Part shown: positions 1-64,000 of the stretch, one piece after another
How positions within the stretch are numbered: position 1 is the first letter of the stretch
Layout: each line of letters opens with the position of its first letter
The notes under the pieces: model-generated
Database searches by the model: none
Told to the model about the DNA's origin: nothing
Seen by the model: the letters and a program-made list of their open reading frames with translations, nothing else
Made by a program: the position numbers and the translations under genes
Assembly (NCBI GenBank): GCA_000995965.1
Contig: LBYD01000004.1
Span: 23,711-87,710 of the forward strand
DNA length: 64,000 nt
Origin: Candidatus Moranbacteria bacterium GW2011_GWC2_40_12
Lineage (GTDB): Bacteria; Patescibacteriota; Minisyncoccia; Moranbacterales; UBA11712
Direction of reading: 5' to 3'

Positions 1-72
1 ATTCTTTCTTCCGCCAGAACCAAGGTTGCCAAGGCAATGGTTGAGGGGAAGGCGCTCAAAATTGAAGAATAA
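1..72 (+). CDS. 3' end of an upstream CDS (partial; ...RTKVAKAMVEGKALKIEE*)
   Basis: Open frame runs into the window and ends at TAA 70-72; the product cannot be identified from 23 aa. Confidence 0.2.
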   Translation: MLSSARTKVAKAMVEGKALKIEE

Positions 73-223
73 TAAAGAGATACGGTGAAGTATAATGTAT
101 CCACCATTATCACTATAATCCTATATGCCCGCCTGCCGGCAGGCAGGGACAACCGCGAAAGTTTGCAATAAATACAAGAAAAATGCCTTTTTTAGGCGTT
201 TTTTGATTGGTCAGAAATTTAGC

Positions 224-257
224 TTGACAATGGGGTATTTTTGATATATTCTATAAA
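224..257 (+). promoter_or_regulatory. sigma70-like promoter (TTGACA -17- TATATT)
   Basis: TTGACA at ~224 and a TATATT-like -10 about 17 nt downstream, ahead of the ORF at 353. Confidence 0.3.
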
Positions 258-352
258 GTCAAAAATACAATCAAAAAAGGAGTCAATCGTGGTGAATTTA
301 GAGGGGAAAAATCCCTGAAGTTGAAAATTACACCCCCTAGGAGGTTTTACAC

Positions 353-709
353 ATGTATCAAGTTGCCGTTGTTGTTTTTACCTACTTGGCCAAAGAGAGG
401 CCGAAGGCGTCCCCAGCCCCCGAAGACCTGTTGTATATGGATGTCCAGATCGGCCGGCGGGAAGCAACGAAGCTTCGGCTCGATGTCTACACCGCAGACC
501 CTGATTTCGGTCAAATCGGCAGGTGTTGCGTGCCCCATGAGACCGAAATCAGCTTAGAATACAATGATCTCTTTTGGGGAAGTCGGGTCGATTGCCTCGA
601 GGCGGGCCTGGTTCCGTTCAGCTTATTTTTCAAAGAGAGCGGCAGGCTTCTCGAGGCATATATCCCGGAGAACAAGCTGCCGCAATTGAAAGAGATCTTC
701 CACTGTTGA
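353..709 (+). CDS. hypothetical protein (118 aa)
   Basis: Strong SD (AGGAGG) 8 nt before the ATG; GC-richer than the flanks; no recognisable motifs. Confidence 0.45.
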   Translation: MYQVAVVVFTYLAKERPKASPAPEDLLYMDVQIGRREATKLRLDVYTADPDFGQIGRCCVPHETEISLEYNDLFWGSRVDCLEAGLVPFSLFFKESGRLLEAYIPENKLPQLKEIFHC

Positions 710-724
710 TTATTCCGCCTTAAA

Positions 725-770
725 GAGCCCCTTAGGTGTATCCGCATCTCTGGGGCTCAAACTTTTTCGT
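725..770 (+). terminator. putative intrinsic terminator
   Basis: Stem GAGCCCC...GGGGCTC followed by a weak T-run (CTTTTT), directly after the ORF stop. Confidence 0.3.
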
Positions 771-946
771 GGGATATTTTTGGTGTCCGCTCCGCTTGAC
801 TATGTTTCGAGTATAACCGCTCCTAAAGTTCGACTTTAGGAATCGGAAACCAAATCTCCCGAGCCCGCTCCGCTCTGCTTTGTTTTGATGGAAAAAAACG
901 GAAAAAAGAGTTATAATAAAAATAAAGATAATTTCCGCTCAATCAA

Positions 947-1984
947 ATGAATCGGCATAAATCAGAACTTTATTTTTTACTAATCCTGATTGCGGGAATT
1001 TTTCTGTTGACCTTTTTTATTTTTAAGCCGTTCATCTATACGCTTATCCTGGCGATGGTTTTTGCCGCCGTTTTTGATCCGATCCATAAAAAAATTCTCG
1101 TGTTTACGGGCGGAAAAAAGGCTTTGGCGGCTTTACTGGCCGCTGTTCTCGTACTGATCGTCTTTATCGTACCTGTTTTGTTTGTCGGCATACAGATTTT
1201 CCAGGAAAGCTCGCAGCTTTATTCTTTTCTTACGCAAGGCGGCGGAGCCATTGACTTTTCCCGCGGCGTGGGAGACGCGGCGCGCGGACTGGAAAAATTT
1301 ATTCCCGCGTCGATGCACTTTTCCGTTGATTTTAATCAATACGCAAGGCAGGGACTGGACTGGATAGTCTCGCATCTGGGTCCTCTTTTTGCGAATGTGG
1401 CGAAAATATTGGTCGGAATTTTCGTTTTTCTGGCCGCTCTTTATTATTTGTTCAAAGACGGACAAAAACTCAAAAAGGCCTTAGTCGTTTTGAGCCCCCT
1501 GCAGGATATTCACGACGAAAAAATTTTCAGCAGGCTGGAACTCGCGATCAATTCGGTAATCAGAGGGAGTCTCGCGGTAGCGCTTATCCAGGGCTTGCTG
1601 ACCGCCATCGGATTCTCTATTTTCGGAGTTCCCAGCGCGGCGCTTTGGGGCAGCGTGGCGGCCATTGCCGCGCTAATTCCCGGTGTCGGAACGGCTCTGG
1701 TGCTCGTTCCGGCCATCCTGTTTCTTTTCTTGAGCGGGGAATCTTTTTCCGCGGTAGGTCTGCTTATCTGGGGAGTGACGGCAGTGGGTCTGGTGGATAA
1801 CTTCCTGGGGCCGAAACTTGTGGGAAGCGGAACTCAGCTTCATCCATTCCTTATCCTTCTTTCCATTCTGGGCGGTATCGGCTTTTTCGGTCCGCTGGGA
1901 TTTTTGCTGGGGCCGCTTGTGCTGAGTCTGCTTTTTGCCCTTCTCGAGATTTATTCAACTATTCGCAAGGAACATGAAAGATAA
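947..1984 (+). CDS. AI-2E family transporter (PerM/UPF0118-type permease)
   Basis: 345 aa, about 8 hydrophobic helices, typical length and Gly-rich C-terminal helices of the AI-2E family. Confidence 0.65.
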   Translation: MNRHKSELYFLLILIAGIFLLTFFIFKPFIYTLILAMVFAAVFDPIHKKILVFTGGKKALAALLAAVLVLIVFIVPVLFVGIQIFQESSQLYSFLTQGGGAIDFSRGVGDAARGLEKFIPASMHFSVDFNQYARQGLDWIVSHLGPLFANVAKILVGIFVFLAALYYLFKDGQKLKKALVVLSPLQDIHDEKIFSRLELAINSVIRGSLAVALIQGLLTAIGFSIFGVPSAALWGSVAAIAALIPGVGTALVLVPAILFLFLSGESFSAVGLLIWGVTAVGLVDNFLGPKLVGSGTQLHPFLILLSILGGIGFFGPLGFLLGPLVLSLLFALLEIYSTIRKEHER

Positions 1985-2078
1985 CCGATTCTTCGCAAAG
2001 AATTGTTTCAAGTGATAAACTTTAATTCTGCTAAGCTCCGCTATCAAGTTTTGCGAGCTTTAGAAATCTCTGAAGTCC

Positions 2079-2831
2079 ATGAAAAAACCCGATGAAATAA
2101 AAAAAATCGTCAAAGACAAGTATGGCGAAATTGCTGCCGGCAATTCAGGATGCGGATGTGGCTGTGGCTGCGGAAATGAATCCAATGAGCAGATTGCCAA
2201 AAGCATCGGCTACTCGGAGGAAGAAATAAATTCTGTTTCTGAAGCCAACTTGGGCCTGGGATGCGGAAATCCAACCGCAATGGGGGAAATCAAGGAAGGG
2301 GAAACAGTTTTGGATTTGGGTTCGGGAGCGGGATTTGATTGTTTTTTGGCTGCGAAGATGGTTGGCGGTTCGGGCAAAGTGATTGGAGTGGATATGACGA
2401 AAGAGATGATTGAAAAAGCCAAAGACAATGCTGAAAAATATGGATATACAAATGTTGAATTCAGGCCGGGAGAAATCGAAAAATTGCCAATTGATGACAA
2501 CTCCATTGACGTTGTGATAAGCAACTGTGTCATCAATCTTGTTCCCGATAAAACAAAAGCATTCAAAGAAATCTATCGGGTTTTGAAAAAAGGAGGAAAA
2601 ATGTATATTTCTGATATTGTGCTGCTTGAAAATCTTTCCGAAAAGGAGAAAAATGACGAAGGGCTTTTGGCGGGTTGTGTCGGGGGCGCCCTTCTCAAGG
2701 ACGAATATCTCAAAATTATTGAGGACACTGGATTTGAAATGAAAGGTTTGTCGGAAGACAAGGATATCAGCAAGAGACAATATCAGGGAATTTTGCTTGA
2801 GAGTTTGAAGGTCGAGGCTCGCAAGCCATGA
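2079..2831 (+). CDS. arsM: arsenite methyltransferase-like (ArsM/UbiE-type) SAM-dependent methyltransferase
   Basis: [14 protein letters not shown] motif I and VISNCVINL motif typical of ArsM; N-terminal (Cys-Gly)4 run; a third conserved Cys region GCVGG. Confidence 0.6.
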
Positions 2832-2946
2832 ACATTTCTGAAATCGCGAGCCTTGTATTCGAAAGACTGGGACAAAGCCCGTTTTTCTTTTTGGAAATAT
2901 TTGATATAATAATTTTACAATCACACAATTCCTTATCAGAGAAAAA

Positions 2947-3924
2947 ATGAAAAAACAAAAACCATCTTCCAAAGGCATCATTTATCCAATCAAGCATCTT
3001 TTTGATCGAAAGCAAAAGCCGTTGCTTCACACAATAGAATGGATGTTCGTGCTATTGGCTTTTTTTGGGATCGGCCTCTCAGTCATGTATCACGAACGCG
3101 TGACGATGTTTTTTGAAGAGGCAAAATTTTTTCCGCCCGGGAGCAAAGAAGCGCTGATCCAGACTCCCGAGGAGCAAAAATTATTCACCGGAGAAACGGT
3201 TGCGGAGCCGATTGACACGACTGCCTGGGATACCTATCAAAACAAATGGTATGGTTTTGAGATTCAGCATCCCGATTCATGGAAAAACAACACGCAATAC
3301 AAAACGGCGACTGAAAAAAGCGCCGTCTATGAAACTATTTATAAATACAGGAAAGACAGTGACGACGCGAGCGATACTTTTGAGGGATACGACGTGAAAA
3401 TATATCCGGTGAAAAAAATAAAAAATGTCGAAAGCACGAATGATATTCACAAAAAAGAAGGAGCGCCCGATGACACGAGCGGATGTGAACTCTTTGAAGA
3501 AATGAATTTCGGACCGGAAGGATTTTATTTCCAAAAAGTGAGCGTGAAAGATGACAGCCCCTGCTATGAGCCGGCTTATTTCTATAGCCTTACGAAAGGG
3601 AACTATATCTATAATATTGTTCCGGCAGTCGGGGAAAGCGGTGAAAGATTTTCCGATCCGGAAAAGGAAACAAATCGAAGGTTCCCCGAATACAAAGAGG
3701 CTGTCAATTCTTTCAAATTTATTCAAATAGTCCGTCCTCAAGCCAAAGCCAGGCCGAAAATCACCGCCAAACGGCCGGTTTCAGCGAAAGTTGTCGGCGG
3801 AAAACTGGTCTGCGCCAAAAAGAACGACAAGCCCCGAAAAAGCAAGCAGAACAAACCGGGGCATATGGACATGGAATGCTGTCTCGATCCGGACGAAATC
3901 CCAAATCCGTGGTGCACGTATTGA
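2947..3924 (+). CDS. hypothetical membrane-anchored / secreted protein
   Basis: N-terminal TM helix after a basic N-terminus; Lys/Pro-rich C-terminal tail with Cys pairs; no known domain recognised. Confidence 0.5.
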   Translation: MKKQKPSSKGIIYPIKHLFDRKQKPLLHTIEWMFVLLAFFGIGLSVMYHERVTMFFEEAKFFPPGSKEALIQTPEEQKLFTGETVAEPIDTTAWDTYQNKWYGFEIQHPDSWKNNTQYKTATEKSAVYETIYKYRKDSDDASDTFEGYDVKIYPVKKIKNVESTNDIHKKEGAPDDTSGCELFEEMNFGPEGFYFQKVSVKDDSPCYEPAYFYSLTKGNYIYNIVPAVGESGERFSDPEKETNRRFPEYKEAVNSFKFIQIVRPQAKARPKITAKRPVSAKVVGGKLVCAKKNDKPRKSKQNKPGHMDMECCLDPDEIPNPWCTY

Positions 3925-4047
3925 TGTAACCGCGAGACCAAGATATTGAACAAATAACGGAAATGCCAATCAGAAAAGAAACGCCAAAATGGCGTTTTTT
4001 TTTAGCTATGCTATAATTTTAGAAAGAATAAAAGGTAAGAAAATAAT

Positions 4048-4488
4048 ATGCTTATCAAAGACATAATGACCCAGGATGTCATTACGGTTTCCAAAGAAAC
4101 CCCTCTCAAAGAAGCGGCGGGGCTTCTGGCCAAATTTCGCGTTCACGGACTGCCGGTCGTCGATGGAAATAAAAAGGTCGTCGGCATTGTCACGGAAAGT
4201 GATTTTTTTACGAAAGATGCATCAAATATTTTTCTGCCGACTTTTCTTGAATTTGTCTCGCGTGGAAATCCCGGCGATTCCAATGGCGCTGATCTCTCAG
4301 AATTTGGCTCAAAGACCAAAATAGAGGATATCATGACCAGGGAATGTGTAACCATAAAAGCCGGCGAATCCATTGAACAGCTCATTCGGCACATAAAAGA
4401 AAGGAATTTCAACTCCATGCCGGTTGTTGATGATCAAAATACTCTGGTGGGAATCGTATCAATCATGGATGTGATTAGATTATTATAA
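4048..4488 (+). CDS. CBS-domain pair protein
   Basis: Two CBS repeats (..VITV..LPVVD..KVVGIVTESD.. and ..CVTIK..MPVVDDQNTLVGIVSIMD). Confidence 0.75.
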   Translation: MLIKDIMTQDVITVSKETPLKEAAGLLAKFRVHGLPVVDGNKKVVGIVTESDFFTKDASNIFLPTFLEFVSRGNPGDSNGADLSEFGSKTKIEDIMTRECVTIKAGESIEQLIRHIKERNFNSMPVVDDQNTLVGIVSIMDVIRLL

Positions 4489-4499
4489 AGAATAAGAAA

Positions 4500-4889
4500 A
4501 TGAACGTCCAAAAGCAAAGAAGCATTTGCCTGGTGGAAGATGACTTGATGATTCAGGAAGCATATGCGGTGAAGCTGAGGGAGAGGGGATATCAAGTTGT
4601 CACAGCGTCGGATGGATCCCAAGGACTCGAGGTTCTCCGGCAGAGAAAACCGGATATCGCCCTAATAGACATAAATATGCCAATCATGGATGGCCTTGAA
4701 CTTATGGGTGAAATGGCAAAAGACCCGAATTTAGCTGATATTCCGGTCATCGTCCTCACAAATTATGATGATAATAAATTGGTCAAAAAAGCCGGAAAAC
4801 TCCAGAGTCGTTTCTATCTGATAAAATCGCTCTACACCCCCGCAAAGGTGGTGGATGTTGTCGAGGAAGTTTTGCACAACCGGCTCTGA
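4500..4889 (+). CDS. stand-alone response regulator receiver (CheY-like)
   Basis: LVEDD...D(I)NMP...LTNYDD receiver signature with the phospho-acceptor Asp; no output domain. Confidence 0.75.
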   Translation: MNVQKQRSICLVEDDLMIQEAYAVKLRERGYQVVTASDGSQGLEVLRQRKPDIALIDINMPIMDGLELMGEMAKDPNLADIPVIVLTNYDDNKLVKKAGKLQSRFYLIKSLYTPAKVVDVVEEVLHNRL

Positions 4890-4974
4890 ATGGTATTTAT
4901 AAAAAAATATCTCAAATAATTGTTTTCCCATCAGCCGCAAAAGCGGAAATAAACATAAAAATAAAATAAAAAAA

Positions 4975-5709
4975 ATGCAGCAGAAAAAAAACAAACCAAA
5001 AGATATCCAAGTTCAGAAAAATAGCAACAAAATCATCTTTTGGATTCTTGGCGGGTGCTTGGCGCTATTGCTTCTCGGTGGCGTTTTTTTTGGGGGGATA
5101 GCCTATTGGAGCTACAAAAAGGTGAAGAAAGACATAAAGGAAAATCAGCGGAGATTTGAACAAGCTCAAAATCAAGCCCAAAATTCCAGTCCCAAAACAG
5201 GAGCGAGCGCCATAACGAACCAAATATCAATTCCGGAAGAGCCTGCGGCGATGGAGGAAACGTATAGGGGCGGTGTTCCTGATGACATTTATCCTCCGGC
5301 AGTTTCCGAAAAGGCGATCGGTTTTGTGAAAAAAGCTTATGCAAAGGGCGGAAAAAATTATATTGAAATTGATTACATCCAGTGGCTTACCGGTGATGTG
5401 GCGGAAAAGGCCATGCGTGAAGACGGCGAGTGTCCGAAGAAAGGCGAATGCATTGTTCTCAATGATTATTATATCCGCAACCAAAATCCGCTCATCCGGA
5501 CTTTTGAAGTCGCATCGGATGCCGAGATCCTCGCCCATGATTTCAGCTCTTATGACGCGAATGCAAATTGGAACGAGAGCTGGACTTTCACCCGGTTTAG
5601 CAATTATTTCAATAGGAGCGCCGACAACAGATATTGGGATTCTGTTCCCTTCCATGTCGAAATCGGAAACAACCAGATGCTCAAAATAACGGAACAATAC
5701 ATTCCATAG
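4975..5709 (+). CDS. hypothetical membrane-anchored protein
   Basis: Single N-terminal TM helix followed by a soluble domain; no motif recognised. Confidence 0.45.
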   Translation: MQQKKNKPKDIQVQKNSNKIIFWILGGCLALLLLGGVFFGGIAYWSYKKVKKDIKENQRRFEQAQNQAQNSSPKTGASAITNQISIPEEPAAMEETYRGGVPDDIYPPAVSEKAIGFVKKAYAKGGKNYIEIDYIQWLTGDVAEKAMREDGECPKKGECIVLNDYYIRNQNPLIRTFEVASDAEILAHDFSSYDANANWNESWTFTRFSNYFNRSADNRYWDSVPFHVEIGNNQMLKITEQYIP

Positions 5710-5802
5710 CTGAAATCCGTAAAAACGCCCTGACAAGTGTTGGGGTGTTTTTTTGTTTGCGTTGTGCTAGAATTTTTATAAAGACCGTCTAGCAAAATAA
5801 AA

Positions 5803-7095
5803 ATGCTAAATAACGCGCTGAAAAACCGATATATAAAGGATAATGCAGTAATGATGACCGGAACGGTTCTGGGAGGTTTTTTGGGCTATCTCTATCACTT
5901 TGTCGTCTCTCGCCAAATGTCCGTTGCCGAGTATGGAGAATTGCAAAGTCTCCTGTCTATTTTTTTGATTTTTGGCGTTTTTAATTCCGCAATTTCGTAT
6001 TTCACAGTCAGACACACATCTGTGTTCGCGGTTCACCATGATCAAGCGGCGAATTGGGAATTTGTTGATTACCTGATTCCCAAAGTATTGAAATACGCGA
6101 TGGTGTTTTTTATTTCGCTTCTGGTTTTCAGTTCGATATTTTCTTCCGCACTCCATTTTTCAAGTCCGGTCGGATTTGTGGTGATAAGTCTGGCGACATT
6201 CATTTCGACAATAACTGTCATTTATTCCGAAATATTGCGCGGCTGGAAAGAATTTTTCATAATGAGCGTCATCGGAGTTTCTATTGTCTTTGTGAAGTTA
6301 TTGTCAGGTGTAATATTAACCTTCTTCTCTCATAAGACGTCAATCGTGTCCCTTTCACTGCTAATCCCGTCTTTCGCGGGCTGGTATCTGGCGAAATACT
6401 GGAGTAGAAAAAAAATCGCCATTCAGAATGCGCAGGAAATCAAGGGAGGGTGGAAAGAGAAATATTTTTCCGAAATAAATATCCGGAAATCTGCCATAGC
6501 TATTTTCATTTATTCTCTCGCGCTTGTCTTGGTCTCCAATCTCGACATGATTCTCGTAAAATATTTTTCTTCACCCGAGCTCGCCGGATATTACGGCGCT
6601 TTTGCTCTTCTCGGCAAAATCATCCTCTGGCTCAATCTCGCCGTCATCGGAGTTATGCTTCCGGGAGCTTGTGCTGACGGTCACTCTGGAAAAAGGCCGG
6701 ACAAAAAATATCTTTTGTATTCTTATGGTCTGATGGCAACCGTCGCCGCTGGGATTATTCTGGTTTATTACATAATGCCAAGTTTTGCCATCAAGCTTTT
6801 TTTCGGAAATAAATATGCCGTTAACACCCAAATACTTTGGATATTTGGAGTGATGTCATATTTTCTTTCGATTCTGACATTTGAAGCGAATCTTTCCTTT
6901 GCTAAGCACAATTTCTACGTAGTATATTTTTTGGCGGGGACAGTGCTTTTGATGGTTGCGGGCGTGGCGAAATATCATGCGAGCCTTAAGGAAATAGTCA
7001 TTGCCCTTTCAGTTTCATTTTTGCTTGGCTACCTGTCTGTGGCCATATTGAACTTATCCAGTGAAAAACGGAAGCTAAACGCGGAAAAGATATGA
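5803..7095 (+). CDS. polysaccharide flippase (Wzx/MOP superfamily)
   Basis: 430 aa, about 12 TM helices, the polysaccharide biosynthesis protein architecture, placed at the head of the glycosyltransferase cluster. Confidence 0.65.
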   Translation: MLNNALKNRYIKDNAVMMTGTVLGGFLGYLYHFVVSRQMSVAEYGELQSLLSIFLIFGVFNSAISYFTVRHTSVFAVHHDQAANWEFVDYLIPKVLKYAMVFFISLLVFSSIFSSALHFSSPVGFVVISLATFISTITVIYSEILRGWKEFFIMSVIGVSIVFVKLLSGVILTFFSHKTSIVSLSLLIPSFAGWYLAKYWSRKKIAIQNAQEIKGGWKEKYFSEINIRKSAIAIFIYSLALVLVSNLDMILVKYFSSPELAGYYGAFALLGKIILWLNLAVIGVMLPGACADGHSGKRPDKKYLLYSYGLMATVAAGIILVYYIMPSFAIKLFFGNKYAVNTQILWIFGVMSYFLSILTFEANLSFAKHNFYVVYFLAGTVLLMVAGVAKYHASLKEIVIALSVSFLLGYLSVAILNLSSEKRKLNAEKI

Positions 7096-8069
7096 CGAAA
7101 TACAGCTTCATCATCCCGGTAAAAGAAATCAACGATTATGTTCGGGATAATGTCTCGAGAATTCTCTTGTTTGAAAGAGGTGATTTTGAAATTATAATCT
7201 ATCCCGATAAAGCTACGGAAGAAACCTGGGAAAAAGCAAGGCAGATCCCGACTGGATCCGGAGGCCCTGCAATGAAAAGAAATTTTGCTATCCGCGACGC
7301 GCGAGGCGAAATACTTATTTTTATTGATGATGATGCTTATCCCAAGGATGATTTTTTGAAAATCTTGGAAGCAGATTTCGAAGATAAGAATATCGTCGCA
7401 GTTGGAGGACCGGCCGTTACTCCGAAAGAGAGCAAATTTTGGCAAAGAGTAAGCGGTGCGACTTTTCTGAGCTCTCTCTCGGGGGGATTTCCGGAAAGAT
7501 ATCGGCCTATGGGAAAAAAAATATTCGTGGCTGATTGGCCCAGCGTGAATCTTTCCATCCGAAAGAAAGAGTTTTCCGACTTGGGCGGATTTGCGGGAGA
7601 TTATTGGCCGGGTGATGATACAAGGCTGGGTCTTGATCTTCTCATGAGAAAAAATACCCGCATTTTGTATGACCCGGACCTTATCGTTTATCACCATAGA
7701 CGGGAAGGGATCGTCAAGCATATAAAGCAAATCAGCGGTTATGGGCTGCACCGGGGATTTTTCGCCAAAAAATATCCAAAAACATCCCGAAACTGGAAAT
7801 ATTTTATGCCAAGCTTTTTCTTGCTGTTTATTGTCTTCGGAGGAATTCTTTCTTATTTTTCAAAAATATTTTTTCAGATTTATGTCCTTGGCTGGATAGT
7901 TTATTTCGTGGCATTGCTCAACGCGTTCTATGATATCTATAAGCATGAACGGAATATTCTGGTCACTCTGGCCGCGTCATACTATATTTTTCTCACGCAT
8001 ATTTTTTACGGCATAAGATTCATTCAGGGGTTTGTTTTTACAATTGAGTTAAAGAGCAAACTAAGGTAG
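7092..8069 (+). CDS. family 2 glycosyltransferase with C-terminal TM helices
   Basis: FIIPVKE...DDDAYP (DXD) GT-A signatures; start overlaps the previous stop (ATGA). Confidence 0.75.
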   Translation: MTKYSFIIPVKEINDYVRDNVSRILLFERGDFEIIIYPDKATEETWEKARQIPTGSGGPAMKRNFAIRDARGEILIFIDDDAYPKDDFLKILEADFEDKNIVAVGGPAVTPKESKFWQRVSGATFLSSLSGGFPERYRPMGKKIFVADWPSVNLSIRKKEFSDLGGFAGDYWPGDDTRLGLDLLMRKNTRILYDPDLIVYHHRREGIVKHIKQISGYGLHRGFFAKKYPKTSRNWKYFMPSFFLLFIVFGGILSYFSKIFFQIYVLGWIVYFVALLNAFYDIYKHERNILVTLAASYYIFLTHIFYGIRFIQGFVFTIELKSKLR

Positions 8070-8167
8070 TCTCTGCGAACTACAAAAACGCTTCGCTCTA
8101 CGAAAATCCGAACTACGAAAATTTTCGGATATTCGCAATTAATTCGTAGTTCGTAGAGAAAAAATCT

Positions 8168-9637
8168 ATGAAAAAGCTCAAAATATCAATATCATATCCA
8201 CCTCTGGAATCTCCCAAGGGCGTGCCTCTCCTTTCCCAAAATCGCCAATTTCAGTGGTTTTCCGACCCGACCTATATCTATCCGATGATTCCAGCCTCGG
8301 CCGCAACTTTATTGAAAGAAAACGGTTATGAGGTTTTTTGGGACGACGCGATTGCCGAAGAACTAAGCTATCATGAATGGCTGAAAAGGTTGGAAAAAGA
8401 GAATCCGGATATTATCGCATTCGAAACCAAGACGCCAGTGATAAAAAGGCACTGGGAAATAATTAATGGCATCAAAAATTCAAAATTCAAAATTCAAAAT
8501 TCAAAATTCATTCTGATGGGTGATCATGCCACGGCTCTTCCAGAAGAATCTCTTCTAAATTCCAAAGTTGATTATGTTCTTGCGGGAGGAGATTATGACT
8601 TTATGCTTTTGAGCATCGCGAACAAATTGGCGGGGACAGCCGAGCTGGAAGGGGGAGTATATTATCGCGACGGAAAAAGCGTGGAAAATTCCGGAAAATA
8701 CGATCCTTCAAAACATGCTCTGGACGATCTTCCTCAAATTGACCGCCGGCTCACGAAGTGGGAACTTTACGCCAATAAAAATGGGAATTTCAAATATACT
8801 CCCGGGTCGTATGTCATGAACGCCCGGGACTGCTGGTGGGGAAAATGCAGTTTTTGTTCCTGGACAACGATGTTTCCGGGTGAAAAATGCCGGACTCGTT
8901 CGGCTCAAAAAGCGCTTGACGAAATCGGCGAGCTTGTTAATTTGGGCGTGAAAGAAATAATGGAAGATTCCGGTACGCTTCCAATCGGAAAATGGCTCGA
9001 AGATTTTTGCGAAGGGATGATCGAGAAGGGATACAGCGAGAAAGTGAAAATCAGCTGCAATATGAGGCTGAATGCTATCAGGGATTTCAAAATTTATAAA
9101 TTGATGAAAAAAGCGGGCTTCCGGATGATACTGTTTGGGCTTGAATCGGCGAATCAAAATACTTTGGATAAAATTAATAAAAATTTGAAAGTCGAAGAAA
9201 TAGAGCCGGCTCTCAAAATGTGCAAAGCGGCTGGCCTTGAGCCGCACATCACCGTGATGGCCGGCTATCCCTGGGAAAAGAAAGAAGATGTCGAAAATAC
9301 TTTGTGTTTTGTGAAAAAATTATTCAAGAAAGGATATGTTGATTCTTTGCAGGCGACGCTCGTGATCCCGTATCCCGGCACGCCGCTCTATAAATACTGC
9401 CGGGAAAATAATTTGCTTTTGACGGAAGATTACGCACGTTTCGACCAGCGCGAGCCGGTGATGAAAACGGAGATGTCGCCTGATGAACTCAAAAAAATGA
9501 TCGGCAAATTATACCGATCATTCGTCACGCCGAAATTTTTGGCAAAAAAAATAACCGGCATAAAGAACTGGCAGGATATAAAACACATATCTCGCGCCGG
9601 CAAAAAAGTGCTGGGGCACCTCACCGATTTTTCTTGA
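8168..9637 (+). CDS. B12-binding domain radical SAM protein
   Basis: N-terminal cobalamin-binding-like domain, Cys cluster CWWGKCSFC, and a FGLESANQNTLDKINK (Elp3/MiaB-like) core; contains the (AAAATTC)5 repeat. Confidence 0.7.
   Translation: MKKLKISISYPPLESPKGVPLLSQNRQFQWFSDPTYIYPMIPASAATLLKENGYEVFWDDAIAEELSYHEWLKRLEKENPDIIAFETKTPVIKRHWEIINGIKNSKFKIQNSKFILMGDHATALPEESLLNSKVDYVLAGGDYDFMLLSIANKLAGTAELEGGVYYRDGKSVENSGKYDPSKHALDDLPQIDRRLTKWELYANKNGNFKYTPGSYVMNARDCWWGKCSFCSWTTMFPGEKCRTRSAQKALDEIGELVNLGVKEIMEDSGTLPIGKWLEDFCEGMIEKGYSEKVKISCNMRLNAIRDFKIYKLMKKAGFRMILFGLESANQNTLDKINKNLKVEEIEPALKMCKAAGLEPHITVMAGYPWEKKEDVENTLCFVKKLFKKGYVDSLQATLVIPYPGTPLYKYCRENNLLLTEDYARFDQREPVMKTEMSPDELKKMIGKLYRSFVTPKFLAKKITGIKNWQDIKHISRAGKKVLGHLTDFS
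8475..8509 (+). repeat. (AAAATTC)5 heptanucleotide tandem repeat inside a CDS
   Basis: Five perfect 7-nt units, read directly; encodes NSKFKIQNSKF in the radical SAM protein. Confidence 0.9.
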
Positions 9638-9643
9638 AAAAGC

Positions 9644-9705
9644 AAAGCTTGGCTTTGGGGAATTCCAAGAGCTTAGCTCTTGGAAGGAAAAAAGCCGAGC
9701 TTTGG
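9644..9705. repeat. MITE-like nested-hairpin intergenic repeat, copy A
   Basis: AAAGCTTGGCTTTGGGGAAT...AAAAAGCCGAGCTTTGG with an inner hairpin; related copies at 36831, 42982, 50462, 52862 and 58336. Confidence 0.7.
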
Positions 9706-9783
9706 AAAAGAATTGTTGAAACAAGCGGCGGTTTAGAATAAGATAGGGGAAGAATTACGTAACTAGGTAAGTAATTAAATTTT

Positions 9784-9957
9784 ATGCCAAGAAGCAAAAA
9801 AGAAGAAAGAAAAACGAGAAAATTGACAAAAGTTGGCAAAAAGACAATTGCAGTGACGATTCCGATTGAAATTGTCCGCGATCTCAAATGGAAGGAAAAA
9901 CAGAAAGTTACCATCAAAAGAGTCCGCGGTGGCGTGTTTATCAAGGATTGGAAATAG
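9784..9957 (+). CDS. AbrB/MazE/SpoVT-type swapped-hairpin DNA-binding protein (57 aa)
   Basis: Not in the ORF track (<60 aa); KVGKKTIAVTIPIEIVRDLKWKEKQKVTIKRVRGGVFIK matches the SpoVT/AbrB domain pattern; weak SD. Confidence 0.45.
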   Translation: MPRSKKEERKTRKLTKVGKKTIAVTIPIEIVRDLKWKEKQKVTIKRVRGGVFIKDWK

Positions 9958-9959
9958 TA

Positions 9960-10511
9960 ATGAATACAGAAACGAAGAAGAATAAAATTACGCTTTTTCC
10001 TGGAGGGTTTCAGAAAGTGAAAAATTACGGCTATCCGGGCTTGGATATCTGGACGGGTGATGATTTTCCGGACGACCTCAAATATCCCGACTTTTTTATT
10101 GGACACAGCGCGGGAGCGAGTTTCGTCCTTCGGTACGCGGCGAAACGAACGAGCCAATATATTTTCGTGAATCCGCTCGTGAAAAGAAAAGGAATATTTT
10201 TCCTCTTCTCGCGCTGGATAAAATACGCTTTTCAAGAAGGCCTCCCAACAGAAAAATTTATTCCGTTGAAATATTGGCCGGGTGCGCTCATAAAAGTTAT
10301 CAATTTATCACGGATTGATTTTCTCTCCGCCGCAAAAGATATTCCCAAAGAAAATATCACGGTTATTCGAGGAAAGAATGATAATTTCTTCTGCGACGAA
10401 GAGGCGGCAAGAATCATCCAAGAAAATGGAATCCGTCTCATCGAAGTCGCCGCCGGACACGATTGGAACGAAAACATAGAGGAGGCGGTGGCAAGAATAA
10501 TTCGCGGCTGA
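9960..10511 (+). CDS. alpha/beta-hydrolase fold protein
   Basis: GHSAG (GxSxG nucleophile elbow) and a C-terminal GHDW; the ATG at 9960 follows the upstream stop; the track ORF 9888 start is probably too long. Confidence 0.55.
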   Translation: MNTETKKNKITLFPGGFQKVKNYGYPGLDIWTGDDFPDDLKYPDFFIGHSAGASFVLRYAAKRTSQYIFVNPLVKRKGIFFLFSRWIKYAFQEGLPTEKFIPLKYWPGALIKVINLSRIDFLSAAKDIPKENITVIRGKNDNFFCDEEAARIIQENGIRLIEVAAGHDWNENIEEAVARIIRG

Positions 10512-10556
10512 ATTGTAACCCCCGCGAATTTCGGCGGGGGATAAGCGAAATAGACT

Positions 10557-11207
10557 ATGGATTATCAAAAAATATACAACAAGGATTATTTCGATGGGCG
10601 AAATTCTTTCTTTTATAAGCTGGGCTATGGGAATTTTGCCAAGTTTTATTTTGACAATCTTTTCAGGCCGCTCAAGTCATATATTAAAAATAATAAAAAA
10701 GGGAAAGTGCTGGATGTCGGATGCGCTTTTGGTTTGATGCTGGAAAGATTTCCGGGTTCATTCGAGAAGTTTGGAGTCGACGTTTCAGAATACGCGATAG
10801 AAGAAGCGAGGAAAAGGCTGCCGGAAGCGAAATTTGTCATCGTGAATGCGGAGGACGAGCTGCCGCTTCCTGAAAATAGTTTTGATATTGTCTTATGCAA
10901 CGATCTCCTGGAACATTTGGAATATCCGGAAAAAGCTTTGAGAAATATTTTTAAGGTATTGAAGGCGGGAGGAATATGCTATATCAACAGTCCGAACCTC
11001 AATTATTTCAGAAAGAAAATTTTTTTCTTAGCCGATAGGAAAGAACATCACATCAATCTCTTTTCGCATGAAGATCTTTCGAAGCTTCTGAAAAAAACGG
11101 GGTTCAAAATTGTGAAGAGATGGACGTACATAAATTTAACGTATTTCTTTTTTGTGAAATTCAAGTCCAACATCGGAATCGAATCGGGTTTTTTATGCAC
11201 GAAATAA
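10557..11207 (+). CDS. class I SAM-dependent methyltransferase
   Basis: VLDVGCAFGLM motif I and LCNDLLEHL motif; a Methyltransf_11/23-like layout. Confidence 0.75.
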   Translation: MDYQKIYNKDYFDGRNSFFYKLGYGNFAKFYFDNLFRPLKSYIKNNKKGKVLDVGCAFGLMLERFPGSFEKFGVDVSEYAIEEARKRLPEAKFVIVNAEDELPLPENSFDIVLCNDLLEHLEYPEKALRNIFKVLKAGGICYINSPNLNYFRKKIFFLADRKEHHINLFSHEDLSKLLKKTGFKIVKRWTYINLTYFFFVKFKSNIGIESGFLCTK

Positions 11208-11402
11208 TTCAGCAATCAACTATCCGCAGATTTCGGCGGGGAAATTCAGATATTAATTACTTACCTGGTTACTTGCCTGAAATGCTTTGATATGTGAACT
11301 TTGCATTGGGATAACAGATATCAGATTGGCAGATAAAAACTCGGGAAGGGCCGGCTAAAGCATTTCGGAGTAGACGGGCGTAATCCTAAAAGCCCACACA
11401 AA

Positions 11403-11440
11403 ACGACATTCTCACATTCTCGAGAATGTGAGAATGTCGT
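11403..11440. promoter_or_regulatory. perfect 38-bp palindrome (4x ACATTCTC half-sites) plus a fifth half-site at 11453
   Basis: acgacattctcacattctcgagaatgtgagaatgtcgt is a perfect inverted repeat centred on CTCGAG; T-rich on both sides; an extra cacattctca abuts the ATG at 11464. Confidence 0.5.
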
Positions 11441-11463
11441 TATTTTGAAATACACATTCTCAT

Positions 11464-12066
11464 ATGGAAGTCAAAGCTATTATCTTCGACGCTGACGGCG
11501 TGGTGATAAACTCTTCCGGATATTTCAGCGTCCAATATGAAAAAGAATTCGGCGTTTCAAATGACGTCATGGCGCCTTTTTTTAAAGGTATTTTTCAAGA
11601 AGCTGTTGCTGGAAGAGCGGATCTCAAAGAGCTGCTCGTGCCCGAGATCAAGAAATGGAAATGGAAAGGAACAATTGATGAGCTTCTCGAGTGGTGGTTC
11701 AAAGCCGAGCACTACGTGGACGAGAGGATCGCGAAAGAGATTCGGCGCCTACAGAAAAAAGGCATCAAATGCTGCCTCGGGACAAAGCAGGAAAAATACC
11801 GGGCCGCTTACATCAGAAAAGATATGGGTTTTGAAAAAATATTTGACGATCTTTATATCTCGTGCGAAATTGGACACAAAAAACCCGAGAAAGAATTTTT
11901 TGAATTTATCCAGAACGACCTTGCAAAAAAGTATTCCATCAGGAAAAATGAAATAATGCTCTGGGATAACAAGGAAGAAAACATTGCTGCGTCAAAAAAA
12001 TTGGGATGGCAAAGTTACCTGTATGAAGGCTTCGACGGTTTTCAAAAAACGATTTCAAATTTGTAG
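11464..12066 (+). CDS. HAD-superfamily hydrolase
   Basis: N-terminal IIFDADGVV (DxD motif I) and a downstream K/D motif pattern. Confidence 0.7.
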   Translation: MEVKAIIFDADGVVINSSGYFSVQYEKEFGVSNDVMAPFFKGIFQEAVAGRADLKELLVPEIKKWKWKGTIDELLEWWFKAEHYVDERIAKEIRRLQKKGIKCCLGTKQEKYRAAYIRKDMGFEKIFDDLYISCEIGHKKPEKEFFEFIQNDLAKKYSIRKNEIMLWDNKEENIAASKKLGWQSYLYEGFDGFQKTISNL

Positions 12067-12117
12067 TATCGTTCTCTGCGGATTTTTTGCGAAGGGCACA
12101 AAGCGAAGCGGTGATTG

Positions 12118-13860
12118 CTATTTACCTTGCGCTTTGTTTTCAACAACCTTGACATTCTGCTTGAGATTTTCGTCATTGGGATTTATTTCCAACGCTTTTT
12201 TGATGTTTTCCAGCGCGAGATCAAACTGCTCCGCGTTGAAATATATCGCGGCCATATTTTGGTAGGATTGCCAAAGATTTGGGTTGATACTCAAAGCTTT
12301 TTTATAATTTTCAACTGCCGCTTCAAGCTGTCCCATTGCCTGATAAGTGTTGCCTAAATTGTGGTAGGCGTCAGCGTAATTCGGATTTATGCCGATTGCT
12401 TTCTGGAACTCTTCCGCGGCTTTGTTGAGATCACCCTGCCGCGCGTACACATCCCCCAGGTTGTTATGAATCTGCTGGCCGGAAGGAGCAACTTTGGCAG
12501 TGGCAACCCATAAAGTGTCCTCGTTTTTCCAATCTTGATTGCGTACGATTGTTCGCGCGGAAAGGGATGCGATAATCACAACAAGGGCAAATTGGCTGAC
12601 CATTTTTGCATTCTCGCTGAATTTCATGATCCGGTCAAACAGAATTGCCACAACAACAATAAGTCCCAGTGTTCCGAGATAAACGTATCTTTCTGCGACG
12701 ATCCAAGAAATCTTGAACGGTGTCAGGGTGGGGAGCAGAGTTATTATAAAAAAAGACAGCCAAAAAAAAGTTTTCCGGTTTTTGAAATATCCCCAAACAA
12801 TCAAACCCAGGAAAACCAGGAAAATAAAAAGGGAGATGAGAAATTGGCCCCGGGAAAAGGCCATTTCTGTCTGATAGAGTGAAAGGGCTGCCGGCCAAAA
12901 TATCAGCCTGAGATAGGATGAAATGGCAATGGGGACTTGGACAAAGGGATTGAACATCCCGTCCGCAGATTGATAAGATTGCGATTCTATGGCGGATACC
13001 CGGTATCCAATTTTAGCTGCAAGCAGTATTATTATGAAGAGGCTAATTGAAAAATAAGGCAAAATCTTCTTCCAGTTATAGCGAATACTCCCAAAGGCTA
13101 TTTCGTAGAGAGGGAAAATCAGAAAAAGGGCTATGGCATTTCCAGAAGAGAAGAGAGTGAGCAAATAAAAAGCGATTGAATAATAAAAGTATTTCCGGTT
13201 GTTATCAGAAAAAAGATAAAATAAAAAAGAAAGAAGAAAGAAAAAGGCATACATTGAATAGGGAGCACCTGAAATCCAGCCTACTGCTTCAATGAGAATA
13301 GGGTGGACGGCGAAGAGGGAAGCAGCTATAAAAGCTACCCGTTTCTCCAAAGCCAATGACAAAAGCAAATATATGATCAGTGTCGAACCAAGATGGAAAA
13401 AAATATTGATAATTCGAAATGTCAGAGGATGAAGCCCTCCGATATGATAGGCGATAAGTTGGAAAAAGGACGGCAATGAAAAATGCGCGGGACCTGAAAA
13501 TATAGTAAAAAAACGGCCAAGGTTTTCATTTCTAGCGAACCCGGCGATATCGTCAGAGACAAAACCATTTCCAAGAGAATTTGCATATACGGCAAAAACC
13601 AAAAATGCAAGAAAGGCCAGAATAAACCGGTTCTTGCGGAAAAAACCCACAAAACTGAAAGAAACAGGGCTTTGGTTTCGATCAGTATTTTGGGAAAATT
13701 GGTTCTTCAGGAATTTGTTGTATTTTTCAAGAGTCCATTTTTTCTTGAGATAGTCAAAAATTTCGCTTTCAGGAAGCTCGAGATCCGACGCAATTTTTGA
13801 AACGGTATAATTTCGGAGGTTTCTTTTTATATAATTTTTTTGGTAACCGTCAAGTCCCAT
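12118..13860 (-). CDS. TPR-repeat integral membrane protein (PMT/ArnT-like GT-C glycosyltransferase candidate)
   Basis: 580 aa: short cytoplasmic N-terminus, about 11 TM helices, then 4-5 C-terminal TPR repeats (AYHNLGNTYQAMGQLEAA...). Confidence 0.6.
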   Translation of the reverse strand: MGLDGYQKNYIKRNLRNYTVSKIASDLELPESEIFDYLKKKWTLEKYNKFLKNQFSQNTDRNQSPVSFSFVGFFRKNRFILAFLAFLVFAVYANSLGNGFVSDDIAGFARNENLGRFFTIFSGPAHFSLPSFFQLIAYHIGGLHPLTFRIINIFFHLGSTLIIYLLLSLALEKRVAFIAASLFAVHPILIEAVGWISGAPYSMYAFFFLLSFLFYLFSDNNRKYFYYSIAFYLLTLFSSGNAIALFLIFPLYEIAFGSIRYNWKKILPYFSISLFIIILLAAKIGYRVSAIESQSYQSADGMFNPFVQVPIAISSYLRLIFWPAALSLYQTEMAFSRGQFLISLFIFLVFLGLIVWGYFKNRKTFFWLSFFIITLLPTLTPFKISWIVAERYVYLGTLGLIVVVAILFDRIMKFSENAKMVSQFALVVIIASLSARTIVRNQDWKNEDTLWVATAKVAPSGQQIHNNLGDVYARQGDLNKAAEEFQKAIGINPNYADAYHNLGNTYQAMGQLEAAVENYKKALSINPNLWQSYQNMAAIYFNAEQFDLALENIKKALEINPNDENLKQNVKVVENKAQGK

Positions 13861-13908
13861 AAATGGATTTTTTTTGATGCTTAAGATAATATTAGGACAA
13901 AGCCAAAT

Positions 13909-14721
13909 ATGCTCATATCCATCATTATAGCGACAAAAAACGAAGAAAGGAACATCGAAAATTGCCTAAAATCTATTTTAGCGCAAACTTATCCAAAAGA
14001 AAAGCTGGAGGTTATTTTCGTGGATAATAATTCAGAGGACCAAACCAAGGAAATTTCCCGGAAATATACTGAAAAAATTTTCAATCGGGGGCCGGAGAGA
14101 TCGGCTCAAAAAAATTTCGGAGTAAGCATGTCAAAAGGGGAATATTTCTTGCATCTTGATGCGGACATGACTTTGAGCGAAAACGTCATAGAAGAGTGCG
14201 TCAAAAAAATAAAGCAAGGGAAAAATATCATTGCCTTGTATATTCCGGAGGTTATAACGGGCAAAAAATTTTTTTCCAAAGTGCGAAGATTCGAAAGAAA
14301 ATTTTATGACGGAACAGCTATTGACGCAGTCCGCTTCATTCAAAAAAACAAATTTTTGGAAGCGGGAGGTTTTGATGAAAAAATGTATGCCTGTGAAGAT
14401 TGGGATCTTGATAAAAAACTCAAGAAATTTGGAAAATTTTATATAATCAAACACCCTCTTTATCACAACGAATCGGAATTTGATTTGAAAAAATATCTGT
14501 TGAAAAAAGGCTATTATTCAAAAAACGTAAATGTTTATATTGATAAATGGGGAGAAAAAGACTCAGATGTCAGAAAACAGTTTGGATTTTACTACCGGTT
14601 TATTGGAGTATTTATTGAAAAAGGAAAATGGAAAAAGGTTGTCCGGCATCCGTTTCTCACTCTTGGTATGTATTTTTTGAGATTTTTGGTAGGAATAAAA
14701 TATTTGGCGCGACGAATATGA
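13909..14721 (+). CDS. family 2 glycosyltransferase
   Basis: ISIIIATKNEE...LHLDADM GT-A motifs. Confidence 0.75.
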   Translation: MLISIIIATKNEERNIENCLKSILAQTYPKEKLEVIFVDNNSEDQTKEISRKYTEKIFNRGPERSAQKNFGVSMSKGEYFLHLDADMTLSENVIEECVKKIKQGKNIIALYIPEVITGKKFFSKVRRFERKFYDGTAIDAVRFIQKNKFLEAGGFDEKMYACEDWDLDKKLKKFGKFYIIKHPLYHNESEFDLKKYLLKKGYYSKNVNVYIDKWGEKDSDVRKQFGFYYRFIGVFIEKGKWKKVVRHPFLTLGMYFLRFLVGIKYLARRI

Positions 14722-15758
14722 AAGATATATTTTTTAGTATATTAATCCCAACCTACAACGGCGCTGAAGTAATCGGTGACACTTTGCGGAGCATTCTTTC
14801 CCAAAGTTATCAGAATTTTGAAATAATCATTCAAGATGATGCTTCGACAGATAATACCATTGAAGTGATAAAATCATTCAAAGAATCGCGGATAAAAATT
14901 TTCCAGAACGAAAAAAATCTTGGATATCCGGGAAACTTGGAAAGTTTGAGTAAAAAAGCGACCGGGGATATCGTATATCTCATGGGCCAGGATGATATTT
15001 TGGGAAATGACGCTTTGCAAAACACTTGCAATGCTTTCAAGCTATCCGATGACATTGGCGCGGTAGCAAGACCGTATTTCTGGTTTGACGAAAAAATCGA
15101 AAAACCCGTGCGGGCCACGGAAAGACTCAGCTCGGAAAAGGACGAGGTTGTGAAGATAACTGACAATTATGAAAGATTAGTCCTCACTATTGACGTGGCC
15201 GGCCAGCTATCCGGATTGGCTATGAGAAGAAAGTTCATGGATACTCCGTTCCACGGGGATATTTTTCCTTGCCACGTCTACCCCTTCATTGCTATTCTCA
15301 AGAAGCACCCGATTGTATTTCTCAAGGATTATAATGTGGCCGTCCGCATTCGGTCGAGCCAGTGCCGCAGCGTGTCTTCGATATACGACAAGTCTCCGAT
15401 TGAAAGCTGGGTCGATTTTGCCAATAATGTTTTTCCGGAAAGAGAATTCTCTGAATTCAGAAGATATTTTATCATTAATTACGTTGCCAAAAATTATGTC
15501 GGATTGGTTCAGATCAGAAATTATGCCAGGTACGGATACCTTCTTCGAGAAATCAGGATGCTTGTCAGATATCGCCGGCAAAATATTTATTCACCAGCAT
15601 TTTGGTTTTTCAGTCTGGGCTGCCTTATAACTCCGCCTCTCATCTTGATTTCGCTTGTTGACTGGTATAAAAGCAGAATAAATGCACAAAATCTGAAGCA
15701 CATAAAATTCAAATATAAATTGCATGCTGATGAAAAAGCTGGTCAACAAACTGCATAG
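14718..15758 (+). CDS. family 2 glycosyltransferase
   Basis: FSILIPTYNGAEV...IIQDDASTD... GT-A motifs; start ATGA overlaps the upstream stop; the track ORF 14628 start is probably too long. Confidence 0.7.
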   Translation: MKDIFFSILIPTYNGAEVIGDTLRSILSQSYQNFEIIIQDDASTDNTIEVIKSFKESRIKIFQNEKNLGYPGNLESLSKKATGDIVYLMGQDDILGNDALQNTCNAFKLSDDIGAVARPYFWFDEKIEKPVRATERLSSEKDEVVKITDNYERLVLTIDVAGQLSGLAMRRKFMDTPFHGDIFPCHVYPFIAILKKHPIVFLKDYNVAVRIRSSQCRSVSSIYDKSPIESWVDFANNVFPEREFSEFRRYFIINYVAKNYVGLVQIRNYARYGYLLREIRMLVRYRRQNIYSPAFWFFSLGCLITPPLILISLVDWYKSRINAQNLKHIKFKYKLHADEKAGQQTA

Positions 15759-16416
15759 ATCAAAATTTCTTGGAACTATTTTTCCAACGTTGGATTATTG
15801 TTTGCGAAAAGAAATCTTGGGTTGCGAAAGCGCCCTTGATCTGGGATGCGGGCCCTCCTCTCCTCTTCAATACTGCAAAAATATAAAATACAGCGTCGGC
15901 GTTGAAGCATTTCAGCCATACTTGGAAGAATCAAAAAGAAAAAAAATTCATACGGAATATATCGAAAAAAAAATTGAAGAAGTTGATTTTCCTGAAAATA
16001 GGTTCGATGCGGTTATCCTAATCGAGGTTTTGGAACATCTCCCTGAAAAAGAAGGTTATGCAGTCTTAGAAAAAGCTAAAAAATGGTCCAGGAAAAAAAT
16101 AATCGTTTCCACTCCCAACGGATATCTTTTCCAGAGAGAACTGGACAATAATCAGATGCAGAAACATCTCTCGGGATGGGATACTGAAAAAATGAGGCAG
16201 ATGGGTTTTGAATGCCGGGGCTTAGCGGGCTTGAAATGCCTTCGGAGAGAAGTTCAGGACAATACGATGGGAGATGATCTCACGACAACTATCAAATATC
16301 GCCCGAGGATGCTTTGGTTCGCGGCGGCGACCTTAAGCCAAATAATAACCTATCAACTGCCCAATCGAGCCTTTGAATTGTTTTGTGTAAAAAAAATCAA
16401 GAAGTTTCGGCCTTGA
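15724..16416 (+). CDS. class I SAM-dependent methyltransferase
   Basis: ALDLGCGPSSP motif I and AVILIEVLEHLPEKEG. Confidence 0.7.
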   Translation: MLMKKLVNKLHRSKFLGTIFPTLDYCLRKEILGCESALDLGCGPSSPLQYCKNIKYSVGVEAFQPYLEESKRKKIHTEYIEKKIEEVDFPENRFDAVILIEVLEHLPEKEGYAVLEKAKKWSRKKIIVSTPNGYLFQRELDNNQMQKHLSGWDTEKMRQMGFECRGLAGLKCLRREVQDNTMGDDLTTTIKYRPRMLWFAAATLSQIITYQLPNRAFELFCVKKIKKFRP

Positions 16417-16448
16417 AAATAAAAAAGTTCGAATCTTGAAAAAAATCA

Positions 16449-17039
16449 ATGAATATATTCAGCAAAATAATCAGTTATCTCATCTCCATTCCCGCAAGGA
16501 TCAAAGGAATGAAATTCGGGAAGAACAGCTTCATAGGTCCGGGATATGACATGGGCCCGATTCTCAAAGGGATCAGCCTGGGAAAACACGTAATTATTGG
16601 ACGAAACGCCTGGTTTGATATTTCAAGATATACAAAAAATGCGGAAATAAATATAAGCGATGGTACGCAGATAGGCAGATATTTTGTTGTCTCTGCATGC
16701 AAAAATATTTCAATCGGAAAGAAATGCTTGATTTCGTATAACGTTACCATTGCCGATCATAACCACGATGTTTTCAATCCGGAAATTTCTCCAATGGATG
16801 CCGGCATTACCGAAGGAAAAGAAATAATTATTGAAGACGAGTGTTTTATTGGCGCCCACTCCTTCATACTCAAAGGTGTGCATCTCGGCAGGCACTCCGT
16901 GGTTGGCGCCAATAGTGTCGTAACAAAGTCATTTCCAGCCTATTCCGTGATTGCCGGCAGTCCGGCCAGATTGGTCAGAAACCTCAAAGATGATAAAACA
17001 CTCGAAAATGAAAATAACAGTAATAATGCCGGTATATAA
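16449..17039 (+). CDS. hexapeptide-repeat (LbH) sugar O-acetyltransferase
   Basis: Repeated [LIV]G-x4 hexapeptides (IGRNAWF..., IGKKCLISYNVTIADHNH, IGAHSFILKGVHLGRHSVVGANSVV). Confidence 0.75.
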   Translation: MNIFSKIISYLISIPARIKGMKFGKNSFIGPGYDMGPILKGISLGKHVIIGRNAWFDISRYTKNAEINISDGTQIGRYFVVSACKNISIGKKCLISYNVTIADHNHDVFNPEISPMDAGITEGKEIIIEDECFIGAHSFILKGVHLGRHSVVGANSVVTKSFPAYSVIAGSPARLVRNLKDDKTLENENNSNNAGI

Positions 17040-17949
17040 CGGCGAATCAACCATTGAAAAAACGCTCGTGGGCCTGCTTGTTCAGTCAAAAAAATTTGAT
17101 GAACTTATTGTGATTGACGACGGTTCAAAAGACAGATCAGTTGAACGCTTGAAGAATTTCTTGGATGGGCGGATGGATTATAATTTGATCCAAAATGAGA
17201 AACGGCTGGGACTCGCGGCAGGTTATAATAGGGGAATAAAATCTGCGAAAGGCGATCTGATCGTCACTCTTCATCAGGATATAATTTTGGAAAAAGATTC
17301 ATTGGAAAAACTGGTCGAGCCGTTTCATGATAAAAAAGTTGTTGCTGCAAGCCACATTGTCTCGCACCCCCTCGAGGTCTGGAACAAATACAATTTCTGG
17401 CAAAAAAGTTTTTTTGGCCGCCTTGCCGGAAAGGACTTTTCGGGGATTGACGGAAAATTCGATGCTTTCCGGAAAAGCGCGCTTGAGAAAGCTGGCCTCT
17501 TTGACGATAAACATTTCCACACGGCTGGCGAAGACGGAGATATGGTCTTCAAGCTGAAAAAAATGGGAAAAATTGCTGATACCGAAGCAAGAATAATCCA
17601 TCTTCACAAAGTTGATCCGAATTTTAGCTGGAAAGATATTGTACACAAGCAGGCCCAATATTCAGAAGCGCAGGGGGTGTTGCTCGCGCTTGGAAGAATC
17701 CGAAATCTTGAAACATTTGGCCGCTCTTTTTTTCGAGAGCTGATGCTTTTGGCGCTTGTTGTTCCTTATTTGAACATTGTTTCATTGATTTCGATTGCTC
17801 TTTACTCATTTCTTTATACTAAGATTATTTTTGAAAAAAACTATAAAGATAAAAGGATATTTATTCTCTCTCTATTTAATATTTTTTTGTTATTTGTCAG
17901 TTCCTTTTACTCTTTGAGAGGATTCATTTATGGAAAACAAAGAATATAA
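17007..17949 (+). CDS. family 2 glycosyltransferase
   Basis: MKITVIMPVYNGE...VIDDGSKD GT-A motifs; internal ATG chosen (the track start 16951 overlaps the acetyltransferase). Confidence 0.65.
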
Positions 17950-18910
17950 TTCAGACGAAGAAAATCTTATCAGCATAGTGTTGCCTTATTATAACAGAAA
18001 AGAATTTATCATCGATCAGCTGAATAGTATTCTCGTTCAAACATACGAAAATTGGGAGTTGATTATTGTCGATGATTGTTCGACCGATGGCTCGGAGGAG
18101 ATTATTCAAAAGTTTATTGGAGAAAACAAAAATCGAAGAATAACATACAAAAAAAACGAAAGAAACCTGGGGCTCATGAAAAATTTTGAAAAAGGGCTCA
18201 ATTACACATCTGGCGAATATATCGCGGTATGCGACTCTGACGATGTTTGGTTTCCAGATAAGCTGGAAAAAGAACTGGAGCGGCTAAAAAAAGGAAATTT
18301 TGGAATGGTGTATTCGGATCTGGTGGTAGTTGATAAAGACCTGAAAGTGATGAAACAATCTTTCATAAAGAGCTGCTTATCCTTTTTCAGCAACCAAAGA
18401 GACGATTCGTTCGATGAATTGATCAACGACAATCACATAACCGCGCCAACGATCCTGTTCATGGCCGAGCTGAAACAAAAGCTCATTCCATTTTCTCAGT
18501 ATGTTATGCAGGATTATTGGATTGCAATTGTATCCTCTATTTTTTCCTCCATTGGGTACTTAAACAAGCCGACTGTTTTTTATAGGCAACATTCAGAAAA
18601 CATGATTGGTGCGAGCCAATTTTCTGCCAGCGGGTTGATTTTGGGGAGAAAAAAAATATCCCTGGAAAATCACCTGAAGATAAAAAAAAATAGCCTTCTT
18701 TTTCTGAATGATCTTTCCAGTGTTAAGGGAATAAATGGGGAAATTAAGAATAAAATCAACAAAAAAATAAAAAAAACGAAGATTTTGACGGACTATCTGT
18801 CAAAACTGAAGGTGAACAAGACAAGCTTTTTGAAATGCATTTTGGATTGTTGGAAGTTAAGTGCATATAGGGAAATTATACAAATAATTTATTTTCGCCT
18901 AAAATCATAA
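17930..18910 (+). CDS. family 2 glycosyltransferase
   Basis: ISIVLPYYNRKE...IIVDDCSTDGS GT-A motifs. Confidence 0.7.
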   Translation: MENKEYNSDEENLISIVLPYYNRKEFIIDQLNSILVQTYENWELIIVDDCSTDGSEEIIQKFIGENKNRRITYKKNERNLGLMKNFEKGLNYTSGEYIAVCDSDDVWFPDKLEKELERLKKGNFGMVYSDLVVVDKDLKVMKQSFIKSCLSFFSNQRDDSFDELINDNHITAPTILFMAELKQKLIPFSQYVMQDYWIAIVSSIFSSIGYLNKPTVFYRQHSENMIGASQFSASGLILGRKKISLENHLKIKKNSLLFLNDLSSVKGINGEIKNKINKKIKKTKILTDYLSKLKVNKTSFLKCILDCWKLSAYREIIQIIYFRLKS

Positions 18911-18922
18911 AAAGCATCAGAA

Positions 18923-19660
18923 ATGAGATACGGCAAAAATTTTTTTGAAGGGCACAAGGACGGTTCGCTTTCGTCGGCCAAAGTGGTTGTTCCTCAGATT
19001 ATGAAATTATTGCAACCGAAAAAAGTAGTCGACGTTGGATGTGGGATCGGAACATGGTTGTCTGTTTTCAGGGAAGAAGGCGTGGACGAAGTGCTAGGAA
19101 TAGACGGAAATTGGTTAGACAAAGAAATGCTATTGGTCCCCAAGGAATATTTTCAAAATGCTAATCTGGAAAAGCCGCTGGAAATTGGGGAAAAATTTGA
19201 CCTTGTCGTATCCCTGGAAGTTGCTGAACATCTTCCGCAAAATTGCGCCGAGAACTTTATTGACTCTTTGATACAGCTTGGCCCGGCAATTCTTTTTTCG
19301 GCTGCTATTCCCCATCAGGGCGGAACTCATCATCAAAACGAGCAGTGGCCGGATTATTGGCAAAAAAAATTTGAAGAGAGAGGATATTTATTTATAGACT
19401 GCATAAGAAAAAAAATATGGGATAGTGATAAAGTAGCATGGTGGTATGCCCAGAATATATTTCTTGCAGTAAAAAAAGAATTGCTGGATTCAAATGAAAT
19501 GCTGAAAAAAGAGTTTCTTGATAATAGAGGGAATGCGCTTTCGCTCGTGCACCCCCGGAATTATCTTTCAAAGTTCGGGTTTAAATCGGCGCTAATAAAT
19601 ATTATACCCCATAGAGCCGCGAGAACAGTAAAAAAATATTTTGTATGGTTTCAAAAATAA
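18923..19660 (+). CDS. class I SAM-dependent methyltransferase
   Basis: VVDVGCGIGTW motif I; LVVSLEVAEHLP. Confidence 0.65.
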   Translation: MRYGKNFFEGHKDGSLSSAKVVVPQIMKLLQPKKVVDVGCGIGTWLSVFREEGVDEVLGIDGNWLDKEMLLVPKEYFQNANLEKPLEIGEKFDLVVSLEVAEHLPQNCAENFIDSLIQLGPAILFSAAIPHQGGTHHQNEQWPDYWQKKFEERGYLFIDCIRKKIWDSDKVAWWYAQNIFLAVKKELLDSNEMLKKEFLDNRGNALSLVHPRNYLSKFGFKSALINIIPHRAARTVKKYFVWFQK

Positions 19661-20352
19661 TAAAAATTATCAAGAAAAATTTTCTTTATAATAGATTTAT
19701 CAGCTTCACTGTTGTGAAAATGGAGGCGTTCGTCAAAAAATCCGCCGAACAAATCAAAAAGCAATCGAAGATAATTGATATCGGGGCTGGAACCTGTCCC
19801 TATAAAAAATATTTCAAAAATATAAGCTATATTTCTCAGGATTTTTGCGTTAATGCTGAAAATGATTGGGATTTTAGCCATATTGATATTAAATCTGATG
19901 CCCACGATATACCAGTCGAAGACGGTTCATTTGATAATATCTTATGTATATCTGTTTTGGAGCATTTAGCTTATCCGCATAAAGCGATTGGAGAATTTTC
20001 ACGTATTCTGAGAAGCAAAGGGAGAATCTATCTCGCAGCTCCTTTGACATGGGGGGAGCATCATGAGCCATTTGACTATTTTCGCTACACCAAATTCGGT
20101 CTTAGAAAGATGGCTGAAGAAAATAACCTGAAGGTTATAAGCATAAAAAGCCAAGGAGGTTTTTTTATTCTTCTATCTCAGACAATCACCGGTTTTCCCC
20201 ATAATTATATAAGAAAAAAATTTCTGGCGAATACGTGTTTTTTGATTTTATATCCGATTAATTTTCTGATAGGATTCACATGCTATTTCCTGGATAAAAT
20301 CGATAAGACAAAAATCACGGTATTTTATGAATGCATTTTTGAGAAGAAATAA
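19645..20352 (+). CDS. class I SAM-dependent methyltransferase
   Basis: IIDIGAGTCPY motif I; ILCISVLEHLAYP...RSKGRIYLAAP. Confidence 0.7.
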   Translation: MVSKIIKIIKKNFLYNRFISFTVVKMEAFVKKSAEQIKKQSKIIDIGAGTCPYKKYFKNISYISQDFCVNAENDWDFSHIDIKSDAHDIPVEDGSFDNILCISVLEHLAYPHKAIGEFSRILRSKGRIYLAAPLTWGEHHEPFDYFRYTKFGLRKMAEENNLKVISIKSQGGFFILLSQTITGFPHNYIRKKFLANTCFLILYPINFLIGFTCYFLDKIDKTKITVFYECIFEKK

Positions 20353-20428
20353 TATGGAAGAGAAAGAAAATCGAAAAACTCCCTGCTGTTATCCGGACAG
20401 TATTTAATTGCACTGATTTTATTGTTTT

Positions 20429-21616
20429 ATGGATTATGGGATAAAAAGAATAATTGTTACGGCCTTGGTGCCAAAAGCGGCCAGACACAAAGGAAAAACT
20501 GGCGGGATATCGAGATTGGCGGAGATTCTGAAAAGATTTCATAATCAGTACGGATTCAATATTGTCCTTGTTTCTTCTGAAAGGATCTATGCGGATTATT
20601 TGAATGAAAATGGCGTTTCTGTCGAATTCAAATTTGTGAAATCAAGCTTGAAGTTCAAGAGCCTGCTGGGGCTTTGCATCAAATCCACGTTGATACTAAT
20701 AAAATCATTTTTTGTTTTGAATCTCGATTTTCTAGAAAGTAAAAATGAGAAAGTAATTGTATATGCATCTTCCGACCTATTTTGGGAGGTAATTCCAGCA
20801 TTCTTTTTCAAAATCAAGAAAAAAAAGATTGAATGGATTCAGGTGATCCATCATATTTATCCGGATTGGAAAAGAAGGCCCGGAAAAAAAATAGAGAGTT
20901 TTTTTGGCTTTTATTTGCAAAGATTATCCTTTTGGATGATCAGGAAAAAAGCCGATAAAATTATTATTTTGAACAGCGTTGTCAAAAAGGATCTGATGAT
21001 AATGGGGTTTCCCGAAAACAAGATATTTGTTTCTTCTAACGGAATAGATGCTGGTTATTTTGAAAATACAGGTAAAACGGAATCGGCTTATGACGGCATT
21101 TTTTTAGGGAGATTGAGCCATAGCAAGGGAATTGTTGATCTTATCGAAATATGGGATGGTGTTTGCCAAGAAGTTCCCGAAGCTAAACTTGGGATCATCG
21201 GCGGGGGAAGCAGCGAAGCAAAAAGTTTTCTGAAAAAGAAGATAAACAGTTTTGGCCTTGAAAAAAAAGTGGTTTTGCTCGGTTTTTTGGGAGATAAGAA
21301 AGCGTATCCAATTCTAAAATCCGGAAAAGTTTTTTTGTTTCCCTCGCACGAAGAAGGGTGGGGGATTGCTATCGCTGAAGCCATGGCTTGTGGTTTGCCA
21401 GTTGTGAGTTGGGATTTGCCTGTATTCAAAGAGATATTTGAAAATTATACAGTACAGATAAAAGAAAACGATATTCGATTATTTTCTAAAAAAGTGGTTG
21501 AGCTCCTGAAACATGATACTCTGCGAGAGAAAGCAGGTATGGACGGCAAGGAATTTATAAAAAAATATTCCTGGGATAGTGTAGCAGCGAAAGAGCTAGA
21601 AATAATATCTTTATAG
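20429..21616 (+). CDS. GT4-family (GT-B) glycosyltransferase
   Basis: C-terminal FPSHEEGWGIAIAEAMACGLPVV, the GT4 EX7E-type signature. Confidence 0.75.
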   Translation: MDYGIKRIIVTALVPKAARHKGKTGGISRLAEILKRFHNQYGFNIVLVSSERIYADYLNENGVSVEFKFVKSSLKFKSLLGLCIKSTLILIKSFFVLNLDFLESKNEKVIVYASSDLFWEVIPAFFFKIKKKKIEWIQVIHHIYPDWKRRPGKKIESFFGFYLQRLSFWMIRKKADKIIILNSVVKKDLMIMGFPENKIFVSSNGIDAGYFENTGKTESAYDGIFLGRLSHSKGIVDLIEIWDGVCQEVPEAKLGIIGGGSSEAKSFLKKKINSFGLEKKVVLLGFLGDKKAYPILKSGKVFLFPSHEEGWGIAIAEAMACGLPVVSWDLPVFKEIFENYTVQIKENDIRLFSKKVVELLKHDTLREKAGMDGKEFIKKYSWDSVAAKELEIISL

Positions 21617-21627
21617 CAGCTAGGATA

Positions 21628-22377
21628 ATGATTGAAAATAAGATAATTCAGAAAAATTTTTATAACAAACATTTTTCCAAAGAAAGCAGCCGGAGCGATG
21701 CTTGTTTCGACGCGGGCAAAAAATATTATTTGGATAATTTCATCAGCTCGGTGATTCGGCCTGATTCAAAAAAAGTGCTGGAAATCGGATGCGGCAACGG
21801 CTTTCTCACTTATTTTATTTTGAAAAGACCTATCCACCTCACAGCCATTGATATTTCAGAAATTGCCATCGAAAGCATGAAAAAAATATTTGCTCATGAA
21901 ATCGAACAAGGGAAACTAGATTCGAAGTGCGCCGACATCCTTGAATTTATGGAAAGTACGGATGGAAAATACGATGCCATAATCGGCTCAGGAATAATTC
22001 ATCATATTCAAAAAAAAGATTGGAAAAAATTATTTGAATTAGCACATAATAAATTGAATCATGGTGGGATTTTCGCTTGTGGCCCAGAACCAAATGCAGG
22101 GGGATTATATGCTTTCATTTGGCCCATGGCGAAATTTTTTTATAGCTTGTTCGGAATTGATTATGACCGGGAAGTTGAAAAGGGCACATTCGATATGATC
22201 CCGAGGAAGCTAAAGTCGGTTCTCAAAGAGGCGGGATTTCGAAATCCTGAAATCATCCCGTATCAAGTGATTCCCCATTTTCATTTGAAAATTCTGGAAT
22301 ATTTTGGCAAGAAAATAATAAAACATGTTCCAGGAAAATTATCATTTTATATAATTATTAAGGGAGAAAAGAGATAA
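21628..22377 (+). CDS. class I SAM-dependent methyltransferase
   Basis: VLEIGCGNGFLT motif I; AIIGSGIIHH. Confidence 0.7.
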   Translation: MIENKIIQKNFYNKHFSKESSRSDACFDAGKKYYLDNFISSVIRPDSKKVLEIGCGNGFLTYFILKRPIHLTAIDISEIAIESMKKIFAHEIEQGKLDSKCADILEFMESTDGKYDAIIGSGIIHHIQKKDWKKLFELAHNKLNHGGIFACGPEPNAGGLYAFIWPMAKFFYSLFGIDYDREVEKGTFDMIPRKLKSVLKEAGFRNPEIIPYQVIPHFHLKILEYFGKKIIKHVPGKLSFYIIIKGEKR

Positions 22378-22378
22378 A

Positions 22379-23821
22379 ATGAAAAAAAAAGTTCTCTTGT
22401 ATAATGCGATGCAAACAGCCTATGCCAACTCGGATAATTCTCCGTCTTTTTCTTTGATGGCATTGAGCGCCTATCTCAAGCAAAAGGGATATCAAGCAGA
22501 ATTGCTGCTGAACAATTGCTCCGACACGGAACTGAAAAATACCTTGAAGGACTGCCTGGCGGTAGGCTTTTCATTGTATACAGGCGGAACAAGAGATGCC
22601 TTCAAGATAGCCTCGCGGATAAGATCTTTTTCTCCGGAGCTTCCTTTGATTTGGGGAGGCTACCATCCGACCCTGGAAGCGGACCAATGCCTCCAAAGCG
22701 ATTATATCGATTATGTTATTCGAGGACAGGGAGAAATTACCTTATTAGAACTGTTAAAAAATTTTGAAAAACCGGATGAAAATCTGCTGGAATCCGTAAA
22801 GGGATTGTCTTATAAAAAAAATGGAGAAATATCCCACAATGAGACAAGAGAGTCTTCAAATATAAACGGATTTCCAAGTTTTGATTATGGCCTGTACGGC
22901 CATGTGTTCAAAAATGCTTCTGAAGCCACGTATATAACCAGCCGGGGATGCCCGTTTTCCTGCAAATTTTGCTGCTCGTCAAGCTTCAATCGAAATCACG
23001 GAATGAAGTTTTACCAGCTTTCTTTGGACAGGGTTTTTTCTGACCTTGAATTTTTGATATCCACCTATAATCTGGAAAAAATAAATTTTTTTGACGACAA
23101 TTTTTTTATTGAATCCGGAAGGATAAGGAAATTTGTCGAAGGATATAAGAAAAGGGGCTTCAACTTTCAATGGACAGCCTATGGGCGATGCCGCTTCTTT
23201 GCAAATGCTGAAGATGACTTGATAAAAAAATTGAAAGAAACAGGCCTGGAAAGAATTTTTTTTGGAGTCGAATCGGGATCTCAAATGATTTTGAACATGG
23301 TGAACAAACAAATGAAAACAGATGATGTTTTGCTGGCACTTCGAAAAATTACCCAATTTGGAATTTTGGGAGACTTCACTTTTATCAACGGTTTTCCCAA
23401 TGAAAAGGTATTGGACGTTTTCAAAAGTTTAGGGCTCAGGAACAAAATAAAGAAAATATCTCCAAAATCAAGCGTGCGCTTTTTTGTTTTTACGCCGCTT
23501 CCCGGAACAGAAATGCTGGAAACCTGCGAAAAACTCGGATATAAAAAACCCGAAGGAGTCAGAGACTGGAAGTCTTATGAATACCATTCGTTCAAAGCTC
23601 CCTGGCTGTCTCGGAGCTATCAAAGCTTTGTAAACAGCATTTCCTGGGCAGCGCAATTCAGCGAACTGGATCCAAGCATTGGGACGAATATATTATCAAA
23701 ATTAGTTTTCAAATTTTTGGCAAAAGATGCCGATTTTCGCTTCAAGCACAAAATATTTTTTCTTTCTCCGGAATTCAAAATTATAAATACTATTTATAGA
23801 AGAAAAATAATACGGGGGTAA
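22379..23821 (+). CDS. B12-binding domain radical SAM protein
   Basis: N-terminal B12-binding-like domain; canonical SRGCPFSCKFC (CxxxCxxC); FGVESGSQMILNMVNK. Confidence 0.75.
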   Translation: MKKKVLLYNAMQTAYANSDNSPSFSLMALSAYLKQKGYQAELLLNNCSDTELKNTLKDCLAVGFSLYTGGTRDAFKIASRIRSFSPELPLIWGGYHPTLEADQCLQSDYIDYVIRGQGEITLLELLKNFEKPDENLLESVKGLSYKKNGEISHNETRESSNINGFPSFDYGLYGHVFKNASEATYITSRGCPFSCKFCCSSSFNRNHGMKFYQLSLDRVFSDLEFLISTYNLEKINFFDDNFFIESGRIRKFVEGYKKRGFNFQWTAYGRCRFFANAEDDLIKKLKETGLERIFFGVESGSQMILNMVNKQMKTDDVLLALRKITQFGILGDFTFINGFPNEKVLDVFKSLGLRNKIKKISPKSSVRFFVFTPLPGTEMLETCEKLGYKKPEGVRDWKSYEYHSFKAPWLSRSYQSFVNSISWAAQFSELDPSIGTNILSKLVFKFLAKDADFRFKHKIFFLSPEFKIINTIYRRKIIRG

Positions 23822-23851
23822 CTTGAAATCATTAATCATTTTTATAATTAC

Positions 23852-24382
23852 ATGAAAAGTGGAACTAAAAAAATTATCGCTGTTAGCGCTGTCGTTCTCT
23901 TGCTGGCCGCATCAAGGCTCCTGAAACATCCCTACAATTTCACGCCCATCACTGCTATGTCGATATTTGCTGGATGCTATTTGCGAAAAAACTGGGGGCT
24001 GGTCTTTCCGCTGGGAGGAATGCTGGTCAGCGACTTTTTCATCGGTTTTTACGACTGGAAACTGATGGCAGCGGTTTATGCCGGCATTGCAATATCATTC
24101 TATATTGGCTGGTATCTGCGAAAAAAAATAACATGGAATCGAGTGATTTTCGCGGCTTTGATATCTTCTTTGCTTTTTTTTGTTGTTTCTAATTTTGCAG
24201 TATGGTTGTTCTATCAGTGGTACCCGCATACGCTGGCCGGTTTGAACCAGTGTTTCATTTTGGCGCTGCCTTTTTTCAAGAACAGTTTGGCTGGCGACTT
24301 GATTTATACCGGAGCGATATTCGCTGCCTATGAATTTTCCTTTAGAAAAATAAAGCAACGGGCCCTTCCTAAGGCTGCCTAA
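23852..24382 (+). CDS. small polytopic membrane protein (unknown function)
   Basis: 176 aa with 5-6 TM helices. Confidence 0.45.
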   Translation: MKSGTKKIIAVSAVVLLLAASRLLKHPYNFTPITAMSIFAGCYLRKNWGLVFPLGGMLVSDFFIGFYDWKLMAAVYAGIAISFYIGWYLRKKITWNRVIFAALISSLLFFVVSNFAVWLFYQWYPHTLAGLNQCFILALPFFKNSLAGDLIYTGAIFAAYEFSFRKIKQRALPKAA

Positions 24383-24386
24383 AAAT

Positions 24387-25007
24387 ATGTTTGAAAAAGA
24401 TCCTTTGCTGAATCTGGACAAATCTCCTCACAGTCCGCACAATATTATTCCCAATCTGATAAAGAAAGAAAAAGCTTATATTTTAGACGTGGGCTGCAAC
24501 ACAGGGATGATAGGCAAAGAGATTATCAAAAAAAAAGCGGCAATTGTTGATGGTATTGATATCAACAAAGAGGCCCTGAAAAAAGCTTCGGAAGCCTATC
24601 GAAAAGTTTTTCAGCGGGATTTGTCTCGTGATAAAATAGAAATCGAGGAAGAAAAATATGACTATATAATTTATTCCGATATTTTGGAGCATCTGCCAAG
24701 ACCGGATCAAATATTACGGGACATGAAAAGATATCTGAAGGGCGATGGAAGAGCGATTATATCTTTGCCTAACGTTGCGCGATTAGAAATCAGAGTCGGT
24801 TTGCTTTTTGGAAATTTTGACTATAAGCCGGGAATTCTAAGCGAAGATCATTTGCGTTTTTTCACCAAAAAGAGCGCTATTGAAATGATCGAAAAATGCG
24901 GGTATGGAGTAGTGGGCATAGTTCCAACCGGATTTGGGCATCGGTTTGGGATGTTGACCACCCTGACTGCGTTTCAATTCGTTTATGTTTGTAAAAAATC
25001 ATTATGA
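24387..25007 (+). CDS. class I SAM-dependent methyltransferase
   Basis: ILDVGCNTGMIG motif I; YIIYSDILEHLPRP. Confidence 0.7.
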   Translation: MFEKDPLLNLDKSPHSPHNIIPNLIKKEKAYILDVGCNTGMIGKEIIKKKAAIVDGIDINKEALKKASEAYRKVFQRDLSRDKIEIEEEKYDYIIYSDILEHLPRPDQILRDMKRYLKGDGRAIISLPNVARLEIRVGLLFGNFDYKPGILSEDHLRFFTKKSAIEMIEKCGYGVVGIVPTGFGHRFGMLTTLTAFQFVYVCKKSL

Positions 25008-26176
25008 AAGTGCTTGTCATTGAACCATGTTTTGTCGGCTACGGAGGTTATTTCCGGTCTTACAATATTTGCCTCAGTTTAAGCAAAAAACACATTTCAG
25101 CGGATTTGCTTGTTTCAAGCAACAAAAAATTTAACTTCTCCATAAAAAAAACAAGAATAAATGAAAACTTTTGCCAGTACGAACTGCCAAGATTCAGTAT
25201 CCATCCTTATCTTAACGGCCGGTTAGTGAGAGCTTTCCTGGCAATTATATTGGGTCTCTGCAAAAAATATGACATTATCCACGCGTGTGTTCCAACGCAG
25301 CTCGAATCAAATGTATCGGCTTTTTTCCTGAAACTCCTTGGGAAAAAAATAGTGATTGATTGGGATGATTATTGGATAGGCAGTCCGCTTTTCAAAAGAG
25401 ACACAATCGTAAAAAAATATATAACTTTTTGCGAAAAAAAGTCGCCCAAATATTTTGCAAATATCGTTGTTGTCAGCGATTTTTTGGAGGATAAAGCAAA
25501 AAAATGGGGTGCGAAAAAAATCCTCAAGCTGATAAATGGAGTGAATGCCAGCCAATTCACTGTGCACACAAGAGAAGAGGGAATAAGCAAGCTAGGTTTG
25601 GATGAAAATAAAAAATATTTATTAACTTTCGGAAATAGTTTTGCAAACGATAGGGCGCGCCTGCTTTTCGATACTTTTGAAAGGATATTCAATCTGGATC
25701 CCGAAGTTTATCTCTTATTCAATCTGGATCCCCTGAAAATAATTGGGGAACAAAGCCTGGCGAAAGAACGCAATTTTAAATGCCTGAAAAATATAATCAA
25801 TGTCGGATACATTAGCCAAAATGATTTGGGCTATTATCTGGGTGTTTGCGAAGCCGTTATTTTTCTGCAGGGAGAAACGAAAGATGAGATTGCCTGTTTT
25901 CCCATAAGAATCGGGAGTTATCTGAATGGAGAATCTGCTATAATAATAAACGACGTCAATTCTGAAACTGGAAATACGCTGAAAAAATGCAATTGTGCCA
26001 TCATAGAAAAAGATTTATCAATTTTAGCACATAAGGCCGTTGAATTTATACACGACAAAAATCGGCAAGTGGAGATGAAAAAAAAAGTTATATCGGCTAA
26101 AAATGAGTTGTCTTGGGACAATCAGATAGAAAAATTGGTTCATTTTTACGGCGAAATAATCCAAAAAAGAAAATAA
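25004..26176 (+). CDS. GT-B fold glycosyltransferase (divergent GT1/GT4-like)
   Basis: 390 aa; N-terminal MKVLVIEP Rossmann start typical of GT-B; weak C-terminal conservation; cluster context. Confidence 0.5.
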   Translation: MKVLVIEPCFVGYGGYFRSYNICLSLSKKHISADLLVSSNKKFNFSIKKTRINENFCQYELPRFSIHPYLNGRLVRAFLAIILGLCKKYDIIHACVPTQLESNVSAFFLKLLGKKIVIDWDDYWIGSPLFKRDTIVKKYITFCEKKSPKYFANIVVVSDFLEDKAKKWGAKKILKLINGVNASQFTVHTREEGISKLGLDENKKYLLTFGNSFANDRARLLFDTFERIFNLDPEVYLLFNLDPLKIIGEQSLAKERNFKCLKNIINVGYISQNDLGYYLGVCEAVIFLQGETKDEIACFPIRIGSYLNGESAIIINDVNSETGNTLKKCNCAIIEKDLSILAHKAVEFIHDKNRQVEMKKKVISAKNELSWDNQIEKLVHFYGEIIQKRK

Positions 26177-26192
26177 TGTTAGGCTATATAGA

Positions 26193-27035
26193 ATGAATAT
26201 GATAAAACAGCGAGTTGATGCTTCCGTATACGATGACAAATATTATGCCGGACGATATCAAAATATTGACTATCGGAATTTGGAAAGATTGGGCGACTTT
26301 GGCCATATCTATCAAAAAGCCGGTTCCATGCTGCAGCCTGAAGAACAGGATAAGATTGTTGATTTCGGATGCGGGATTGGTCACCTATCCTTTTATTTAT
26401 TCCTGAAGTACAAATGCGATGTAACCGGAGTAGATTATTCGCAGGACGCTCTTTTTTTATGCGAGAAAAATCTGAAGTTGCTTGAAGCTCGGATTGAATA
26501 TTCTTCGATTAGAGAAAAAGTACGCTTTGTATATTTCAATATCAATAATCCGCCCAACTTCAAAAATATCAAAGCAGTTTTTCTGATTGATGTGGTCGAG
26601 CATCTGTATGATCACGAGCTGAAGCTTGTTTTGGGTGAAATAAAAAAATGGGGCGGTAAAAATGGAATTCAGATTATTATCCATACGGATAACAATAATT
26701 ATTTGAAATTCATCCGGCCCATACTGGATTTTTTGGCCGTTTGTTTCAAAAAAAACACTTATCAAAAGTTGAACAAGGGATATGCGGAAGTGGCGAAAGG
26801 CCACGTGAATCTCACAACTGCTGGAAGACTCAAGAGAAAACTGGTTTCGCATAATTTCAGAGTTTTGAAGATTGAATATCCATTGATGAATACTACCACG
26901 ACCAAGAATCAGCTGGGTCCAATAGCACAGCACTGGTTTGTACTGTATCCAATAATTTTTTTTGGCAAGATTCTGTATTTCTTGCGGCCGAGCTTTTATG
27001 TCCTCGCGGAAAATAAAGAGACTTTCCAAAACTAA
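26193..27035 (+). CDS. class I SAM-dependent methyltransferase
   Basis: VDFGCGIGHLS motif I; FLIDVVEHL. Confidence 0.65.
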   Translation: MNMIKQRVDASVYDDKYYAGRYQNIDYRNLERLGDFGHIYQKAGSMLQPEEQDKIVDFGCGIGHLSFYLFLKYKCDVTGVDYSQDALFLCEKNLKLLEARIEYSSIREKVRFVYFNINNPPNFKNIKAVFLIDVVEHLYDHELKLVLGEIKKWGGKNGIQIIIHTDNNNYLKFIRPILDFLAVCFKKNTYQKLNKGYAEVAKGHVNLTTAGRLKRKLVSHNFRVLKIEYPLMNTTTTKNQLGPIAQHWFVLYPIIFFGKILYFLRPSFYVLAENKETFQN

Positions 27036-27039
27036 CTGC

Positions 27040-27669
27040 ATGAGCATCATATATAAGCATGATAAAGCTGTCGAAAGTGTTTTGTGCACAATAAGCAAAA
27101 AATATTCCGGCTATAATAAGTTTTTGGATGTGGGGTGCGGATATGGAGATAGGACACTTATTTTCAAAAACAGTCAGCGTGAAATTATAGGCATTGATTA
27201 TATAAATTATCATTCAAAAAATTATAAGGATTTCACTTTTTTGAACAGAAACTTTTTCAACAGCGGGTTTAGCCAAAAGTCTTTTGATATTATTTTCTGC
27301 TTTGATGTTCTAGAGCATATGGAGAAGCCGGAGAGGCTTCTATCGGAAATACATAGTTTATTGCGGCCCGGCGGGATATGCATATTATCGACACCAAATA
27401 AGCTCAGAATTTTAGGGGCCATTCTTATTGCAATAGGAAAACGAAAATTTCCATATTGCCTGGATGAAAGAAATAAGGAAAAATATCCGGAATATTGGCA
27501 TATAAAAGAGTATACGGGCAAAGAATTGCGGCAAATTGCGAGCGATAACGGATTCCAGGTTGAAAAGTTTTATAAAGTTTTTTATGGTTTGACTGGCGGA
27601 CGCGGTTTTAAATTTTTGTTTAATTTGCCTTTTTATCATAATTCCATTATTGTGATGAAAAAATCATAA
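27040..27669 (+). CDS. class I SAM-dependent methyltransferase
   Basis: FLDVGCGYGDRT motif I; FCFDVLEHMEKP...RPGGICILSTPN; the in-frame ATG at 27040 avoids overlap with the upstream gene. Confidence 0.65.
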   Translation: MSIIYKHDKAVESVLCTISKKYSGYNKFLDVGCGYGDRTLIFKNSQREIIGIDYINYHSKNYKDFTFLNRNFFNSGFSQKSFDIIFCFDVLEHMEKPERLLSEIHSLLRPGGICILSTPNKLRILGAILIAIGKRKFPYCLDERNKEKYPEYWHIKEYTGKELRQIASDNGFQVEKFYKVFYGLTGGRGFKFLFNLPFYHNSIIVMKKS

Positions 27670-27678
27670 GTATTTTTT

Positions 27679-29205
27679 ATGAAACCAATCCAAATTCTTG
27701 TCGTTGATATGGGGTCGCAATACACGCTGGTCATCGGACGGACGCTTCGCGAGCTTGGGTTCCGAAGCGCTGTTTTGTCGCCCGGAAAAGCCGAGGGGTG
27801 GCTGAAAGCAAACAAGCCCCAAGCCGTCATTCTTTCCGGCGGAAGCGCGAGTGTTTACGAAGAAAATTCTCCTCAGCCGCCAAAATATATTTTGAAAATC
27901 GATATTCCAATTTTAGGGATATGCTACGGAATGCAATGGATTTCGCACAAAACCGGCGGGCTGGTCGCTCCCCATCACGAGAGAAAAGAATACGGGGAAG
28001 CAGTGGCGAAGTTCGACACAAAAGATTTGCTTTTCCGCGGTATAAAATCCAAAAGTATAGTCTGGGCAAGTCATGGGGACAGTGTGGAAAAGGTTCCGGT
28101 GGGATTCAGAATAATTGCGCGATCGGTTGATGAAAAAGTTATAGAAGCGATGTCGAGTCCGTCCAAAAAAATATGGGGTGTTCAATTTCATCCGGAAGTG
28201 ACGCACACCAAAGAAGGCAAAAAAATACTCCTCAATTTTTTGGAAAAAATTGCAAAATGCGAAAAAGATTGGCAACCGGCGGACATAGTTGACGATATCA
28301 GAAATGAGACATCAAAAGTTGCTGGAGACAAAAAAGCAATAATTGGATTTAGCGGAGGGGTGGATTCAACAACACTTTCGGCGGTTCTGGCTCCGGTATT
28401 TAGAAAAAATCTGCTGGCGGTTTGCATCGATACGGGAGGACTTCGGAGGAATGAGCTTGAAGAAATAAAATTCAACGCGCGGGCGGCCGGGGTGAATTTG
28501 AAAATTGTGAAAGCAAGCGCGCGTTTTCAGAAATCAATCGGACGCGAGACGCATTCGGAAAAAAAAAGAAAGCGCTTCAAAAAAATATACGGGCGCATTC
28601 TCGAAGAGGAAGCCAAAAAATTCCAAGCCGATTTTATTGTGCAGGGGAGCCTGGCGACTGATCTCATTGAATCGGGATCGGCGGGAAAAGCCGATCTCAT
28701 CAAATCGCATCACAATGTGGGGCTCAATCTCAAAGAGAAAGAACTGCATCCTTTCCGTAATTTGTTCAAATATGAAGTGCGCGAGCTGGCGCGGTCACTG
28801 AAACTGCCGAGCTCGATATCAGAGCGTCAGCCCTTTCCCGGTCCGGGGCTTTTCATCCGCATCATCGGCGAGCCGCCCCGAAAAGATAAGCTCAACATTG
28901 CGCGCTGGGCGGACGGCGAAGTGACGGATATTTTGAAAAAACATGGAGCTTATAAAGGTGTGTCGCAATTGATCGTAGCTCTCGATTGCCAAAGGACGGT
29001 TGGCATCAAAGGCGACGGGCGGGTCTATGCCTATTCGGTAATTGTCCGGGGCGTGAAAACTTTGGATTTCATGACGGCGGAAGGCGTTCAATTTCCGGCG
29101 AACATCCGGCGTGAAATTTCAACCGTCGTTACGCGCCATCCGAAAATTGTCCGCGTCTTTTTCGACGAAACCAATAAACCGCCGGCCACAACGGAAATGG
29201 AATGA
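27679..29205 (+). CDS. guaA: GMP synthase (glutamine-hydrolysing)
   Basis: Glutamine amidotransferase GICYGMQ plus catalytic HGD; ATP-PPase P-loop SGGVDSTT; conserved C-terminal dimerisation domain. Confidence 0.9.
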   Translation: MKPIQILVVDMGSQYTLVIGRTLRELGFRSAVLSPGKAEGWLKANKPQAVILSGGSASVYEENSPQPPKYILKIDIPILGICYGMQWISHKTGGLVAPHHERKEYGEAVAKFDTKDLLFRGIKSKSIVWASHGDSVEKVPVGFRIIARSVDEKVIEAMSSPSKKIWGVQFHPEVTHTKEGKKILLNFLEKIAKCEKDWQPADIVDDIRNETSKVAGDKKAIIGFSGGVDSTTLSAVLAPVFRKNLLAVCIDTGGLRRNELEEIKFNARAAGVNLKIVKASARFQKSIGRETHSEKKRKRFKKIYGRILEEEAKKFQADFIVQGSLATDLIESGSAGKADLIKSHHNVGLNLKEKELHPFRNLFKYEVRELARSLKLPSSISERQPFPGPGLFIRIIGEPPRKDKLNIARWADGEVTDILKKHGAYKGVSQLIVALDCQRTVGIKGDGRVYAYSVIVRGVKTLDFMTAEGVQFPANIRREISTVVTRHPKIVRVFFDETNKPPATTEME

Positions 29206-29302
29206 TTGAGCTAAGCCCGACATTGTTCACAGAAATCCTAGTCTTGAGGAATAAAAAAAATCGCGCCGGAACGCGATTGCGGAATATCGATTTATGATAA
29301 AT

Positions 29303-29632
29303 TCATGAAGCAAGAATCTTTTCAACCGCTTTTTCAAGGTCAGAAAGGTCATCCTTGCAAGTGCTCCAGACCGTTTCCGGATTCACGCCGAAATATTCGT
29401 GAATGATAAAGTTCCTCATGTCGATCATATTTCTCCAAGGGATGTCCGGATATTTTGAACGGAGTTTCGGCTCAAGATTGTTCGCCGCTTCTCCGATAAT
29501 CGCGAGTTGGCGCACCACGGCATCGACAGTTTTTTCATCCCGGGAGAAAGAATCATAGTCAAAGCCATTCAAATATTTTTCGATGGTTTTGACGGAGTCC
29601 CGGATATGTTTGAGATAAACCCTATCCTTCAT
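29303..29632 (-). CDS. hepT: HepT-like (DUF86) toxin of a HepT/MntA toxin-antitoxin pair
   Basis: DUF86 pattern with C-terminal RNFIIHEY (Rx4HxY). Confidence 0.75.
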   Translation of the reverse strand: MKDRVYLKHIRDSVKTIEKYLNGFDYDSFSRDEKTVDAVVRQLAIIGEAANNLEPKLRSKYPDIPWRNMIDMRNFIIHEYFGVNPETVWSTCKDDLSDLEKAVEKILAS

Positions 29633-29927
29633 ACACGGTTTCAGCGTTATGCATTACTTCGTCGCGAAAATACTTGCTCAAAGATCCCGGAGTTACAAGG
29701 TCCACTTCTCTCCCAAGATGTTCTTTGAAATGGCGATAAATCCCGGCCAGTTTGAAGAAGCCCACGCTTGCTTTCGGCTTGAACTCAATCAGAATGTCGA
29801 TATCGCTGTCGATCTTGGCAGTTCCATGCAGATATGATCCAAAAAGAGCAACTTTTTTGATCTCATCCTTGAGGCTGTCATGCTCGACGGTTTCCCGAAT
29901 AATTTTCTTGACTTCTTCCTTGTTCAT
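29622..29927 (-). CDS. mntA: MntA-type minimal nucleotidyltransferase (antitoxin)
   Basis: GSxLHGTAKIDSDIDILIEF (GSx10DxD nucleotidyltransferase motif); overlaps hepT by 11 nt. Confidence 0.75.
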   Translation of the reverse strand: MNKEEVKKIIRETVEHDSLKDEIKKVALFGSYLHGTAKIDSDIDILIEFKPKASVGFFKLAGIYRHFKEHLGREVDLVTPGSLSKYFRDEVMHNAETVYEG

Positions 29928-30222
29928 GCTTTCAGCTTACCATAAAATGTGTCTCTGTCAAAAGATAACACGATATTTTTTCAACAAAATTGTTGATATA
30001 CTGTAAATAAAGCTTTATACAAAGCAAAATAATCACTTTTGATTTGACAGAGGCCTGTTTTGGGTATATGCTATAACATTGGATATAGTACCTTGAAATT
30101 GTGCATTTTACGGCAAATCATTGCGGTTTTTGGCGAGTTTTGCGAAAAGTTTTCCGAAAACCGCAATGACGCGGTATATCAAAAAACGCGCCGTCATTTG
30201 ACGACCGCCAAGGAGGACTTGC

Positions 30223-30888
30223 ATGAGCGCAACCCTTAAGCAAGGAAAGAAATTATTATCTGTTTTTGAGAACACGTCTGCGGAACGGATGCAGGCGATT
30301 ATTGAGTCAGGTTTTCTTGCGGATCTTCGCGATGGCAACATTGCGAGAGTAGACCGCGACGAATTCAGGCAGATTCTGGGGCTTATGGCTCTAACTCCCA
30401 AGCCAGATTCTCTGCTCAAATTCATCCGGATTATTGCCATCCCCTCAACCAAGAAATTCATCGCCCGCGATCACTTCGTGGCTAACATCAAGGAAGGTGC
30501 CCGGGCGAAAATCTCCTATCTGGGAGATAATTTCCGCCAGGAATTCTTGGACAAGATCGAAAAACCGGCCGGGAAAAACAGCCTTCGCTGCCACGAGCTT
30601 CTGAAACCATCGGTAGACGGCTCGATATTCGCTGAACTCGGCGGTGAAAAAAAAGTCGCGTCCACGCTTGCCCAGATTTATTGGCTGATGGAACAGCAGC
30701 CAAACGGCGAAGACGGCACCATGCTGAATGACGGACGTTGGAATATTTTTTATATTCCTAACACCGCTGGTGTGCTTCGCGCGGTCTGCGTGTTCTGGAG
30801 CGGTGGCGGTTGGGGCGTGGATGCGGGCTCTGTTGAGTTTCCGTTCAGGTGGGACGTGGGCAGCCAGGTCTTCTCCCGCAATTCCTGA
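30223..30888 (+). CDS. DGR variable (target) protein with a C-terminal C-type-lectin-fold VR
   Basis: 221 aa; the last ~40 codons (30765-30888) match the TR at 31231-31358 except at TR adenines; ends ...FPFRWDVGSQVFSRNS*; no signal peptide detected. Confidence 0.75.
   Translation: MSATLKQGKKLLSVFENTSAERMQAIIESGFLADLRDGNIARVDRDEFRQILGLMALTPKPDSLLKFIRIIAIPSTKKFIARDHFVANIKEGARAKISYLGDNFRQEFLDKIEKPAGKNSLRCHELLKPSVDGSIFAELGGEKKVASTLAQIYWLMEQQPNGEDGTMLNDGRWNIFYIPNTAGVLRAVCVFWSGGGWGVDAGSVEFPFRWDVGSQVFSRNS
30765..30888 (+). repeat. DGR variable repeat (VR)
   Basis: About 124 nt aligned to the TR: 12 substitutions, all at TR-A positions (A->G, A->T); homology breaks in the last ~8 nt. Confidence 0.85.
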
Positions 30889-31230
30889 TCTTTTTTCCTT
30901 CGAATCTTTGAATTTTAACTCTTTGATTCTTTGGAACTTTGACCCTTCTCGATTTCTTCGGAAATTGTGGAGGGTTTTTTCTTTGCGATTTTTTTTGATA
31001 TAATTTTCTTGAGACTATGTGTTACGCAACGGCTACGGCTTTTGCGTCATGGCTTCAGGAATTTTTTCGCGAGAGTCGCGCCGGACACGTCTTGCGCGAG
31101 AGTGCGGAAAATATTCTTTTAAAAAAATGTGAATTGGTGCAGAAAACTGGAGGACTTCGATGTCCCGAATAAGATACAGCCCCGAGAGAATTCGAAGGGC
31201 GGTGGCGTGGATGGTTTTCTGCTCGAGAAC

Positions 31231-31358
31231 GAGCTGGTGTGCTTCGCGCGGTCTACGTGAACTGGAACGGTGGCGGTTGGAACGTGAATGCGAACTCTGT
31301 TGAGTTTCCGTTCAGGTGGAACGAGGGCAACCAGGTCTTCTCCCGCAACTCACTGATT
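31231..31358 (+). repeat. DGR template repeat (TR)
   Basis: Non-coding copy of the VR; in the VR frame it carries 7 AAC/AAT codons. Confidence 0.85.
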
Positions 31359-31757
31359 TCCTCTCCCGCTGTTTTGCGGGAGAGTTTTGCTCTGAAGCCC
31401 CTTTCGCCATCCTCCGAGCATTCGCCCGATTTCTTCAAGTCTTGTTGAAAGTTCAGTGAATTTATCGGTCGGAATCAGTTTGCTTTCCCAGGCAAGTTGC
31501 GCAAAAAATTTGAGAATATCAAGCTGTGATATTGTTTTTCCGAGCAGAATTATTTTTTGATCGGGCGGAAGATATGCGGCGGTGAAAGTCAACTCAAGAA
31601 CCGCCAGATATGATTGTTCAATTTTCTGTCCGATGCTGAATCGTTCGATTTTCGGAAAATTGCGATGCAATGCCAGCCAAAATTGATAAGCTTCTTTTTC
31701 TTTTTGAATAACGACCGGAAGCGTCGGGGGGGGGGGAATTTTTGAAAAGCCTGTCAT
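31350..31757 (-). CDS. avd: Avd (accessory variability determinant), four-helix-bundle protein
   Basis: FPKIERFSIG...VLELTF...LDILKFFAQLAWESKLI...EIGRMLGGWRKGL aligns block-for-block with bAvd / S23-ribosomal-type four-helix-bundle proteins; the 5' end is uncertain (Met at 31757 or GTG after the PPPP run). Confidence 0.7.
   Translation of the reverse strand: MTGFSKIPPPPTLPVVIQKEKEAYQFWLALHRNFPKIERFSIGQKIEQSYLAVLELTFTAAYLPPDQKIILLGKTISQLDILKFFAQLAWESKLIPTDKFTELSTRLEEIGRMLGGWRKGLQSKTLPQNSGRGNQ
31725..31736. repeat. G12/C12 homopolymeric tract at the divergent avd/RT junction
   Basis: 12 consecutive G on the + strand in a ~38% GC genome, 6 nt upstream of the RT TTG start, and encoding PPPP in the long form of avd. 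Confidence 0.9.
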
Positions 31758-32782
31758 TAAAAAAATTTGAGGATATAATTTCGGTTGAAAATCTTTTGCT
31801 AGCGTGGCAGGAATTTGAGCGCGGGAAGCGAAGTCGGAAAGACGTGCAGGAATTTTCTTTGCGAGTGATGGATAATATTTTCTCGCTCCACCGCGACCTT
31901 CTCAATCATACTTGGAAGCACGGCGGTTATCAAGCTTTCAAGATCAATGACCCTAAGCCGAGAGATATTCACAAAGCTTCGGTTTGCGACAGACTTTTAC
32001 ATCACGCCGTTTACCGGATTCTTTATCCTTTTTTTGAAAAAATATTTATCGCCGATTCGTATTCCTGCCAAATTAGAAAAGGCACGCACAGAGCGATTAA
32101 CAAATTTCGCAAGTTCGCATGGAAAGTCAGCCAGAACAACACGCGAACTTGCTGGGTTTTGAAGTGCGACATCAGAAAGTTTTTCGCGAATATAGATCAT
32201 GAAATCTTGCTTGGTATTTTGCGGGAGTATGTTCCGGACAAAAATATCATCCGGCTTCTTGAAAATGTGATAGGAAGTTTTTATTCAGATCGGTTTGGAG
32301 TTGGCCTGCCGCTTGGGAATCTCACTTCGCAGCTTTTTGTAAATATTTATCTGAATGAACTTGACCAGTTTGTGAAGCACAAACTGAAAGCCAGATATTA
32401 CATTCGCTATTGCGACGATTTTGTTATACTTTCTGAAAATAAATCTTGGCTTGAGCGGCAAATCCCGTTGGTAAGAAATTTTCTTTGGAAAAAATTACGG
32501 TTGAAGCTGCATCCCGATAAGGTTTTCATAAAAACGCTGTCTTCCGGCATGGATTTTCTGGGTATGGTGAATTTTCTTGATCACCGGATTTTGCGGACGA
32601 AAACAAAAAGAAAAATGTTAAGAAATATTTCGGAAAAACATTTTTTATTGAGAGAAGAATTTATTTCCGATAGTTTACTCAATCAAAGTTTGCATTCGTA
32701 TCTGGGGATATTGAAACATTGCAACGGACACAAAATTGAAGATGAGATCAGATCTCGCTTTTGCGCTGGAGGCTTGGATTAG
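31742..32782 (+). CDS. DGR reverse transcriptase
   Basis: RT domains 1-7 with YCDDF (YxDD), the DGR-specific LGNLTSQ motif and a group-II-intron-like fingers/palm; 346 aa; TTG start. Confidence 0.85.
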   Translation: MKSLSLKKFEDIISVENLLLAWQEFERGKRSRKDVQEFSLRVMDNIFSLHRDLLNHTWKHGGYQAFKINDPKPRDIHKASVCDRLLHHAVYRILYPFFEKIFIADSYSCQIRKGTHRAINKFRKFAWKVSQNNTRTCWVLKCDIRKFFANIDHEILLGILREYVPDKNIIRLLENVIGSFYSDRFGVGLPLGNLTSQLFVNIYLNELDQFVKHKLKARYYIRYCDDFVILSENKSWLERQIPLVRNFLWKKLRLKLHPDKVFIKTLSSGMDFLGMVNFLDHRILRTKTKRKMLRNISEKHFLLREEFISDSLLNQSLHSYLGILKHCNGHKIEDEIRSRFCAGGLD

Positions 32783-32802
32783 CTACAATACTAAAGCGGA
32801 TT

Positions 32803-34266
32803 ATGAATAAAGCTCTTCTCGAAAAATTGAAAAAATGGCAAAGCGAAAGGGCGCGGCGGGACAATGTCGAAGCCTATCGCGTTTTGCCATATTCGGTTTT
32901 GGGAGAAATCGCGCGGCGGCAGCCGCAAAGCGCCGAAGAGCTCTTGGAAGTGAAAGGCATCAAAGAAAAAAAATTGGCAAGGTATGGAAAAGAAATTTTG
33001 GCGCTGGTGGCAGGGGAACTAAACGATCAAGGTTCGACCTTTCCCTTCTTCGAGCAGAGCTCTCAGAATTCCTCAAGGTCGAACCTTATAGAAGACAAAA
33101 TATATGAAGTTGGCGAATATCTCGATTTTTTGAATATAAAACTACTGGAAGCCGAAGCGAAGATCAAAGGCGAGGTTTCGAGCGTGGAGAATCGGGGGAA
33201 TTATGTTTTCTTTGGCATCAAAGACAAATCAGGCGAAAGCCTTTTGAATTGTTTCATCTGGGGAAACGATTATTCAGTGAGCGGTGTGGAACTTGAAGAA
33301 GGCATGGAAGTGATCATTTGGGGCTATCCGAACGTATACAGGCCAAGCGGGCGGATGTCGTTTCAAACGAAGCTCATTGAAGTTGTCGGCGAAGGGGCGC
33401 TCAAAAAAGCCTATGATGATCTCAAAAGAAAGTTGGAGGCGGAAGGATTGTTCGCGCCTGAAAGAAAAAAAAAGATTCCCGATTTTTCTCATAAGATTGG
33501 ACTGATTACATCTCACCAGGGAGCGGCCATTGGAGATTTCACCTCGAATTTGGGAAGCTATGGCTTTCAAATAAAATTCTTTGATTCACGGGTGGAGGGA
33601 AAACAGGCAGTTTTTGATCTGACGAAAGCGTTAAAATGGTTTAATAAAAATATACCGAGTTTGGATGCGATAGTCTTAGTCCGTGGGGGAGGAAGCTTCG
33701 AAAGTTTGCAGGCTTTTAACACAGAGTCATTGGTTCGTGAAGTTGCAAATTCAAAAATTCCGATACTGGCCGGGATCGGACACGAGAAAGATATTTCCCT
33801 TGCGGCGCTCGCAGCGGATAAAATGGTCTCTACTCCAACCGGAGCAGCGGTAGAAATCACAAAATCTTGGGACGAAGCGGCGGGCAAAGTGGATGAAGCG
33901 GAGAGAAATTTACTAGGCTATCTTTCGGAAGTGTTTGAGCGGTTTAAACAGGCGAAGACAAAGATTCACAGAGAGGCGGAAAAAATCGGGCAGGCCATAC
34001 TTTATAGCCGTGAAAAAATAAGCAGTTTTTCGAAAAACGTGTCTTCCAGTTTCTCGCGCCAAGTAGAAGGCATCAAGGAGAAAATAAAAAATGCCGAAAA
34101 ACAAATCAACCTCAACAATCCCGAGCGGCAATTGAAACTGGGATACAGTCTTGTGAGTCTCGGCGGAAAAATTGTGCGGAGCGTGAAAAGAGTGAGAGTG
34201 GGGGACGAGGTGGATATAAAAGTTAGTGATGGGGAAATGAAGTCGGAAATTAAAGATATAATATAG
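32803..34266 (+). CDS. xseA: exodeoxyribonuclease VII large subunit with an N-terminal HRDC domain
   Basis: The N-terminal 80 aa (LLEKLKKWQSERARRDNVEAYRVLPYSVLGEIARRQPQSAEELLEVKGIKEKKLARYGKEILALV) match the RecQ/RNase D HRDC consensus, followed by the XseA OB-fold and catalytic core; 21 nt after the RT stop. Confidence 0.75.
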   Translation: MNKALLEKLKKWQSERARRDNVEAYRVLPYSVLGEIARRQPQSAEELLEVKGIKEKKLARYGKEILALVAGELNDQGSTFPFFEQSSQNSSRSNLIEDKIYEVGEYLDFLNIKLLEAEAKIKGEVSSVENRGNYVFFGIKDKSGESLLNCFIWGNDYSVSGVELEEGMEVIIWGYPNVYRPSGRMSFQTKLIEVVGEGALKKAYDDLKRKLEAEGLFAPERKKKIPDFSHKIGLITSHQGAAIGDFTSNLGSYGFQIKFFDSRVEGKQAVFDLTKALKWFNKNIPSLDAIVLVRGGGSFESLQAFNTESLVREVANSKIPILAGIGHEKDISLAALAADKMVSTPTGAAVEITKSWDEAAGKVDEAERNLLGYLSEVFERFKQAKTKIHREAEKIGQAILYSREKISSFSKNVSSSFSRQVEGIKEKIKNAEKQINLNNPERQLKLGYSLVSLGGKIVRSVKRVRVGDEVDIKVSDGEMKSEIKDII

Positions 34267-34348
34267 CTTTACGAATTACGAAGCTTTTACGAATATACGA
34301 ATGCAAAAATATTCGTAATTCGTATATTCGTAGAGCGAAGCGTATTTG
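34267..34348. repeat. TACGAAT/ATTCGTA palindromic intergenic repeat (family 2)
   Basis: tacgaattacgaa...tacgaatatacgaatg...attcgtaattcgtatattcgta inverted-repeat cluster; related copies at 8076-8159, 39234-39355 and 42262-42325. Confidence 0.7.
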
Positions 34349-34367
34349 TAATTCGTAAATAATATCA

Positions 34368-34574
34368 ATGCCAAAAGAAATTAATCTAACTCAATCTCTC
34401 AAAAAACTCGATGAAATTGTCGAGTGGTTTGAGAATCAGGGGGAAGTGGATGTGGAGAAGGGGATCGAAAAAGTGAAAGAAGGTGTCAAGCTCATCAAAG
34501 CCAGCCGCGAGCGACTCAAAAAAGTCGAAAATGAATTTGAGGAAGTGAAGAAAGAACTGGATGAGGAAATTTAA
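34368..34574 (+). CDS. xseB: exodeoxyribonuclease VII small subunit
   Basis: 68 aa; LDEIVEWFENQ...VDVEKGIEKVKEG...LIKASRERLKKVE is the typical XseB coiled coil. Confidence 0.75.
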   Translation: MPKEINLTQSLKKLDEIVEWFENQGEVDVEKGIEKVKEGVKLIKASRERLKKVENEFEEVKKELDEEI

Positions 34575-34619
34575 GGTTCGGCCTTAAAAATTTATAAAGG
34601 TCGAACTTTGATTTAAAAA

Positions 34620-35177
34620 ATGCAAAAAAAAATAAACTTAAAAAACAAGGAGGTTATGTATTCACTTCGCGAAAGCAAGCGAGCGAGGTGTCTCAGGATC
34701 ACGATCCATCCGGGAGGAGAACTTTCGGCCACTCTTCCACGCGGGATGAATATCGGTAAACTTGAAGAGTTTATCCTTCAAAAGGCCGATTGGATTTTGC
34801 GTCGCATCAATTTGGCCAAAAAAAGAAAGCCGGCCTTTCTTCTTCCAAAATCAAGCCGCAGGGAATATTTAAAAAATAAAAAAAAGGCATTTGAACTTGC
34901 GAAAGGAAAAATCGAAGAATTAAACGAGGCATATAATTTCCAATGCAAAAGAATTTCCATCCGCAACCAGAAATCAAGATGGGGAAGCTGCAGCCGGAAA
35001 GGAAATATCAATTTAAATTATAAAATAGTTTTTCTTCCGGAAAAATACCTCAACTATATCATCGTCCACGAGCTCTGCCATCTCAAGGAGTTCAACCACT
35101 CAAAAAGATTTTGGGATTTAGTCTCCCAAGTCATACCGGATTATAAGAATATACGAAAAGAATTTAGGAATCTTTGA
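34620..35177 (+). CDS. YgjP/DUF45-type (M48/WLM-like) zinc metallohydrolase
   Basis: C-terminal W-x-SC-x...HELCH (HExxH) and the DUF45 layout. Confidence 0.65.
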   Translation: MQKKINLKNKEVMYSLRESKRARCLRITIHPGGELSATLPRGMNIGKLEEFILQKADWILRRINLAKKRKPAFLLPKSSRREYLKNKKKAFELAKGKIEELNEAYNFQCKRISIRNQKSRWGSCSRKGNINLNYKIVFLPEKYLNYIIVHELCHLKEFNHSKRFWDLVSQVIPDYKNIRKEFRNL

Positions 35178-35281
35178 AATTTGAAGCGGTGCGACCGCCT
35201 GCTTTTTGGCGGGCGGGTGGACCGCAAAATATTTCAAACTTGCTTAAAATCCGATTTTGTGCTAATATGATATATATAAAG

Positions 35282-35374
35282 CTAACGAAACGGGCTTGCC
35301 CCGTTAGAAGTCAGGTTTTTTCTGGTTTCTGCTTGGTAGCAAAGCAATTTCTAACGGGGTGAACCCGTTTTTTG
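35282..35374 (+). promoter_or_regulatory. structured 5' leader: hairpin, an alternative antiterminator pairing, and an intrinsic terminator
   Basis: CTAACG..GCCCCGTTAGAAG hairpin; CCCCGTTAGAA is complementary to a downstream TTCTAACGGGG that also forms AACGGGGtgaaCCCGTT + T6; the same 17-mer TTTCTAACGGGGTGA recurs at 43584. Confidence 0.3.
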
Positions 35375-35395
35375 TTTATTCTTAGAACCGGTCCA

Positions 35396-36571
35396 ATGAC
35401 CGAGCTTGTTGCCGCTTATTACAAAAGAAATACGCATTTGTGGGAAAAAGTCGCAAAGCTTTCTGTTTTCATGTTGGGAATTTTGGCGGTCGGGGCACTT
35501 ACGGCTTTCGGGATGCAGCTCGCCATAAACTCCCAAAAAGAACTTTCGGCTAAGATCGCAAACAGCGGAAAGATCGGTCCGAGAGAAAAAATATCCATAA
35601 TTTTCAGCGATCCGGTAAAGCCCGTTTCAATCGAGGATGGTTTTTCCATTTTTCCCGAAGCGAAATTGAAACTTTTTTGGGCAGAAAAAAACCAAGAGCT
35701 TGATCTGAATCCCGTTGGCAATCTTAAGCCGGGAGAAACGTACAGGGTAAGAATAAAAACAAAAGAAGGTATTTTTAAAAATAGAGAAAATGAAATCAAT
35801 CTATTTTTTCAAGTTGAAAGTTATCCGAAGGTTTTGAAGGCGGAGCCAGGAAAGGAAAACACAAGCATCAGTATCACCTCGGACTTCAAAGTATTTTTTG
35901 ACAAGGCGACGGGAGATTATGACATAAACTTTATCATTGATCCGTTTGACAGTTTCAATTTCGAGGCCAATGACGAAAAAACAGAGTTTCGCATTTTTCC
36001 AAAAGACAAACTGCGATATGATACGGAATACAAAATGAGAATCACCGCGAAAGTTGCCGGCGAAGAAGACAGCGATTCTCCCAAAGAAATTTTCACAGGT
36101 TCTTTCCGGACGGAAAAAAAACCTTATGTCGCGCCGGTGAGAAACAATTCGGCGGTCATTCCGGATGACCAAGTTGTTGACCGCGACGCGAAGATCAGTG
36201 AGGGAAAATACATTGACATCAATCTTTCCAAACAGCATCTTTCAATATTTGAAAACAGCCAGCGTCTCGGGACATTTCGAATCTCCACAGGTAAGCGGGG
36301 AATGGCGACGCCGACCGGAAGTTTCAAAATTATGGCAAAGCGCGGCCGGGCCTGGTCGAACAAATACAAACTCTATATGCCGTTCTTCATGCAGTTCACG
36401 GGAGCGGGGCACGGCATTCACGAGTTGCCCGAATGGCCCGGAGGATACAAGGAAGGCGCGGCCCATCTTGGAATTCCTGTTTCGCACGGGTGCGTGAGGC
36501 TGGGAGTCGGGCCGGCTGAAACAGTTTATGCTTTTTCTGATGCCGGAACACCAGTAGTCATTCACTATTAG
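35396..36571 (+). CDS. L,D-transpeptidase (YkuD domain) with N-terminal TM helix and Ig-like repeats
   Basis: C-terminal HGIHE...SHGCVRL catalytic His/Cys signature of YkuD; N-terminal membrane anchor. Confidence 0.7.
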   Translation: MTELVAAYYKRNTHLWEKVAKLSVFMLGILAVGALTAFGMQLAINSQKELSAKIANSGKIGPREKISIIFSDPVKPVSIEDGFSIFPEAKLKLFWAEKNQELDLNPVGNLKPGETYRVRIKTKEGIFKNRENEINLFFQVESYPKVLKAEPGKENTSISITSDFKVFFDKATGDYDINFIIDPFDSFNFEANDEKTEFRIFPKDKLRYDTEYKMRITAKVAGEEDSDSPKEIFTGSFRTEKKPYVAPVRNNSAVIPDDQVVDRDAKISEGKYIDINLSKQHLSIFENSQRLGTFRISTGKRGMATPTGSFKIMAKRGRAWSNKYKLYMPFFMQFTGAGHGIHELPEWPGGYKEGAAHLGIPVSHGCVRLGVGPAETVYAFSDAGTPVVIHY

Positions 36572-36626
36572 CGGAAAATTTGCTAAAATAAATATATAAA
36601 AAAAATAAAACAAAGGAGGTGAACAA

Positions 36627-36830
36627 ATGGGCATAAAATCATCGTCAGACATTTTTTTCATCGTTTCGGTAGCGGCAGTTTTGATGGCAATCATCTCTTG
36701 GGCCGTGGAGCCAATGTGGCTTGCAGCAAGCCAATGGCTTTTGGTCGGGATTGTGGTCGGTGTTTGGGGAGTGTATCTTCGCCTTCGCGATATTCACGAG
36801 GGGAGCGGAAAAAAAGGTAAAAAGAAATAA
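36627..36830 (+). CDS. small membrane protein (67 aa)
   Basis: Strong SD AAGGAGGTG; two TM helices; Lys-rich tail. Confidence 0.4.
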   Translation: MGIKSSSDIFFIVSVAAVLMAIISWAVEPMWLAASQWLLVGIVVGVWGVYLRLRDIHEGSGKKGKKK

Positions 36831-36891
36831 AAAGCTTGGCTTTGGGGAATGACGGGAGCTCGGCTCCCGTCAGGAAAAAGCCGAGCTTTGG
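36831..36891. repeat. MITE-like nested-hairpin repeat, copy B
   Basis: AAAGCTTGGCTTTGGGGAATGACGGGAGCTCGGCTCCCGTCAGGAAAAAGCCGAGCTTTGG; sits exactly between a stop codon and the next ATG. Confidence 0.75.
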
Positions 36892-36900
36892 GAAAAATAT

Positions 36901-37608
36901 ATGAAAAAGCTTGCTATCTTCGACATTGACGGCACGATTTTCCGCAAAAATCTCCATTTTGAATTGATTGATGAGCTGTCCTGGCTGAGAATATTTTCTA
37001 AAGATGCTCGAAAGACGTTGGTGCGGGTATATGCTGATTGGCTGGAACATCGCGGCACATACGAGGAATATCGGAAGAAAATAGTCAGCATCTATGAAAG
37101 GGAACTCAAGGGATGCTGCCAGAAAGATATTGTTGATGCCAGCCGGAAAGTGGCAGATTTCAACAAAGACCGCGTATATATTTTTACCCGGGATTTAATA
37201 AAAAAGTTAAAAAAAACAAAGTATACAATAATTGCCATTTCCGGATCCCCGATAGAAATCGTAAAGGAATACAACAAATACATGAAATTCGACGAGGTTT
37301 TTGGTTCGGTTTATGAAACGAACGGCAAGGGATGTTATACCGGAAAAACTATTTTCGAGCCAGTGAAGCACAAAGGGCATGTGGTCGGCCAATTTATTTC
37401 AGAAAAAAATATGACGCTTGAAGGGTCTTTTGGCATAGGGGACACGGAGTCAGATATCAGTTTTCTCAAAATGGTTGCGCATCCCATCGCTTTCAATCCG
37501 AATATGAATCTCGAAAAAGCGGCTCGGCGAAAGAAATGGAAAATTGTTGTTGAAAAGAAAGATGTGATATATGATATAGGAAACTTTAAGACAATAGGCG
37601 CAAAATAA
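36901..37608 (+). CDS. HAD-IB family hydrolase (phosphoserine-phosphatase-like)
   Basis: IFDIDGTI motif I; a FGIGDTESD motif IV-like region. Confidence 0.7.
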   Translation: MKKLAIFDIDGTIFRKNLHFELIDELSWLRIFSKDARKTLVRVYADWLEHRGTYEEYRKKIVSIYERELKGCCQKDIVDASRKVADFNKDRVYIFTRDLIKKLKKTKYTIIAISGSPIEIVKEYNKYMKFDEVFGSVYETNGKGCYTGKTIFEPVKHKGHVVGQFISEKNMTLEGSFGIGDTESDISFLKMVAHPIAFNPNMNLEKAARRKKWKIVVEKKDVIYDIGNFKTIGAK

Positions 37609-37744
37609 TGCCCGAAAATTTCACATTAGAAGAGCTTTTTGAGTGGATTGTCAAAAAAACGATCTGGTTTTATCTTCCTTTTTACGCGCTTTATCGCTTT
37701 GGCAGGGAGCTCTTGCAAGAAATTTTTTCCAAGGAAGAAAAATA

Positions 37745-38041
37745 ATGCGGAAATCATTTTCGGAAAAAGTTATTAGTATTGTTGTCCGGATCCCCAAAGG
37801 CCGGACGCTTTCTTATAAAGAGGTTGCGCGAAGAGCCGGAAATGAAAAAGCGGCCCGGGCGGTGGGAAATATTTTGAATAAATACTATCAAAACTGTGTC
37901 AGAAATAAAAAACCTGCGATTCCTTGCCATCGGGTCATTCGTTCCGACGGAAAAATTGGTGGATACGCAATGGGGAAGAAAGAAAAGATGAAATTGCTTA
38001 AAAAAGAAACCGCCCATAGCAAAGGGGCGGATTCTTTATGA
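37745..38041 (+). CDS. MGMT-family protein (Ogt/alkyltransferase-like DNA-binding domain)
   Basis: IPCHRVI (PCHRV active-site motif) and a helix-turn-helix-containing C-terminal domain; the internal ATG with upstream AAGGAAGAAAAATAATG was chosen. Confidence 0.6.
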   Translation: MRKSFSEKVISIVVRIPKGRTLSYKEVARRAGNEKAARAVGNILNKYYQNCVRNKKPAIPCHRVIRSDGKIGGYAMGKKEKMKLLKKETAHSKGADSL

Positions 38042-38054
38042 GCAGAATATGAAA

Positions 38055-38399
38055 TTATTTCACCGATTCGACAAATTTTTTGAATTGCTCCGGGAATTTC
38101 ATCGCCATCTCGCTCAAGACTTTCCGGTCGAGGGCGATTTTTTTGTCGGTGAGTTTTTTGACGAAGCTTGAATATTTTTCTCCATTTTCCCGAAGAGCCG
38201 CATTCAGTCGCAAAATCCAAAGGTTTCGGAAAGTTCTTTTCTTGGCCCGGCGGTCCCGATAGGCATATTGCCCGGCTTTGAGCAGGGCTTCTTTGGCGGC
38301 GGCATAATTCGACTTCCGGCGCCACATAAAGCCTTTCGTCATTTTCAAGACTTTTTTTCTTCTTTTTGAAGCAATTTTTCCTCGTTTGACTCGCGACAT
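38055..38399 (-). CDS. rplT: 50S ribosomal protein L20
   Basis: MSRVKRGKIASKRRKKVLK..., the canonical L20 N-terminus. Confidence 0.9.
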   Translation of the reverse strand: MSRVKRGKIASKRRKKVLKMTKGFMWRRKSNYAAAKEALLKAGQYAYRDRRAKKRTFRNLWILRLNAALRENGEKYSSFVKKLTDKKIALDRKVLSEMAMKFPEQFKKFVESVK

Positions 38400-38460
38400 A
38401 AAAAATGAAAACCACTCCTTTCCTTCCTTCCCTTAATAAGGGGAGTATAAGAAGCGGGGT

Positions 38461-38658
38461 CTAATTATAGGGTAAATTAAGAAGTATGTTCTCCGCGTCG
38501 GTTTTGAAGACGACTTCGTCGTTGCGTTTGCGGCGGGTGATTTTTCCGGGATTGCGCGCATTGAAATGGCCCTGGCCTATGTCCCGGCGCATCACTTTTC
38601 TTTTTGCCGTGATTCTCACGCGTTTTTTGACAGCTTTTCTTGTCTTTAGCTTGGGCAT
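38461..38658 (-). CDS. rpmI: 50S ribosomal protein L35
   Basis: MPKLKTRKAVKKRVRITAKRKV..., canonical L35. Confidence 0.85.
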   Translation of the reverse strand: MPKLKTRKAVKKRVRITAKRKVMRRDIGQGHFNARNPGKITRRKRNDEVVFKTDAENILLNLPYN

Positions 38659-38662
38659 AATC

Positions 38663-39205
38663 TTATTTAGGGGCGATTATTACATTAAATCCTCCCGGGA
38701 ATTTCTTTATTTCTTGTTCAATCTTGCTTGGGACGGAAATTGACATTATAAAACTATTCAAAGTTTCTCTTGCCAGTGGCTGGTGGGCTTTTTCTCTGCC
38801 CCGAAGGCGAATTTCAATCTTCACCTTGTTTGCCTGCGAGAGAAATTTTTCGGCTTGTTTTTTCCGGACATCCAAGTCATGGTCATCCGTTTTGAGCCCG
38901 AGGCGGATTCCTTTTATCTCGGTTTTCTTTTGCTTCGACCGCTGTTGCTGTTCCTCTTTGGCTTTCTGGTACTGAAACTTTCCAAAATCCATGATTTTCA
39001 CAATCGGGGGACGGACATTGGGAACAATCTCAACCAAATCCAATTCTCTCTCGCGGGCCATCTGAAGGGCCTCTTCCGTCGGGACAATGCCAATTTGCTG
39101 GCCGCTTTCGTCAATAAGCCTCACGGGAGAAATACGGATATATTCATTGACTCTGGTCCGCGGTCCGCGAAATTGCGGCTGACGGCGAAAAAAACGTCTG
39201 CGAAT
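38663..39205 (-). CDS. infC: translation initiation factor IF-3 (probable AUU start)
   Basis: VRLIDESGQQIGIV...DLVEI...PPI(V)KIMDFGKF IF-3 signatures; homology extends upstream of the first AUG/GUG (RRQPQFRGPRTRVNEYIRISPVRLIDE) to an in-frame ATT, like the autoregulatory AUU start in E. coli; the exact start is uncertain. Confidence 0.75.
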   Translation of the reverse strand: MRRRFFRRQPQFRGPRTRVNEYIRISPVRLIDESGQQIGIVPTEEALQMARERELDLVEIVPNVRPPIVKIMDFGKFQYQKAKEEQQQRSKQKKTEIKGIRLGLKTDDHDLDVRKKQAEKFLSQANKVKIEIRLRGREKAHQPLARETLNSFIMSISVPSKIEQEIKKFPGGFNVIIAPK

Positions 39206-39435
39206 ATGTTTTGTGTTATTGGTTAGCTTTTTGCTTTACGAATTACGAATCTCTTACGAATATACGAATGAGATTAAAGAAAGCATTTGCAATTTCTAAA
39301 ATTGCTCAGCTTGCCGAAGTTATTGGTATATTCGTACTAAATTCGTAATTCGTAAAGAATTTCGTGGAGATGGGGAGAATCGCCAGCCAGAGGCTGGTCC
39401 GCCTCGGGCGGAAACTCCAAGATGGCTAAGTTCTG

Positions 39436-39833
39436 CCTGTTTCCATGGTGGAGATGATGGGACTCGAACCCATGTCCAAATTTATATCTTCCAAAATATT
39501 CTACAAGCTTAGTTTACTTGTTTTGAGAAACTTTTCAAGTATAAAGTAAACAAAACCTTGAAAAGTCCTCTTTGCTCAATGGTCAGAGATAGCCGCAGAG
39601 AAAAACTATCAATCAAGCCCAATGTATGACACCAGCGGTTGCTTATTAGGCATCAGCAGGCTGATGGTCCCCGCGAATTAGGCAGGAACAACGGCGTAAG
39701 CAGGCTGAAAAGCTTGCTTAACCTTTGAAAATAAGTTTGCACTTATGATCGTTGACACAAGGTTTTACGAGTCTAATGTCATGCTCGGCTTGCGTATTTT
39801 GAGAGAACAAATTGTCGATGCCTAGCATCCCCG
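39436..39833 (-). ncRNA. ssrA: tmRNA (SsrA), standard one-piece form
   Basis: 5' GGGGATGCTAGGCATCGAC (canonical GGGG...GGxxTCGAC start); 3' tRNA-like domain GGGTTCGAGTCCCATCATCTCCACCA with the encoded CCA; acceptor halves pair (GGGGATG/CATCTCC); a candidate tag frame GCA AAC ... TAA lies in between; adjacent to smpB. Confidence 0.7.
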
Positions 39834-39876
39834 CCCGCAACGCTTCAAAAAAAAACGGTGCCGGCGCGATTGCCAA

Positions 39877-40320
39877 TTATCTCTTGAGCGCTCTCGCTAT
39901 TTTTCTGTCGCTTTCCCTTTTCTGTATTACAGAGCGCTTGTCATGCTTCTTTCTGCCTTTTCCTATGCCAAATTCGATCTTCAGAAGGCCTCGCTTAGTA
40001 TATACCCGAATGGGCACAAGTGTCAACCCTTCAACCCGCGATTTACCGATAAGAGTGCGAATTTCAGCCCGGTGGAGAAGCAGTTTCCGGGGCGCGGTGG
40101 GGTCATAGTTCGCAATTGCCCCCGCGTGCTTGTATAAAGGGATATTGGCGTTGGTGAGATAAAGTTCTTCACCTTTGACGGTCACAAAACTGCCTTTCAA
40201 ACTGATGTGCCCGTTTTTTACGGATTTCACTTCATATCCGCGCAACACCAAACCGGCCTCGAATCGCTCCGAGATAGCATAGTCGAAATTGGCTCGTTTG
40301 TTCACAGCTAATACGCTCAT
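39877..40320 (-). CDS. smpB: SsrA-binding protein SmpB
   Basis: NKRANFDYAI...LRGYEVKS...LYL.N.NI.PY...HRAEI canonical SmpB. Confidence 0.9.
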   Translation of the reverse strand: MSVLAVNKRANFDYAISERFEAGLVLRGYEVKSVKNGHISLKGSFVTVKGEELYLTNANIPLYKHAGAIANYDPTAPRKLLLHRAEIRTLIGKSRVEGLTLVPIRVYTKRGLLKIEFGIGKGRKKHDKRSVIQKRESDRKIARALKR

Positions 40321-40620
40321 ATCTTTATTAAAGCCGGAAATCAGGTTTTAGGCAATTTTTGTTGACGTAATAGAAATTTATGCTATGATTTCTTTTAAGA
40401 AAGGAGGGCAAGCAAGCTAGTGGATTAGCGGGACTGGCAGCCCCGGCGGTGTAAAGAAACTGTTTCCACTTAAAATTTATCTATCCCATGCCGGGCGCCA
40501 CTTAGAAAGTCATTGCTTAATAACCCCCTCTCGAAAGAGAAATCAGGGTGCAATGATTAGTACATGTGGTGGGTTAGCTCGGCTTTTTTTATTTCAAATC
40601 CCTTGCTATACTGAATTTGT

Positions 40621-42255
40621 ATGAAATCTGATATTCAAAAAATTGTTAAAAACGCTATCCAATCCGCTTTTGGGATTGATTTTGAGGTGGAGAAAATAAA
40701 AGTGTATTATCCGCCGGAGAGGATGGGGGATTTTTCAACGAATGTGGCGCTTCTGCTTGCAAAAGAAGTCGGGAAAAGTCCGATGGAAGTGGCGGAGAAG
40801 CTGAAAGAAAAGCTTGGCTCTCAAGATCAAAGCTCGGCTTTTCTCTTTCGGCAACAAGTTGCCGAAATTCCTCAAAGCCAAGCTTTTTTCGAAAAAATCG
40901 AAATCGCCAAACCCGGTTTCATCAATTTTTGGTTGGCGGAAAATACACTACAACTAGTTGTAGTGAAAATTAATGAAGAAAAAAATAAATTCGGCAATTC
41001 GGGAATCGGGAAAGGCAAAAAAATTCATCTTGATTTTGTTTCGGCGAATCCAACCGGTCCGGTGCATATCGGGAATGCAAGAGGCGGTCCGCTTGGAGAC
41101 ACGCTCGCGAATGTGTTTGAAAAAGCGGGATACGAAGCATATCGTGAATACTATGTGAACGATGCCGGGAATCAGGTGGAAATTCTGGGGCATTCGATTT
41201 TGGGCGATAGCGAAACGCAGTATAGCGGAGAATATATAGAAGAAATAAGAAATAAGATGGAAGAAAGCGATCCGGAAAAAGCAGGGGAAAAAGGCGTGAA
41301 GATTATTCTCGAAGAAATCATCAAGCCTTCAATGGAAAAGTTTGGAATTAATTTTGATAGCTATTTTTCCGAAAAAAAACTGCAAAAAAGCGGGAAAGTG
41401 GATAAAATTATAAGCTTACTTAGGGGAAAAGGATATATCTTCGAAAAGGACGGGGCGGCTTGGTTCAAGTCAACCGAGTTTGGCGATGACAAAGATCGGG
41501 TGGTGGTGAAATCAAACGGCGAAAAAACATATTTTGGCTCGGACATTGCTTATCACAAAGAAAAATTTGATCGGGGCTTCGATATACTGATTGACATTTG
41601 GGGAGCGGACCATCACGGGGAAGTAGCGAGAACAAAAGGAGCACTCAAGGTGTTAGGTTATGAAAACAAGCTTGATGTGATTCTGACGCAATTCGTACGG
41701 GTGATGAAAGATGGGGAGGAAATGAAAATGTCCAAGCGTGCGGGGACTTATGTCAGCGTGGATGATCTCATCGGCGAAGTCGGAAAGGACGCGACCAGAT
41801 TTTTCTTTTTGATGCACAGCGCGGATACCCACATGAATTTTGATATGGACCTCGCGAAGGAGCAGAGCGAGAAAAACCCCGTTTATTATGTCCAATATGC
41901 CCATGCGAGAATTTGCAGTATTTTACGAAAGGCTGCTCTCCTAAGATCGGATCTTAGGAGCGTCCTAAGATCCGATCTTAGGAAAATGCACACAAAGGAA
42001 CGCAGTTTAGTTTTCGAACTTCTGAAATTTCCGGATCTCGTTGAAGAAATTTCGCAAAACTACGCCGTCCACTATCTCCCGCAATATGCCATGGGCCTCG
42101 CGGACAAATTCCATTCTTTTTATGACGAGTGCCGGGTGATTGATGAAAATAATTTGGAACTCACTGCTCAGCGCCTGGAAATCGTGAAGGCCGTGCAAAT
42201 TGTGCTGGCAGAAGTGCTAAAAATAATGGGAATCAGCGCGCCGGAGAGGATGTAA
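40621..42255 (+). CDS. argS: arginine--tRNA ligase
   Basis: HIGNARGG (HIGH) and KMSKRAGT (KMSKS) motifs; DALR anticodon-binding domain YVQYAHARICSILRKA; contains a tandem palindromic insert at 41936-41990. Confidence 0.9.
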   Translation: MKSDIQKIVKNAIQSAFGIDFEVEKIKVYYPPERMGDFSTNVALLLAKEVGKSPMEVAEKLKEKLGSQDQSSAFLFRQQVAEIPQSQAFFEKIEIAKPGFINFWLAENTLQLVVVKINEEKNKFGNSGIGKGKKIHLDFVSANPTGPVHIGNARGGPLGDTLANVFEKAGYEAYREYYVNDAGNQVEILGHSILGDSETQYSGEYIEEIRNKMEESDPEKAGEKGVKIILEEIIKPSMEKFGINFDSYFSEKKLQKSGKVDKIISLLRGKGYIFEKDGAAWFKSTEFGDDKDRVVVKSNGEKTYFGSDIAYHKEKFDRGFDILIDIWGADHHGEVARTKGALKVLGYENKLDVILTQFVRVMKDGEEMKMSKRAGTYVSVDDLIGEVGKDATRFFFLMHSADTHMNFDMDLAKEQSEKNPVYYVQYAHARICSILRKAALLRSDLRSVLRSDLRKMHTKERSLVFELLKFPDLVEEISQNYAVHYLPQYAMGLADKFHSFYDECRVIDENNLELTAQRLEIVKAVQIVLAEVLKIMGISAPERM

Positions 42256-42332
42256 TTGGTAACTTGTAATTCGTAATTCGGATTTTTTCGATATCCTAAT
42301 TGCCAATTACTAATTACGAATTACTTTAATTT

Positions 42333-42983
42333 ATGAACTATTACAACAACGGACCGCGAAAAAAGATGTTCCTCGACATTGAAACTCTTCCCGCGCCGGA
42401 GCATGTGCATGAGGCTTTGATGGAAATTCACGAATATCGAAAAAAGAAGAAAAGAAAAAACGGGGAAAAATATTCCAAAAGCTTCGAGCAATTTCTGGCT
42501 GAAACTGGGCTCGACGGGACATTCGGGCGGATTTTTTGCATCTCCTATGCCATCAATGACGATATGGTCCATTGCATTTGCGACGAAGACGAAAAGAAAA
42601 TGCTCGAAAATTTCTGGGAAGCGGCCAAAGACGTCGATCTCTTTGTCGGTTTTAATATAATGGATTTTGATCTCAAATATATCATCCAGCGCTCGATCAT
42701 CCACGGCGTGAAGCCGAAAACAAAGGTGCGCCTGTCTTTCGCCAGATACCGCAGCGATCCAATCTATGACGCGATGCACGAGTGGAACCAGTGGGGATAC
42801 GGCAGGAATGTTTCGCTTGATTCTCTGGCGCGGGCGCTTGGCCTCGGTTCATCAAAAACCAATATGGACGGGTCGGAAGTTTTCACCTATTACAAAAAAG
42901 GAAAGCTGAAAGAAATCTGCGCCTACTGCAACGCGGATGTTGAGGTGACGAGGAAAATATACAAGAAGATGAATTTTGAATAA
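42333..42983 (+). CDS. DEDDy-type 3'-5' exonuclease (PolB-exonuclease-like, RNase H fold)
   Basis: FLDIETLP (Exo I DxE), an FNIMDFDLKYI middle motif, and YCNADVEVTRKIY (Exo III YxxxD). Confidence 0.6.
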   Translation: MNYYNNGPRKKMFLDIETLPAPEHVHEALMEIHEYRKKKKRKNGEKYSKSFEQFLAETGLDGTFGRIFCISYAINDDMVHCICDEDEKKMLENFWEAAKDVDLFVGFNIMDFDLKYIIQRSIIHGVKPKTKVRLSFARYRSDPIYDAMHEWNQWGYGRNVSLDSLARALGLGSSKTNMDGSEVFTYYKKGKLKEICAYCNADVEVTRKIYKKMNFE

Positions 42984-43041
42984 AGCTCGGCTTTGAGGAA
43001 TGACGGGTGTTGAGCTCCCGTCAGGAAAAAGCCGAGCTTTG
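42982..43041. repeat. MITE-like nested-hairpin repeat, copy C
   Basis: AAAGCTCGGCTTTGAGGAATGACGGGTGTTGAGCTCCCGTCAGGAAAAAGCCGAGCTTTG, immediately after the stop codon. Confidence 0.7.
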
Positions 43042-43126
43042 ATGCATAATATTTACTGAGCTAAGCCCGACTTAGCTCATTTTTATAAAAAAAAGAAAAC
43101 AGGACGTTGCCTGTTTATAAAGGGGG

Positions 43127-43202
43127 TGGTGGGACGGACGGAATTCGAACCCGCGACACGGCGATTGCAAAATCGCCTGCTCTGCCACTGAGCTACCGGC
43201 CC
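43127..43202 (-). tRNA. tRNA (anticodon region TTTTGCAA; Cys-GCA or Gln-TTG)
   Basis: Manual fold: acceptor GGGCCGG/CCGTCCC (one C-U mismatch), D arm GCTC/GAGC, T arm GCGGG-TTCGAAT-TCCGT, encoded CCA; the anticodon stem GGCGA/TCGCC encloses an 8-nt loop by my parse. Confidence 0.55.
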
Positions 43203-43238
43203 ACGCATAGGTTTAATTTTTCCAGCGGAATTTTCCGC

Positions 43239-43316
43239 TGGCAGGCCCGGAAGGATTCGAACCTTCGACACGTGGATCTATGAGTCCACTGCTCTAACCT
43301 GTTGAGCTACGGGCCC
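43239..43316 (-). tRNA. tRNA-Met (CAT) candidate
   Basis: Acceptor GGGCCCG/CGGGCCT, D arm GCTC/GAGC, anticodon stem GTGGA/TCCAC with loop CTCATAGA (CAT anticodon; 8 nt by my parse), T arm GAAGG-TTCGAAT-CCTTC, encoded CCA. Confidence 0.6.
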
Positions 43317-43595
43317 GCATAAAAAGAACTGGCAGAAGGGGGACAGGGATTTGAACCCTGAATTGCGCTATCTTAGTCATCCCCCTCCTGCCCAATTGAA
43401 ATAATCTAGCAAATGTAGCTTGGATTTGTCAACATTATCTTTTTTTCAAGTGCGTACCATTGCCTTATTCAAGGCTTTATTGCTATTGTGGGGAAGTGAA
43501 GTAAAGCGTTGAAATGAACCCCGTTAGAAATTCGGGGTTTACTCGATTAACTCATAAAATATGCAATAATCTTAATTATATAAATTTCTAACGGG

Positions 43596-44393
43596 GTGAG
43601 AAAATATCTGGCCGTAATCAAGGCCGAATGGCAAAGGCAGATGACTTATCGGGTCAACCAATTCACCTTCAGAATTGGCAACGTCTTTGAAATTCTGGTT
43701 CAGATCCTTATTTGGACGGCTATCTTCCAAAATGTTCAAGTTATCAGAGGATATAATTATAAAGAAATGATGACGTATATCCTGATTGGCTGGCTGCTTT
43801 CAATGCTCATGCAAAATTATGGGTTTGAGAATATTATTTCCGGCCATATTGAAGAAGGAAAGCTTTCAAACTTTATTTCGAAGCCAATCAACTACATAAA
43901 ATATCTGATAACCCTTTCGATTGGCCGTTGCAGTTTCACGGTGGCTGTGGCTTTTGGGATGAATGTTGTCCTCCTTTTTTTGTTCAGGCATTATTTTATA
44001 TTGTCAAAAGATCCTTTGATGTGGGCAGTTCTTGTCGCGATGGTTTTGGCGGGATATTTTATCAATTTGTTTATCTCAATTCTGGTGGGATTCACTTCTT
44101 TTTGGACGGTTGATAACCATGGGATATTTTATTCAATCAATACCTTGGCAAAATTTTTGTCAGGCAACTATTTTCCGATAAACATCCTGCCGGCGGCTTT
44201 TTTGAATTTTTCACTGGCTTTGCCGTTTGTCTACACTTTTTATTTTCCCGCTCAGCTCTATCTTGGAAAAATTTCAATCCGCCAGGGCTTGGTTGGACTG
44301 GGCGTTGAAATCGCTTGGCTTGCGTTTTTATATCTGGTAATCAATTGGGTTTGGAAGTTGGGACTCAAGAAATTTGAAAGCGTGGGAATATGA
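43596..44393 (+). CDS. ABC-2 family transporter permease
   Basis: 265 aa with 6 TM helices; paralogue of the next gene (MRKYLAVIKAEWQRQMTYR vs MKKYWHIITNEIQRQFTYR); GTG start. Confidence 0.65.
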   Translation: MRKYLAVIKAEWQRQMTYRVNQFTFRIGNVFEILVQILIWTAIFQNVQVIRGYNYKEMMTYILIGWLLSMLMQNYGFENIISGHIEEGKLSNFISKPINYIKYLITLSIGRCSFTVAVAFGMNVVLLFLFRHYFILSKDPLMWAVLVAMVLAGYFINLFISILVGFTSFWTVDNHGIFYSINTLAKFLSGNYFPINILPAAFLNFSLALPFVYTFYFPAQLYLGKISIRQGLVGLGVEIAWLAFLYLVINWVWKLGLKKFESVGI

Positions 44394-44450
44394 CAAGCCC
44401 ACCCTAACCCCCTCCTTGGCAAGGAGAGGGAAACAGAGAAGACTATTTTT

Positions 44451-45248
44451 ATGAAAAAATACTGGCACATCATCACAAACGAAATTCAGCGGCAGTTCAC
44501 CTATCGGGCGAGCATTGCGGCGTATGCTTTTGGCAACATCGCGGAACTTGTCGCGCTCGCCGTAATTTGGACGATTGTGTATAAAAACGTTGACGCAATC
44601 AAAGGTTACTCCGTGAATGAAATGATCAGCTACGTCGTTTTTGCCTGGTTTTTTTCATTTCTCACGACGACATACGCTTTCGAGACGAATGTGGCGCAAG
44701 ACATCCACCAGGGAACGCTCTCGAATCTCTTGTTGAAGCCGCAGAGCTATATCCGGTATATGATGGCGGTTGCCACGGGCCGGATCACCATTGCCTTTTT
44801 AATTGTCTTGGTTCAGGGCGCCCTTGTTTTTTCTTTTTTTCGGAACAGCCTTATTTTTTCTTTGGACTTTCCAACGATAATTTTGCTCCTTTGCATGCTG
44901 GTCGCGACCTATTTCATCAATCTATTTTTATCAATTATCATCGGTTTCATCGCTTTTTGGACGATGGAGATCAATGGGACGTATTATTCCCTCAAAGTCT
45001 TTTCGCGCTTCATGTCTGGAACATTTTTCCCAATCGGCCTCCTGCCGGCGTTTTTTATGAAGGCGAGTTTCTTTTTACCGTTCGTTTACACAATTTACAT
45101 TCCGGTCCAGCTATATCTCGGAAAAATAAGCTTCGCGGAAGGGCTGCGGGGACTCGCGATGGAAATTCTGTGGCTGGTCGGGCTATATGCTATTATAAAA
45201 ATAGTCTGGCGGGCGGGACTTAGGAAATATGAGAGTGTTGGAATATAA
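44451..45248 (+). CDS. ABC-2 family transporter permease (paralogue)
   Basis: Same architecture as the upstream gene; both end ...KFESVGI / KYESVGI. Confidence 0.65.
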   Translation: MKKYWHIITNEIQRQFTYRASIAAYAFGNIAELVALAVIWTIVYKNVDAIKGYSVNEMISYVVFAWFFSFLTTTYAFETNVAQDIHQGTLSNLLLKPQSYIRYMMAVATGRITIAFLIVLVQGALVFSFFRNSLIFSLDFPTIILLLCMLVATYFINLFLSIIIGFIAFWTMEINGTYYSLKVFSRFMSGTFFPIGLLPAFFMKASFFLPFVYTIYIPVQLYLGKISFAEGLRGLAMEILWLVGLYAIIKIVWRAGLRKYESVGI

Positions 45249-46248
45249 AAATTTTCAAAATATTATGCTCATTATCAAAGTCAGCAATCTAAGCAAGACT
45301 TACGAATACTACAAAAAACAACTTGGGGTTTGGGCTTCAGTGAAAGGTCTCTTTCGTCGCGAAAAACTGCACAAAGAAGCCGTGAAGGAAATCAATTTTT
45401 CAATCGAAGAAGGGGAATTGGTTGGTTTTTTGGGGCCCAATGGCGCGGGGAAGACAACGACGCTCAAGATGCTTTCGGGGATTCTTTATCCAACCAGCGG
45501 GGAGGCTAAAGTGCTGGGATACACTCCTTGGAAGAGGCAGCCGGAATACCAAAAGCAATTTGCGCTCGTGATGGGGCAGAAAAACCAGCTTTGGTGGGAT
45601 CTTCCGGCGATGGAAAGTTTCATCTTGAACAAAGAAATATATGAAGTTTCGGACGCGGACTTCAAAGAAAATCTGGATGAACTTGTCGAACTTCTCGATA
45701 TCAAAGACATTCTCGATGTGCAGGTGCGAAAACTTTCTTTGGGTCAAAGGATGAAATGTGAGTTGGTGGCAGCTCTCTTGCATAAGCCGAAAGTTTTGTT
45801 TTTGGACGAGCCGACGATCGGCCTTGATGTCGTGGCGCAAAAAAATATTCGGGACTTCATCAAACAGTATAACCAAAAAAACAAGACGACGATTATTCTC
45901 ACTTCGCACTATATGGAAGACGTGAAAGAGCTTTGTAAACGGGTGATCATCATTGAAGAGGGGAAGATCGGATATGACGGCGATCTGGCGAGACTCATTG
46001 AAAAATACGCGCCGTATAAAGTTCTGAAAATCACTTTTGAAGGGGAGGGAGTAAAAGAAGTAGATATTCGTGAATTTGGAGAAATGCATCAGTTTGCGCC
46101 GCATAGCATCACTTTGCGCGTCCCGCGTGAGAAAGCGAAAAACGTGGCGCGGGATATTTTGTCTTCCAATCTTCCGGTTGATGACATCTTGATCGATGAA
46201 GTGGATATTTCAGACGTGGTGAGGAAAATTTTCAGTAATGGAAATTAA
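45229..46248 (+). CDS. ABC transporter ATP-binding protein
   Basis: Walker A GPNGAGKTTT, signature LSLGQRMK, Walker B VLFLDEPTIGLD, H-loop SHYMED; the start may instead be the ATG at 45265. Confidence 0.85.
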   Translation: MRVLEYKNFQNIMLIIKVSNLSKTYEYYKKQLGVWASVKGLFRREKLHKEAVKEINFSIEEGELVGFLGPNGAGKTTTLKMLSGILYPTSGEAKVLGYTPWKRQPEYQKQFALVMGQKNQLWWDLPAMESFILNKEIYEVSDADFKENLDELVELLDIKDILDVQVRKLSLGQRMKCELVAALLHKPKVLFLDEPTIGLDVVAQKNIRDFIKQYNQKNKTTIILTSHYMEDVKELCKRVIIIEEGKIGYDGDLARLIEKYAPYKVLKITFEGEGVKEVDIREFGEMHQFAPHSITLRVPREKAKNVARDILSSNLPVDDILIDEVDISDVVRKIFSNGN

Positions 46249-46327
46249 CAGTTTTTGGTGAGTATTTTAAAAGGACAGACTCTGGAGTCTGCCCTTTTGA
46301 TAATGCGTGCAAATTTAGGGATCTTTT

Positions 46328-46600
46328 TTAGAATCCCAGGGTATCGGCAATCACTGAGAACGATCCGATGGCTCCAAAAAAAGCCAGTACACCCCCGATT
46401 GCGCAAATTCCCTCCCTTGTATCTTGGCTCGCTATCTCGGGCGGAAGAAAATATGCTCCCAATATGAGAAGAATTGCAAGCCAGAACCCAAAGAACATTA
46501 AGAAGCCAGGATGGCCTATTTTGACTAATACTACTATGCCAAAAAGGCTCAGGGAAAATACAATTGCTGTAATTATCAGCCAACTTGTAAATAGATCCAT
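46328..46600 (-). CDS. small membrane protein (90 aa)
   Basis: Three hydrophobic helices; no SD checked. Confidence 0.3.
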   Translation of the reverse strand: MDLFTSWLIITAIVFSLSLFGIVVLVKIGHPGFLMFFGFWLAILLILGAYFLPPEIASQDTREGICAIGGVLAFFGAIGSFSVIADTLGF

Positions 46601-46698
46601 GCTGTTTTCTCCTCTTCGCCTATTGGCAAATACTTTGCTCTATCTATGTGAAATTCGAGCTTATTATTATATAAGATAAAGATTGGTTTGTCAAATAT

Positions 46699-48348
46699 CT
46701 ACTTCTTTTCTATTTTTTCCATATAAGTATCTTTTAGTTTATATCCCAACTTCCGATAATATTCCCTGACGCCAATTCCCGCGATGACGGAAATATTTTG
46801 GCAACCGAATTCTACGCGCGCAATTTTTTCGGCTTCTTTGATTAACTTCTTTCCAAGCCCCGCGTGTTGGGGGGATTTTTTGTCGCGGGATTTGAGGTTC
46901 AGAAGCTTTCCGTAAGTGTGGACTTCACGGATGATGGCGGTGTGTTTGAAGTTTCCAAGACTTAGTCTTGGAAAATTAATAATTCGCAAGCGGAGCAGAG
47001 AATAAAGTTTTTTGTGATCCGGCGAGACATATTCCAGGAAGATTTCTTTTCCGCCAGACGCGTTGTAGTCTATCCGGCGCAGGATGATATCATCTTTAGC
47101 CGTATAATTTCCTCGTATTTCTCGACATCTGATGCAGTGGCATTCAACACCTTTATTTTGAATAATCTGCCGAAGGTTGGAAATATTCGGCCCGGCGGCG
47201 ATGGAGCTTTCGGGAATATCGCGAATAAGTCTTGAGATTCTGACATACGGCGGAATAATTTGCTTGATCTCCGAAATTAATTTTTCTGCCCTGGCGTTGG
47301 TCAGCGCTTCGTATTCTCCTTTTTTCCATAAACTATACAAAGCCGAATTTCGGGTGACGACGCAAGGATATATTTTCACGAGGTCCGGCTGGAAAGCGGG
47401 ATTCGAAAATATTTCTTTGAACATTTCAAGATCTTTTTTGAAACTGCTGCCGAGAAGTCCGGGCATCATATGATAGCTGACCTTGAAACCGGCGTCTTTC
47501 AAGAGTTTTGTCGCTTTGATTGTTTGCTGGACTGCGTGCCCGCGGCGGTTTTTTTTGAGCACATCACCAAAAATGCTTTGGACGCCGATTTCAACACGAG
47601 TTGCTCCGAGTTCACGATAAAACTCTATTTCTTTTTCATCCAGCGTGTCGGGGCGAGTTTCGAGGGTGAGGCCAATTACTCTATGCTTTGCTTTCTCATT
47701 ACGCATTTGTTCTTTTTGCAAACCATGGATGATTGGCTTTTTTTTGCCCGCCGAAGCCTTGGCGAAGGCTGGCGTTGCCTTTTTTGCTATTGGATAATCG
47801 TTGGCCGCTCGGTAGCATTCAGTAATAAAGTTATACTGATATTTTTTTGGCAGGTCGGAGAATGTTCCTCCCATAACAATCAGTTCTATTTTTTCGATAT
47901 CATGGCCGTTTATTTCGAGTGCCCGCAGGCGTTTTTGAACCTGATTGTATGGATTGAAATTCACGGTGATGGCGCGCATCACGGCTGGTTCATTCGAAAG
48001 ATAGCTTTTGGGCATATCCTTTTCGGTCGGGCAATAGAGGCACTTTCCGCGGCAGGGATATTGTTTAGTCAGTACGGCCACGACAGCCACGCCAGAAAGA
48101 GTGCGGATGTTTTTTGATTTAAGTATTTTTTTTAGCAATAAAAGATCGGCTTTTTTCCTCCCAAGAGCTAAGCTCCCGGAATTTCCCAAAGCCAAGCTTT
48201 GTTCATAAAAATCCCGAATGTCGGCGTTGCGGGGAGTGGTTGCGCCGAAGCGGCCGCAGATTTCTTTTTTGAGTGCTTCAAAAGCTTCCGCAGATTTGAT
48301 TTTTCTCCGGATTGATTCTTTAATGATGGTAGCGAATAACTCATTCAT
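46699..48348 (-). CDS. Elp3-like radical SAM / GNAT acetyltransferase (bacterial Elongator Elp3 homologue)
   Basis: CRGKCLYCP (CxxxCxxC) radical SAM core with RVEIGVQS, plus a C-terminal GNAT motif QHAGLGKKLIKEAEKIA; length 549 aa matches Elp3. Confidence 0.8.
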   Translation of the reverse strand: MNELFATIIKESIRRKIKSAEAFEALKKEICGRFGATTPRNADIRDFYEQSLALGNSGSLALGRKKADLLLLKKILKSKNIRTLSGVAVVAVLTKQYPCRGKCLYCPTEKDMPKSYLSNEPAVMRAITVNFNPYNQVQKRLRALEINGHDIEKIELIVMGGTFSDLPKKYQYNFITECYRAANDYPIAKKATPAFAKASAGKKKPIIHGLQKEQMRNEKAKHRVIGLTLETRPDTLDEKEIEFYRELGATRVEIGVQSIFGDVLKKNRRGHAVQQTIKATKLLKDAGFKVSYHMMPGLLGSSFKKDLEMFKEIFSNPAFQPDLVKIYPCVVTRNSALYSLWKKGEYEALTNARAEKLISEIKQIIPPYVRISRLIRDIPESSIAAGPNISNLRQIIQNKGVECHCIRCREIRGNYTAKDDIILRRIDYNASGGKEIFLEYVSPDHKKLYSLLRLRIINFPRLSLGNFKHTAIIREVHTYGKLLNLKSRDKKSPQHAGLGKKLIKEAEKIARVEFGCQNISVIAGIGVREYYRKLGYKLKDTYMEKIEKK

Positions 48349-48351
48349 GCT

Positions 48352-49170
48352 TTGGTTATCCTAACATTCAATGTTGGGGAAACCCCAATATTGAATGTTA
48401 GGATCGTGAAAGACAAGGGCACAAAAAAAATATTATCTGACCTTGAATCCGGTTATGATCTCATTGCCGAAAAGTTCTCTTCAACCCGCGCATTTATGTG
48501 GCGGGATTTGGGGTTTGTGAAGGATATGGTAAAACCGGGGGATAGAGTGTTGGATTTTGGTTGTGGGAATGGGAGACTGGCGGGATTCTTATTGGGGGAA
48601 TCGGGGAGAGAGGAGAGATTAGGCAGATATGTTGGGGTAGATATATCGCAAAAACTGATTGATATTGCCAGTCAAAAGTATTCTAACGAAAAAACGAAAT
48701 TTATAAAAGTTCACCCTGTTAAATCCACGACGAAAGGTCGGGGTGCGCCTTTGGCGCAATTTAACAGGGTAAAGCCTTCATCTTTGAGATTACCACTTAA
48801 GGATAACCAGTTCGACATTATTTTTTCCATCGCTGTTTTTCATCATTTTCCGAGCCGAGAATACGCGCTTGAAATCGCAAAAGAATTGCGTCGGGTTTTG
48901 AAACCGGGCGGAAAAATTGTCGTCACAGTTTGGAATCTGTGGCAAAAACAATTTTTAAGGTTCGGCCTTAAAAATCTAAAAAGGTCGGATCTTGAGAGTA
49001 AATCGGACTGGAGAAGTTTTTATATTCCTTTCAAAGCCGGAGAAAAAGTATTTCGGCGCTATCACCATCCTTTCAAGATAGGGGAACTAAATAGTCTCAT
49101 GAATGAAGCCGGCTTCAAAACGAGGAGAACAAAAGAGGGGTGGAATCTGGTTTATATCGGAAGAAAATAA
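48352..49170 (+). CDS. class I SAM-dependent methyltransferase
   Basis: VLDFGCGNGRLAG motif I; IIFSIAVFHHFPS; RPGGKIVVTVWN. Confidence 0.7.
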   Translation: MVILTFNVGETPILNVRIVKDKGTKKILSDLESGYDLIAEKFSSTRAFMWRDLGFVKDMVKPGDRVLDFGCGNGRLAGFLLGESGREERLGRYVGVDISQKLIDIASQKYSNEKTKFIKVHPVKSTTKGRGAPLAQFNRVKPSSLRLPLKDNQFDIIFSIAVFHHFPSREYALEIAKELRRVLKPGGKIVVTVWNLWQKQFLRFGLKNLKRSDLESKSDWRSFYIPFKAGEKVFRRYHHPFKIGELNSLMNEAGFKTRRTKEGWNLVYIGRK

Positions 49171-49241
49171 AAAAGGGCTGGTCAGGCCCTAAACTCGTAA
49201 CCCTTATTGCCTCCTTAATTAGTTGTGATTAGTTAACATGA

Positions 49242-49604
49242 CTATAAAAGGCCGCTTACTTCATTCATGGCCCTTGCCAAAAGATCCATACTCTCCCGGT
49301 TTTGAGAGCCTTGCTGGAGCTTCATTACCGAGAAATATATTTCCCTAAACAAATGGAGAATCCCGTAGATTCCGAGAATGGACCTCTCGTAAGACTCGGC
49401 ATCATTCTGGTTTTTCGCCGTCCCTGCGAGGTCGGCGAGCAGATCGGCCCGGGCTACGAGAGCTTCCAGCAGGGGGTTCAGAGAGACAGGAAGAATACTG
49501 ATGGGAATGGAACCCGCAAGATGGTGCCCAGGCTCGTAGATCACATTTGCCGGATTCGCACGTTCTTGCTTGATGGCATCAAGGAATTGGCTCAATCCTT
49601 TCAT
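49242..49604 (-). CDS. hypothetical protein (GC-rich, divergent from lexA)
   Basis: SD AGGAGG 6 nt before the ATG (MKGLSQF...); noticeably higher GC than its neighbours. Confidence 0.4.
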   Translation of the reverse strand: MKGLSQFLDAIKQERANPANVIYEPGHHLAGSIPISILPVSLNPLLEALVARADLLADLAGTAKNQNDAESYERSILGIYGILHLFREIYFSVMKLQQGSQNRESMDLLARAMNEVSGLL

Positions 49605-49788
49605 GTGCAACCTCCTTATGAGAGCTATAAATTTACTTGAAGTTAGCAACGAACTTCAAAGTTGTCAATTATATTAGAAAATATGAGATATTTCGGGCTT
49701 GACAAAGATAGATAGATAGTGATATAGTGATAGTGTAGACGTATCGTATAACGTGGAATGTAGAATGCTAATTTTTTAGTTTAGTAAA

Positions 49789-50460
49789 ATGGAAAAAGAA
49801 TTAACACATAAACAGAATCTAATTCTCGAAACCATCCGCGAGGTGATTGACGGCGGGCAGGGGAACCCGACGACGTATAAAATCGCGAAGTATCTGCAAA
49901 AGAAGGGGATGAAAGACGAGTCGGTGAAAAGCGTCTCGCAAGTTATCGAATCACTTGAGAAAAAAGATTTGGTGAAGCGGGATGTTTTTCGAAAACTGTA
50001 TCTCGTCGAAAACGAAAATATGCCGGCCGGACTCGAGGGAGTTTTTCAGGTTCCAGTTTACGGTCTGGCTTCGGCAGGGGACGCGCTGGCTTTTGCTGAA
50101 GACAATATTGACGGCTATCTTCAAATTTCGGAAAGCCTGATCCGGCCGAGCGCCAAAGCGCAGCTGTTTGCCGTGAAGACACTCGGAGATTCGATGGACA
50201 AGGAAGGAATCGGCGACGGAGATTATGTTATTTTTGAAAAAAAAGACGCCGATTTTGATTTCGACGGAAAAATTGTTGTCGCCATTGTAAACGGCCTCGC
50301 GACGATCAAGCGATATCGCAAGCTCGGAAATGGCGTCATTGGACTGTTCCCAAGCTCAACGAACAGTTTCCACCAGCCGATCTATATCCACGAATCGGAT
50401 TCGTTCATGATCGCCGGAGTTTTCAAAAAAGTTTTGCCGGTGAAATTTGTTAGCTTATAA
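49789..50460 (+). CDS. lexA: LexA-family repressor (S24 peptidase)
   Basis: N-terminal winged-helix region, an A-G cleavage-site-like LASAGDA, and a C-terminal GDSM (Ser nucleophile)...KRY(R)K (Lys) S24 domain. Confidence 0.8.
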   Translation: MEKELTHKQNLILETIREVIDGGQGNPTTYKIAKYLQKKGMKDESVKSVSQVIESLEKKDLVKRDVFRKLYLVENENMPAGLEGVFQVPVYGLASAGDALAFAEDNIDGYLQISESLIRPSAKAQLFAVKTLGDSMDKEGIGDGDYVIFEKKDADFDFDGKIVVAIVNGLATIKRYRKLGNGVIGLFPSSTNSFHQPIYIHESDSFMIAGVFKKVLPVKFVSL

Positions 50461-50461
50461 A

Positions 50462-50522
50462 AAAAGCTTGGCTTTGGGGAATGACGGGAGCTGAGCTCCC
50501 GTCAGGAAAAAGGAGAGCTTTG
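50462..50522. repeat. MITE-like nested-hairpin repeat, copy D
   Basis: AAAGCTTGGCTTTGGGGAATGACGGGAGCTGAGCTCCCGTCAGGAAAAAGGAGAGCTTTGG between the lexA stop and the next ATG. Confidence 0.75.
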
Positions 50523-50530
50523 GAAAAATA

Positions 50531-50999
50531 TATGAGACAAGAATGTTGCAAAAGGTTGCTTCCTGAAGAATGGGACCAAAAAGAAATTGTCTGGCGGGAC
50601 AAGCCGTTTTATCGCGACAAGTATTGGTCTTTTCTCCATGTGCCGTTTGATTTTGGAAAAAAGATTGTTCGAGGGCTGGAGACAATCAAAGAAGCGGGAC
50701 TTATTTCAGAACAAATGGTGCTTTCAAAGAACGATGGCCTTTGGGGAGGAGAGATGCTTATTCCGGTAAGCCAGAAAACGGACCGCTTCCAGACGGAGCT
50801 GGTGACGGGGAGATTTTTGACGCGTCTTTTTGAAGGACACTACGGCGATATGCGCCGCTGGATCAAAGAAACAAAAAAATACGCCGCCGAAAAAGGTTTC
50901 GAAGCCAAAGAGTTTATTTTTTTCTATGCCACCTGTCCCAAATGCGCCAAGAAATATGGCGACGAAGTGCAGGTGGTGGTGTTTGCGAGAGTGGAGTAA
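50531..50999 (+). CDS. hypothetical protein downstream of lexA (156 aa; CPKC zinc-ribbon-like motif)
   Basis: Chosen ATG after the repeat (ggaaaaatatATG, same context as the gene after copy B); the track start 50481 lies inside the repeat. Confidence 0.45.
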
Positions 51000-51086
51000 T
51001 TTTGCCTTTTCTTTTGGAAGTCGTTATAATATAAAAGTACCGTGGGGGTACTTATTTTTTACTGAATTTAACCTAAAACAAAATCT

Positions 51087-51638
51087 ATGCCTCCAGCATT
51101 CAAAAGGCCCAGTTGGGACGCCTATTTCATGGCTCTTGCGAAACTTGCTGCGTCTCGTTCAACTTGCATTTCGCGTCCAACGGGATGTGTTATTATTCGT
51201 GACAAGCAAGTACTTTCAACGGGATACAACGGATCGATGCCGGGTGTGCCGCATTGCTCCGATGAAGGGGTATGCTACCGCCGGAGCATCAAGGCGGCGG
51301 ACGCGGGAAAATACGATTTTTGCCGCAGCATTCACGCGGAAGCAAACGCCATTGCACTCGCTGCCCGGACCGGGATCAGCGTCGAGGGAGCGACGGCCTA
51401 TTTCACTCTTTTTCCGTGCTATGTCTGCACGAAACTTTTGGTGCGCGCCGGAATCCGCGAGATTGTATATGAAATCGGATATGAATCAAAAGACGCCATG
51501 CGCGACAAGCACTGGCAGGAAGTGGCCAATGAAGCCAATATCCGGATTCGGCAAGTGAAGCTTTCCAAAGATGACAGAAAATGGTTTGAGGGATTTTTGC
51601 AGGACGATACGTCGAGGAGAAGAATACCAAGCGAGTAA
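51087..51638 (+). CDS. dCMP deaminase (ComEB-type cytidine/deoxycytidylate deaminase)
   Basis: HAEANAI (zinc His/Glu) and PCYVCTKLL (PCxxC) CDA-fold motifs. Confidence 0.8.
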   Translation: MPPAFKRPSWDAYFMALAKLAASRSTCISRPTGCVIIRDKQVLSTGYNGSMPGVPHCSDEGVCYRRSIKAADAGKYDFCRSIHAEANAIALAARTGISVEGATAYFTLFPCYVCTKLLVRAGIREIVYEIGYESKDAMRDKHWQEVANEANIRIRQVKLSKDDRKWFEGFLQDDTSRRRIPSE

Positions 51639-51640
51639 GT

Positions 51641-51675
51641 CACATAACACATAACACATAACACATAACACAAAT
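51641..51675 (+). repeat. (CACATAA)4-5 heptanucleotide tandem repeat abutting a start codon
   Basis: cacataa x4 followed by cacaaat, then ATG at 51676. Confidence 0.9.
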
Positions 51676-52215
51676 ATGTTAATTGGCATCAAAGATTTAC
51701 TAAAACTCGTCAAAGAAAAAAAGCTGGTGGAAAATCTTTCAGAAAGGGAGCTCAAAAATCCGGAAGGGTCGGGGTTTGATCTTCGAATGGGGGAAGTATA
51801 CGAACTCGAAGGCTACGGCTATCTTGGCCTTGAAGAAAGAGAAACGCCAAAATCGACTCTGGTCGCGAAATTTGACGCAAAAAAAATTACCTCCTATATT
51901 TTCGAGCCGGGGAAATATTATCTCATAAAAACCATTGAAACGGTTAACCTTCCAATTGATCTCGCGGGAATAATTTTTCCGCGGACGACCCTTTTTCGTT
52001 CGGGCCTCGCGCTTTTCAATGGGATTGTGAACACCGGTTATCAGGGCGAGCTCACTTTCGGGCTATGCAACCTTGGCAAATCAAATATCAAAGTGGACAT
52101 GGGCGCGCGCGTTGTCCATATCACATTTCATGAAGTGCTGGGTGAAGGATCGCAATATCGTGGCCAATGGCAGGGGGGGAGAGTGACGACGGAGAGACGG
52201 GAAAAACAAGTATAA
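51676..52215 (+). CDS. dCTP deaminase / dUTPase-superfamily protein
   Basis: Beta-jelly-roll dUTPase-fold motifs (GFDLR...; IIFPRTTLFRSGL...NTGYQGELTF) typical of dcd-like enzymes. Confidence 0.6.
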   Translation: MLIGIKDLLKLVKEKKLVENLSERELKNPEGSGFDLRMGEVYELEGYGYLGLEERETPKSTLVAKFDAKKITSYIFEPGKYYLIKTIETVNLPIDLAGIIFPRTTLFRSGLALFNGIVNTGYQGELTFGLCNLGKSNIKVDMGARVVHITFHEVLGEGSQYRGQWQGGRVTTERREKQV

Positions 52216-52246
52216 AAATTTGACGTACGGGTTTTCCCAACATCGA

Positions 52247-52864
52247 ATGTTAGAAACAATGAAAAGAAAAAAAGGATTATTTATCGTATTAGAGGGGTTA
52301 GACGGTTCGGGGACCACGACCCAGGCGAAGTTTTTGGCCGAATATCTCAAGAAAAGGAGCTATAAAATTGAATTAACATCCGAGCCGTCAAACAATATTA
52401 TTGGCGGATTGATTAGGGGAATTCTAACCCGCCAGTGGAAGATCACACCAGTCGGGCTTCAGCTTCTTTTCGCGGCGGACAGGGCACATCATCTCGAAAA
52501 TTTTGTTCTGCCGGCGCTAAAGAAAAAGCAGGTTATCATCAGCACAAGGTATTTTTTTTCCAGTCTGGCTTTTGGATCGCTGGATATTGATCAAAAATGG
52601 CTTATCGAGATAAACAAAAAATTTCTGATTCCGGACGTGACATTTTTTATCGATACGAATCCAGCAGAGTGTTTGCGAAGAATTGCTAAAACGAGAATAA
52701 GAAAAGAATTTTTTGAAGAAAAGAAAAAACTGGAAAAAGTGCGGAAAAATTATTATCAATTGGTGAAAAAATATCCGCGATTTTACAAAATTGACGGTAA
52801 TAAAAAAGAAAAAGAAGTTTTTGAAACGATAAAGAGAATTATTGATAAGTTTATTAAAAGCTAA
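52247..52864 (+). CDS. tmk: thymidylate kinase
   Basis: FIVLEGLDGSGTTTQ P-loop, and a DRxxxxS LID region (FAADRAHH). Confidence 0.8.
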   Translation: MLETMKRKKGLFIVLEGLDGSGTTTQAKFLAEYLKKRSYKIELTSEPSNNIIGGLIRGILTRQWKITPVGLQLLFAADRAHHLENFVLPALKKKQVIISTRYFFSSLAFGSLDIDQKWLIEINKKFLIPDVTFFIDTNPAECLRRIAKTRIRKEFFEEKKKLEKVRKNYYQLVKKYPRFYKIDGNKKEKEVFETIKRIIDKFIKS

Positions 52865-52923
52865 GCTTTCCCCTTTCCTGATTATTAGTCTGGAAATTCC
52901 TCAAAGCTTAGCTTTAGGATAAC

Positions 52924-54453
52924 ATGAAATATAAACCCACAATCGGGATGGAAGTGCACGTGGAGCTGAAGACGGACTCCAAAATGTTTTGCGCGTGCAA
53001 AAATGAGCTGGGGCTTGAACGGGTGCCGAACTCGAACATTTGTCCGATCTGCACCGGGCAGCCCGGAGCGCTTCCCGTGGCGAACGAAAAGGCGATTGAG
53101 TTCGTCATTCGAGCGGGGCTGGCTCTGAATTGCCAAATCGCAAAAATTTCCAAGTTTGACCGGAAAAATTATTTCTACCCGGACCTTCCCAAAGGATATC
53201 AAATTTCTCAATACGACCAGCCTCTTTGCGAAAAGGGCTACTTGGAAATAGGCGGAAAAAAGATCGGGATTACCAGAATCCATCTCGAAGAAGATACAGG
53301 AAAATTGATCCATCAAAAAGGGACGGATTTTAGCCTCGTCGATTTCAATCGGAGCGGAGTTCCGCTGATGGAGCTTGTGACGGAGCCAGATATTGAATCG
53401 GCGGAAGAAGCGAAAAAATTCTGCGAGGATCTTCAGCAAATTCTTCGGTACATTGAAATATCTGATGCGGACATGGAAAAAGGGCAGATGAGATGCGAAG
53501 CGAATATTTCGATTCGAAAAGAAAGTGAGAAAACTTTTGGAACAAAAGTTGAAGTGAAAAATCTGAACTCTTTCAAATCTGTTGAAAAAGCGATTGATTT
53601 TGAGATGAAAAGGCAGGAAGAAGATTTAGAAGAGGGAAAAAAAGTTGTTCAGGAAACGAGGGGCTGGGACGAAAGCAAAATGATGACTTTTTCCCAAAGA
53701 GAAAAGGAATCGGCCCACGATTACCGCTATTTTCCCGAGCCCGATTTGCCGCCGCTTGAACTGGATGTGCAATATGTTGATAAGATCAAAGCGGAACTTC
53801 CGGAACTCCCGGCGCAAAAAATTGAAAGGTTTCAAAAGGAATATAATTTGGCGGAAAAAGATGGGGAAGTTCTTGTGCGTGACAAAGATCTAGCGCAATT
53901 TTTTGAAAACGCGGTCAGTGAAGCTTGCGAGCTATACTCGTCCCTCACCGAATCAAAGAAAATTATCAGCAGAGAGAAAAAGAATAGCTGCAATGAATCT
54001 AAAAAGATAGATTTGGTGAGGGATAAAAATGACAGCAAAATTGTGAAACTAACGGCCAATTATATCATTTCCGAACTCAAAAAATATCTGGATGAGAAGC
54101 ACAAGATTACTGATTTGAAATTAACGCCCGAAAACTTTGGGGAACTGATGAGTATTGTCGCTACTGGCAAAATAAATTCCAGCGCGGCCCAAACAGTGCT
54201 TGCGGAGATGGTGAAAACCGGCGGCGACCCGAGCCATATCATCGCCGAAAAAAATCTGGGGCAAATTGAGGACGATTTGGAAATTGAAAAAATAGTCAAA
54301 AAAGTTATTTCAAATAATCCTGGCCCTGTCGCGGATTATAAGTCCGGGAAAGTTGCGGCCTTGCAATTTTTGCTGGGTCTTGTTATGAAAGAGAGTAAAG
54401 GGAAAGTAGAACCAAAAAAGGCAATGGAAATAATCAAGAAGAATTTAAAATGA
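52924..54453 (+). CDS. gatB: Asp-tRNA(Asn)/Glu-tRNA(Gln) amidotransferase subunit B
   Basis: MKYKPTIGMEVHVEL...CxC..., ICPICTGQPG, a C-terminal YqeY-like domain. Confidence 0.9.
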   Translation: MKYKPTIGMEVHVELKTDSKMFCACKNELGLERVPNSNICPICTGQPGALPVANEKAIEFVIRAGLALNCQIAKISKFDRKNYFYPDLPKGYQISQYDQPLCEKGYLEIGGKKIGITRIHLEEDTGKLIHQKGTDFSLVDFNRSGVPLMELVTEPDIESAEEAKKFCEDLQQILRYIEISDADMEKGQMRCEANISIRKESEKTFGTKVEVKNLNSFKSVEKAIDFEMKRQEEDLEEGKKVVQETRGWDESKMMTFSQREKESAHDYRYFPEPDLPPLELDVQYVDKIKAELPELPAQKIERFQKEYNLAEKDGEVLVRDKDLAQFFENAVSEACELYSSLTESKKIISREKKNSCNESKKIDLVRDKNDSKIVKLTANYIISELKKYLDEKHKITDLKLTPENFGELMSIVATGKINSSAAQTVLAEMVKTGGDPSHIIAEKNLGQIEDDLEIEKIVKKVISNNPGPVADYKSGKVAALQFLLGLVMKESKGKVEPKKAMEIIKKNLK

Positions 54454-54474
54454 AAATATTGAGGAGGGGAATCT

Positions 54475-54738
54475 ATGCCTAATCGAAATAGGCCGAACCA
54501 GGAGTGTTGGAAATTGGGTTGCGCAGCCGTGTCCAATCCGACCGGACGTGGTTGCAATGATGAAATTTGTCCTCAAAAATTCCCAACGCCTGGAGAGAAA
54601 TTGGTCAAGGCCGATGAGGCAGCTTCAAGTGTTCCGGCTTCGGTTCTGAAATACACGCCGGAGGCAAAATGCACCTGTAATTTCGTTAATGGGGAGCACC
54701 AGGCCTGCTGTCCCCTCGGCAGAGGGAGGTCAGGCTAA
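54475..54738 (+). CDS. small cysteine-rich protein (87 aa)
   Basis: Strong SD GAGGAGGGG; 9 Cys (CWKLGC...GCNDEIC...CTC...CC); GC-richer than the genome. Confidence 0.45.
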   Translation: MPNRNRPNQECWKLGCAAVSNPTGRGCNDEICPQKFPTPGEKLVKADEAASSVPASVLKYTPEAKCTCNFVNGEHQACCPLGRGRSG

Positions 54739-54785
54739 AAAAGTAAAAAGTTTTGGTGATTCCAATTATCAGAAGGAGAAAGACG

Positions 54786-54980
54786 ATGGCAAAAGTAGAA
54801 GCCTGTGAACAAATCGGTTGCGGTGTCGAAGGGAGAAATTGTGATCCCATGGGAAAGGGATGCGATAAATTTGAGGAGGCCGGCTACAGGCTTACCACAG
54901 AGGGAACTCTCATTTGCGATCTCTGCGAGGAGGTTATCGGAACCCATACGGGATTGTGTAAAAACGCACGGGACAGTTAA
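54786..54980 (+). CDS. small cysteine-rich protein (64 aa)
   Basis: SD GAAGGAG; 8 Cys (CEQIGCG...NC...GCDKF...CDLC...C); resembles the preceding ORF (C-x3-GC-x5-7-C...GC). Confidence 0.45.
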   Translation: MAKVEACEQIGCGVEGRNCDPMGKGCDKFEEAGYRLTTEGTLICDLCEEVIGTHTGLCKNARDS

Positions 54981-55056
54981 TACGGTTATGAAATCGAGCA
55001 CCAACAGGCCAGGCGCGTAATATTGCTCCTGGCCGTAGCTTTATAAAGATCTGCTG

Positions 55057-55167
55057 TTGACACATTATTCGGCGATTTATATAATGACAAAGATGACAAG
55101 AAATTTTGGAGCAAAATATAAATTAGTGTTTTAACGGATTCCCACCCGAGCGGTGGGAGTTTTTTTT
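55057..55167 (+). promoter_or_regulatory. canonical sigma70 promoter + leader mini-ORF + intrinsic terminator upstream of pyrB (attenuator candidate)
   Basis: TTGACA(55057)-17 nt-TATAAT(55080); leader ATG 55093..TAA 55134 (MTRNFGAKYKLVF, U-rich); then CCCACCcgagcGGTGGGag + T8 (55141-55167); pyrB ATG at 55203. Confidence 0.5.
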
Positions 55168-55202
55168 GTAAAAGACGTATAGTTTAACAGTAAAAATAAA
55201 TT

Positions 55203-56240
55203 ATGAAAAAGACACTAAAAGGGCAATCAATTCTGGAAGCCCAGCAGTTCAGCAGGGAAATTCTGGACGATTTGTTTTCGGAGGCGGATAAAATGCAGGG
55301 AGTCTGCAAATTTTTGGACGGGGGAGATGTTCCCGAAGAAGCGATGCATGAGTGCGGGGACATCAAAGCGGGAATGGCGGAGAAAAAAATCGCGCTGCTT
55401 TTTTATGAACCGAGCACCCGAACCTGGTCTTCGTTTTATGTCGCGGCGGAAAATCTTGGCGCGAGAGTAATGGCGATTCCGCCGGCACGGCAATTTTCAT
55501 CAGTCGTGAAAGGGGAGACGGTGAAAGACACAATTGCCATGTTTTGCGGCTACGGCATTGACGCGATTGTGATGCGTTCGGACAAAGAGGGAATGGCAAA
55601 AGAAGCGGACGAAGCGGCGCACTCGAACGGCCGCCAGGTTTCAATCATCAACGCTGGTGACGGCAAAGGCCAGCATCCGACGCAGGCGCTTCTGGATCTT
55701 TACACAATCAAAAGATTTTTTGAAAATGAACTTAGGAAGGATATTCACAAGGAAAAAATAAGCATCGCATATGTCGGGGATCTCGCAAATGGGCGGACAG
55801 TCCGGTCGCTCGCGTACCTTCTCAACAAATACCAAGATTCGGAAAAACTCGAATTTTTCTTTGTTTCGCCTTCGGTTCTGAAAATGAGAGATGATATCAA
55901 GGAATATCTCGAAAAAAAAGGCGTGAAGTTTTCCGAACATGAGAAACTGATCGATGTCGCGAACAAGGCGGATGTTTGCTATATGACGCGCGTGCAAAAA
56001 GAAAGATTGGAAGGGATTCAAGTTGATTATGATTTTATCCGAAGCAATTGTTCGATAACCAAAGAAGTCGTGAAGAAATTGAAAAAAGAAGCGATTGTGA
56101 TGCATCCATTGCCGCGCGATCCGACTTTCGGAGAAATTCCAGAATGGTTCGACAGCGACCCCAGGGCGAAATATATCCAGCAGGCCGAGAACGGGCTCTA
56201 TGTCCGGATGGCGCTTCTCAAAAAGGTGCTTTTGGGATAA
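55203..56240 (+). CDS. pyrB: aspartate carbamoyltransferase catalytic chain-like (ATCase/OTCase family)
   Basis: STRTW (STRTR carbamoyl-phosphate site), HPTQAL (HPxQ), HPLPRD (ATCase-type HPLPR rather than OTCase HCLP). Confidence 0.75.
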   Translation: MKKTLKGQSILEAQQFSREILDDLFSEADKMQGVCKFLDGGDVPEEAMHECGDIKAGMAEKKIALLFYEPSTRTWSSFYVAAENLGARVMAIPPARQFSSVVKGETVKDTIAMFCGYGIDAIVMRSDKEGMAKEADEAAHSNGRQVSIINAGDGKGQHPTQALLDLYTIKRFFENELRKDIHKEKISIAYVGDLANGRTVRSLAYLLNKYQDSEKLEFFFVSPSVLKMRDDIKEYLEKKGVKFSEHEKLIDVANKADVCYMTRVQKERLEGIQVDYDFIRSNCSITKEVVKKLKKEAIVMHPLPRDPTFGEIPEWFDSDPRAKYIQQAENGLYVRMALLKKVLLG

Positions 56241-56345
56241 TTTTCTACAGACTGCGAAATGATTACGAAAATACGAACCATATGCTAGGAGTTTGCGTTG
56301 AATGCCGCAATATTGAGTAAATTAAAGAAATAGTGGGCTTGACAG

Positions 56346-56451
56346 GATTTTTCGGTTGTAATAATATTATAAAAATGACAAAAAATACCGGATACAAGAA
56401 AATATTGACTGTTTCATGACGGAAAACCGCCCACGGGGGCGGATTTTTTTT
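56346..56451 (+). promoter_or_regulatory. second promoter-like + leader mini-ORF + terminator unit
   Basis: TTGACAgg...TAATAAT, mini-ORF ATGACAAAAAATACCGGATACAAGAAAATATTGACTGTTTCATGA (MTKNTGYKKILTVS), then AAAACCGCCCacgGGGGCGGa + T8; upstream of the Cys-rich ORF at 56525. Confidence 0.35.
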
Positions 56452-56524
56452 AGCTCTTTAACTAAAGAAGAGATAAAGTCCGGCAAAAATTTGCCGGTAT
56501 TATTTGAGGAGGTAAGGAGGGATT

Positions 56525-56830
56525 ATGAATAAGGGAAATTTAGCGGAAAATGGCGATGTCGGAACAATCTGTTGTCCCTTTGCGAATGGAGCCTGTCGAT
56601 TAGTACGGTGTCCCTGGTTCCATGAGAGTACTGTCCAGGTGTGCAATAACATCGGGGTCCTTGAAGAAATTTCACGGTTGCTGATGCAGGAAGGATTTAT
56701 CGTCGAAGGACTATCCATCCGTTGCGGGACATGCGGCACCCTAAATGGACACGGAAATGTCCCTGAAACGGGAGAAATCTGTCCGAAGAGATTTTGCTCG
56801 CTCCGCATCAATATCCTCACCGATCCCTAA
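56525..56830 (+). CDS. small cysteine-rich protein (101 aa)
   Basis: SD GGAGGTAAGGAGGG; 11 Cys (ICCPF..GACRLVRCPW...CGTCG...CPKRFC). Confidence 0.45.
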   Translation: MNKGNLAENGDVGTICCPFANGACRLVRCPWFHESTVQVCNNIGVLEEISRLLMQEGFIVEGLSIRCGTCGTLNGHGNVPETGEICPKRFCSLRINILTDP

Positions 56831-56903
56831 TTCATCCACCTACAGCAGAGCCCCGGTCATTTTGACGGGGCTCTAAAACTTTTTTACAGTATACTGTAAA
56901 ATT

Positions 56904-57878
56904 TTATTTGAGAAATATCTTTACTGATTTTTCTATTTGCTGATAGTTTTTCAGCCATTTGATTCTTTTGTCTCGCTTGAACCAGGTCATCTGGCGCTTG
57001 GCGTAATTTTTTTCAGCTTGTGTGACTTTTTCAACGAGTTCTTTTTTTGATATTTTATTTTGCAGATATAAAGGAATCCACAAATAGGCAAGGCCGAAGG
57101 ATTGTATTTTTTTCCAAGACAGACCCTGCTGATGTAATTTTTCAACTTCAGCGATCATGCCTTGCTTGAAACGAGCGAGGACGCGTTTTTCGATATTCAG
57201 ATATAATTTTTCTTTGGGGAGCTTGAGACCAATCTGCAATATCTGGTATCTGGTATTTAGTATCTGGTATTTTTTATTTTTAATCTTAGGCACTTTGCCA
57301 ATTTTTATGGCTATCTCGATTGCTCTAATCAATCTAACTTTATTTTTAGAATCTATATTTTTTGATCTTGCGGAATCTAATTTCTTAAGCATTGTGAATA
57401 ATTTTTCTGCCGAATATCTTTCAAGCTTTTTGCGCAGTTTCCAGTCTGGTTTCACCTCTGGAAAATTCACATCGTCGACAATGGATTGAATCCAAAAACC
57501 TGTCCCGCCGCAAATGATGGGGAGCTTCCCACGCTTCAGAATATCATCAATTATTTTTTCAGATTGTTTCTTGAATTTAGCGACATTGAAGTCGATTTGT
57601 GGACTCACAATATCAATCATGTGGTGGGGGATGCCGTGGGAAAGGAATATTATTTTTTTTGTAGCGAGATCCTTCGGCGCGCTTCGCGTGCTCAGGATGA
57701 CGGGCGTTAGTTTGCCCGTCACTTTTCCAGTTCCGATGTCCATCCCGCGAAATATCTGCCGGCTGTCGGCAGAAATTATTTCACCATTAAACTTCTTGGC
57801 CATTTTAATGGCAATATCGGACTTTCCGGAAGAGGTTGGTCCGAGGATTACGAGAATCTTATTTTTGCTTGAATTCAT
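56904..57878 (-). CDS. miaA: tRNA dimethylallyltransferase
   Basis: ILVILGPTSSGKSDIAI P-loop, ISADSRQIFRGMDIGTGK, PHHMIDI; contains a 9-nt repeat at 57241-57270. Confidence 0.85.
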   Translation of the reverse strand: MNSSKNKILVILGPTSSGKSDIAIKMAKKFNGEIISADSRQIFRGMDIGTGKVTGKLTPVILSTRSAPKDLATKKIIFLSHGIPHHMIDIVSPQIDFNVAKFKKQSEKIIDDILKRGKLPIICGGTGFWIQSIVDDVNFPEVKPDWKLRKKLERYSAEKLFTMLKKLDSARSKNIDSKNKVRLIRAIEIAIKIGKVPKIKNKKYQILNTRYQILQIGLKLPKEKLYLNIEKRVLARFKQGMIAEVEKLHQQGLSWKKIQSFGLAYLWIPLYLQNKISKKELVEKVTQAEKNYAKRQMTWFKRDKRIKWLKNYQQIEKSVKIFLK

Positions 57879-57938
57879 AATTCAAATTTGACGAAATATC
57901 TATAATTGATGTTCAATAATGATAAAGGAGGAAGAGTC

Positions 57939-58103
57939 ATGGCGGAAATTGAATACTATTGTGTTCATAACTGCGGCATGAGAGTTGGCGGGCCTGGAGA
58001 GGTTTGCCAAAGTTGTTCTGGCAGGCATGGAGTTGCACCTCCTCTGAAGCCTTCTTCTCTGCCAAACCCACAAAGTGCTTATCCTTATGATCTTTTCAGG
58101 TAA
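57939..58103 (+). CDS. small zinc-ribbon-like protein (54 aa)
   Basis: SD AAAGGAGGAAG 6 nt before the ATG; CVHNCG...CQSC (two CxxC pairs); opposite strand to the flanking miaA/miaB. Confidence 0.35.
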   Translation: MAEIEYYCVHNCGMRVGGPGEVCQSCSGRHGVAPPLKPSSLPNPQSAYPYDLFR

Positions 58104-58153
58104 GCTTTGCTGTGCCCTTCCGGCGAACTCCTTAATTCGGGGGTTCGCCGCTT

Positions 58154-59617
58154 TTAAATTGCTATTCCTACCAGGCCGAAAGCTTTTGCTTTTGTGATTT
58201 TGACTTTCACGAAACTCCCCAAGCACCAATCCCGCTTCGCGTGATGATGCGGGGCAAGGCAGATGGGTATTTTTTTGTTAGAGGAAAAAAGAACTTTCTT
58301 TTGGGTGCGGGTGTGAGCGAGATATTTGTGTTTATCCAAAGCTCGGCTTTTTCCTTCCGCCGCTTTGGCGCGGCGGAATTCCTCAAAGCCAAGCTTTTTA
58401 TCGATCAAAACCTCAAAAACTTTTCCGAAATATTTTTTGTTGTTCGCGAGCGCGGTTTTGGCGAGGATATCCGTGAGAACCTTTTCGCGGCGGGCCTTTT
58501 CTTTTTTTGACACAGTGTCTTTCAGTTTCCAAGCGGCGGTTTCGGGGCGGGGGGAATACTGGGAGATATAGGCCATGTCGAATTTCAACTCCTTCAAAAA
58601 CTTCGCCGTGTTTTCGAACTGTTTTTTGGTTTCGCCTGGGAAACCGACGATGATGTCAGTGGAGATGCAGGGGCTGATTCCGGGTTTATATTTTTTATAA
58701 ACGTTGATGACTTTCTTGATAAGTTTTTTATAATGTTCAATTGTGTATTTGCGGTTCATTCGTCTAAGTATTTCATTGTCTCCCGATTGGGCGGGGAGTG
58801 AAATATACTCGCAAACTTTCTTTGCCTTGGCAATTGTTTCGATCAGTTCGTCCGACATGTCTTTGGGATGGGATGTAAGGAAAGTCAGCCAGAAATTGCC
58901 CGGGATTTGTTCAATGAGGCGGAGGAGTTTGGGGAAACCGATAGTTGGATCCTCCTTCACTAAAGCTTCGGAGGATGAATTCTTTTTGCTGTCGCAATAA
59001 GAATTCACATTCTGGCCCAGCAGGATAATTTCTTTATATCCTTTCTTAATCAAATTTTTTACCTCATAGAGGATATCTTTGGCGGGCCGGGAATATTCAC
59101 GTCCGCGGGCATAAGGGACGACACAATAGGCGCAGAAATTGTCGCAGCCGGTCATTATCGGCACGTATGCCGTGTATGGTTTTGCATAGTCGGGCTTAAT
59201 TTTAAGATAGTCGTTATATATTTTATGGCGAGAAGAATTTTGAATTGCGAAACGTGAATTGGAAATAAATTTGGAGATATCTGACGGAAAATCATTAATG
59301 GTCGTGAATAGATTTACTTTTCTTTTCAGTCTTCTTTGCACGTCTTTGCGATGGGCGAGACAGCCGGTGAGGATGATTATTTTCTCCGGATGTTTTTTCC
59401 GGATGTTATGGATCTGGCCATACACTCGGTCCTCGGCGGTTTGGCGCACGCCGCAAGTGACGAAAATGATTAAGCCCGCCGACGCTAAAGCTTTGGCGGG
59501 TGAATCCGCCTCGTTTTTAAAAGCTGGTTCAAGGCCCAGCTTTTCTAAAATCGTAGAAATTCTTTCGGCATCGGAATAATTCATCTGGCAGCCGAATATT
59601 TTCATGAAATATTGCAT
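58154..59617 (-). CDS. miaB: tRNA-2-methylthio-N6-dimethylallyladenosine synthase (MiaB-type methylthiotransferase)
   Basis: MTTase N-domain GCQMNYSDAE, radical SAM CDNFCAYCVVP, C-terminal TRAM domain; the TRAM region carries an in-frame copy of the MITE-like repeat (58336-58397). Confidence 0.85.
   Translation of the reverse strand: MQYFMKIFGCQMNYSDAERISTILEKLGLEPAFKNEADSPAKALASAGLIIFVTCGVRQTAEDRVYGQIHNIRKKHPEKIIILTGCLAHRKDVQRRLKRKVNLFTTINDFPSDISKFISNSRFAIQNSSRHKIYNDYLKIKPDYAKPYTAYVPIMTGCDNFCAYCVVPYARGREYSRPAKDILYEVKNLIKKGYKEIILLGQNVNSYCDSKKNSSSEALVKEDPTIGFPKLLRLIEQIPGNFWLTFLTSHPKDMSDELIETIAKAKKVCEYISLPAQSGDNEILRRMNRKYTIEHYKKLIKKVINVYKKYKPGISPCISTDIIVGFPGETKKQFENTAKFLKELKFDMAYISQYSPRPETAAWKLKDTVSKKEKARREKVLTDILAKTALANNKKYFGKVFEVLIDKKLGFEEFRRAKAAEGKSRALDKHKYLAHTRTQKKVLFSSNKKIPICLAPHHHAKRDWCLGSFVKVKITKAKAFGLVGIAI
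58336..58397. repeat. MITE-like nested-hairpin repeat, copy F (inside the miaB CDS)
   Basis: On the - strand: AAAGCTTGGCTTTGAGGAATTCCGCCGCGCCAAAGCGGCGGAAGGAAAAAGCCGAGCTTTGG, the same termini as copies A-D with a different inner hairpin; translated in frame as ~LGFEEFRRAKAAEGKSRALDK. Confidence 0.65.
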
Positions 59618-59618
59618 G

Positions 59619-61418
59619 CTACTTTTTTTCCTGAATTTGCTTTCTGGCTTTTTCCAAAAACCTTTCAATCTTCATGGCGCCGATGTCTCCTTTCTCGCGA
59701 TCGCGGACGGCGACGGTTTTGGTCTTCATCTCTTTTTCTCCGACAATAAGCATATAATTGATTTTTTCATATTGCGCGTTGCGGATGCGCTTGCCGAGCG
59801 ATTCGGATGATTCGTGGATAACGGAGCGAATATTTTTTTCTGAAAGGAGCGAATTTATCTCTGTTCCGTATTTTTGAAATTTGTCGCTGACCGGGATAAC
59901 TTCAACCTGAATGGGGGCGATCCAAAACGGAAAAGCTCCAGCATAATGTTCGGTTAAAATTCCGATAAAACGCTCAAATGAGCCAAAAACTGCGGCGTGA
60001 ATCATGACCGGGATAGCCGGTTTGCCTTTTTCGTCTGTATATTCCAAACCGAATCTTTGCGGCATTTGGAAGTCAAGCTGGATAGTCGCCAGTTGCCAGT
60101 TTCGTCCCAGCGCGTCCTTGATTTCAATGTCGATTTTCGGGCCGTAAAAAGCCCCGTCTTTTTCCTTGATTCCGAATCTGACTCTCTCTTTTTTGAGAGC
60201 GTTTGAAAGATTTTTCTCGGCCAGATCCCATTCTGATTTTTTGCCCATATAATCATCCGGGCGGGTAGAAAGAAAAAATTGCGGTTCGATACCAAACGCG
60301 GGATAATATTCCTTGACCATCCGGAGGAGGCCTGCAATTTCTTTCTCAACTTGCTGTGGTAAACAGAAAATGTGCGAATCATCTTGAGTGAGATAACGCA
60401 CGCGGAGAAGGCCGTTGAGCTCGCCCGATTTTTCATTCCGCATAATGCGGCCTATTTCAGAAAAACGGATCGGCAGGTCGCGGTATGATTTCGTTCTCTC
60501 CTTATACATCAAAATATTAAACGGGCAGTCCATCGGTTTGAGGCAATAGGTTTCGCTTTCACTTTTGATGGAGAACATACTGTCCTTGTAGTGGTCCCAG
60601 TGGCCAGATTGCTTCCAGAGGATATTTTTGGCAATAAGGGGAGTTTGGATTTCTTGAAAGCCGTATTTTTTGCGAAGTCTTTTTCCGAATTGCTCAAGCT
60701 CATTCCAAATCGTCATGCCCTTGGGATGCCAGAAGGCTGAACCGGGAGATTCGGCATGGAAAGAAAAGAGGCCAAGATCGCGCCCAATTTTTTTGTGGTC
60801 GCGCTTTTCAGCTTCGGCAAGCATAGCAAGATAGTTTTTCAGTTCTTTTTCCGTTGTGAAAGCCACGCCATAAATTCTTTGGAGCATTTTATTTTTTTCA
60901 TCACCTTTCCAGTAGGCTCCTGAAATCTTCGTCAGCTTGAAGGATCGCAAATTTATTTCCCCCGTTGATTCCAAATGCGGGCCTAAGCAGAGATCAACAA
61001 AATTCCCGGTTCTAAAAACAGCCACAGTCGCAAGTTTTGAATTTTCTCTCTTGATATCCTTTATCAGTTCAAGCTTGTAGGGCTGCTTGGCTTTTTTGAA
61101 ATCTTTCAAGGCCTCGGAAAATGACAAATTTGCTTTTTCGAATTTATGATTCGCTTTGATAATCCGGAACATTTTTTCTTCAAGTATATCGAGGTCTTCC
61201 GGAATAAGGGTTCGTGGCAGGTCAAAGTCATAATAGAAACCATTTTCCACTGCCGGACCAACTCCGAACTTGGCGTCGGGAAACATCTCATATACAGCCG
61301 CGGCCAGGACGTGGGCAAGCGAATGGCGAAGAATCTCAATTCTTTTGGTCTTTTCCATCCTATTATATATTATCGGATTATATTCCAGGTAAAAAATACC
61401 TGTTTCCCGCGACATCAT
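59619..61418 (-). CDS. thrS: threonine--tRNA ligase (short form lacking the N1/TGS extension)
   Basis: Class II aaRS motifs, editing-domain HSLAHVL, zinc-site residues, C-terminal anticodon-binding domain; the start could be the downstream MEKTKR. Confidence 0.9.
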   Translation of the reverse strand: MMSRETGIFYLEYNPIIYNRMEKTKRIEILRHSLAHVLAAAVYEMFPDAKFGVGPAVENGFYYDFDLPRTLIPEDLDILEEKMFRIIKANHKFEKANLSFSEALKDFKKAKQPYKLELIKDIKRENSKLATVAVFRTGNFVDLCLGPHLESTGEINLRSFKLTKISGAYWKGDEKNKMLQRIYGVAFTTEKELKNYLAMLAEAEKRDHKKIGRDLGLFSFHAESPGSAFWHPKGMTIWNELEQFGKRLRKKYGFQEIQTPLIAKNILWKQSGHWDHYKDSMFSIKSESETYCLKPMDCPFNILMYKERTKSYRDLPIRFSEIGRIMRNEKSGELNGLLRVRYLTQDDSHIFCLPQQVEKEIAGLLRMVKEYYPAFGIEPQFFLSTRPDDYMGKKSEWDLAEKNLSNALKKERVRFGIKEKDGAFYGPKIDIEIKDALGRNWQLATIQLDFQMPQRFGLEYTDEKGKPAIPVMIHAAVFGSFERFIGILTEHYAGAFPFWIAPIQVEVIPVSDKFQKYGTEINSLLSEKNIRSVIHESSESLGKRIRNAQYEKINYMLIVGEKEMKTKTVAVRDREKGDIGAMKIERFLEKARKQIQEKK

Positions 61419-61519
61419 TCCTCAATACTGCTATGATGATGTCATCTCGCGGGATAATTTTTTTCAAAACTTGTAATATTATACTAATATTAATCCGGCT
61501 TACTTGCAAGGTTTTGTGA

Positions 61520-62377
61520 GTGAGATACAATAAAGACATGACTCATTTCCAGCGTACGATAAAAAGGGCGGTGATAGTTCTAATATACCTGATAATCTTA
61601 TGCGCAATAGGGACGGCTGCCTTCTTTCTTTTCCGCACTAAGCCGACCTGCACTGACGGGAAGCGCAACCAAAGCGAAGAAAGGATTGATTGCGGAGGGC
61701 CGTGCCAAAAATGCGAGGAGATTCCAAAAATAGAAAACGCTCAAATACTCGAGAAAAGCATAGTTTCATCCAGATTGAACACATATGACGCCCTCGTGAA
61801 AATAGAAAATCCAAATTCTCTTTTTGGGATTGAGAATCTGGAATATTCATTCAATTTTCTGGATGAAAGCGGTAAGATCATTGCCCAAAAGGAAGGGACG
61901 AGTTTTCTCCTTCCGGCTGAAACGAAATATATTTTTGTTTTCAACGCGGATCTCGTTGAAAAACCTGTTTCCCTTGATTTCAGAATAAAGTCGTATAGGT
62001 GGCAGAAATTTTCTGAGTATGAAGAGCCGAACATTGCATCTTATCAGAAAGAATTCATTTTTGTCAGCGGTGGTCCCGAATTTGCCCAACTAAAATTGAA
62101 GATTCAAAATAAAAGCGGATACGATTTCCGGAAAATCACCACCAAAACCGTATTGCGGGATCACCAAGGAAATCCGGTGGCCGTCAACGAAACAAACAAC
62201 AATGACGTGAGAATCAACGAGGAAAGGGATGTTGTTTTTCACTGGAGCGAGCCTTTTGCCCAAGACATTGACGTCCAAAATATCGAAGTCGAGGAAGAAG
62301 TCAATGTTTTCAGCGACGAGAATTTTATGAAAAAATACGGTTCGCCCGGCCAATACGATAGTTACGAATCAAATTAA
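61520..62377 (+). CDS. hypothetical membrane-anchored extracytoplasmic protein
   Basis: N-terminal TM helix, Cys cluster (CTDG...CGGPCQKC), then a soluble domain; unknown function. Confidence 0.5.
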   Translation: MRYNKDMTHFQRTIKRAVIVLIYLIILCAIGTAAFFLFRTKPTCTDGKRNQSEERIDCGGPCQKCEEIPKIENAQILEKSIVSSRLNTYDALVKIENPNSLFGIENLEYSFNFLDESGKIIAQKEGTSFLLPAETKYIFVFNADLVEKPVSLDFRIKSYRWQKFSEYEEPNIASYQKEFIFVSGGPEFAQLKLKIQNKSGYDFRKITTKTVLRDHQGNPVAVNETNNNDVRINEERDVVFHWSEPFAQDIDVQNIEVEEEVNVFSDENFMKKYGSPGQYDSYESN

Positions 62378-62386
62378 AGGTATTGC

Positions 62387-63481
62387 ATGATTAGATCTTT
62401 ATACAAATTTGACTGGGTTTTGTTTTCGGCTCTGGTTCTTCTTTTGGGCTTAAGTTTGGCGGTTCTTTATCCTATCAGTTACTCAGGCGCAAAAGAAATA
62501 CCGGACCAGAGTCATTTTTTGAGGCAATCGATTTTTGCGATCATGGGACTGGCCGCTTTTTTTGTCTTTGCGTTCTTCGATTACAGGAGCCTCAAGAATT
62601 ATTCAACTGTTTTATACGTTTTGGGATTTTTGCTTCTTCTTGCCGTTCTGATTTTCGGAAAAGTGGTTCGGGGAACTACGGGTTGGATTGGAATTAGCGG
62701 GGTTCATCTGCAGCCCGTCGAACCCTTCAAGATTATCGCGGCGATACTCCTGGCAAAATACTTTTCCCTCCACTTAAGAAGCATAGGGGATTATAAGCAT
62801 ATTTTGATTTCCCTTGCTCCGGTGGCAATCTCTATATTCCTGGTGATCAAGCAACCTGATTTCGGATCAGCTTTTGTCATTTTTTTTCTCTGGATTTCCA
62901 TTCTGGTGATGAGCGGAGTAAACAGGAAACACCTCCTTGTCTTGTTTTCAATTTTGCTGATAGTTGCCCTTTTAGGATGGAACTTTTTTCTCAAGGGATA
63001 CCAAAAAGAAAGAGTAACGACGCTTTTTAGCGCATCTTCTGATCCGTTGGGTGCCGGATACAACGTGCTTCAGTCGACGGTAGCAGTTGGGTCAGGAGGA
63101 ATTTTGGGAAAGGGGCTTGGGCATGGTTCTCAAAGCCAGCTGAATTTTTTGCCGGAAAAACACACCGATTTTATATTTGCGGTTGTGGCCGAAGAGCTGG
63201 GTTTTGGCGGAGCGGTTTTCGTTCTTGTCCTGATTTCAGTTGTTCTCTCAAGATTCATAAAAATCGCACTGAATAGCCGCGACAATTTTGGGAAGCTGCT
63301 GGTTGGCGGCGCGGCCAGCATCGTTTTTGTACATTCGCTGATTAATATTGGAATGAACATTGGGGTGATGCCGGTAACGGGAATACCCCTGCCTTTTTTG
63401 AGTTACGGAGGAAGTTCTCTGGTTACCTTGATGGCCGCTGCGGGAATGGCAGAAAGCGTCTGCCGGATAAATCGAAGTTAG
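62387..63481 (+). CDS. SEDS-family peptidoglycan glycosyltransferase (FtsW/RodA)
   Basis: 10-TM architecture with the conserved GWIGISGVHLQPVEPFKI and PLPFLSYGGSS motifs. Confidence 0.8.
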   Translation: MIRSLYKFDWVLFSALVLLLGLSLAVLYPISYSGAKEIPDQSHFLRQSIFAIMGLAAFFVFAFFDYRSLKNYSTVLYVLGFLLLLAVLIFGKVVRGTTGWIGISGVHLQPVEPFKIIAAILLAKYFSLHLRSIGDYKHILISLAPVAISIFLVIKQPDFGSAFVIFFLWISILVMSGVNRKHLLVLFSILLIVALLGWNFFLKGYQKERVTTLFSASSDPLGAGYNVLQSTVAVGSGGILGKGLGHGSQSQLNFLPEKHTDFIFAVVAEELGFGGAVFVLVLISVVLSRFIKIALNSRDNFGKLLVGGAASIVFVHSLINIGMNIGVMPVTGIPLPFLSYGGSSLVTLMAAAGMAESVCRINRS

Positions 63482-63650
63482 GAAGCAGGCTTGCCCCGCA
63501 ACACAAAAAACTTAAAAATACGTATTTTGGCTATATATAAATTATAGATGGCGCTCCAAAGAATAAATAATAAGTTTGTGGTTCGGGGCTTGCCAAAGAT
63601 TGGTAATGATGTTATCTTCTTAGAGTGGTATTTTTATTGATAAAAAAGAA

Positions 63651-64000
63651 ATGACTTCAAGCTTGATACTGAAAGCCGAGACAAGAAAAAAAGAGGGAAA
63701 AAAAACGGATGCGCCGCTGGGCACTATTCCGGGCGTTTTGTATGGACGGGGAATCAAAAACGTTCTGCTCTGGTTCAGCCGGAGAGAATTCAATCGCATT
63801 CGAGAAGAAGCGGGTGAAAGCACTATTTTCAAGATTCAGCTTCCAGACGGCGATGAGCGAAATGTGCTGATAAAGGAAATCCAAAGAGATATTTTGAATG
63901 GAAAACCGACCCATGTTGATTTTTATCAAGTCCGAATGGATGAAAAAATTGAGGCGAATGTGGAGTTGGATTTTGTCGGTGAATCACAGGCCGTGAAAGA
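63651..64000 (+). CDS. rplY: 50S ribosomal protein L25 / Ctc (3' truncated by the window end)
   Basis: LKAETRKKEGK...LGTIPGVLYGRG...L25 N-terminal domain; runs off the window. Confidence 0.75.
   Translation, partial: MTSSLILKAETRKKEGKKTDAPLGTIPGVLYGRGIKNVLLWFSRREFNRIREEAGESTIFKIQLPDGDERNVLIKEIQRDILNGKPTHVDFYQVRMDEKIEANVELDFVGESQAVK

What the first reader, a model, noticed from the sequence alone, without database searches (positions are those of the whole stretch)
5803..27669. ~22-kb glycan biosynthesis locus with an extreme number of methyltransferases
Between the flippase (5803) and guaA the locus contains:
- at least seven glycosyltransferases (GT2 x5, GT4, GT-B);
- a hexapeptide O-acetyltransferase and a TPR/PMT-like GT-C membrane protein;
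- two B12-binding radical SAM enzymes (candidate C-methyltransferases or epimerases);
- at least eight separate class I SAM methyltransferase genes, at 10557, 15724, 18923, 19645, 21628, 24387, 26193 and 27040; ArsM-like and another methyltransferase lie nearby.
No nucleotide-sugar synthesis genes (rml, UDP-sugar dehydratases) are present. This points to a heavily O- or C-methylated surface glycan or glycoprotein modification system, unusual even for O-antigen or capsule loci.
Basis: partly seen in the sequence, partly recalled or inferred. Interest (0 to 1): 0.6.

Follow-up and report, generated by a model that had tools for sequence, protein, structure and literature searches.

The report
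Methyl-rich surface-glycan island with B12 importer
A tiny-genome groundwater bacterium (Candidatus Moranbacteria) devotes about 22 kb to building a sugar coat that is probably very heavily methylated, partly by two vitamin-B12-type radical enzymes, and the same gene cluster carries a previously uncharacterised membrane protein that looks like its own vitamin B12 importer.

Summary
The gene content is confirmed. Window 5803-27669 holds 24 genes:
- eight class I SAM methyltransferases (MTs);
- two B12-type radical SAM enzymes;
- five GT2, one GT4 and one GT-B-like protein;
- a hexapeptide acetyltransferase, a HAD hydrolase and an alpha/beta-hydrolase-like protein;
- a weak Wzx-like flippase;
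- a TPR membrane protein with a weak PMT_2 signature.

The eight MTs are at most 39% identical to each other in local alignments. None reaches any curated NCBIfam cut-off, whereas the nearby ArsM and Elp3 do.

The window comes from Candidatus Moranbacteria (candidate phyla radiation). The locus is conserved as a unit beside guaA in relatives. A core persists (GT2c, GT2d, GT4, MT5, rSAM2, DUF6580, MT6, GT-B-like). Accessory genes vary, and relatives carry 4-6 MTs.

The best reading is a variable surface-glycan assembly and tailoring island. The chemistry of its product is inferred, not shown.

The new point is DUF6580 (23852-24382), which sits between rSAM2 and MT6. It is very probably a cobalamin transporter:
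- its model best matches BtuM bound to cobalamin;
- its profile hits only an ECF-CbrT chain in the PDB;
- 56 of 80 family loci from metagenomes carry a cobalamin riboswitch, a transcobalamin-like DUF4430 protein, a TonB-dependent receptor or a B12-radical SAM gene.

Verdict: a new variant of a known kind, of moderate interest.

The parts
5803..7095 (+). Polytopic membrane protein, candidate Wzx/MOP-type flippase
   Evidence: About 12 hydrophobic segments. Polysacc_synt E=4.6e-4, 20.2 bits, below the 28.2 cut-off. A terminator-like hairpin at 5721-5752 lies just upstream.
7092..8069 (+). GT2a glycosyltransferase with C-terminal TM segments
   Evidence: Glycos_transf_2 E=3.4e-14. TM segments at 235-279. 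Overlaps the flippase stop by 4 nt.
8168..9637 (+). Radical SAM enzyme 1, B12-type, with a non-canonical CX4CX2C motif
   Evidence: Radical_SAM 60 bits; B12-binding 22 bits, below cut-off. Best NCBIfam hits are HpnJ (159/578 bits) and BchE. Cysteines C222, C227 and C230 are conserved in the L088 orthologue. Orthologues are 81% identical in L172 and 53% in L088.
9888..10511 (+). Alpha/beta-hydrolase-like protein (GHSAG motif), possible esterase; accessory
   Evidence: Sequence motif IGHSAGASF. Weak Abhydrolase_6, E=0.004. Absent between rSAM1 and the TPR gene in L172.
10557..11207 (+). MT1, class I SAM methyltransferase (accessory)
   Evidence: Methyltransf_23/11, E about 1e-22. No curated NCBIfam family reached. 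Motif I VLDVGCAFG.
11464..12066 (+). HAD-family hydrolase (candidate sugar-phosphate phosphatase); accessory
   Evidence: Hydrolase/HAD_2. Only sub-threshold NCBIfam hits.
12118..13860 (-). Membrane protein with a C-terminal TPR domain; PMT_2/TMTC-like candidate GT-C glycosyltransferase
   Evidence: About 11-13 TM segments plus TPR. PMT_2 E=0.0057. Many 46-74% identical homologues carry PF13231, and JGI names them protein O-mannosyl-transferase. S102-D103-D104 is invariant. AF2 model pLDDT 83.5.
13909..14721 (+). GT2b glycosyltransferase, divergent from the TPR gene
   Evidence: Glycos_transf_2 E=4e-26. A 72% identical orthologue is in the same divergent arrangement in L172.
14628..15758 (+). 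GT2c glycosyltransferase (core); true start probably near 14739
   Evidence: Glycos_transf_2 E=2e-27. Orthologues are 72-77% identical and 335-339 aa long.
15724..16416 (+). MT2, class I SAM methyltransferase
   Evidence: Methyltransf_11 E=1e-10. Weak MftM hit. 69% identical orthologue in L006.
16449..17039 (+). Hexapeptide-repeat O-acetyltransferase
   Evidence: Hexapep/Hexapep_2. Best NCBIfam hits are WbbJ, WcaF and NeuD sugar acetyltransferases, all below cut-off.
16951..17949 (+). GT2d glycosyltransferase with C-terminal TM segments (core); start probably near 17026
   Evidence: Glycos_transf_2 E=2e-30. TM segments at 261-323. Orthologues 54-58% identical.
17930..18910 (+). GT2e glycosyltransferase (accessory)
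   Evidence: Glycos_transf_2 E=5e-36. No close orthologue in L006 or L089.
18923..19660 (+). MT3, class I SAM methyltransferase (accessory)
   Evidence: Methyltransf_23 E=6.5e-12. Motif I VVDVGCGIG. No orthologue in L006, L088 or L089.
19645..20352 (+). MT4, class I SAM methyltransferase (accessory)
   Evidence: Methyltransf_11 E=4e-12. No orthologue in L006, L088 or L089.
20429..21616 (+). GT4 glycosyltransferase (core)
   Evidence: Glycos_transf_1 E=2e-30. Orthologues 51-68% identical.
21628..22377 (+). MT5, class I SAM methyltransferase (core), always directly upstream of rSAM2
   Evidence: Methyltransf_25/12/31. Orthologues 57% identical in L006 and L089. Only generic MTs in the PDB. GenBank auto-name 'rRNA small subunit methyltransferase C' is not supported by NCBIfam (RsmC 25 bits, cut-off 295).
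22379..23821 (+). Radical SAM enzyme 2, cobalamin-binding (core)
   Evidence: B12-binding 48 bits (cut-off 32.1) and Radical_SAM 53 bits. CPFSCKFC motif at residue 191. Best PDB hits are OxsB (2e-13), CysS, TokK and AprD4. Orthologues 62-78% identical.
23852..24382 (+). DUF6580 six-helix membrane protein; predicted cobalamin transporter (BtuM/CbrT-like S-component fold)
   Evidence: PF20221 E=1.5e-49. AF2 pLDDT 88.6. Foldseek best hit is BtuM with cobalamin, TM 0.68. The profile's only PDB hit is 6fnp_A of ECF-CbrT, E=1.3e-4. Riboswitch, DUF4430, TonB-dependent receptor and B12-rSAM contexts. DUF6580-DUF4430 fusion.
24387..25007 (+). MT6, class I SAM methyltransferase, MetW-like (core)
   Evidence: Methyltransf_23/12/31 and MetW. 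Orthologues 56-82% identical in L006, L088 and L089. Best PDB hit 3cc8, a putative methyltransferase, 6e-29.
25004..26176 (+). Soluble 390-aa protein, GT-B/GT4-like candidate glycosyltransferase (core)
   Evidence: No Pfam hit. TuaH 26 bits. Orthologues 70-73% identical, carrying weak Glyco_transf_4 hits. No meaningful PDB sequence match: only three Csm2 entries at E about 0.08.
26193..27035 (+). MT7, class I SAM methyltransferase
   Evidence: Methyltransf_31/25/23. 46% identical orthologue in L006; absent in L089.
27040..27669 (+). MT8, class I SAM methyltransferase (accessory), last gene before guaA
   Evidence: Methyltransf_23 E=4e-21. Start at 27040 from public gene calls. Only 29-35% identical relatives in L088 and L089.

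Best explanation
The region is a variable cell-surface glycan assembly and tailoring island of a Candidatus Moranbacteria (candidate phyla radiation) genome.

Proposed mechanism. All steps below are inferred unless marked as shown.
1. Soluble and membrane-associated GT2, GT4 and GT-B-like transferases build an oligosaccharide on the cytoplasmic face, probably on a polyprenyl-phosphate carrier.
2. The growing glycan is decorated by an O-acetyltransferase.
3. It is methylated by up to eight different class I SAM methyltransferases, each probably specific for one position or residue.
4. It is further modified by two B12-type radical SAM enzymes. These would do chemistry that ordinary MTs cannot, most likely C-methylation of unactivated sugar carbons as GenK and GenD1 do. 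Epimerisation or rearrangement is an alternative.
5. A Wzx-like protein flips the product. A conserved PMT_2/TMTC-like membrane protein with an extracytoplasmic TPR domain attaches sugar or glycan to surface proteins or another envelope acceptor.
6. The embedded DUF6580 protein imports cobalamin to load the radical SAM enzymes.

Shown here:
- the domain content of the locus;
- the mutual divergence of the eight MTs;
- a conserved core with variable accessory genes in relatives;
- the BtuM-like fold of DUF6580 and the cobalamin-linked genomic contexts of its family.
For: Gene content.

The MTs are not recent duplicates. All pairs are at most 39% identical, over local alignments of 46-225 residues. 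All keep motif I. None reaches a curated family cut-off, while ArsM and Elp3 in the same window do.

The organism is Candidatus Moranbacteria, from the Rifle aquifer and elsewhere.

Synteny:
- L089 and L172 hold the same locus next to guaA. rSAM2 is 78% identical, GT-B-like 73%, MT6 82%, rSAM1 81% and GT2b 72%.
- L006 and the P0005 contig keep the core and add NDP-sugar epimerases.
- L088 is more distant (rSAM2 37%, rSAM1 53%). It again combines two B12-rSAM, two other rSAM, at least five MTs, GT2 and GT4 genes, a 579-aa TPR membrane protein, a Polysacc_synt flippase and an ABC-2 transporter.

Operon structure: genes 13909-29205 are packed with gaps of -35 to +76 nt. GC falls to 0.36-0.40 inside the locus, against 0.42-0.47 outside.

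TPR protein: PMT_2 hits in homologues, and an invariant SDD motif.

DUF6580 as a cobalamin transporter:
- fold match to BtuM with cobalamin, then to ECF S-components;
- the profile's only PDB hit is a chain of the ECF-CbrT entry;
- cobalamin riboswitches at DUF6580 loci L090 and L091 and in 15 of 80 metagenome loci, 391 kb in all;
- operons of the form riboswitch, then transcobalamin-like (alpha-toroid plus DUF4430) secreted proteins, then DUF6580;
- a DUF4430-family neighbour in 39 of 80 loci, a B12-rSAM in 13 and a TonB-dependent receptor in 8, with at least one of these or a riboswitch in 56 of 80;
- a natural DUF6580-DUF4430 fusion.

Precedents: class B radical SAM C-methylation of sugars (PMC12689558), and an S-layer O-glycan with up to five methyls on six sugars (PMC5088730).
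Against: - No MT matches a characterised sugar O-methyltransferase above threshold, so sugar substrates are assumed from context only.
- No priming phosphoglycosyltransferase, Wzy polymerase, ligase or nucleotide-sugar gene is in the window.
- The flippase and PMT_2 assignments are sub-threshold. I could not confirm the GT-C fold. Foldseek was swamped by the TPR domain, and the N-terminal profile has no PDB sequence hit.
- PMT-type enzymes transfer single sugars, not preassembled glycans. How the cytoplasmic oligosaccharide and the GT-C enzyme connect is unresolved.
- rSAM1 has a sub-threshold B12 domain and a CX4CX2C motif.
- Close rSAM2 orthologues also occur without any glycan context.
- For DUF6580: no riboswitch and no ECF A/T module is in the window. 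None of the 20 closest family loci has a riboswitch. The cobalt-ligating cysteine I recall for BtuM has no invariant counterpart in the alignment.
Confidence: 0.6

Rival explanations
1. The enzymes are the same, but the product is a wall- or membrane-anchored glycopolymer or glycolipid rather than a protein-linked glycan. It would resemble a teichuronic or teichoic acid, a lipoglycan or a capsule. The TPR/PMT_2-like protein would then be a conserved neighbour with a separate role.
For: GT-B-like 25004 and GT2e give their best, though weak, hits to the teichuronic-acid enzymes TuaH and TuaG. The P0005 locus is followed by LytR_C and Mur ligase genes. L088 carries an ABC-2 (Wzm/Wzt-like) exporter. 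The TPR gene is much more conserved (up to 74% across many genomes) than the variable glycan genes, and it lies on the opposite strand.
Against: No LCP ligase, polymerase or chain-length regulator is in the window. The TPR/PMT_2 gene keeps its position inside the locus in the window, L172, L088 and the P0005 contig.
Confidence: 0.27
2. The locus is a secondary-metabolite gene cluster. It would make a methylated oligosaccharide or aminoglycoside-like compound, or a glycosylated RiPP, not a cell-surface structure.
For: B12-radical SAM enzymes combined with several MTs and GTs are typical of antibiotic pathways such as gentamicin. The best NCBIfam hits for rSAM2 are the RiPP enzyme ApyD and PhpK. 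MT5 and MT7 weakly hit the daptide MT.
Against: All these hits are far below cut-off (for example ApyD 123 against 750 bits). No scaffold genes were found: no 2-deoxy-scyllo-inosose synthase, PKS, NRPS or precursor-peptide gene. The locus has a flippase-like protein, GT2 enzymes with TM anchors and a PMT_2/TPR membrane protein. It occupies a conserved chromosomal position with the mosaic accessory content typical of surface-glycan islands.
Confidence: 0.07
3. The product is an intracellular polymethylated polysaccharide, analogous to mycobacterial methylglucose lipopolysaccharide or methylmannose polysaccharide, not a surface structure.
For: A high ratio of MTs to GTs is characteristic of those systems (my own knowledge). 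There is also no polymerase or ligase in the window.
Against: A flippase-like membrane protein, a polytopic PMT_2/TPR protein with an extracytoplasmic-type TPR domain, and membrane-anchored GT2 enzymes are present. The gene content is hypervariable between close relatives, which is typical of exposed structures.
Confidence: 0.04
4. The methyltransferases are unrelated housekeeping enzymes (rRNA, tRNA or quinone MTs) that happen to lie among glycosyltransferase genes.
For: GenBank auto-annotates MT5 as 'ribosomal RNA small subunit methyltransferase C'. Weak UbiG, UbiE and CmoB hits occur.
Against: None reaches a curated cut-off, while ArsM and Elp3 nearby do. MT2, MT5, MT6 and MT7 have syntenic orthologues inside the same glycan locus in relatives. 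The MT genes overlap or abut the GT genes. Eight in 24 genes is about 3e-7 by chance.
Confidence: 0.02

Closest known systems
Heavily methylated S-layer O-glycan of the anammox bacterium Kuenenia stuttgartiensis (PMC5088730)
   Same: It is a bacterial surface glycan with an unusually high methyl load: up to five methyl groups on six sugars, reported as more than in other bacterial S-layer glycans. The best rSAM2 relative listed in the species-genome scan was from a Brocadiaceae MAG (29% identity).
   Different: There the chemistry is known and the genes are not assigned. Here the genes are known and the chemistry is not. No orthology between the two systems was shown.
Wzx-dependent O-antigen, capsule and general protein O-glycosylation gene clusters (e.g. 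Tannerella forsythia, PMC6120980)
   Same: Both cluster GT2 and GT4 transferases, an acetyltransferase, methyltransferase(s) and a flippase. Both have mosaic, strain-variable content and lower GC.
   Different: The window has no priming phosphoglycosyltransferase, Wzy, ligase/O-OTase or nucleotide-sugar genes. It has eight MTs and two B12-type radical SAM enzymes where such clusters usually have none to three. It also has a PMT_2/TPR membrane protein and a cofactor transporter.
Class B (cobalamin-dependent) radical SAM sugar C-methyltransferases GenK and GenD1 of gentamicin biosynthesis (PMC12689558)
   Same: Both have an N-terminal B12-binding domain and a radical SAM core. Both work beside ordinary SAM MTs on carbohydrate substrates in a 'methylation network'.
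   Different: There is no detectable close homology. The best solved relatives of rSAM2 are OxsB, CysS and TokK, at E from 2e-13 to 4e-6. The context is a surface-glycan locus, not an antibiotic pathway. rSAM1 has CX4CX2C and resembles HpnJ and BchE, which as far as I know are not methylases.
BtuM and ECF-CbrT cobalamin transporters (PDB 8c7p, 8ovv, 6fnp; PMC5997447)
   Same: DUF6580 has the same small six-helix S-component fold (TM 0.68 to BtuM with cobalamin). Its profile hits a 182-aa chain of the ECF-CbrT entry. The family is linked to cobalamin riboswitches and BtuB-like receptors.
   Different: It is a separate Pfam family (PF20221), 16-17% identical to BtuM. It has no invariant cysteine. 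No ECF energising module lies nearby. It is frequently paired or fused with transcobalamin-like DUF4430 proteins. No paper in the searched library mentions it.
PMT and TMTC protein O-mannosyltransferases (GT-C fold; TMTC has C-terminal TPRs)
   Same: Both have a polytopic N-terminal domain followed by TPR repeats. Homologues carry PMT_2 hits and are named protein O-mannosyl-transferase by JGI. An invariant acidic SDD motif follows the first TM helix. GT2 enzymes with C-terminal TM helices nearby could make the polyprenyl-phosphate sugar donor.
   Different: The window protein itself is below the PMT_2 threshold. The fold was not confirmed. The donor and acceptor are unknown.

Membership tests
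Class I SAM-dependent methyltransferases | Rossmann-type MT domain recognised above the family threshold | tested here: met
   All eight genes score above Pfam gathering cut-offs for one or more of Methyltransf_11, 23, 25 and 31.
Class I SAM-dependent methyltransferases | Glycine-rich SAM-binding motif I | tested here: met
   An (V/I/L)(L/V/I)(D/E)xGxGxx-like loop is present in all eight.
Characterised sugar O-methyltransferases (e.g. MftM, Pse-associated methylase) | Score above the curated equivalog cut-off | tested here: not met
   MftM scores 20-30 bits against a cut-off of 200, and Pse_Me-ase 26 against 112. PDB neighbours are generic or uncharacterised MTs.
Housekeeping MTs (UbiE/UbiG, rRNA and tRNA MTs) | Score above the curated equivalog cut-off | tested here: not met
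   The best UbiG score is 51 bits against a cut-off of 103. RsmC, KsgA and CmoB are all far below cut-off. Positive controls ArsM and Elp3 pass.
Cobalamin-dependent (class B) radical SAM enzymes | N-terminal B12-binding domain | tested here: met
   rSAM2 scores 48 bits against 32.1. rSAM1 scores only 22.3 bits, so it is inconclusive for that protein.
Cobalamin-dependent (class B) radical SAM enzymes | CX3CX2C iron-sulfur cluster motif | tested here: met
   rSAM2 has C191-x3-C195-x2-C198, invariant in 24 homologues. rSAM1 instead has CX4CX2C, conserved in its orthologue.
Cobalamin-dependent (class B) radical SAM enzymes | Methyl transfer to an unactivated carbon (as opposed to another radical reaction) | not testable with these tools
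   Nearest named families include methylases (PhpK, TokK, CysS, KedN5). They also include families that, from my own knowledge, are not methylases (OxsB, BchE, HpnJ, AprD4). All are below cut-off.
Wzx/Wzy-type surface polysaccharide locus | MOP-family (Polysacc_synt) flippase | tested here: inconclusive
   20.2 bits against a cut-off of 28.2, E=4.6e-4, with about 12 TM segments. No NCBIfam hit.
Wzx/Wzy-type surface polysaccharide locus | Priming phosphoglycosyltransferase, Wzy polymerase or ligase | tested here: not met
   No such domain in any of the ORFs of at least 120 aa that I scanned across the window. The rest of the genome was not available.
Wzx/Wzy-type surface polysaccharide locus | Nucleotide-sugar synthesis or modification genes in the locus | tested here: not met
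   None in the window. Present in relatives: Epimerase/GDP_Man_Dehyd in the P0005 locus and L006.
PMT/TMTC-type GT-C glycosyltransferase | PMT_2-type polytopic domain | tested here: inconclusive
   Window protein E=0.0057, 17.3 bits against 26.1. PF13231 is recorded for many close homologues. No PDB sequence hit for the N-terminal profile. Fold search was uninformative.
PMT/TMTC-type GT-C glycosyltransferase | Conserved acidic motif in the first extracytoplasmic loop, plus C-terminal TPR repeats | tested here: met
   S102-D103-D104 is invariant after the first long helix. TPR repeats lie at residues 460-575. The side of the membrane the loop faces is inferred.
BtuM/CbrT-like cobalamin S-component transporters (for DUF6580) | Six-helix S-component fold | tested here: met
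   The model has pLDDT 88.6 and six helices. Its best PDB matches are BtuM with cobalamin (TM 0.68, probability 1.0), then ThiT, FolT, RibU and PanT.
BtuM/CbrT-like cobalamin S-component transporters (for DUF6580) | Genomic link to cobalamin regulation or uptake | tested here: met
   RF00174, RF01482 or RF01689 riboswitches at 17 family loci. DUF4430 neighbours in 39 of 80 loci, TonB-dependent receptors in 8 and B12-rSAM genes in 13. A DUF6580-DUF4430 fusion exists. There is no riboswitch in the window itself.
BtuM/CbrT-like cobalamin S-component transporters (for DUF6580) | BtuM cobalt-ligating cysteine, or an ECF A/A'/T module partner | tested here: not met
   There is no invariant cysteine in the 39-sequence alignment. 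No ECF module is in the 64-kb window. The whole genome was not examined.

The most novel reading that the evidence does not exclude
Moranbacteria and related Patescibacteria would have a lineage-typical surface glycosylation system. Its glycans would be diversified mainly by methylation. Up to eight position-specific O-methyltransferases would act together with cobalamin-dependent radical SAM enzymes that install C-methyl or other radical modifications on sugars.

The system would depend on scavenged vitamin B12, imported by a previously unrecognised transporter family (DUF6580) that works with bacterial transcobalamin-like binders (DUF4430).

Together with the adjacent diversity-generating retroelements, the island would be a hot spot for varying the cell surface that these epibionts present to hosts and phages.
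Probability: 0.3. Interest if true: 0.75.

Novelty: new variant of a known kind. Interest (0 to 1): 0.55.

Why it matters
Bacteria of the candidate phyla radiation have genomes of about 1 Mb and live attached to, or dependent on, other cells. What they put on their surface is central to that lifestyle and is almost unknown chemically.

About 2% of such a genome spent on one glycan locus, a third of it methyltransferases plus two B12-type radical enzymes, predicts an unusually hydrophobic, methyl-capped glycan. It also predicts a dependence on externally supplied cobalamin.

Separately, DUF6580 has about 4,800 cluster representatives at E<=1e-10 and no mention in the library of papers I could search. 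Assigning it to cobalamin uptake, together with transcobalamin-like DUF4430 proteins, is directly testable. If correct, it would improve B12-auxotrophy predictions in many uncultured lineages.

Tried and rejected
1. The genome-contig scan with the rSAM2 alignment failed. Only relatives of 31% identity or less from unrelated phyla came back, so it gave no synteny information. I used exact-protein look-ups instead.
3. The PDB search of the whole TPR protein returned only TPR proteins.
4. Literature searches for CPR or Patescibacteria glycan methylation, for B12-radical SAM enzymes in polysaccharide loci, and for 'DUF6580' found nothing specific.
5. No cobalamin riboswitch is in the window, and no ECF module.
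6. I considered recent tandem duplication as the origin of the eight MTs and rejected it. All pairs are at most 39% identical in local alignments.
7. I considered and rejected the housekeeping-MT reading and the RiPP or antibiotic cluster reading (see rivals).
8. The promoter scan is no better than shuffled sequence (49 found against 45.5 expected) and was not used.

Full report
**What is there.**
The window has a run of 24 genes from 5803 to 27669. All are on the + strand except one.

In order, the genes are:
- a polytopic membrane protein with a sub-threshold Polysacc_synt hit (5803);
- GT2a (7092);
- a radical SAM enzyme with a weak B12 domain (8168);
- an alpha/beta-hydrolase-like protein with a GHSAG motif (9888);
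- MT1 (10557);
- a HAD hydrolase (11464);
- on the minus strand, a 580-aa membrane protein with C-terminal TPR repeats (12118-13860);
- GT2b (13909), GT2c (14628) and MT2 (15724);
- a hexapeptide acetyltransferase (16449);
- GT2d (16951), GT2e (17930), MT3 (18923), MT4 (19645), GT4 (20429) and MT5 (21628);
- a B12-binding radical SAM enzyme (22379);
- DUF6580 (23852) and MT6 (24387);
- a 390-aa GT-B-like protein (25004);
- MT7 (26193) and MT8 (27040);
- then guaA (27679).

From 13909 to guaA the genes overlap or are at most 76 nt apart. A strong terminator-like hairpin precedes the first gene. GC drops to 0.36-0.40 inside the locus, against 0.42-0.47 outside.

**Are the methyltransferases real, distinct and non-housekeeping?**
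- All eight exceed Pfam thresholds for class I MT domains and keep the glycine-rich SAM loop.
- They are not recent copies. Every pairwise comparison gives at most 39% identity over local alignments of 46-225 residues.
- Against NCBIfam, none reaches the curated cut-off of any family, whether UbiE/UbiG, rRNA or tRNA MTs, or sugar MTs such as MftM.
- The same library confidently names the ArsM at 2079-2831 (327 bits, cut-off 263). It also names the Elp3 at 46699-48348 (558 bits, cut-off 350). The negative result is therefore informative.
- The GenBank auto-name 'rRNA small subunit methyltransferase C' for MT5 is not supported.
- PDB neighbours of MT5 and MT6 are generic or uncharacterised MTs.

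**Source and conservation.**
Exact matches to the window's proteins lie on contigs of several Candidatus Moranbacteria assemblies and metagenomes. The organism is thus a member of the Parcubacteria within the candidate phyla radiation.

I read the contexts of rSAM2 homologues by exact-protein look-up. They show the locus is conserved as a unit with variable content.
- In a 29-kb contig (L089 and L172) the same locus sits against guaA. Identities are 78% for rSAM2, 76% for DUF6580, 82% for MT6, 73% for GT-B-like, 68% for GT4, 57% for MT5, 77% for GT2c, 72% for GT2b and 81% for rSAM1.
- That contig has only four MTs. It lacks the hydrolase-MT1-HAD block. It also has a HEPN/MNT pair and a diversity-generating retroelement inserted between GT2b and GT2c.
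- Two further contigs keep the core and add NDP-sugar epimerase/dehydratase genes and a SPASM radical SAM enzyme.
- A more distant locus, L088, has rSAM2 at 37% and rSAM1 at 53% identity. It again combines two B12-radical SAM enzymes, two other radical SAM enzymes and at least five MTs. It also has GT2 and GT4 genes, a 579-aa TPR membrane protein, a Polysacc_synt flippase and an ABC-2 exporter.
- MT3, MT4, MT8 and GT2e have no orthologue in these relatives.
- Two rSAM2 homologues (53% and 68% identical) lie outside any glycan locus.

A conserved position, a conserved core, a mosaic periphery and low GC are the usual signature of a surface-glycan island.

**The two radical SAM enzymes.**
- rSAM2 has a B12-binding domain above threshold and an invariant CX3CX2C motif. 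Its nearest solved relatives are the cobalamin enzymes OxsB, CysS and TokK, and also AprD4.
- rSAM1 resembles HpnJ and BchE. It has a sub-threshold B12 domain and a CX4CX2C motif that its orthologue shares.
- No named family is reached. Methylation as in GenK and GenD1 (PMC12689558) is the leading guess, but it is not established.

**The TPR membrane protein.**
- It is far more conserved than its neighbours, up to 74% identity in the listed homologues from many assemblies.
- Many homologues carry PMT_2 hits, and JGI names them protein O-mannosyl-transferase.
- An SDD motif after the first long helix is invariant.
- The window protein itself is sub-threshold for PMT_2.
- I could not confirm the GT-C fold. 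The full-length model only retrieved TPR proteins, and the other fold libraries were unavailable.

**DUF6580: the unexpected part.**
This 176-aa protein lies 30 nt after rSAM2 and 4 nt before MT6. It accompanies rSAM2 in the related loci.

Four lines of evidence point to cobalamin transport.
- *Fold.* An AlphaFold model (pLDDT 88.6) has six helices. Its best PDB matches are BtuM bound to cyano- and hydroxocobalamin (TM 0.68), followed by ECF S-components.
- *Sequence profile.* A profile of 39 family members has a single PDB hit. It is a 182-aa membrane chain of entry 6FNP, the ECF-CbrT vitamin B12 transporter (E=1.3e-4).
- *Context in two diderm genomes.* The family sits beside a TonB-dependent receptor that is controlled by a cobalamin riboswitch.
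- *Context in metagenomes.* Among 80 family loci fetched from metagenomes (391 kb):
  - 15 carry a cobalamin-clan riboswitch;
  - 39 carry a DUF4430-family neighbour;
  - 13 carry a B12-radical SAM gene;
  - 8 carry a TonB-dependent receptor;
  - 56 have at least one of these.

Several loci are clear operons. A riboswitch is followed by a secreted 600-900-aa protein with an alpha-alpha toroid. That protein gives weak to threshold Cobalamin_bind hits and carries DUF4430. A small DUF4430 protein follows, and then DUF6580. DUF4430 is the C-terminal domain of transcobalamins (PMC4350170). A natural DUF6580-DUF4430 fusion also exists.

The family has about 4,800 representatives at E<=1e-10. No paper in the searched library mentions it. 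NCBI calls it only a 'putative transport protein'.

Caveats: the closest relatives, and the window itself, have no riboswitch and no ECF module nearby. There is also no invariant cysteine.

In other Patescibacteria the protein is followed by a GtrA-fused GT4 and a B12-radical SAM enzyme. This repeats the link between glycan genes, B12 chemistry and B12 import.

**Interpretation.**
The most likely reading is a variable surface-glycan assembly and tailoring island. Its product is decorated by acetylation, multiple O-methylations and B12-dependent radical chemistry, with a dedicated cobalamin importer.

Domain content, divergence of the MTs, synteny and the transporter evidence are shown. Sugar substrates, the degree of methylation, the lipid carrier, the acceptor and the radical reaction type are inferred.

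The main alternative is a wall- or lipid-anchored polymer rather than a glycoprotein. A natural-product cluster, an intracellular methylated polysaccharide and a chance grouping of housekeeping MTs are unlikely.

**Comparison and novelty.**
Glycan loci with one to a few MTs are common. An S-layer glycan with five methyls on six sugars is known in Kuenenia (PMC5088730). The novel elements here are:
- the number and diversity of MTs;
- the pairing with two B12-type radical SAM enzymes in a minimal-genome CPR bacterium;
- the embedded candidate B12 importer.

I rate it a new variant of a known kind, interest 0.55. The DUF6580 assignment is the most immediately testable outcome.

Noticed in passing
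window 30223-32782: A complete diversity-generating retroelement. The target ORF is 30223-30888 (221 aa, no Pfam or NCBIfam hit), with its variable repeat at 30766-30884. The template repeat is at 31233-31351, bAvd at 31350-31757(-) and the reverse transcriptase at 31742-32782. Twelve of the 13 TR/VR mismatches are at template adenines.
   Followed up: yes
window 29303-29927 (-): A HepT-like/nucleotidyltransferase (HEPN/MNT) toxin-antitoxin pair lies between guaA and the DGR. In the relative L172 a similar pair plus a second DGR is inserted inside the glycan locus, between GT2b and GT2c.
   Followed up: partly
window 8168-9637: Radical SAM enzyme 1 has CX4CX2C (C222, C227, C230) instead of the canonical CX3CX2C. 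The motif is conserved in its 53% identical orthologue in L088.
   Followed up: partly
L116, L118, L140, L142, L150, L163, L170 (about positions 400-4000 in each): Cobalamin-riboswitch operons encode secreted proteins with a prenyltransferase/SQHop-cyclase-like alpha-toroid plus DUF4430, and small DUF4430 proteins, upstream of DUF6580. They look like bacterial transcobalamin-like B12 capture proteins. P0415 is a DUF6580-DUF4430 fusion.
   Followed up: partly
L093, L104, L106 (about 3500-7100): In other Patescibacteria-like contigs DUF6580 is followed by a 567-aa GtrA-fused GT4 glycosyltransferase and then a B12-binding radical SAM enzyme. A GDP-mannose 4,6-dehydratase is a neighbour in 15 of 80 DUF6580 loci.
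   Followed up: partly
window 2079-2831: A real arsenite methyltransferase, ArsM (NCBIfam 327 bits, cut-off 263). It is separated from the glycan locus by CBS, response-regulator and unknown genes. It served as a positive control for the MT classification.
   Followed up: yes
window 46699-49170: An Elp3-type tRNA-modification radical SAM/GNAT enzyme (558 bits) lies divergent from another class I methyltransferase (48352-49170). The pair is unrelated to the glycan locus.
   Followed up: partly
window 39446-39832 (-) and 43130-43386 (-): A tmRNA (141 bits) and a cluster of tRNA hits. The third hit (43336-43386) is only 51 nt and sits at the gathering threshold (29.4 bits).
   Followed up: no
window 2947-3924 and 4975-5709: Two proteins with a single N-terminal TM or signal segment and no family match lie just upstream of the locus. 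They could be surface proteins and candidate glycosylation targets.
   Followed up: no

Follow-up and report, generated by a model that had tools for sequence, protein, structure and literature searches.

A short hairpin-forming sequence recurs throughout the 64-kb stretch of Moranbacteria DNA analyzed here (referred to in its entirety as the window), and its dispersal raises the question of whether the repeat is a signal that serves its host, a product of local mutation, or an element that spreads on its own account. Arm-pattern searches combined with a covariance model revealed nine full copies of the element in the window (∼1 per 7 kb), together with one short relative composed of arms only. 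The 20-nt pattern of the 5' arm gave 11 matches in the window, compared with 0.12 expected from shuffled sequence, and the 3' arm pattern gave 6 matches, compared with 0.10 expected. The covariance model was built from eight of the window copies; the ninth, at 33026-33089, was found by this model without having contributed to its training. The features identified are as follows.

9644 to 9705, plus strand: full copy, intergenic; 83.8 bits; MFE -34.5 kcal/mol, z -6.0
33026 to 33089, minus strand: full copy, in frame and antisense in HRDC-XseA, peptide QGSTFPFFEQSSQNSSRSNL, in the HRDC-OB-fold interdomain linker; 62.3 bits
34571 to 34612, plus strand: short relative with outer arms only, AAGGTTCGGCCTT-aaaaatttat-AAAGGTCGAACTTT; 23.1 bits
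36831 to 36891, plus strand: full copy, intergenic; 87.3 bits
40809 to 40821, plus strand: solo arm AAAGCTTGGCTCT, 6 nt upstream of the ArgS copy and in the opposite orientation
40828 to 40886, minus strand: full copy, in frame and antisense in ArgS, peptide QSSAFLFRQQVAEIPQSQAF, approximately residues 70-89, in the linker of the N-terminal domain; 81 bits
42982 to 43041, plus strand: full copy, after the DnaQ-like exonuclease gene; 84.4 bits
48141 to 48200, minus strand: full copy, in frame and sense in the gene of the Elp3-like radical-SAM enzyme, peptide QSLALGNSGSLALGRKKADLL; 74.8 bits
50463 to 50522, plus strand: full copy, between the S24 peptidase and hydrolase genes; 81.9 bits
52856 to 52915, minus strand: full copy, between Tmk and GatB and antisense to both; 72.7 bits
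58336 to 58397, minus strand: full copy, in frame and sense in MiaB, in a frame differing from that of the Elp3-like copy, peptide KKLGFEEFRRAKAAEGKSRAL, in the C-terminal TRAM region; 75 bits

Four of the full copies lie on the plus strand and five on the minus strand. All five copies listed in an earlier reading of this DNA (the sequence-only reading; 9644, 36831, 42982, 50462 and 58336) were recovered with coordinates that were exact or no more than 1 nt off. What had been taken for a degenerate copy near 52862-52915 is the full copy at 52856-52915, a member of a sub-family with GCTAAGC/GCTTAGC arms, and the full copies at 40828-40886, 48141-48200 and 33026-33089 and the arm-only relative were absent from that list. 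The same sequence is present in independent ENA, JGI and NCBI assemblies, and the repeats are therefore not an assembly artefact.

The range of the element was established by a scan with the 5' arm in one genome per species (596 Gb), for which ∼35 chance matches were estimated. The matches listed cluster in Moraniibacteriota/Parcubacteria MAGs, with scattered single matches elsewhere. At least 77 full sense-strand copies (at least 46 bits) were identified in at least 22 Moranbacteria/Parcubacteria genome bins, all at CPR-type loci, and their sites differ between species. The earlier proposal of a genome-wide, dispersed REP/MITE-like family is thereby borne out and extends to the lineage. Among the matches listed, unrelated genomes with a 20-mer match held no full copy detectable by the covariance model, and within the same set the family is restricted to Moranbacteria-like Parcubacteria (CPR). 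Three bins labeled Bathyarchaeia or Bdellovibrionales also bear full copies. The loci concerned are L007, L047 and L054 (DATGZC01, "Bathyarchaeia archaeon SMAG_U10653") and L060, L063, L068 and L085 ("Bdellovibrionales"). Given that the "Bathyarchaeia" ArgS (P0045) is 74% identical to that of the window, at least this bin looks mislabeled, and the bins of both labels are probably mislabeled or contaminated CPR genomes. Phage, plasmid and viral-contig collections contained no element, the single viral 20-mer match lacking a full one. In Rfam, only tmRNA and tRNAs passed their thresholds in the window. No family reached its gathering threshold over a copy, the best permissive matches scoring 6-18 bits against thresholds of 38-107. 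A search of the literature found no description of such elements in CPR.

The element is a nested hairpin of 57-71 nt, with a mode of ∼60 nt. Its outer stem of 13 bp pairs AAAGCYYRGCTTT with AAAGCYRRGCTTT (also given as AAAGCTTGGCTTT and AAAGCCGAGCTTT), and each outer arm is a mini-palindrome in itself (AAAGC-NNN-GCTTT). Within this stem lies a purine-rich, asymmetric and near-invariant internal loop, with GAGGAAT on the 5' side and AGGRAAA on the 3' side, followed by an inner hairpin of 8-13 bp that is almost wholly different from copy to copy with pairing retained; a short tail, G-G/A, completes the unit. The termini are thus mutually inverted and the center variable yet self-complementary, as the sequence-only reading had described. 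Folding gave a stable nested hairpin, and this is true of both strands (RNA MFE -30 to -38 kcal/mol, z -5 to -7), with the sense strand 5-7 kcal/mol more stable as RNA than the reverse. With the covariance model the sense strand reached 62-87 bits and its reverse only 20-36 bits, from which it follows that the element has polarity.

In an alignment of the 77 copies, which was fitted to the covariance model and so favors structure somewhat, 93.8% of cells form standard pairs, compared with 77.1% for column shuffles and 30-60% for slid partners, and these margins are large. Two-sided change was observed at 17 of the 23 pairs, in 284 cells, and in the 13-bp outer arms 98.7% of cells pair. The outer stem exists in at least five compensated versions (GCTTGGC/GCCGAGC, GCTAAGC/GCTTAGC, GGTTCGACC/GGTCGAACC, GCTCAGC/GCTGAGC and GTCCGGC/GCCGGAC), across which the loop motifs are near-invariant. 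In one sub-family the stem gains 2 bp beyond a 1-nt bulge (CC...AGG, GC...AGC); this was found in 23 of 74 copies, compared with 7.3 ± 2.1 in shuffles.

Besides the purine loop, two features distinguish the strands. A U.G wobble at outer pair 7 (alignment pair 9-87) is present in 48 of the 77 copies and is strand-specific. A tandem GA/GA mismatch follows the 4-bp lower inner stem in 20 of 73 distinct hairpins, with a further seven near-variants, and its TC/TC counterpart occurs in none; the stems on both sides of the mismatch covary. Copy 33026-33089, for example, combines covarying outer-stem arms (AAGGTTCGACCTT/AAGGTCGAACCTT) with the GA/GA mismatch in its inner stem. Outside the fixed wobble, G.T outnumbers A.C by 18 to 10, which is not a significant skew (p = 0.18), and the case for selection on a single strand consequently rests on the loop, the GA/GA mismatch and pair 7. 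These could in part be inherited from founder copies.

The copies had been described as lying precisely between a stop codon and the next start. This fails: conserved genes harbor four of the nine window copies in frame, among them copy 58336-58397 of the earlier list itself, within MiaB. Among the matches listed, 37 of the 77 copies (25 antisense and 12 sense) have at least 40 open codons to each side in a frame that runs through them, and for 15 of these the open stretch is at least 100 codons in each direction, although such ORF-based calls of coding context become rough where a copy lies near the end of a gene. The excess of antisense copies arises partly because one sense frame has a TGA in the common GAGG version of the loop. 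The term intergenic, also used in the sequence-only reading, is apt for about half of the copies; the other half are in frame within conserved genes.

Further hosts are MnmA, the CCA-adding enzyme (two copies), TsaD, UvrD/PcrA, TatD, a Mur ligase and an M24 peptidase. The NAD-dependent DNA ligase LigA hosts copies in five genomes, at three or more positions, and a gene for a DGR-type reverse transcriptase in L079 hosts an in-frame copy. A bias toward nucleic-acid enzymes, hinted at by the first ten hosts, was broken by the Mur ligase and the M24 peptidase. In an AlphaFold2 model of ArgS (mean pLDDT 69 from a shallow alignment, the N-terminal domain being otherwise confident), the insert (approximately residues 68-89) is predicted to be coil, with pLDDT 46-52, between a helix at 54-67 and a strand at 90-96; as modeled, it occupies a linker. 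The preserved frames suggest that copies within coding sequence (CDS) are read through as ∼20 extra residues in either orientation. The copies that persist occupy short spacers between genes or, in frame, permissive linkers within housekeeping proteins.

The core lengths of in-CDS copies fall in all three modulo-3 classes, and their junctions must therefore differ from one copy to another. Length modulo 3 was uninformative as a test of translation, since a core of 59 nt dominates both the in-CDS and the other copies. Excision at the RNA level, whether intron-like or BHB-like, was rejected because the frame is open in both orientations and the structure differs by strand.

Comparison of orthologous sites in related genomes revealed extensive turnover. 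At the first ArgS site, no element is present in P0005, P0008, P0018, P0022 and P0064; an antisense element is present in the window and in five others, and in L024 (P0004-type) the element is sense and starts four codons earlier than that of the window. Further relatives have different inserts of 16-27 aa at this site. A second ArgS site holds the element antisense in one relative and sense in another, and ArgS proteins range from 522 to 579 aa at 70-80% identity. The solo arm at 40809-40821 was probably left behind by an earlier copy in sense orientation, of the kind that L024 retains. At the Tmk-GatB junction, L108 has no element and its stop and start overlap; the window carries the element there, and L066 a different double palindrome. 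At the S24-hydrolase junction, the L108 element (L108:941-1005) shares site, arms and flanks with that of the window; its inner hairpin is entirely different and recurs at another locus of the L108 genome. Copy 42982-43041 has orthologues in L097 and L024, with a different inner hairpin in L024, and the orthologue of copy 48141-48200 is L024:7220-7284. The TRAM site of MiaB carries an insert in all four species compared, of a different type each time, and one of these species has two additional copies elsewhere in the protein; across species, MiaB has at least three different element sites.

The same inner hairpin is common to the non-orthologous window sites 36831, 42982 and 50463, and another is shared by the MiaB copy of L018 and the window copy at 9644. 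This occurrence at non-orthologous sites, both within the window and between species, indicates that the whole unit is copied. Complete elements are nested between the arms of others in L098, L042 and L018, and foreign arms occur in the flanks of nine copies. Near-identical strains were ∼100% identical at every copy, with no presence/absence polymorphism, and no recent movement was thus caught. Taken over all sites, a structured 60-nt unit has spread to many unrelated positions, which may be empty, filled, flipped, nested or altered by replacement of the inner hairpin.

The reading that accounts best for these observations is that of non-autonomous selfish DNA, structurally distinct from the Rickettsia palindromic elements (RPEs). 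That the repeat is a selfish, spreading, RPE-like palindromic element, translated through when inside genes, is considered probable. No transposase or integrase was detected by Pfam in the 64-kb window, and no IS200-like TnpA was detected in ∼1 Mb of CPR sequence, the latter a weak result from an approximate query against genome fragments. Target-site duplications, which a classical MITE would carry, were looked for around the copies; none of 2-8 nt was found at any offset, the best case being 13 of 73 against 6.8 expected in 150 tests.

An alternative in which nothing moves must be weighed here. The hairpins would arise and persist in situ by template switching in quasi-palindromes, with gene conversion among copies, and compensatory changes would then need neither selection nor transposition. 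The replacement of inner hairpins at orthologous sites with arms and flanks unchanged accords with this proposal, as do the orientation flips at the same codon position at the two ArgS sites, where inversion through the arms would preserve length and frame, and as does the failure to find either a transposase or a target-site duplication. However, the asymmetric loop and the GA/GA mismatch, which are the most conserved features of the element, would not outlast template switching, and the first copy at each new site must still arrive from somewhere. Moreover, empty sites, several sites per gene and complete nested elements require insertion of the whole unit. Origin in situ is accordingly judged unlikely, and replacement of the inner hairpin at orthologous sites could nonetheless reflect gene conversion rather than transposition.

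For the selfish element, a minimal mechanism can be proposed. A trans-acting enzyme would bind the folded single strand, as ssDNA or RNA, and the purine loop, the GA/GA mismatch and the U.G wobble at outer pair 7 would form the recognition surface. Since the conserved features are specific to one strand and show no relation to the direction in which host genes are transcribed, they would most plausibly serve the propagation of the element itself. Single-strand recognition, taken as a step alone, is put forward tentatively, as something that we would sooner doubt than assert. New copies would tend to land in the apex of existing palindromes, and recombination through the conserved 13-20-nt arms would swap or invert the interior. 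Inversion between inverted arms keeps the length, and with it the reading frame, and would account for the finding of either orientation at a single codon position. The absence of target-site duplications would suit a single-strand "peel and paste" mobilization of the IS200/IS605 or RAYT type. A DGR cassette is present in the window, and a role of reverse transcription, though conceivable, would be speculative.

A more ambitious version of this mechanism seems improbable. It holds that the element would be one of several families of a CPR-wide "protein-riddling" class of hairpins, a second family (CCTAA...TTAGG) and others being present at the same protein sites. The class would be mobilized via a folded single-stranded intermediate by a type of enzyme new to such elements, with retroposition by a DGR-type reverse transcriptase as one candidate and the purine loop and GA/GA mismatch as the recognition signal. 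DGR-type reverse transcriptases are frequent in these genomes, one being in the window and another bearing a copy. If this reading were true, the class would be a major and unrecognized source of length variation and of novel surface loops among core CPR proteins.

The five intergenic window copies occupy very short spacers. Copy 9644-9705 (inner hairpin TTCCAAGAGCttaGCTCTTGGAA) starts 6 nt past the stop of a radical-SAM gene (8168-9637), and copy 36831-36891 adjoins the TAA that ends a 67-aa ORF, with the ATG of a HAD-hydrolase gene (36901) 10 nt beyond it. Copy 50463-50522 lies between the stop of the S24 peptidase gene (50458-50460) and the ATG of the hydrolase gene (50532), and gene callers prolong the hydrolase ORF into it from an internal ATG at 50481. 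The remaining two supply or overlap the TAA stop of the upstream gene: the first bases of copy 42982-43041 overlap that of the DnaQ-like exonuclease gene (42981-42983), and an arm of copy 52856-52915 provides that of Tmk (52862-52864). The arm-only relative likewise lies between a stop codon and an ATG, at 34620. The sequence-only reading had noted a recurring ggaaaaatatATG context; this is indeed present at 36885-36903 and 50517-50534, although only part of it belongs to the element. The G-G/A after GCTTT is element sequence, the A-run is mainly a feature of intergenic copies, and the ATG is the start of the downstream gene. The flanks read GGAAAAA by consensus on the 3' side and are rich in T and A on the 5' side.

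A cis-acting RNA element, such as a terminator, an mRNA-stabilizing hairpin, an RNase processing site or a donor of ribosome-binding sites, kept by selection on expression, might be suspected. The hairpin is very stable, with its sense strand the more stable as RNA; the loop motifs GAGGAA and AGGAAA resemble Shine-Dalgarno sequences; an ATG lies 7-22 nt downstream in 11 of 38 intergenic copies; and some copies provide the stop codon of the upstream gene. Nevertheless, the terminator-forming role suggested by the sequence-only reading is not sustained: an intrinsic terminator has a GC-rich hairpin followed by a T/U run, whereas no T-run follows any copy on either strand, the 3' flank being GGAAAAA, and the terminator scan flagged no copy. 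Orientation relative to co-directional flanking genes is unbiased (six sense and five antisense intergenic copies), and approximately half of the copies are in CDS; in the 25 of these that run antisense to the mRNA, the transcript would carry the pyrimidine complement of the conserved loop. The Tmk-GatB junction of L108, with stop and start overlapping, works without an element. Selection for a role in expression is therefore regarded as a decidedly unlikely origin of the family, and the selfish element remains the preferred reading. As a separate observation, the terminator scan did flag a small terminator-like structure shortly after copy 42982, at 43057-43079, consisting of a 9-bp hairpin and then a T-run. 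The sequence GAGCTAAGCCCGAC occurs there and, as its first half only, at 29208-29221.

That the repeat is a recombination or protein-binding site serving the host (an integron attC, a Xer/dif-like site or a nucleoid-protein site) is scarcely credible: the attC-like size of 57-71 nt, imperfect inverted repeats with a variable center, strand-specific extras, post-stop position and two direct AGGAA motifs as a possible protein-binding pair are outweighed by termini (AAAGC...GCTTT) without attC core motifs, by the lack of an integrase in the window, by flanking genes that are syntenic core housekeeping genes with no cassettes, and by in-frame copies within essential genes. Integron attC sites have R''/R' core sites (RYYYAAC...GTTRRRY), a cassette array and a nearby IntI integrase, and membership of that class was rejected.

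By analogy of function, the closest known system is the RPE, reportedly described by Ogata et al. in 2000. RPEs are selfish palindromes that often lie in frame in housekeeping genes of a reduced genome (PMC10969869, PMC3184786). Like them, the CPR element is palindromic, non-coding by origin, resident in a reduced genome, and without a known transposase. Both are intergenic and, unusually often, in frame in unrelated housekeeping genes at positions that the fold tolerates; in the present family, 37 of the 77 copies are in ORFs. The two differ in host (Alphaproteobacteria compared with CPR) and in length, RPEs being ∼105-150 bp (PMC10969869, PMC3184786); the CPR element is set apart from RPE families 1-10 by size and description. 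The CPR element also differs in its nested hairpin, near-invariant purine loop, covarying arms and hypervariable inner hairpin, and in that either orientation and every reading frame are tolerated. What is distinctive here is RPE-like behavior in a different phylum and at half the size, combined with a nested architecture in which invariant asymmetric loops are set in covarying stems.

REP sequences are extragenic, with a RAYT gene alongside, and are characterized in PMC3733652 as single hairpins of 20-40 nt with a 5' GTAG or CGTC tag. In common with REP/BIME-RAYT systems and PATEs, the CPR element is a short hairpin repeat without target-site duplications and shows paired changes across sub-families, strand-specific features and a tendency of elements to cluster and to be targets of further insertion. 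By contrast, its copies start with AAAGC or AAGGT in place of the GTAG/CGTC tag, are ∼60 nt and nested, and are often intragenic. No RAYT (Y1 HUH) gene was detected in the window or in the ∼1 Mb of CPR sequence, for which the query was approximate and the genomes were fragments.

As a rule, classical MITEs (Correia/NEMIS, RUP, ERIC, Nezha) measure 100-400 bp, are flanked by a defined target-site duplication (e.g. TA) and have termini that match those of a parent IS. The CPR element resembles them in being small and multicopy with terminal inverted repeats, and in lying mainly at gene boundaries with occasional in-frame ORF fusion. Its inverted termini, 98.7% paired, and its length of 57-71 nt with no coding capacity of its own are those of a MITE; it differs in lacking the duplication, and no parent IS with a transposase was found by Pfam in the window or, with the approximate TnpA query, in the ∼1 Mb. 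PARCELs are described (PMC2996958) as palindromic intragenic tandem units of surface-type repeat proteins in Mollicutes and some eukaryotic microbes. On that description, the likeness lies in palindromic repeats residing in coding sequence, and the difference in that the CPR element is scattered singly through enzymes.

The genomes of CPR bacteria are very small, and mobile elements are generally considered scarce in them. In the window of one such genome, a 60-nt selfish hairpin would be present about once per 7 kb, having colonized essential genes (for an aminoacyl-tRNA synthetase, DNA ligase, tRNA-modification enzymes and helicases) without disrupting them. This would constitute a second, independent case of the Rickettsia-type phenomenon, again in a reduced genome. 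The element explains much of the length variation among close CPR orthologues, as in ArgS, and gives rise to gene-calling artefacts, with ORFs prolonged into copies and stop codons supplied by them. It can also be used as a lineage marker that exposes mislabeled bins, and its strong covariation and invariant asymmetric loops provide a concrete target in the search for the mobilizing enzyme.

A second hairpin family, with CCTAA...TTAGG ends and a variable palindromic interior, was observed at 41938-41983 (ArgS), 48358-48404 and L066:218-262. In ArgS it is present as two tandem copies in frame (peptide LLRSDLRSVLRSDLRK), and ArgS proteins of relatives have other versions of this insert at the same site. 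Between the Elp3-like gene and the next (48358-48404) it forms a long hairpin, ATCCTAACATTCAATGTTGGGGaaaCCCCAATATTGAATGTTAGGAT, and at the Tmk-GatB junction of L066 it is a double copy. MiaB (58154-59668) and the Elp3-like protein (46699-48348) contain more small in-frame palindromes outside the main family, e.g. at 59514-59549, 58976-59007 and 46949-46977 (peptide NFPRLSLGNF), and MiaB has extra segments that are missing from relatives, e.g. CLAPHHHAKRDWCL. These additional palindromes and segments suggest that several hairpin families riddle the MiaB and Elp3-like proteins.

The DGR cassette of the window (∼31350-32782), comprising bAvd (PF22296, called in strain L121) and RVT_1, lies directly upstream of the XseA gene that bears copy 33026-33089. 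Other assemblies of the same species have 36 additional bases after a poly-G tract upstream of the reverse-transcriptase gene (31736/31737 compared with L120:14059-14094). This difference may be assembly or strain variation at a homopolymer; considered as a strain-level polymorphism of the element, it proved unrelated to it. A HepT/MNT (nucleotidyltransferase) toxin-antitoxin pair at 29303-29927 on the minus strand adjoins GuaA. At 43127-43386, also on the minus strand, ARAGORN called two tRNA genes with unusual anticodon loops (anticodons "tg" and "cata"), and Rfam placed a third, truncated-looking tRNA at 43336-43386, with 29.4 bits against a threshold of 29.

What the first reader, a model, noticed from the sequence alone, without database searches (positions are those of the whole stretch)
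30223..32782. Complete diversity-generating retroelement with adenine-specific VR/TR mismatches
The last ~124 nt of CDS 30223-30888 (VR) are repeated ~340 nt downstream (TR, 31231-31358). I aligned them by eye: all 12 substitutions between them fall on TR adenines (tAc>tGc, AAc>TTc, AAc>aGc, AAc>GGc, AAt>GAt, AAc>GGc, AAc>GAc, gAg>gTg, AAc>aGc). Flanking blocks such as GTTGAGTTTCCGTTCAGGTGG are identical. In frame the TR carries seven AAC/AAT codons, the classic DGR design that lets Asn codons mutate to many residues. An Avd four-helix-bundle gene (31350-31757) and a reverse transcriptase with YCDD and the DGR-specific LGNLTSQ motif (31742-32782) complete the system. The target is small, has no signal peptide, and ends in a ...FPFRW... 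C-type-lectin-like C-terminus. DGRs are known to be abundant in CPR lineages, so the class is established; this instance and its accessory genes are still worth attention.
Basis: partly seen in the sequence, partly recalled or inferred. Interest (0 to 1): 0.85.

Follow-up and report, generated by a model that had tools for sequence, protein, structure and literature searches.

The report
Retroelement diversifier with a slippery switch
This is a genuine diversity-generating retroelement in a groundwater Moranbacteria (CPR) genome, ordinary as a class, but its helper gene avd carries a slippage-prone run of 11 C's, conserved in related elements, that probably switches the system on and off.

Summary
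VR (30766-30884) and TR (31233-31351) lie 467 nt apart. All 12 differences in the first 116 nt fall on TR adenines (P about 4e-11).

The RT is closest to the Bordetella phage DGR RT. Avd passes Pfam's bAvd threshold but is encoded on the minus strand, divergent from the RT. This is the published "B3" layout, TR-(avd)-RT, typical of CPR DGRs. As a class the element is known.

Comparison with 80 related loci showed three features I found in no paper or Rfam family:
- **Structured RNA.** About 220 nt upstream of TR are conserved, and 39 of 45 predicted pairs show compensatory changes. A terminator hairpin follows TR.
- **CTTTG repeats.** Short repeats follow VR.
- **C tract in avd.** Codons 8-11 are a run of 11 C's (31726-31736). 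A G/C run of 9 or more sits here in 52 of 76 relatives, accounting for 53 of 54 such runs in 611 kb.

avd is out of frame in about 75% of repeat-bearing loci, which show no more decay than in-frame loci. Tract length varies between samples of one population, giving in-frame and out-of-frame alleles. Here, six sibling assemblies are out of frame; the window is in frame through a 36-nt deletion. VR is identical in all of them, so there is no sign of current turnover.

The parts
30044..30072 (+). Promoter-like site upstream of the target gene (TTGACA-17-TATGCT)
   Evidence: Consensus scan, 10 of 12 matches. The number of promoter-like sites in the region is no higher than in shuffles, so this is a lead only.
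30223..30888 (+). Target gene: 221 aa, sequence-orphan family, helical N-terminal part and a C-terminal domain that is weakly C-type-lectin-like
30766..30884 (+). Variable repeat (VR): the last 40 sense codons of the target, the final one only in part
   Evidence: 119-nt repeat with TR. 12 of 13 mismatches fall at TR adenines.
30864..30884 (+). IMH-like 3' end of VR (CAGGTCTTCTCCCGCAAT-TC), identical to TR apart from one T/C difference
   Evidence: Alignment. The encoded QVFSRNS is nearly invariant in the target family. Its function is inferred by analogy with Bordetella IMH/IMH*.
30902..30945 (+). Array of four CTTTG short repeats downstream of VR
   Evidence: Copies at 30906, 30921, 30929 and 30937. 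In 64 relatives there are 1.61 copies per 90 nt after VR against 0.13 in random windows; 34 of 64 have two or more copies, against 2 of 320 controls.
30941..30981 (+). Terminator-like hairpin and T run ending the target transcript
   Evidence: RNAfold -19.4 kcal/mol, followed by TTTTTT.
30996..31004 (+). Extended -10 element TGATATAAT, the likely promoter of the TR RNA
   Evidence: Located. The matching columns (TTTTTTTG-TATAAT/TATACT) are conserved in 15 relatives that have different targets.
31010..31232 (+). Conserved structured RNA domain 5' of TR. Helices: 31025-31046, 31066-31108, 31137-31148 with 31213-31224, 31152-31165, 31179-31200
   Evidence: RNAalifold on 65 sequences gave 45 pairs, 39 with compensatory changes, covariation term -15.2 kcal/mol. 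The window forms nearly all of the pairs. No Rfam family matches at E up to 1.
31233..31351 (+). Template repeat (TR)
   Evidence: 21 adenines in the first 116 nt, 8 in-frame AAC/AAT codons.
31361..31388 (+). GC-rich hairpin (9 bp) and T run directly after TR. It lies inside the 3' end of avd on the other strand
   Evidence: Terminator scan. A hairpin of -9 kcal/mol or better followed by a T run occurs after TR in 54 of 64 relatives, against 8 of 192 random windows. The inner stem pairs covary.
31350..31757 (-). avd (135 aa in this allele), divergent from the RT; its first 16 nt overlap the RT start
   Evidence: Pfam bAvd 57.2 bits (cut-off 40), E 2.6e-15. NCBIfam DivGenRetAVD 69 bits, below its cut-off of 80. 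avd is on the minus strand in all 76 relatives where it is detectable.
31726..31736 (-). Homopolymer: 11 C on the avd strand (11 G on +), avd codons 8-11. Candidate hypermutable switch
   Evidence: It is the only G/C run of 8 or more in the 64-kb window. Sibling assemblies have G11 four times and G10 twice. Relatives have G9 22 times, G10 19, G11 10 and G14 once at the same site, which accounts for 53 of 54 such runs in 611 kb.
31736..31737 (.). Junction of a 36-nt deletion relative to six sibling assemblies, which carry TTCATGGAAATGAAAAATGAAAAATTAAAAGTGAAA here
   Evidence: 100% identity to L001 over 5959 nt on one side and 7046 nt on the other. The deletion removes an in-frame stop and puts ATG 31757 in frame with the Avd domain.
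31905..31933 (-). Promoter-like site on the minus strand inside the RT 5' coding region; could drive avd
   Evidence: TTGATA-17-TATGAT, 10 of 12 matches. Consensus match only.
31742..32782 (+). DGR reverse transcriptase (346 aa, TTG start)
   Evidence: RVT_1 77 bits. Best PDB relative is the Bordetella DGR RT 8ub7, E 8e-39. Far below the group II, retron and DRT cut-offs. 252 relatives found in Patescibacteria genomes.

Best explanation
The region is a chromosomal diversity-generating retroelement of the CPR-typical architecture target/VR - TR - (avd) - RT, in a Candidatus Moranbacteria genome from groundwater.

**Inferred mechanism** (by homology with the Bordetella phage DGR):
1. A separate small transcription unit makes the DGR RNA: extended -10 near 30996, a 220-nt structured leader, the 119-nt TR, and a terminator hairpin at 31361-31388.
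2. The RT, with pentameric Avd, copies TR into cDNA and misincorporates opposite adenines.
3. The cDNA replaces VR, recoding up to 9 codons in the last 40 sense codons of a 221-aa protein. That protein has no signal peptide and a weakly C-type-lectin-like variable face.

**Shown here:** the A-specific VR/TR pattern, the DGR-type RT, Avd, the conserved RNA structure and the terminator.

**Added layer (inferred, about 55% likely).** avd begins antisense inside the RT start and runs through a hypermutable C tract (11 C, 31726-31736). Gain or loss of a C by slipped-strand mispairing moves the Avd domain in and out of frame, so the element is switched on in only a fraction of cells. In this population the common alleles are off (C10 or C11 plus a 36-nt insert with a stop codon). 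The window carries an on allele. The VR consensus has not moved.
For: **DGR identity**
- 12 of 12 mismatches at TR adenines, P 4e-11.
- RT closest to bRT 8ub7, with the LGNLTSQ and YCDD motifs.
- Avd above the Pfam cut-off.
- In 64 related loci, 1096 of 1184 TR/VR mismatches are at TR adenines.
- The variable columns of the target family are the AAC/AAT positions.
- Layout matches published architecture B3 (PMC5758913).

**RNA unit**
- Covariation in 39 of 45 pairs.
- Hairpin plus T run after TR in 54 of 64 relatives, against 8 of 192 controls.

**Switch**
- 53 of 54 G/C runs of 9 or more in 611 kb of relatives sit at this one site.
- The leader ORF stays open into the tract in 30 of 32 loci, against 15.7 expected, P 7e-8.
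- avd is in frame in 15 of 61 repeat-bearing loci but in 10 of 13 without a repeat, Fisher P 6e-4.
- Out-of-frame loci are no more decayed: 93.2% against 92.1% of mismatches at A, and 1.24 against 1.47 non-A mismatches per locus.
- Tract length differs between samples that carry an identical RT protein. Window population: G11 and G10. P0128: G10 to G14. P0187: G9 nine times (in frame) and G10 four times. P0136: G12 once (in frame) and G10 three times. P0215: G9 once (in frame) and G10 six times.
- A subclade has (CT)n at the same place.
Against: - VR is identical in all 7 sibling assemblies and in every full-length member of the 90% protein cluster; one 311-aa member on a 1.2-kb contig diverges inside the VR region. 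Nothing shows this element is active now.
- The link between frame state and VR turnover is not clean. P0172 is G10 (out of frame) in all 8 assemblies yet has several VR alleles differing at TR-A sites.
- Two populations show no length variation: G9 eight times and G10 eight times.
- Assembly consensus cannot separate DNA-level switching from RNA or ribosome slippage. Homopolymer lengths of 13-14 are error-prone in short reads.
- The 36-nt deletion allele appears only in the window, so I could not confirm it independently.
- The promoter assignments are consensus matches.
Confidence: 0.6

Rival explanations
1. The C tract is a decoding site, not a DNA switch. RNA polymerase stuttering or tRNA-Pro slippage on CCC-C (with ribosome stalling on PPP) yields some in-frame Avd from any tract length. 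Under this reading the tract sets a low, constitutive Avd level, and DNA length drifts freely.
For: - The frames of tract-bearing loci are near random: 15 in frame, 25 needing -1 nt, 21 needing +1 nt.
- Out-of-frame loci keep pristine A-only VR/TR patterns.
- P0172 is out of frame in 8 of 8 assemblies but has several VR alleles.
- P0219 holds a stable out-of-frame G9 in 8 of 8 assemblies.
Against: - Both shift directions are equally common, unlike known programmed frameshift sites.
- From my own knowledge, bacterial transcriptional slippage is documented mainly for A/T runs.
- In-frame and out-of-frame DNA alleles do co-occur in three populations.
- A subclade uses a (CT)n dinucleotide repeat, which suits DNA slippage better than tRNA-Pro slippage.
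- The locus with an interrupted tract and an out-of-frame leader (P0180) has a static VR with 3 of 20 non-A mismatches. Both models predict this result.
Confidence: 0.22
2. The G run and the adjacent TTAAAAG motif act on the plus strand, as part of the RT promoter, 5' UTR or ribosome-binding region. Avd is then translated from a start downstream of the tract, and frame relative to the upstream ATG does not matter.
For: - G(9-11)-nn-TTAAAAG is conserved 17-40 nt upstream of the RT ATG.
- In the window the run sits 5 nt before the RT TTG start, like a Shine-Dalgarno site. In sibling assemblies it precedes a 13-codon upstream ORF whose stop overlaps the RT start.
- Some loci have a TTG or GTG at the LP(A/V)V position right after the tract (P0180).
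Against: - Most loci, including this window (ACG CTT CCG GTC GTT ATT), have no ATG, GTG or TTG between the tract and the first Avd helix.
- The leader ORF from the antisense ATG is kept open into the tract far more often than chance.
- Loci without a repeat are nearly always in frame with that ATG.
- In most relatives the run is too far from the RT ATG to serve as a ribosome-binding site.
Confidence: 0.1
3. The element in this genome is a quiescent or decaying relic. It diversified VR in the past, and avd is now being lost through frameshifts and an insertion.
For: - VR is identical in all assemblies compared.
- avd is out of frame in 6 of 7 alleles, and a stop-bearing 36-nt segment is present in those six.
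Against: - There are zero non-A differences over the 95 non-adenine positions of the 116-nt core.
- The RT ORF is intact and identical in 24 or more contigs.
- The TR-flanking RNA keeps nearly all consensus pairs.
- The same out-of-frame condition is the norm in the clade without signs of decay.
- In a relative with the same insert arrangement, a G12 allele restores full-length avd.
Confidence: 0.08

Closest known systems
Bordetella bacteriophage BPP-1 DGR (mtd-avd-TR-brt)
   Same: - Adenine-specific TR-to-VR information transfer.
- An RT with the (I/L)GxxxSQ motif; 8ub7 is the best PDB match.
- An Avd accessory protein.
- VR at the C-terminal end of the target, with a conserved 3' IMH-like block.
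   Different: - avd is on the opposite strand, between TR and the RT, and overlaps the RT start.
- The conserved structured RNA lies 5' of TR, and a terminator hairpin follows TR directly. In Bordetella a 140-nt spacer between TR and brt carries the priming site; the need for upstream and downstream RNA segments is stated in the abstract of bioRxiv 10.1101/2023.10.23.563531.
- CTTTG repeats follow VR instead of a GC-rich cruciform.
- The element is chromosomal, and the target has no signal peptide.
- avd carries a homopolymer tract.
CPR/DPANN DGRs, architecture B3 'TR-(avd)-RT' (Wu et al. 2018, PMC5758913; Paul et al. 2017 as cited there)
   Same: The gene order and strands are the same. The paper states that B3 accounts for 90% of its CPR set. 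The source is also the same kind of groundwater CPR genome. The target is an orphan protein whose VR class cannot be assigned by sequence.
   Different: - The paper's text does not mention a homopolymer or repeat in avd ('homopolymer' occurs 0 times).
- It says only that a minority of DGRs have terminators after the target gene, and describes neither a conserved RNA upstream of TR nor a terminator after TR.
- I could not read Paul et al. 2017 or the supplementary tables, so I cannot say whether this locus is listed there.
Simple-sequence contingency loci: poly-G/C phase variation in Neisseria, Campylobacter, Bordetella pertussis and Mycobacterium (e.g. PMC1891110, PMC8355987, PMC10334774)
   Same: - A G/C homopolymer of 9-14 nt near the 5' end of a coding region.
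- In-frame and out-of-frame lengths co-occurring in one population.
- A dinucleotide repeat at the same position in a subclade.
   Different: The switched gene is not a surface antigen or restriction system but the accessory factor of a targeted hypermutation machine. Switching rates have not been measured, and the hosts are uncultured Patescibacteria.

Membership tests
Diversity-generating retroelement (DGR) | TR/VR repeat pair whose differences fall almost only on TR adenines | tested here: met
   12 of 12 in the 116-nt core and 12 of 13 over 119 nt; P 4e-11.
Diversity-generating retroelement (DGR) | VR inside the 3' part of a protein-coding target gene, with TR adenines in codon positions 1-2 (AAC/AAT) | tested here: met
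   VR covers the last 40 sense codons of CDS 30223-30888 (the final one only in part). TR has 8 in-frame AAC/AAT codons, 7 of them changed.
Diversity-generating retroelement (DGR) | Reverse transcriptase of the DGR clade ((I/L)GxxxSQ in motif 4, YxDD catalytic motif) | tested here: met
   LGNLTSQ and YCDD are present. The best PDB match is Bordetella bRT 8ub7, E 8e-39, against 1e-19 for group II RTs. The protein scores far below the NCBIfam group II, retron and Drt cut-offs. No formal RT phylogeny was built.
Diversity-generating retroelement (DGR) | Accessory variability determinant (Avd) next to TR and RT | tested here: met
   Pfam bAvd 57.2 bits against a cut-off of 40. NCBIfam DivGenRetAVD 69.2 bits, below its cut-off of 80. 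The gene is intact in the window's allele only.
Diversity-generating retroelement (DGR) | IMH at the VR 3' end, a non-identical IMH* at the TR 3' end, and a downstream structure marking the recipient | tested here: inconclusive
   An 18-nt identical GC-rich block is followed by one T/C difference, after which homology ends. No GC-rich cruciform is present. Conserved CTTTG repeats and a terminator hairpin follow VR instead.
Diversity-generating retroelement (DGR) | Ongoing VR diversification in the population | tested here: not met
   VR is identical in the 7 sibling assemblies and in the full-length cluster members. This compares consensus sequences only, not reads. Related elements do show it: 6 different VRs in 6 assemblies of the P0187 population, all differing at TR-A sites.
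Diversity-generating retroelement (DGR) | Variable residues displayed on a C-type-lectin (or Ig) fold | tested here: inconclusive
DGR architecture B3 (Wu et al. 2018) | Order TR - avd on the reverse strand - RT | tested here: met
   TR 31233-31351 (+), avd 31350-31757 (-), RT 31742-32782 (+). The layout is the same in all 76 relatives where avd is detectable. Definition taken from PMC5758913.
Phase-variable contingency locus (simple-sequence repeat) | Uninterrupted mono- or dinucleotide repeat inside the 5' coding region, far above background frequency | tested here: met
   C11 forms avd codons 8-11. It is the only G/C run of 8 or more in 64 kb. 53 of 54 runs of 9 or more in 611 kb of relatives are at this site. 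The leader ORF stays open into the tract in 30 of 32 loci, against 15.7 expected.
Phase-variable contingency locus (simple-sequence repeat) | Repeat-length polymorphism within one population, giving in-frame and out-of-frame alleles | tested here: met
   Shown directly in related populations. P0187: G9 in frame nine times, G10 out of frame four times. P0136: G12 in frame, G10 out. P0215: G9 in frame, G10 out. In the window population G11 and G10 are both out of frame, and the in-frame allele comes from the 36-nt indel. All of this is from assembly consensus, not read counts.
Phase-variable contingency locus (simple-sequence repeat) | Measured reversible high-frequency switching with a phenotypic consequence | not testable with these tools
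   This needs reads, cultures or a reconstituted system. The link between frame state and VR turnover across 9 populations is suggestive but not clean.

The most novel reading that the evidence does not exclude
Patescibacteria DGRs of the TR-(avd)-RT type carry a built-in stochastic on/off switch. A hypermutable C tract, or (CT)n in one subclade, lies in a leader that starts antisense within the RT start codon region and decides whether Avd is made. Targeted hypermutation of the target protein therefore runs only in a minority of cells, or in bursts. This window's population would hold both states: C10 or C11 with the insert is off, and the 36-nt deletion allele is on. These elements also use a previously undescribed structured RNA, with its conserved domain 5' of TR and a terminator directly after TR. 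That implies a cDNA priming arrangement different from the Bordetella spacer model.
Probability: 0.5. Interest if true: 0.8.

Novelty: new variant of a known kind. Interest (0 to 1): 0.6.

Why it matters
How DGRs limit the cost of constant mutagenesis is an open question. Regulation is known for very few elements, and none of those is in CPR bacteria, where DGRs are most abundant.

A conserved slippery tract in avd would place a second mutational mechanism, phase variation, in control of the first, retro-mutagenesis. It would also explain why many CPR DGRs appear to have a broken or unannotated avd (gene callers returned 89- to 151-aa fragments or nothing). That bears on any survey that scores DGRs as complete or active from annotation.

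The idea can be tested directly with existing read sets from the Rifle aquifer.

The conserved leader-TR-terminator RNA gives exact boundaries for reconstituting a CPR DGR in vitro, and could be added to RNA family libraries.

If the tract proves to be sequencing noise or a plain 5' UTR element, the locus is simply one more member of a well-catalogued class.

Tried and rejected
- **HRDC-XseA as a DGR accessory gene (32805-34266).** Rejected. HRDC is a known DGR accessory domain, but among the 80 species-level relatives only L009 has it next to the RT (the closely related P0128 population, L097-L103, has it too), and XseB follows it. It is a housekeeping neighbour.
- **Second VR in the window.** None on either strand.
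- **Rfam.** No family at E up to 1 in 29000-34000.
- **Avd against PDB by sequence.** No meaningful hit.
- **Target fold.** Foldseek against PDB gave nothing below E 0.7. The afdb50 library was unavailable. A profile of 61 homologs against PDB and Pfam gave nothing.
- **Independent copies of the 36-nt deletion allele.** The exact 135-aa Avd is not on record. A junction pattern found nothing in the JGI metagenomes, which seem not to hold this population.
- **An avd start codon just after the tract.** Present in some loci (TTG or GTG) but absent in most, including the window.
- **An N-terminal extension of the RT through the G run.** By my reading, the RT frame is open across the run in 30 of 55 loci, no more than expected when 2 of 3 frames lack stops.
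- **A universal in-frame tract length.** None. The in-frame length is 8/11, 9/12 or 10/13 depending on the flanks.
- **Frame state against VR turnover across 9 populations.** Inconclusive. P0187 (mostly in frame) has a different VR in every assembly, but P0172 (out of frame) also varies.
- **Literature.** Four full-text searches found no paper linking DGR avd to homopolymers, phase variation or slippage. Paul et al. 2017 and the supplement of Wu et al. 2018 could not be read.


Full report
**1. The observation**

A 119-nt direct repeat links 30766-30884 (VR, the end of CDS 30223-30888) to 31233-31351 (TR), offset 467 nt, 89% identical.

In the 116-nt core there are 12 mismatches, all at TR adenines (9 A>G, 3 A>T). 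TR has 21 A in 116 nt, so the chance of this pattern is 4.3e-11. One further C>T mismatch lies three bases before homology ends.

TR has 8 in-frame AAC/AAT codons, of which 7 are altered at A positions in VR. The window holds no second VR.

**2. The parts**

- **RT (31742-32782, +).** It matches RVT_1 and carries LGNLTSQ and YCDD. Its best solved relative is the Bordetella phage DGR RT 8ub7 (E 8e-39); group II intron RTs follow at 1e-19. It scores far below the NCBIfam cut-offs for group II, retron and Drt enzymes, and matches only a generic RT model in PADLOC.
- **Avd (31350-31757, -).** It passes Pfam's bAvd threshold with 57 bits against 40. It falls short of NCBIfam's stricter equivalog cut-off, 69 bits against 80.
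- **Target (221 aa).** It has no Pfam or NCBIfam match and no hydrophobic run longer than 7 residues. It belongs to a family of at least 139 Patescibacteria proteins. In an alignment of 61 members the scaffold VLRAV..W...GW.V.A.SV..P..W..G..VFSRNS is conserved, and the columns in between, which are the AAC/AAT positions, vary freely.

**3. Source and relatives**

The same RT protein is encoded on 24 or more contigs from groundwater samples, including GCA_001784895.1 and GCA_003489455.1. The target protein is annotated in Candidatus Moranbacteria genomes.

A scan of species-representative genomes found 252 relatives of the RT, and I kept 80 loci. In all 76 loci where avd can be detected, it lies on the strand opposite to the RT, immediately upstream and divergent. 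This is architecture B3, TR-(avd)-RT, which Wu et al. 2018 report for 90% of their CPR DGR set (PMC5758913).

In 64 of these loci a TR/VR pair sits in the same position, and 1096 of 1184 mismatches are at TR adenines. The class and layout are therefore known, and this locus is a regular member.

The HRDC-XseA fusion next to the RT is not part of the element. Among the 80 species-level relatives only L009 has it there, and the closely related P0128 population has it too.

**4. The TR transcription unit**

- The 341-nt (median) spacer between VR and TR is conserved across loci with unrelated targets.
- It begins, after a terminator-like hairpin for the target gene (30941-30981), with an extended -10 element (TGATATAAT at 30996).
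- About 220 nt then follow that fold into five helices with strong covariation. Of 45 predicted pairs, 39 show compensatory changes among 65 sequences, and the window forms nearly all of them.
- Directly after TR comes a 9-bp GC-rich hairpin and T run (31361-31388). A comparable hairpin occurs in 54 of 64 relatives, against 8 of 192 random windows, with covarying inner pairs.
- No Rfam family matches.

I infer that the DGR RNA is a discrete transcript of roughly 380 nt whose conserved structured domain lies 5' of TR. In the Bordetella element, by contrast, template function also depends on a spacer downstream of TR (abstract of bioRxiv 10.1101/2023.10.23.563531).

Downstream of VR there is also an array of CTTTG-type short repeats. 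It is 12-fold enriched over background, and 34 of 64 loci have two or more copies, against 2 of 320 controls. Its position suggests a role in marking the recipient site, but that is speculation.

**5. The C tract in avd**

avd codons 8-11 are a run of 11 C (G on the plus strand, 31726-31736). It is the only G/C run of 8 or more in the 64-kb window.

*Sibling assemblies.* Six sibling assemblies of the same strain are 100% identical to the window over about 13 kb, apart from this spot. They have G11 four times and G10 twice, plus a 36-nt segment right after the run that the window lacks. In those six, the upstream ATG frame hits a stop inside the 36-nt segment. A second ATG just before the run is out of frame for both C10 and C11, and would need C9 or C12. 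The window's deletion removes the stop and puts ATG 31757 in frame. Gene callers accordingly returned 106-aa or 151-aa fragments, or no avd at all, for the siblings.

*Related loci.*
- 52 of 76 carry a G/C run of 9 or more at the same place (G9 in 22, G10 in 19, G11 in 10, G14 in 1). This site accounts for 53 of the 54 such runs in 611 kb.
- Another subclade has a (CT)n repeat there.
- In most relatives avd starts at an ATG that is the reverse complement of the His codon at about position 7 of the RT. The two genes thus overlap head to head within a near-palindrome, RT MKIQLxH against Avd MxQLNFH.
- The short leader from that ATG stays open into the tract in 30 of 32 loci, against 15.7 expected from shuffles, P 7e-8. 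The tract is therefore very probably translated.

*Frame states.*
- The Avd domain is in frame with that ATG in only 15 of 61 repeat-bearing loci: 25 would need one base fewer and 21 one base more.
- It is in frame in 10 of 13 loci without a repeat, Fisher P 6e-4.
- Out-of-frame loci are not decayed. The share of mismatches at A is 93.2% against 92.1%, and non-A mismatches per locus are 1.24 against 1.47.

**6. Variation within populations**

I compared assemblies from different samples that encode an identical RT protein.

| Population | Tract lengths seen | Frame | VR alleles |
|---|---|---|---|
| Window | G11 x5 (incl. window), G10 x2 | off x6, on x1 (via deletion) | 1 in 8 |
| P0128 | G10, G11 x3, G13 x3 (two at contig ends), G14 | all off (on needs 9, 12 or 15) | 4 identical; a fifth differs by one base near the repeat's 3' end |
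| P0219 | G9 x8 | off | 2, differing at one TR-A site |
| P0172 | G10 x8 (a sister genome, L013, has G9 in frame) | off | several, differing at TR-A sites |
| P0187, with JGI contigs | G9 x9, G10 x4 | on x9 (140-aa Avd), off x4 | 6 different in 6 assemblies, all at TR-A sites |
| P0136 (same insert type as the window's siblings) | G12 x1, G10 x3 | on x1 (MNPPPPTLLPLLQKAK...), off x3 | 1 in 2 |
| P0215 | G9 x1, G10 x6 | on x1 (132-aa Avd), off x6 | 2 |
| P0185 | G7 x5 | off | 1 in 3 |
| P0180 | interrupted G6AG3 x10 | off | 1 in 8; 3 of 20 mismatches non-A |

Length polymorphism that flips the frame is thus seen directly in three populations, and length polymorphism of some kind in five of nine. 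The link between frame state and VR turnover is suggestive but not clean.

**7. Interpretation**

The locus is a bona fide DGR (confidence about 0.95).

The most likely reading of the tract is a simple-sequence contingency switch on avd, and hence on mutagenic retrohoming. I put this at about 55%. The main rival is that the tract is decoded by RNA polymerase or ribosome slippage, so that DNA frame matters little. Consensus assemblies cannot separate the two. A plus-strand role for the G run in RT expression cannot be excluded and might coexist.

For this window, past activity is shown: 12 A-site changes and no other change across the 95 non-adenine positions of the 116-nt core. Present activity is not shown: VR is identical in every assembly I could compare.

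**8. Novelty**

The class, the architecture and probably the locus itself are already catalogued. In four full-text searches I found no description of the tract, the leader that overlaps the RT start, the 5' structured RNA with its terminator, or the CTTTG array, nor in Wu et al. 2018 or Rfam. The key CPR survey (Paul et al. 2017) could not be read, so the novelty claim is provisional.

Noticed in passing
window 31726-31736 (minus strand, avd codons 8-11): Run of 11 C/G, the only G/C homopolymer of 8 or more in the window. It is conserved at the same site in 52 of 76 related DGRs, with lengths that put avd out of frame in about 75% of them. Length differs between samples of single populations.
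   Followed up: yes
window 31736/31737, compared with L001:5960-5995: The window lacks 36 nt (TTCATGGAAATGAAAAATGAAAAATTAAAAGTGAAA) that six otherwise identical assemblies carry right after the G run. The deletion removes a stop in the avd leader and a 13-codon upstream ORF before the RT, and places the G run 5 nt before the RT TTG start. I could not find the deletion allele elsewhere, so it may be a real minority allele or an assembly difference.
   Followed up: partly
window 31010-31232: A structured RNA of about 220 nt between an extended -10 element and TR, with five helices. 39 of 45 pairs show compensatory changes across 65 loci. No Rfam match.
   Followed up: yes
window 31361-31388: GC-rich hairpin and T run immediately after TR, on the plus strand and inside the 3' end of avd. 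It is conserved, with covarying stems, in most relatives. This implies that the TR RNA and the RT mRNA are separate transcripts.
   Followed up: yes
window 30902-30945: Four CTTTG repeats spaced 8-15 nt apart just downstream of VR. Similar arrays (CTTTG, CTTAG, CTCAG) follow VR in most relatives, whatever the target gene.
   Followed up: partly
L017:3975-4000 and most of L012-L084 (RT start region): In most relatives the RT and avd start codons face each other inside a 21-nt near-palindrome, ATGAAAATTCAATTGnnnCAT. The RT begins MKIQLxH and Avd begins MxQLNFH. The 5' ends of the two mRNAs would be complementary. The window's lineage has lost the palindrome but keeps the 16-nt overlap.
   Followed up: partly
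L051, L060, L078, L080, L083, L087, L088 (avd 5' region): A subclade carries a (CT)7-16 dinucleotide repeat, read as SLSLSL, in place of or beside the C run at the same position in the avd leader.
   Followed up: partly
window 30118-30169: 16-nt inverted repeat (TCATTGCGGTTTTTGG / CCGAAAACCGCAATGA, 94% complementary, 20 nt apart) between the promoter-like site and the start of the target gene. It could be an operator or a 5' UTR hairpin.
   Followed up: no
window 32805-34266 and 34368-34574: The exonuclease VII large subunit carries an N-terminal HRDC domain (an unusual fusion) and is followed by a 68-aa ORF that looks like XseB. It is adjacent to the RT only here, in L009 and in the closely related P0128 population, so it is not a DGR accessory.
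   Followed up: partly
window 29303-29927 (minus strand): A MNT/HepT (nucleotidyltransferase / HEPN RNase) toxin-antitoxin pair lies directly upstream of the DGR target gene. It is syntenic in the sister species.
   Followed up: no
L026:1339-2485: In one relative about 1.1 kb is inserted between the G14 tract and the RT start, separating avd from the RT. The content of the insert was not examined.
   Followed up: no
L101, L103 (contig ends), L003:5685-5690: Several public contigs start or break exactly at the G tract or inside TR, and one scaffold has N gaps at both places. Both sites therefore trouble assemblers.
   Followed up: no
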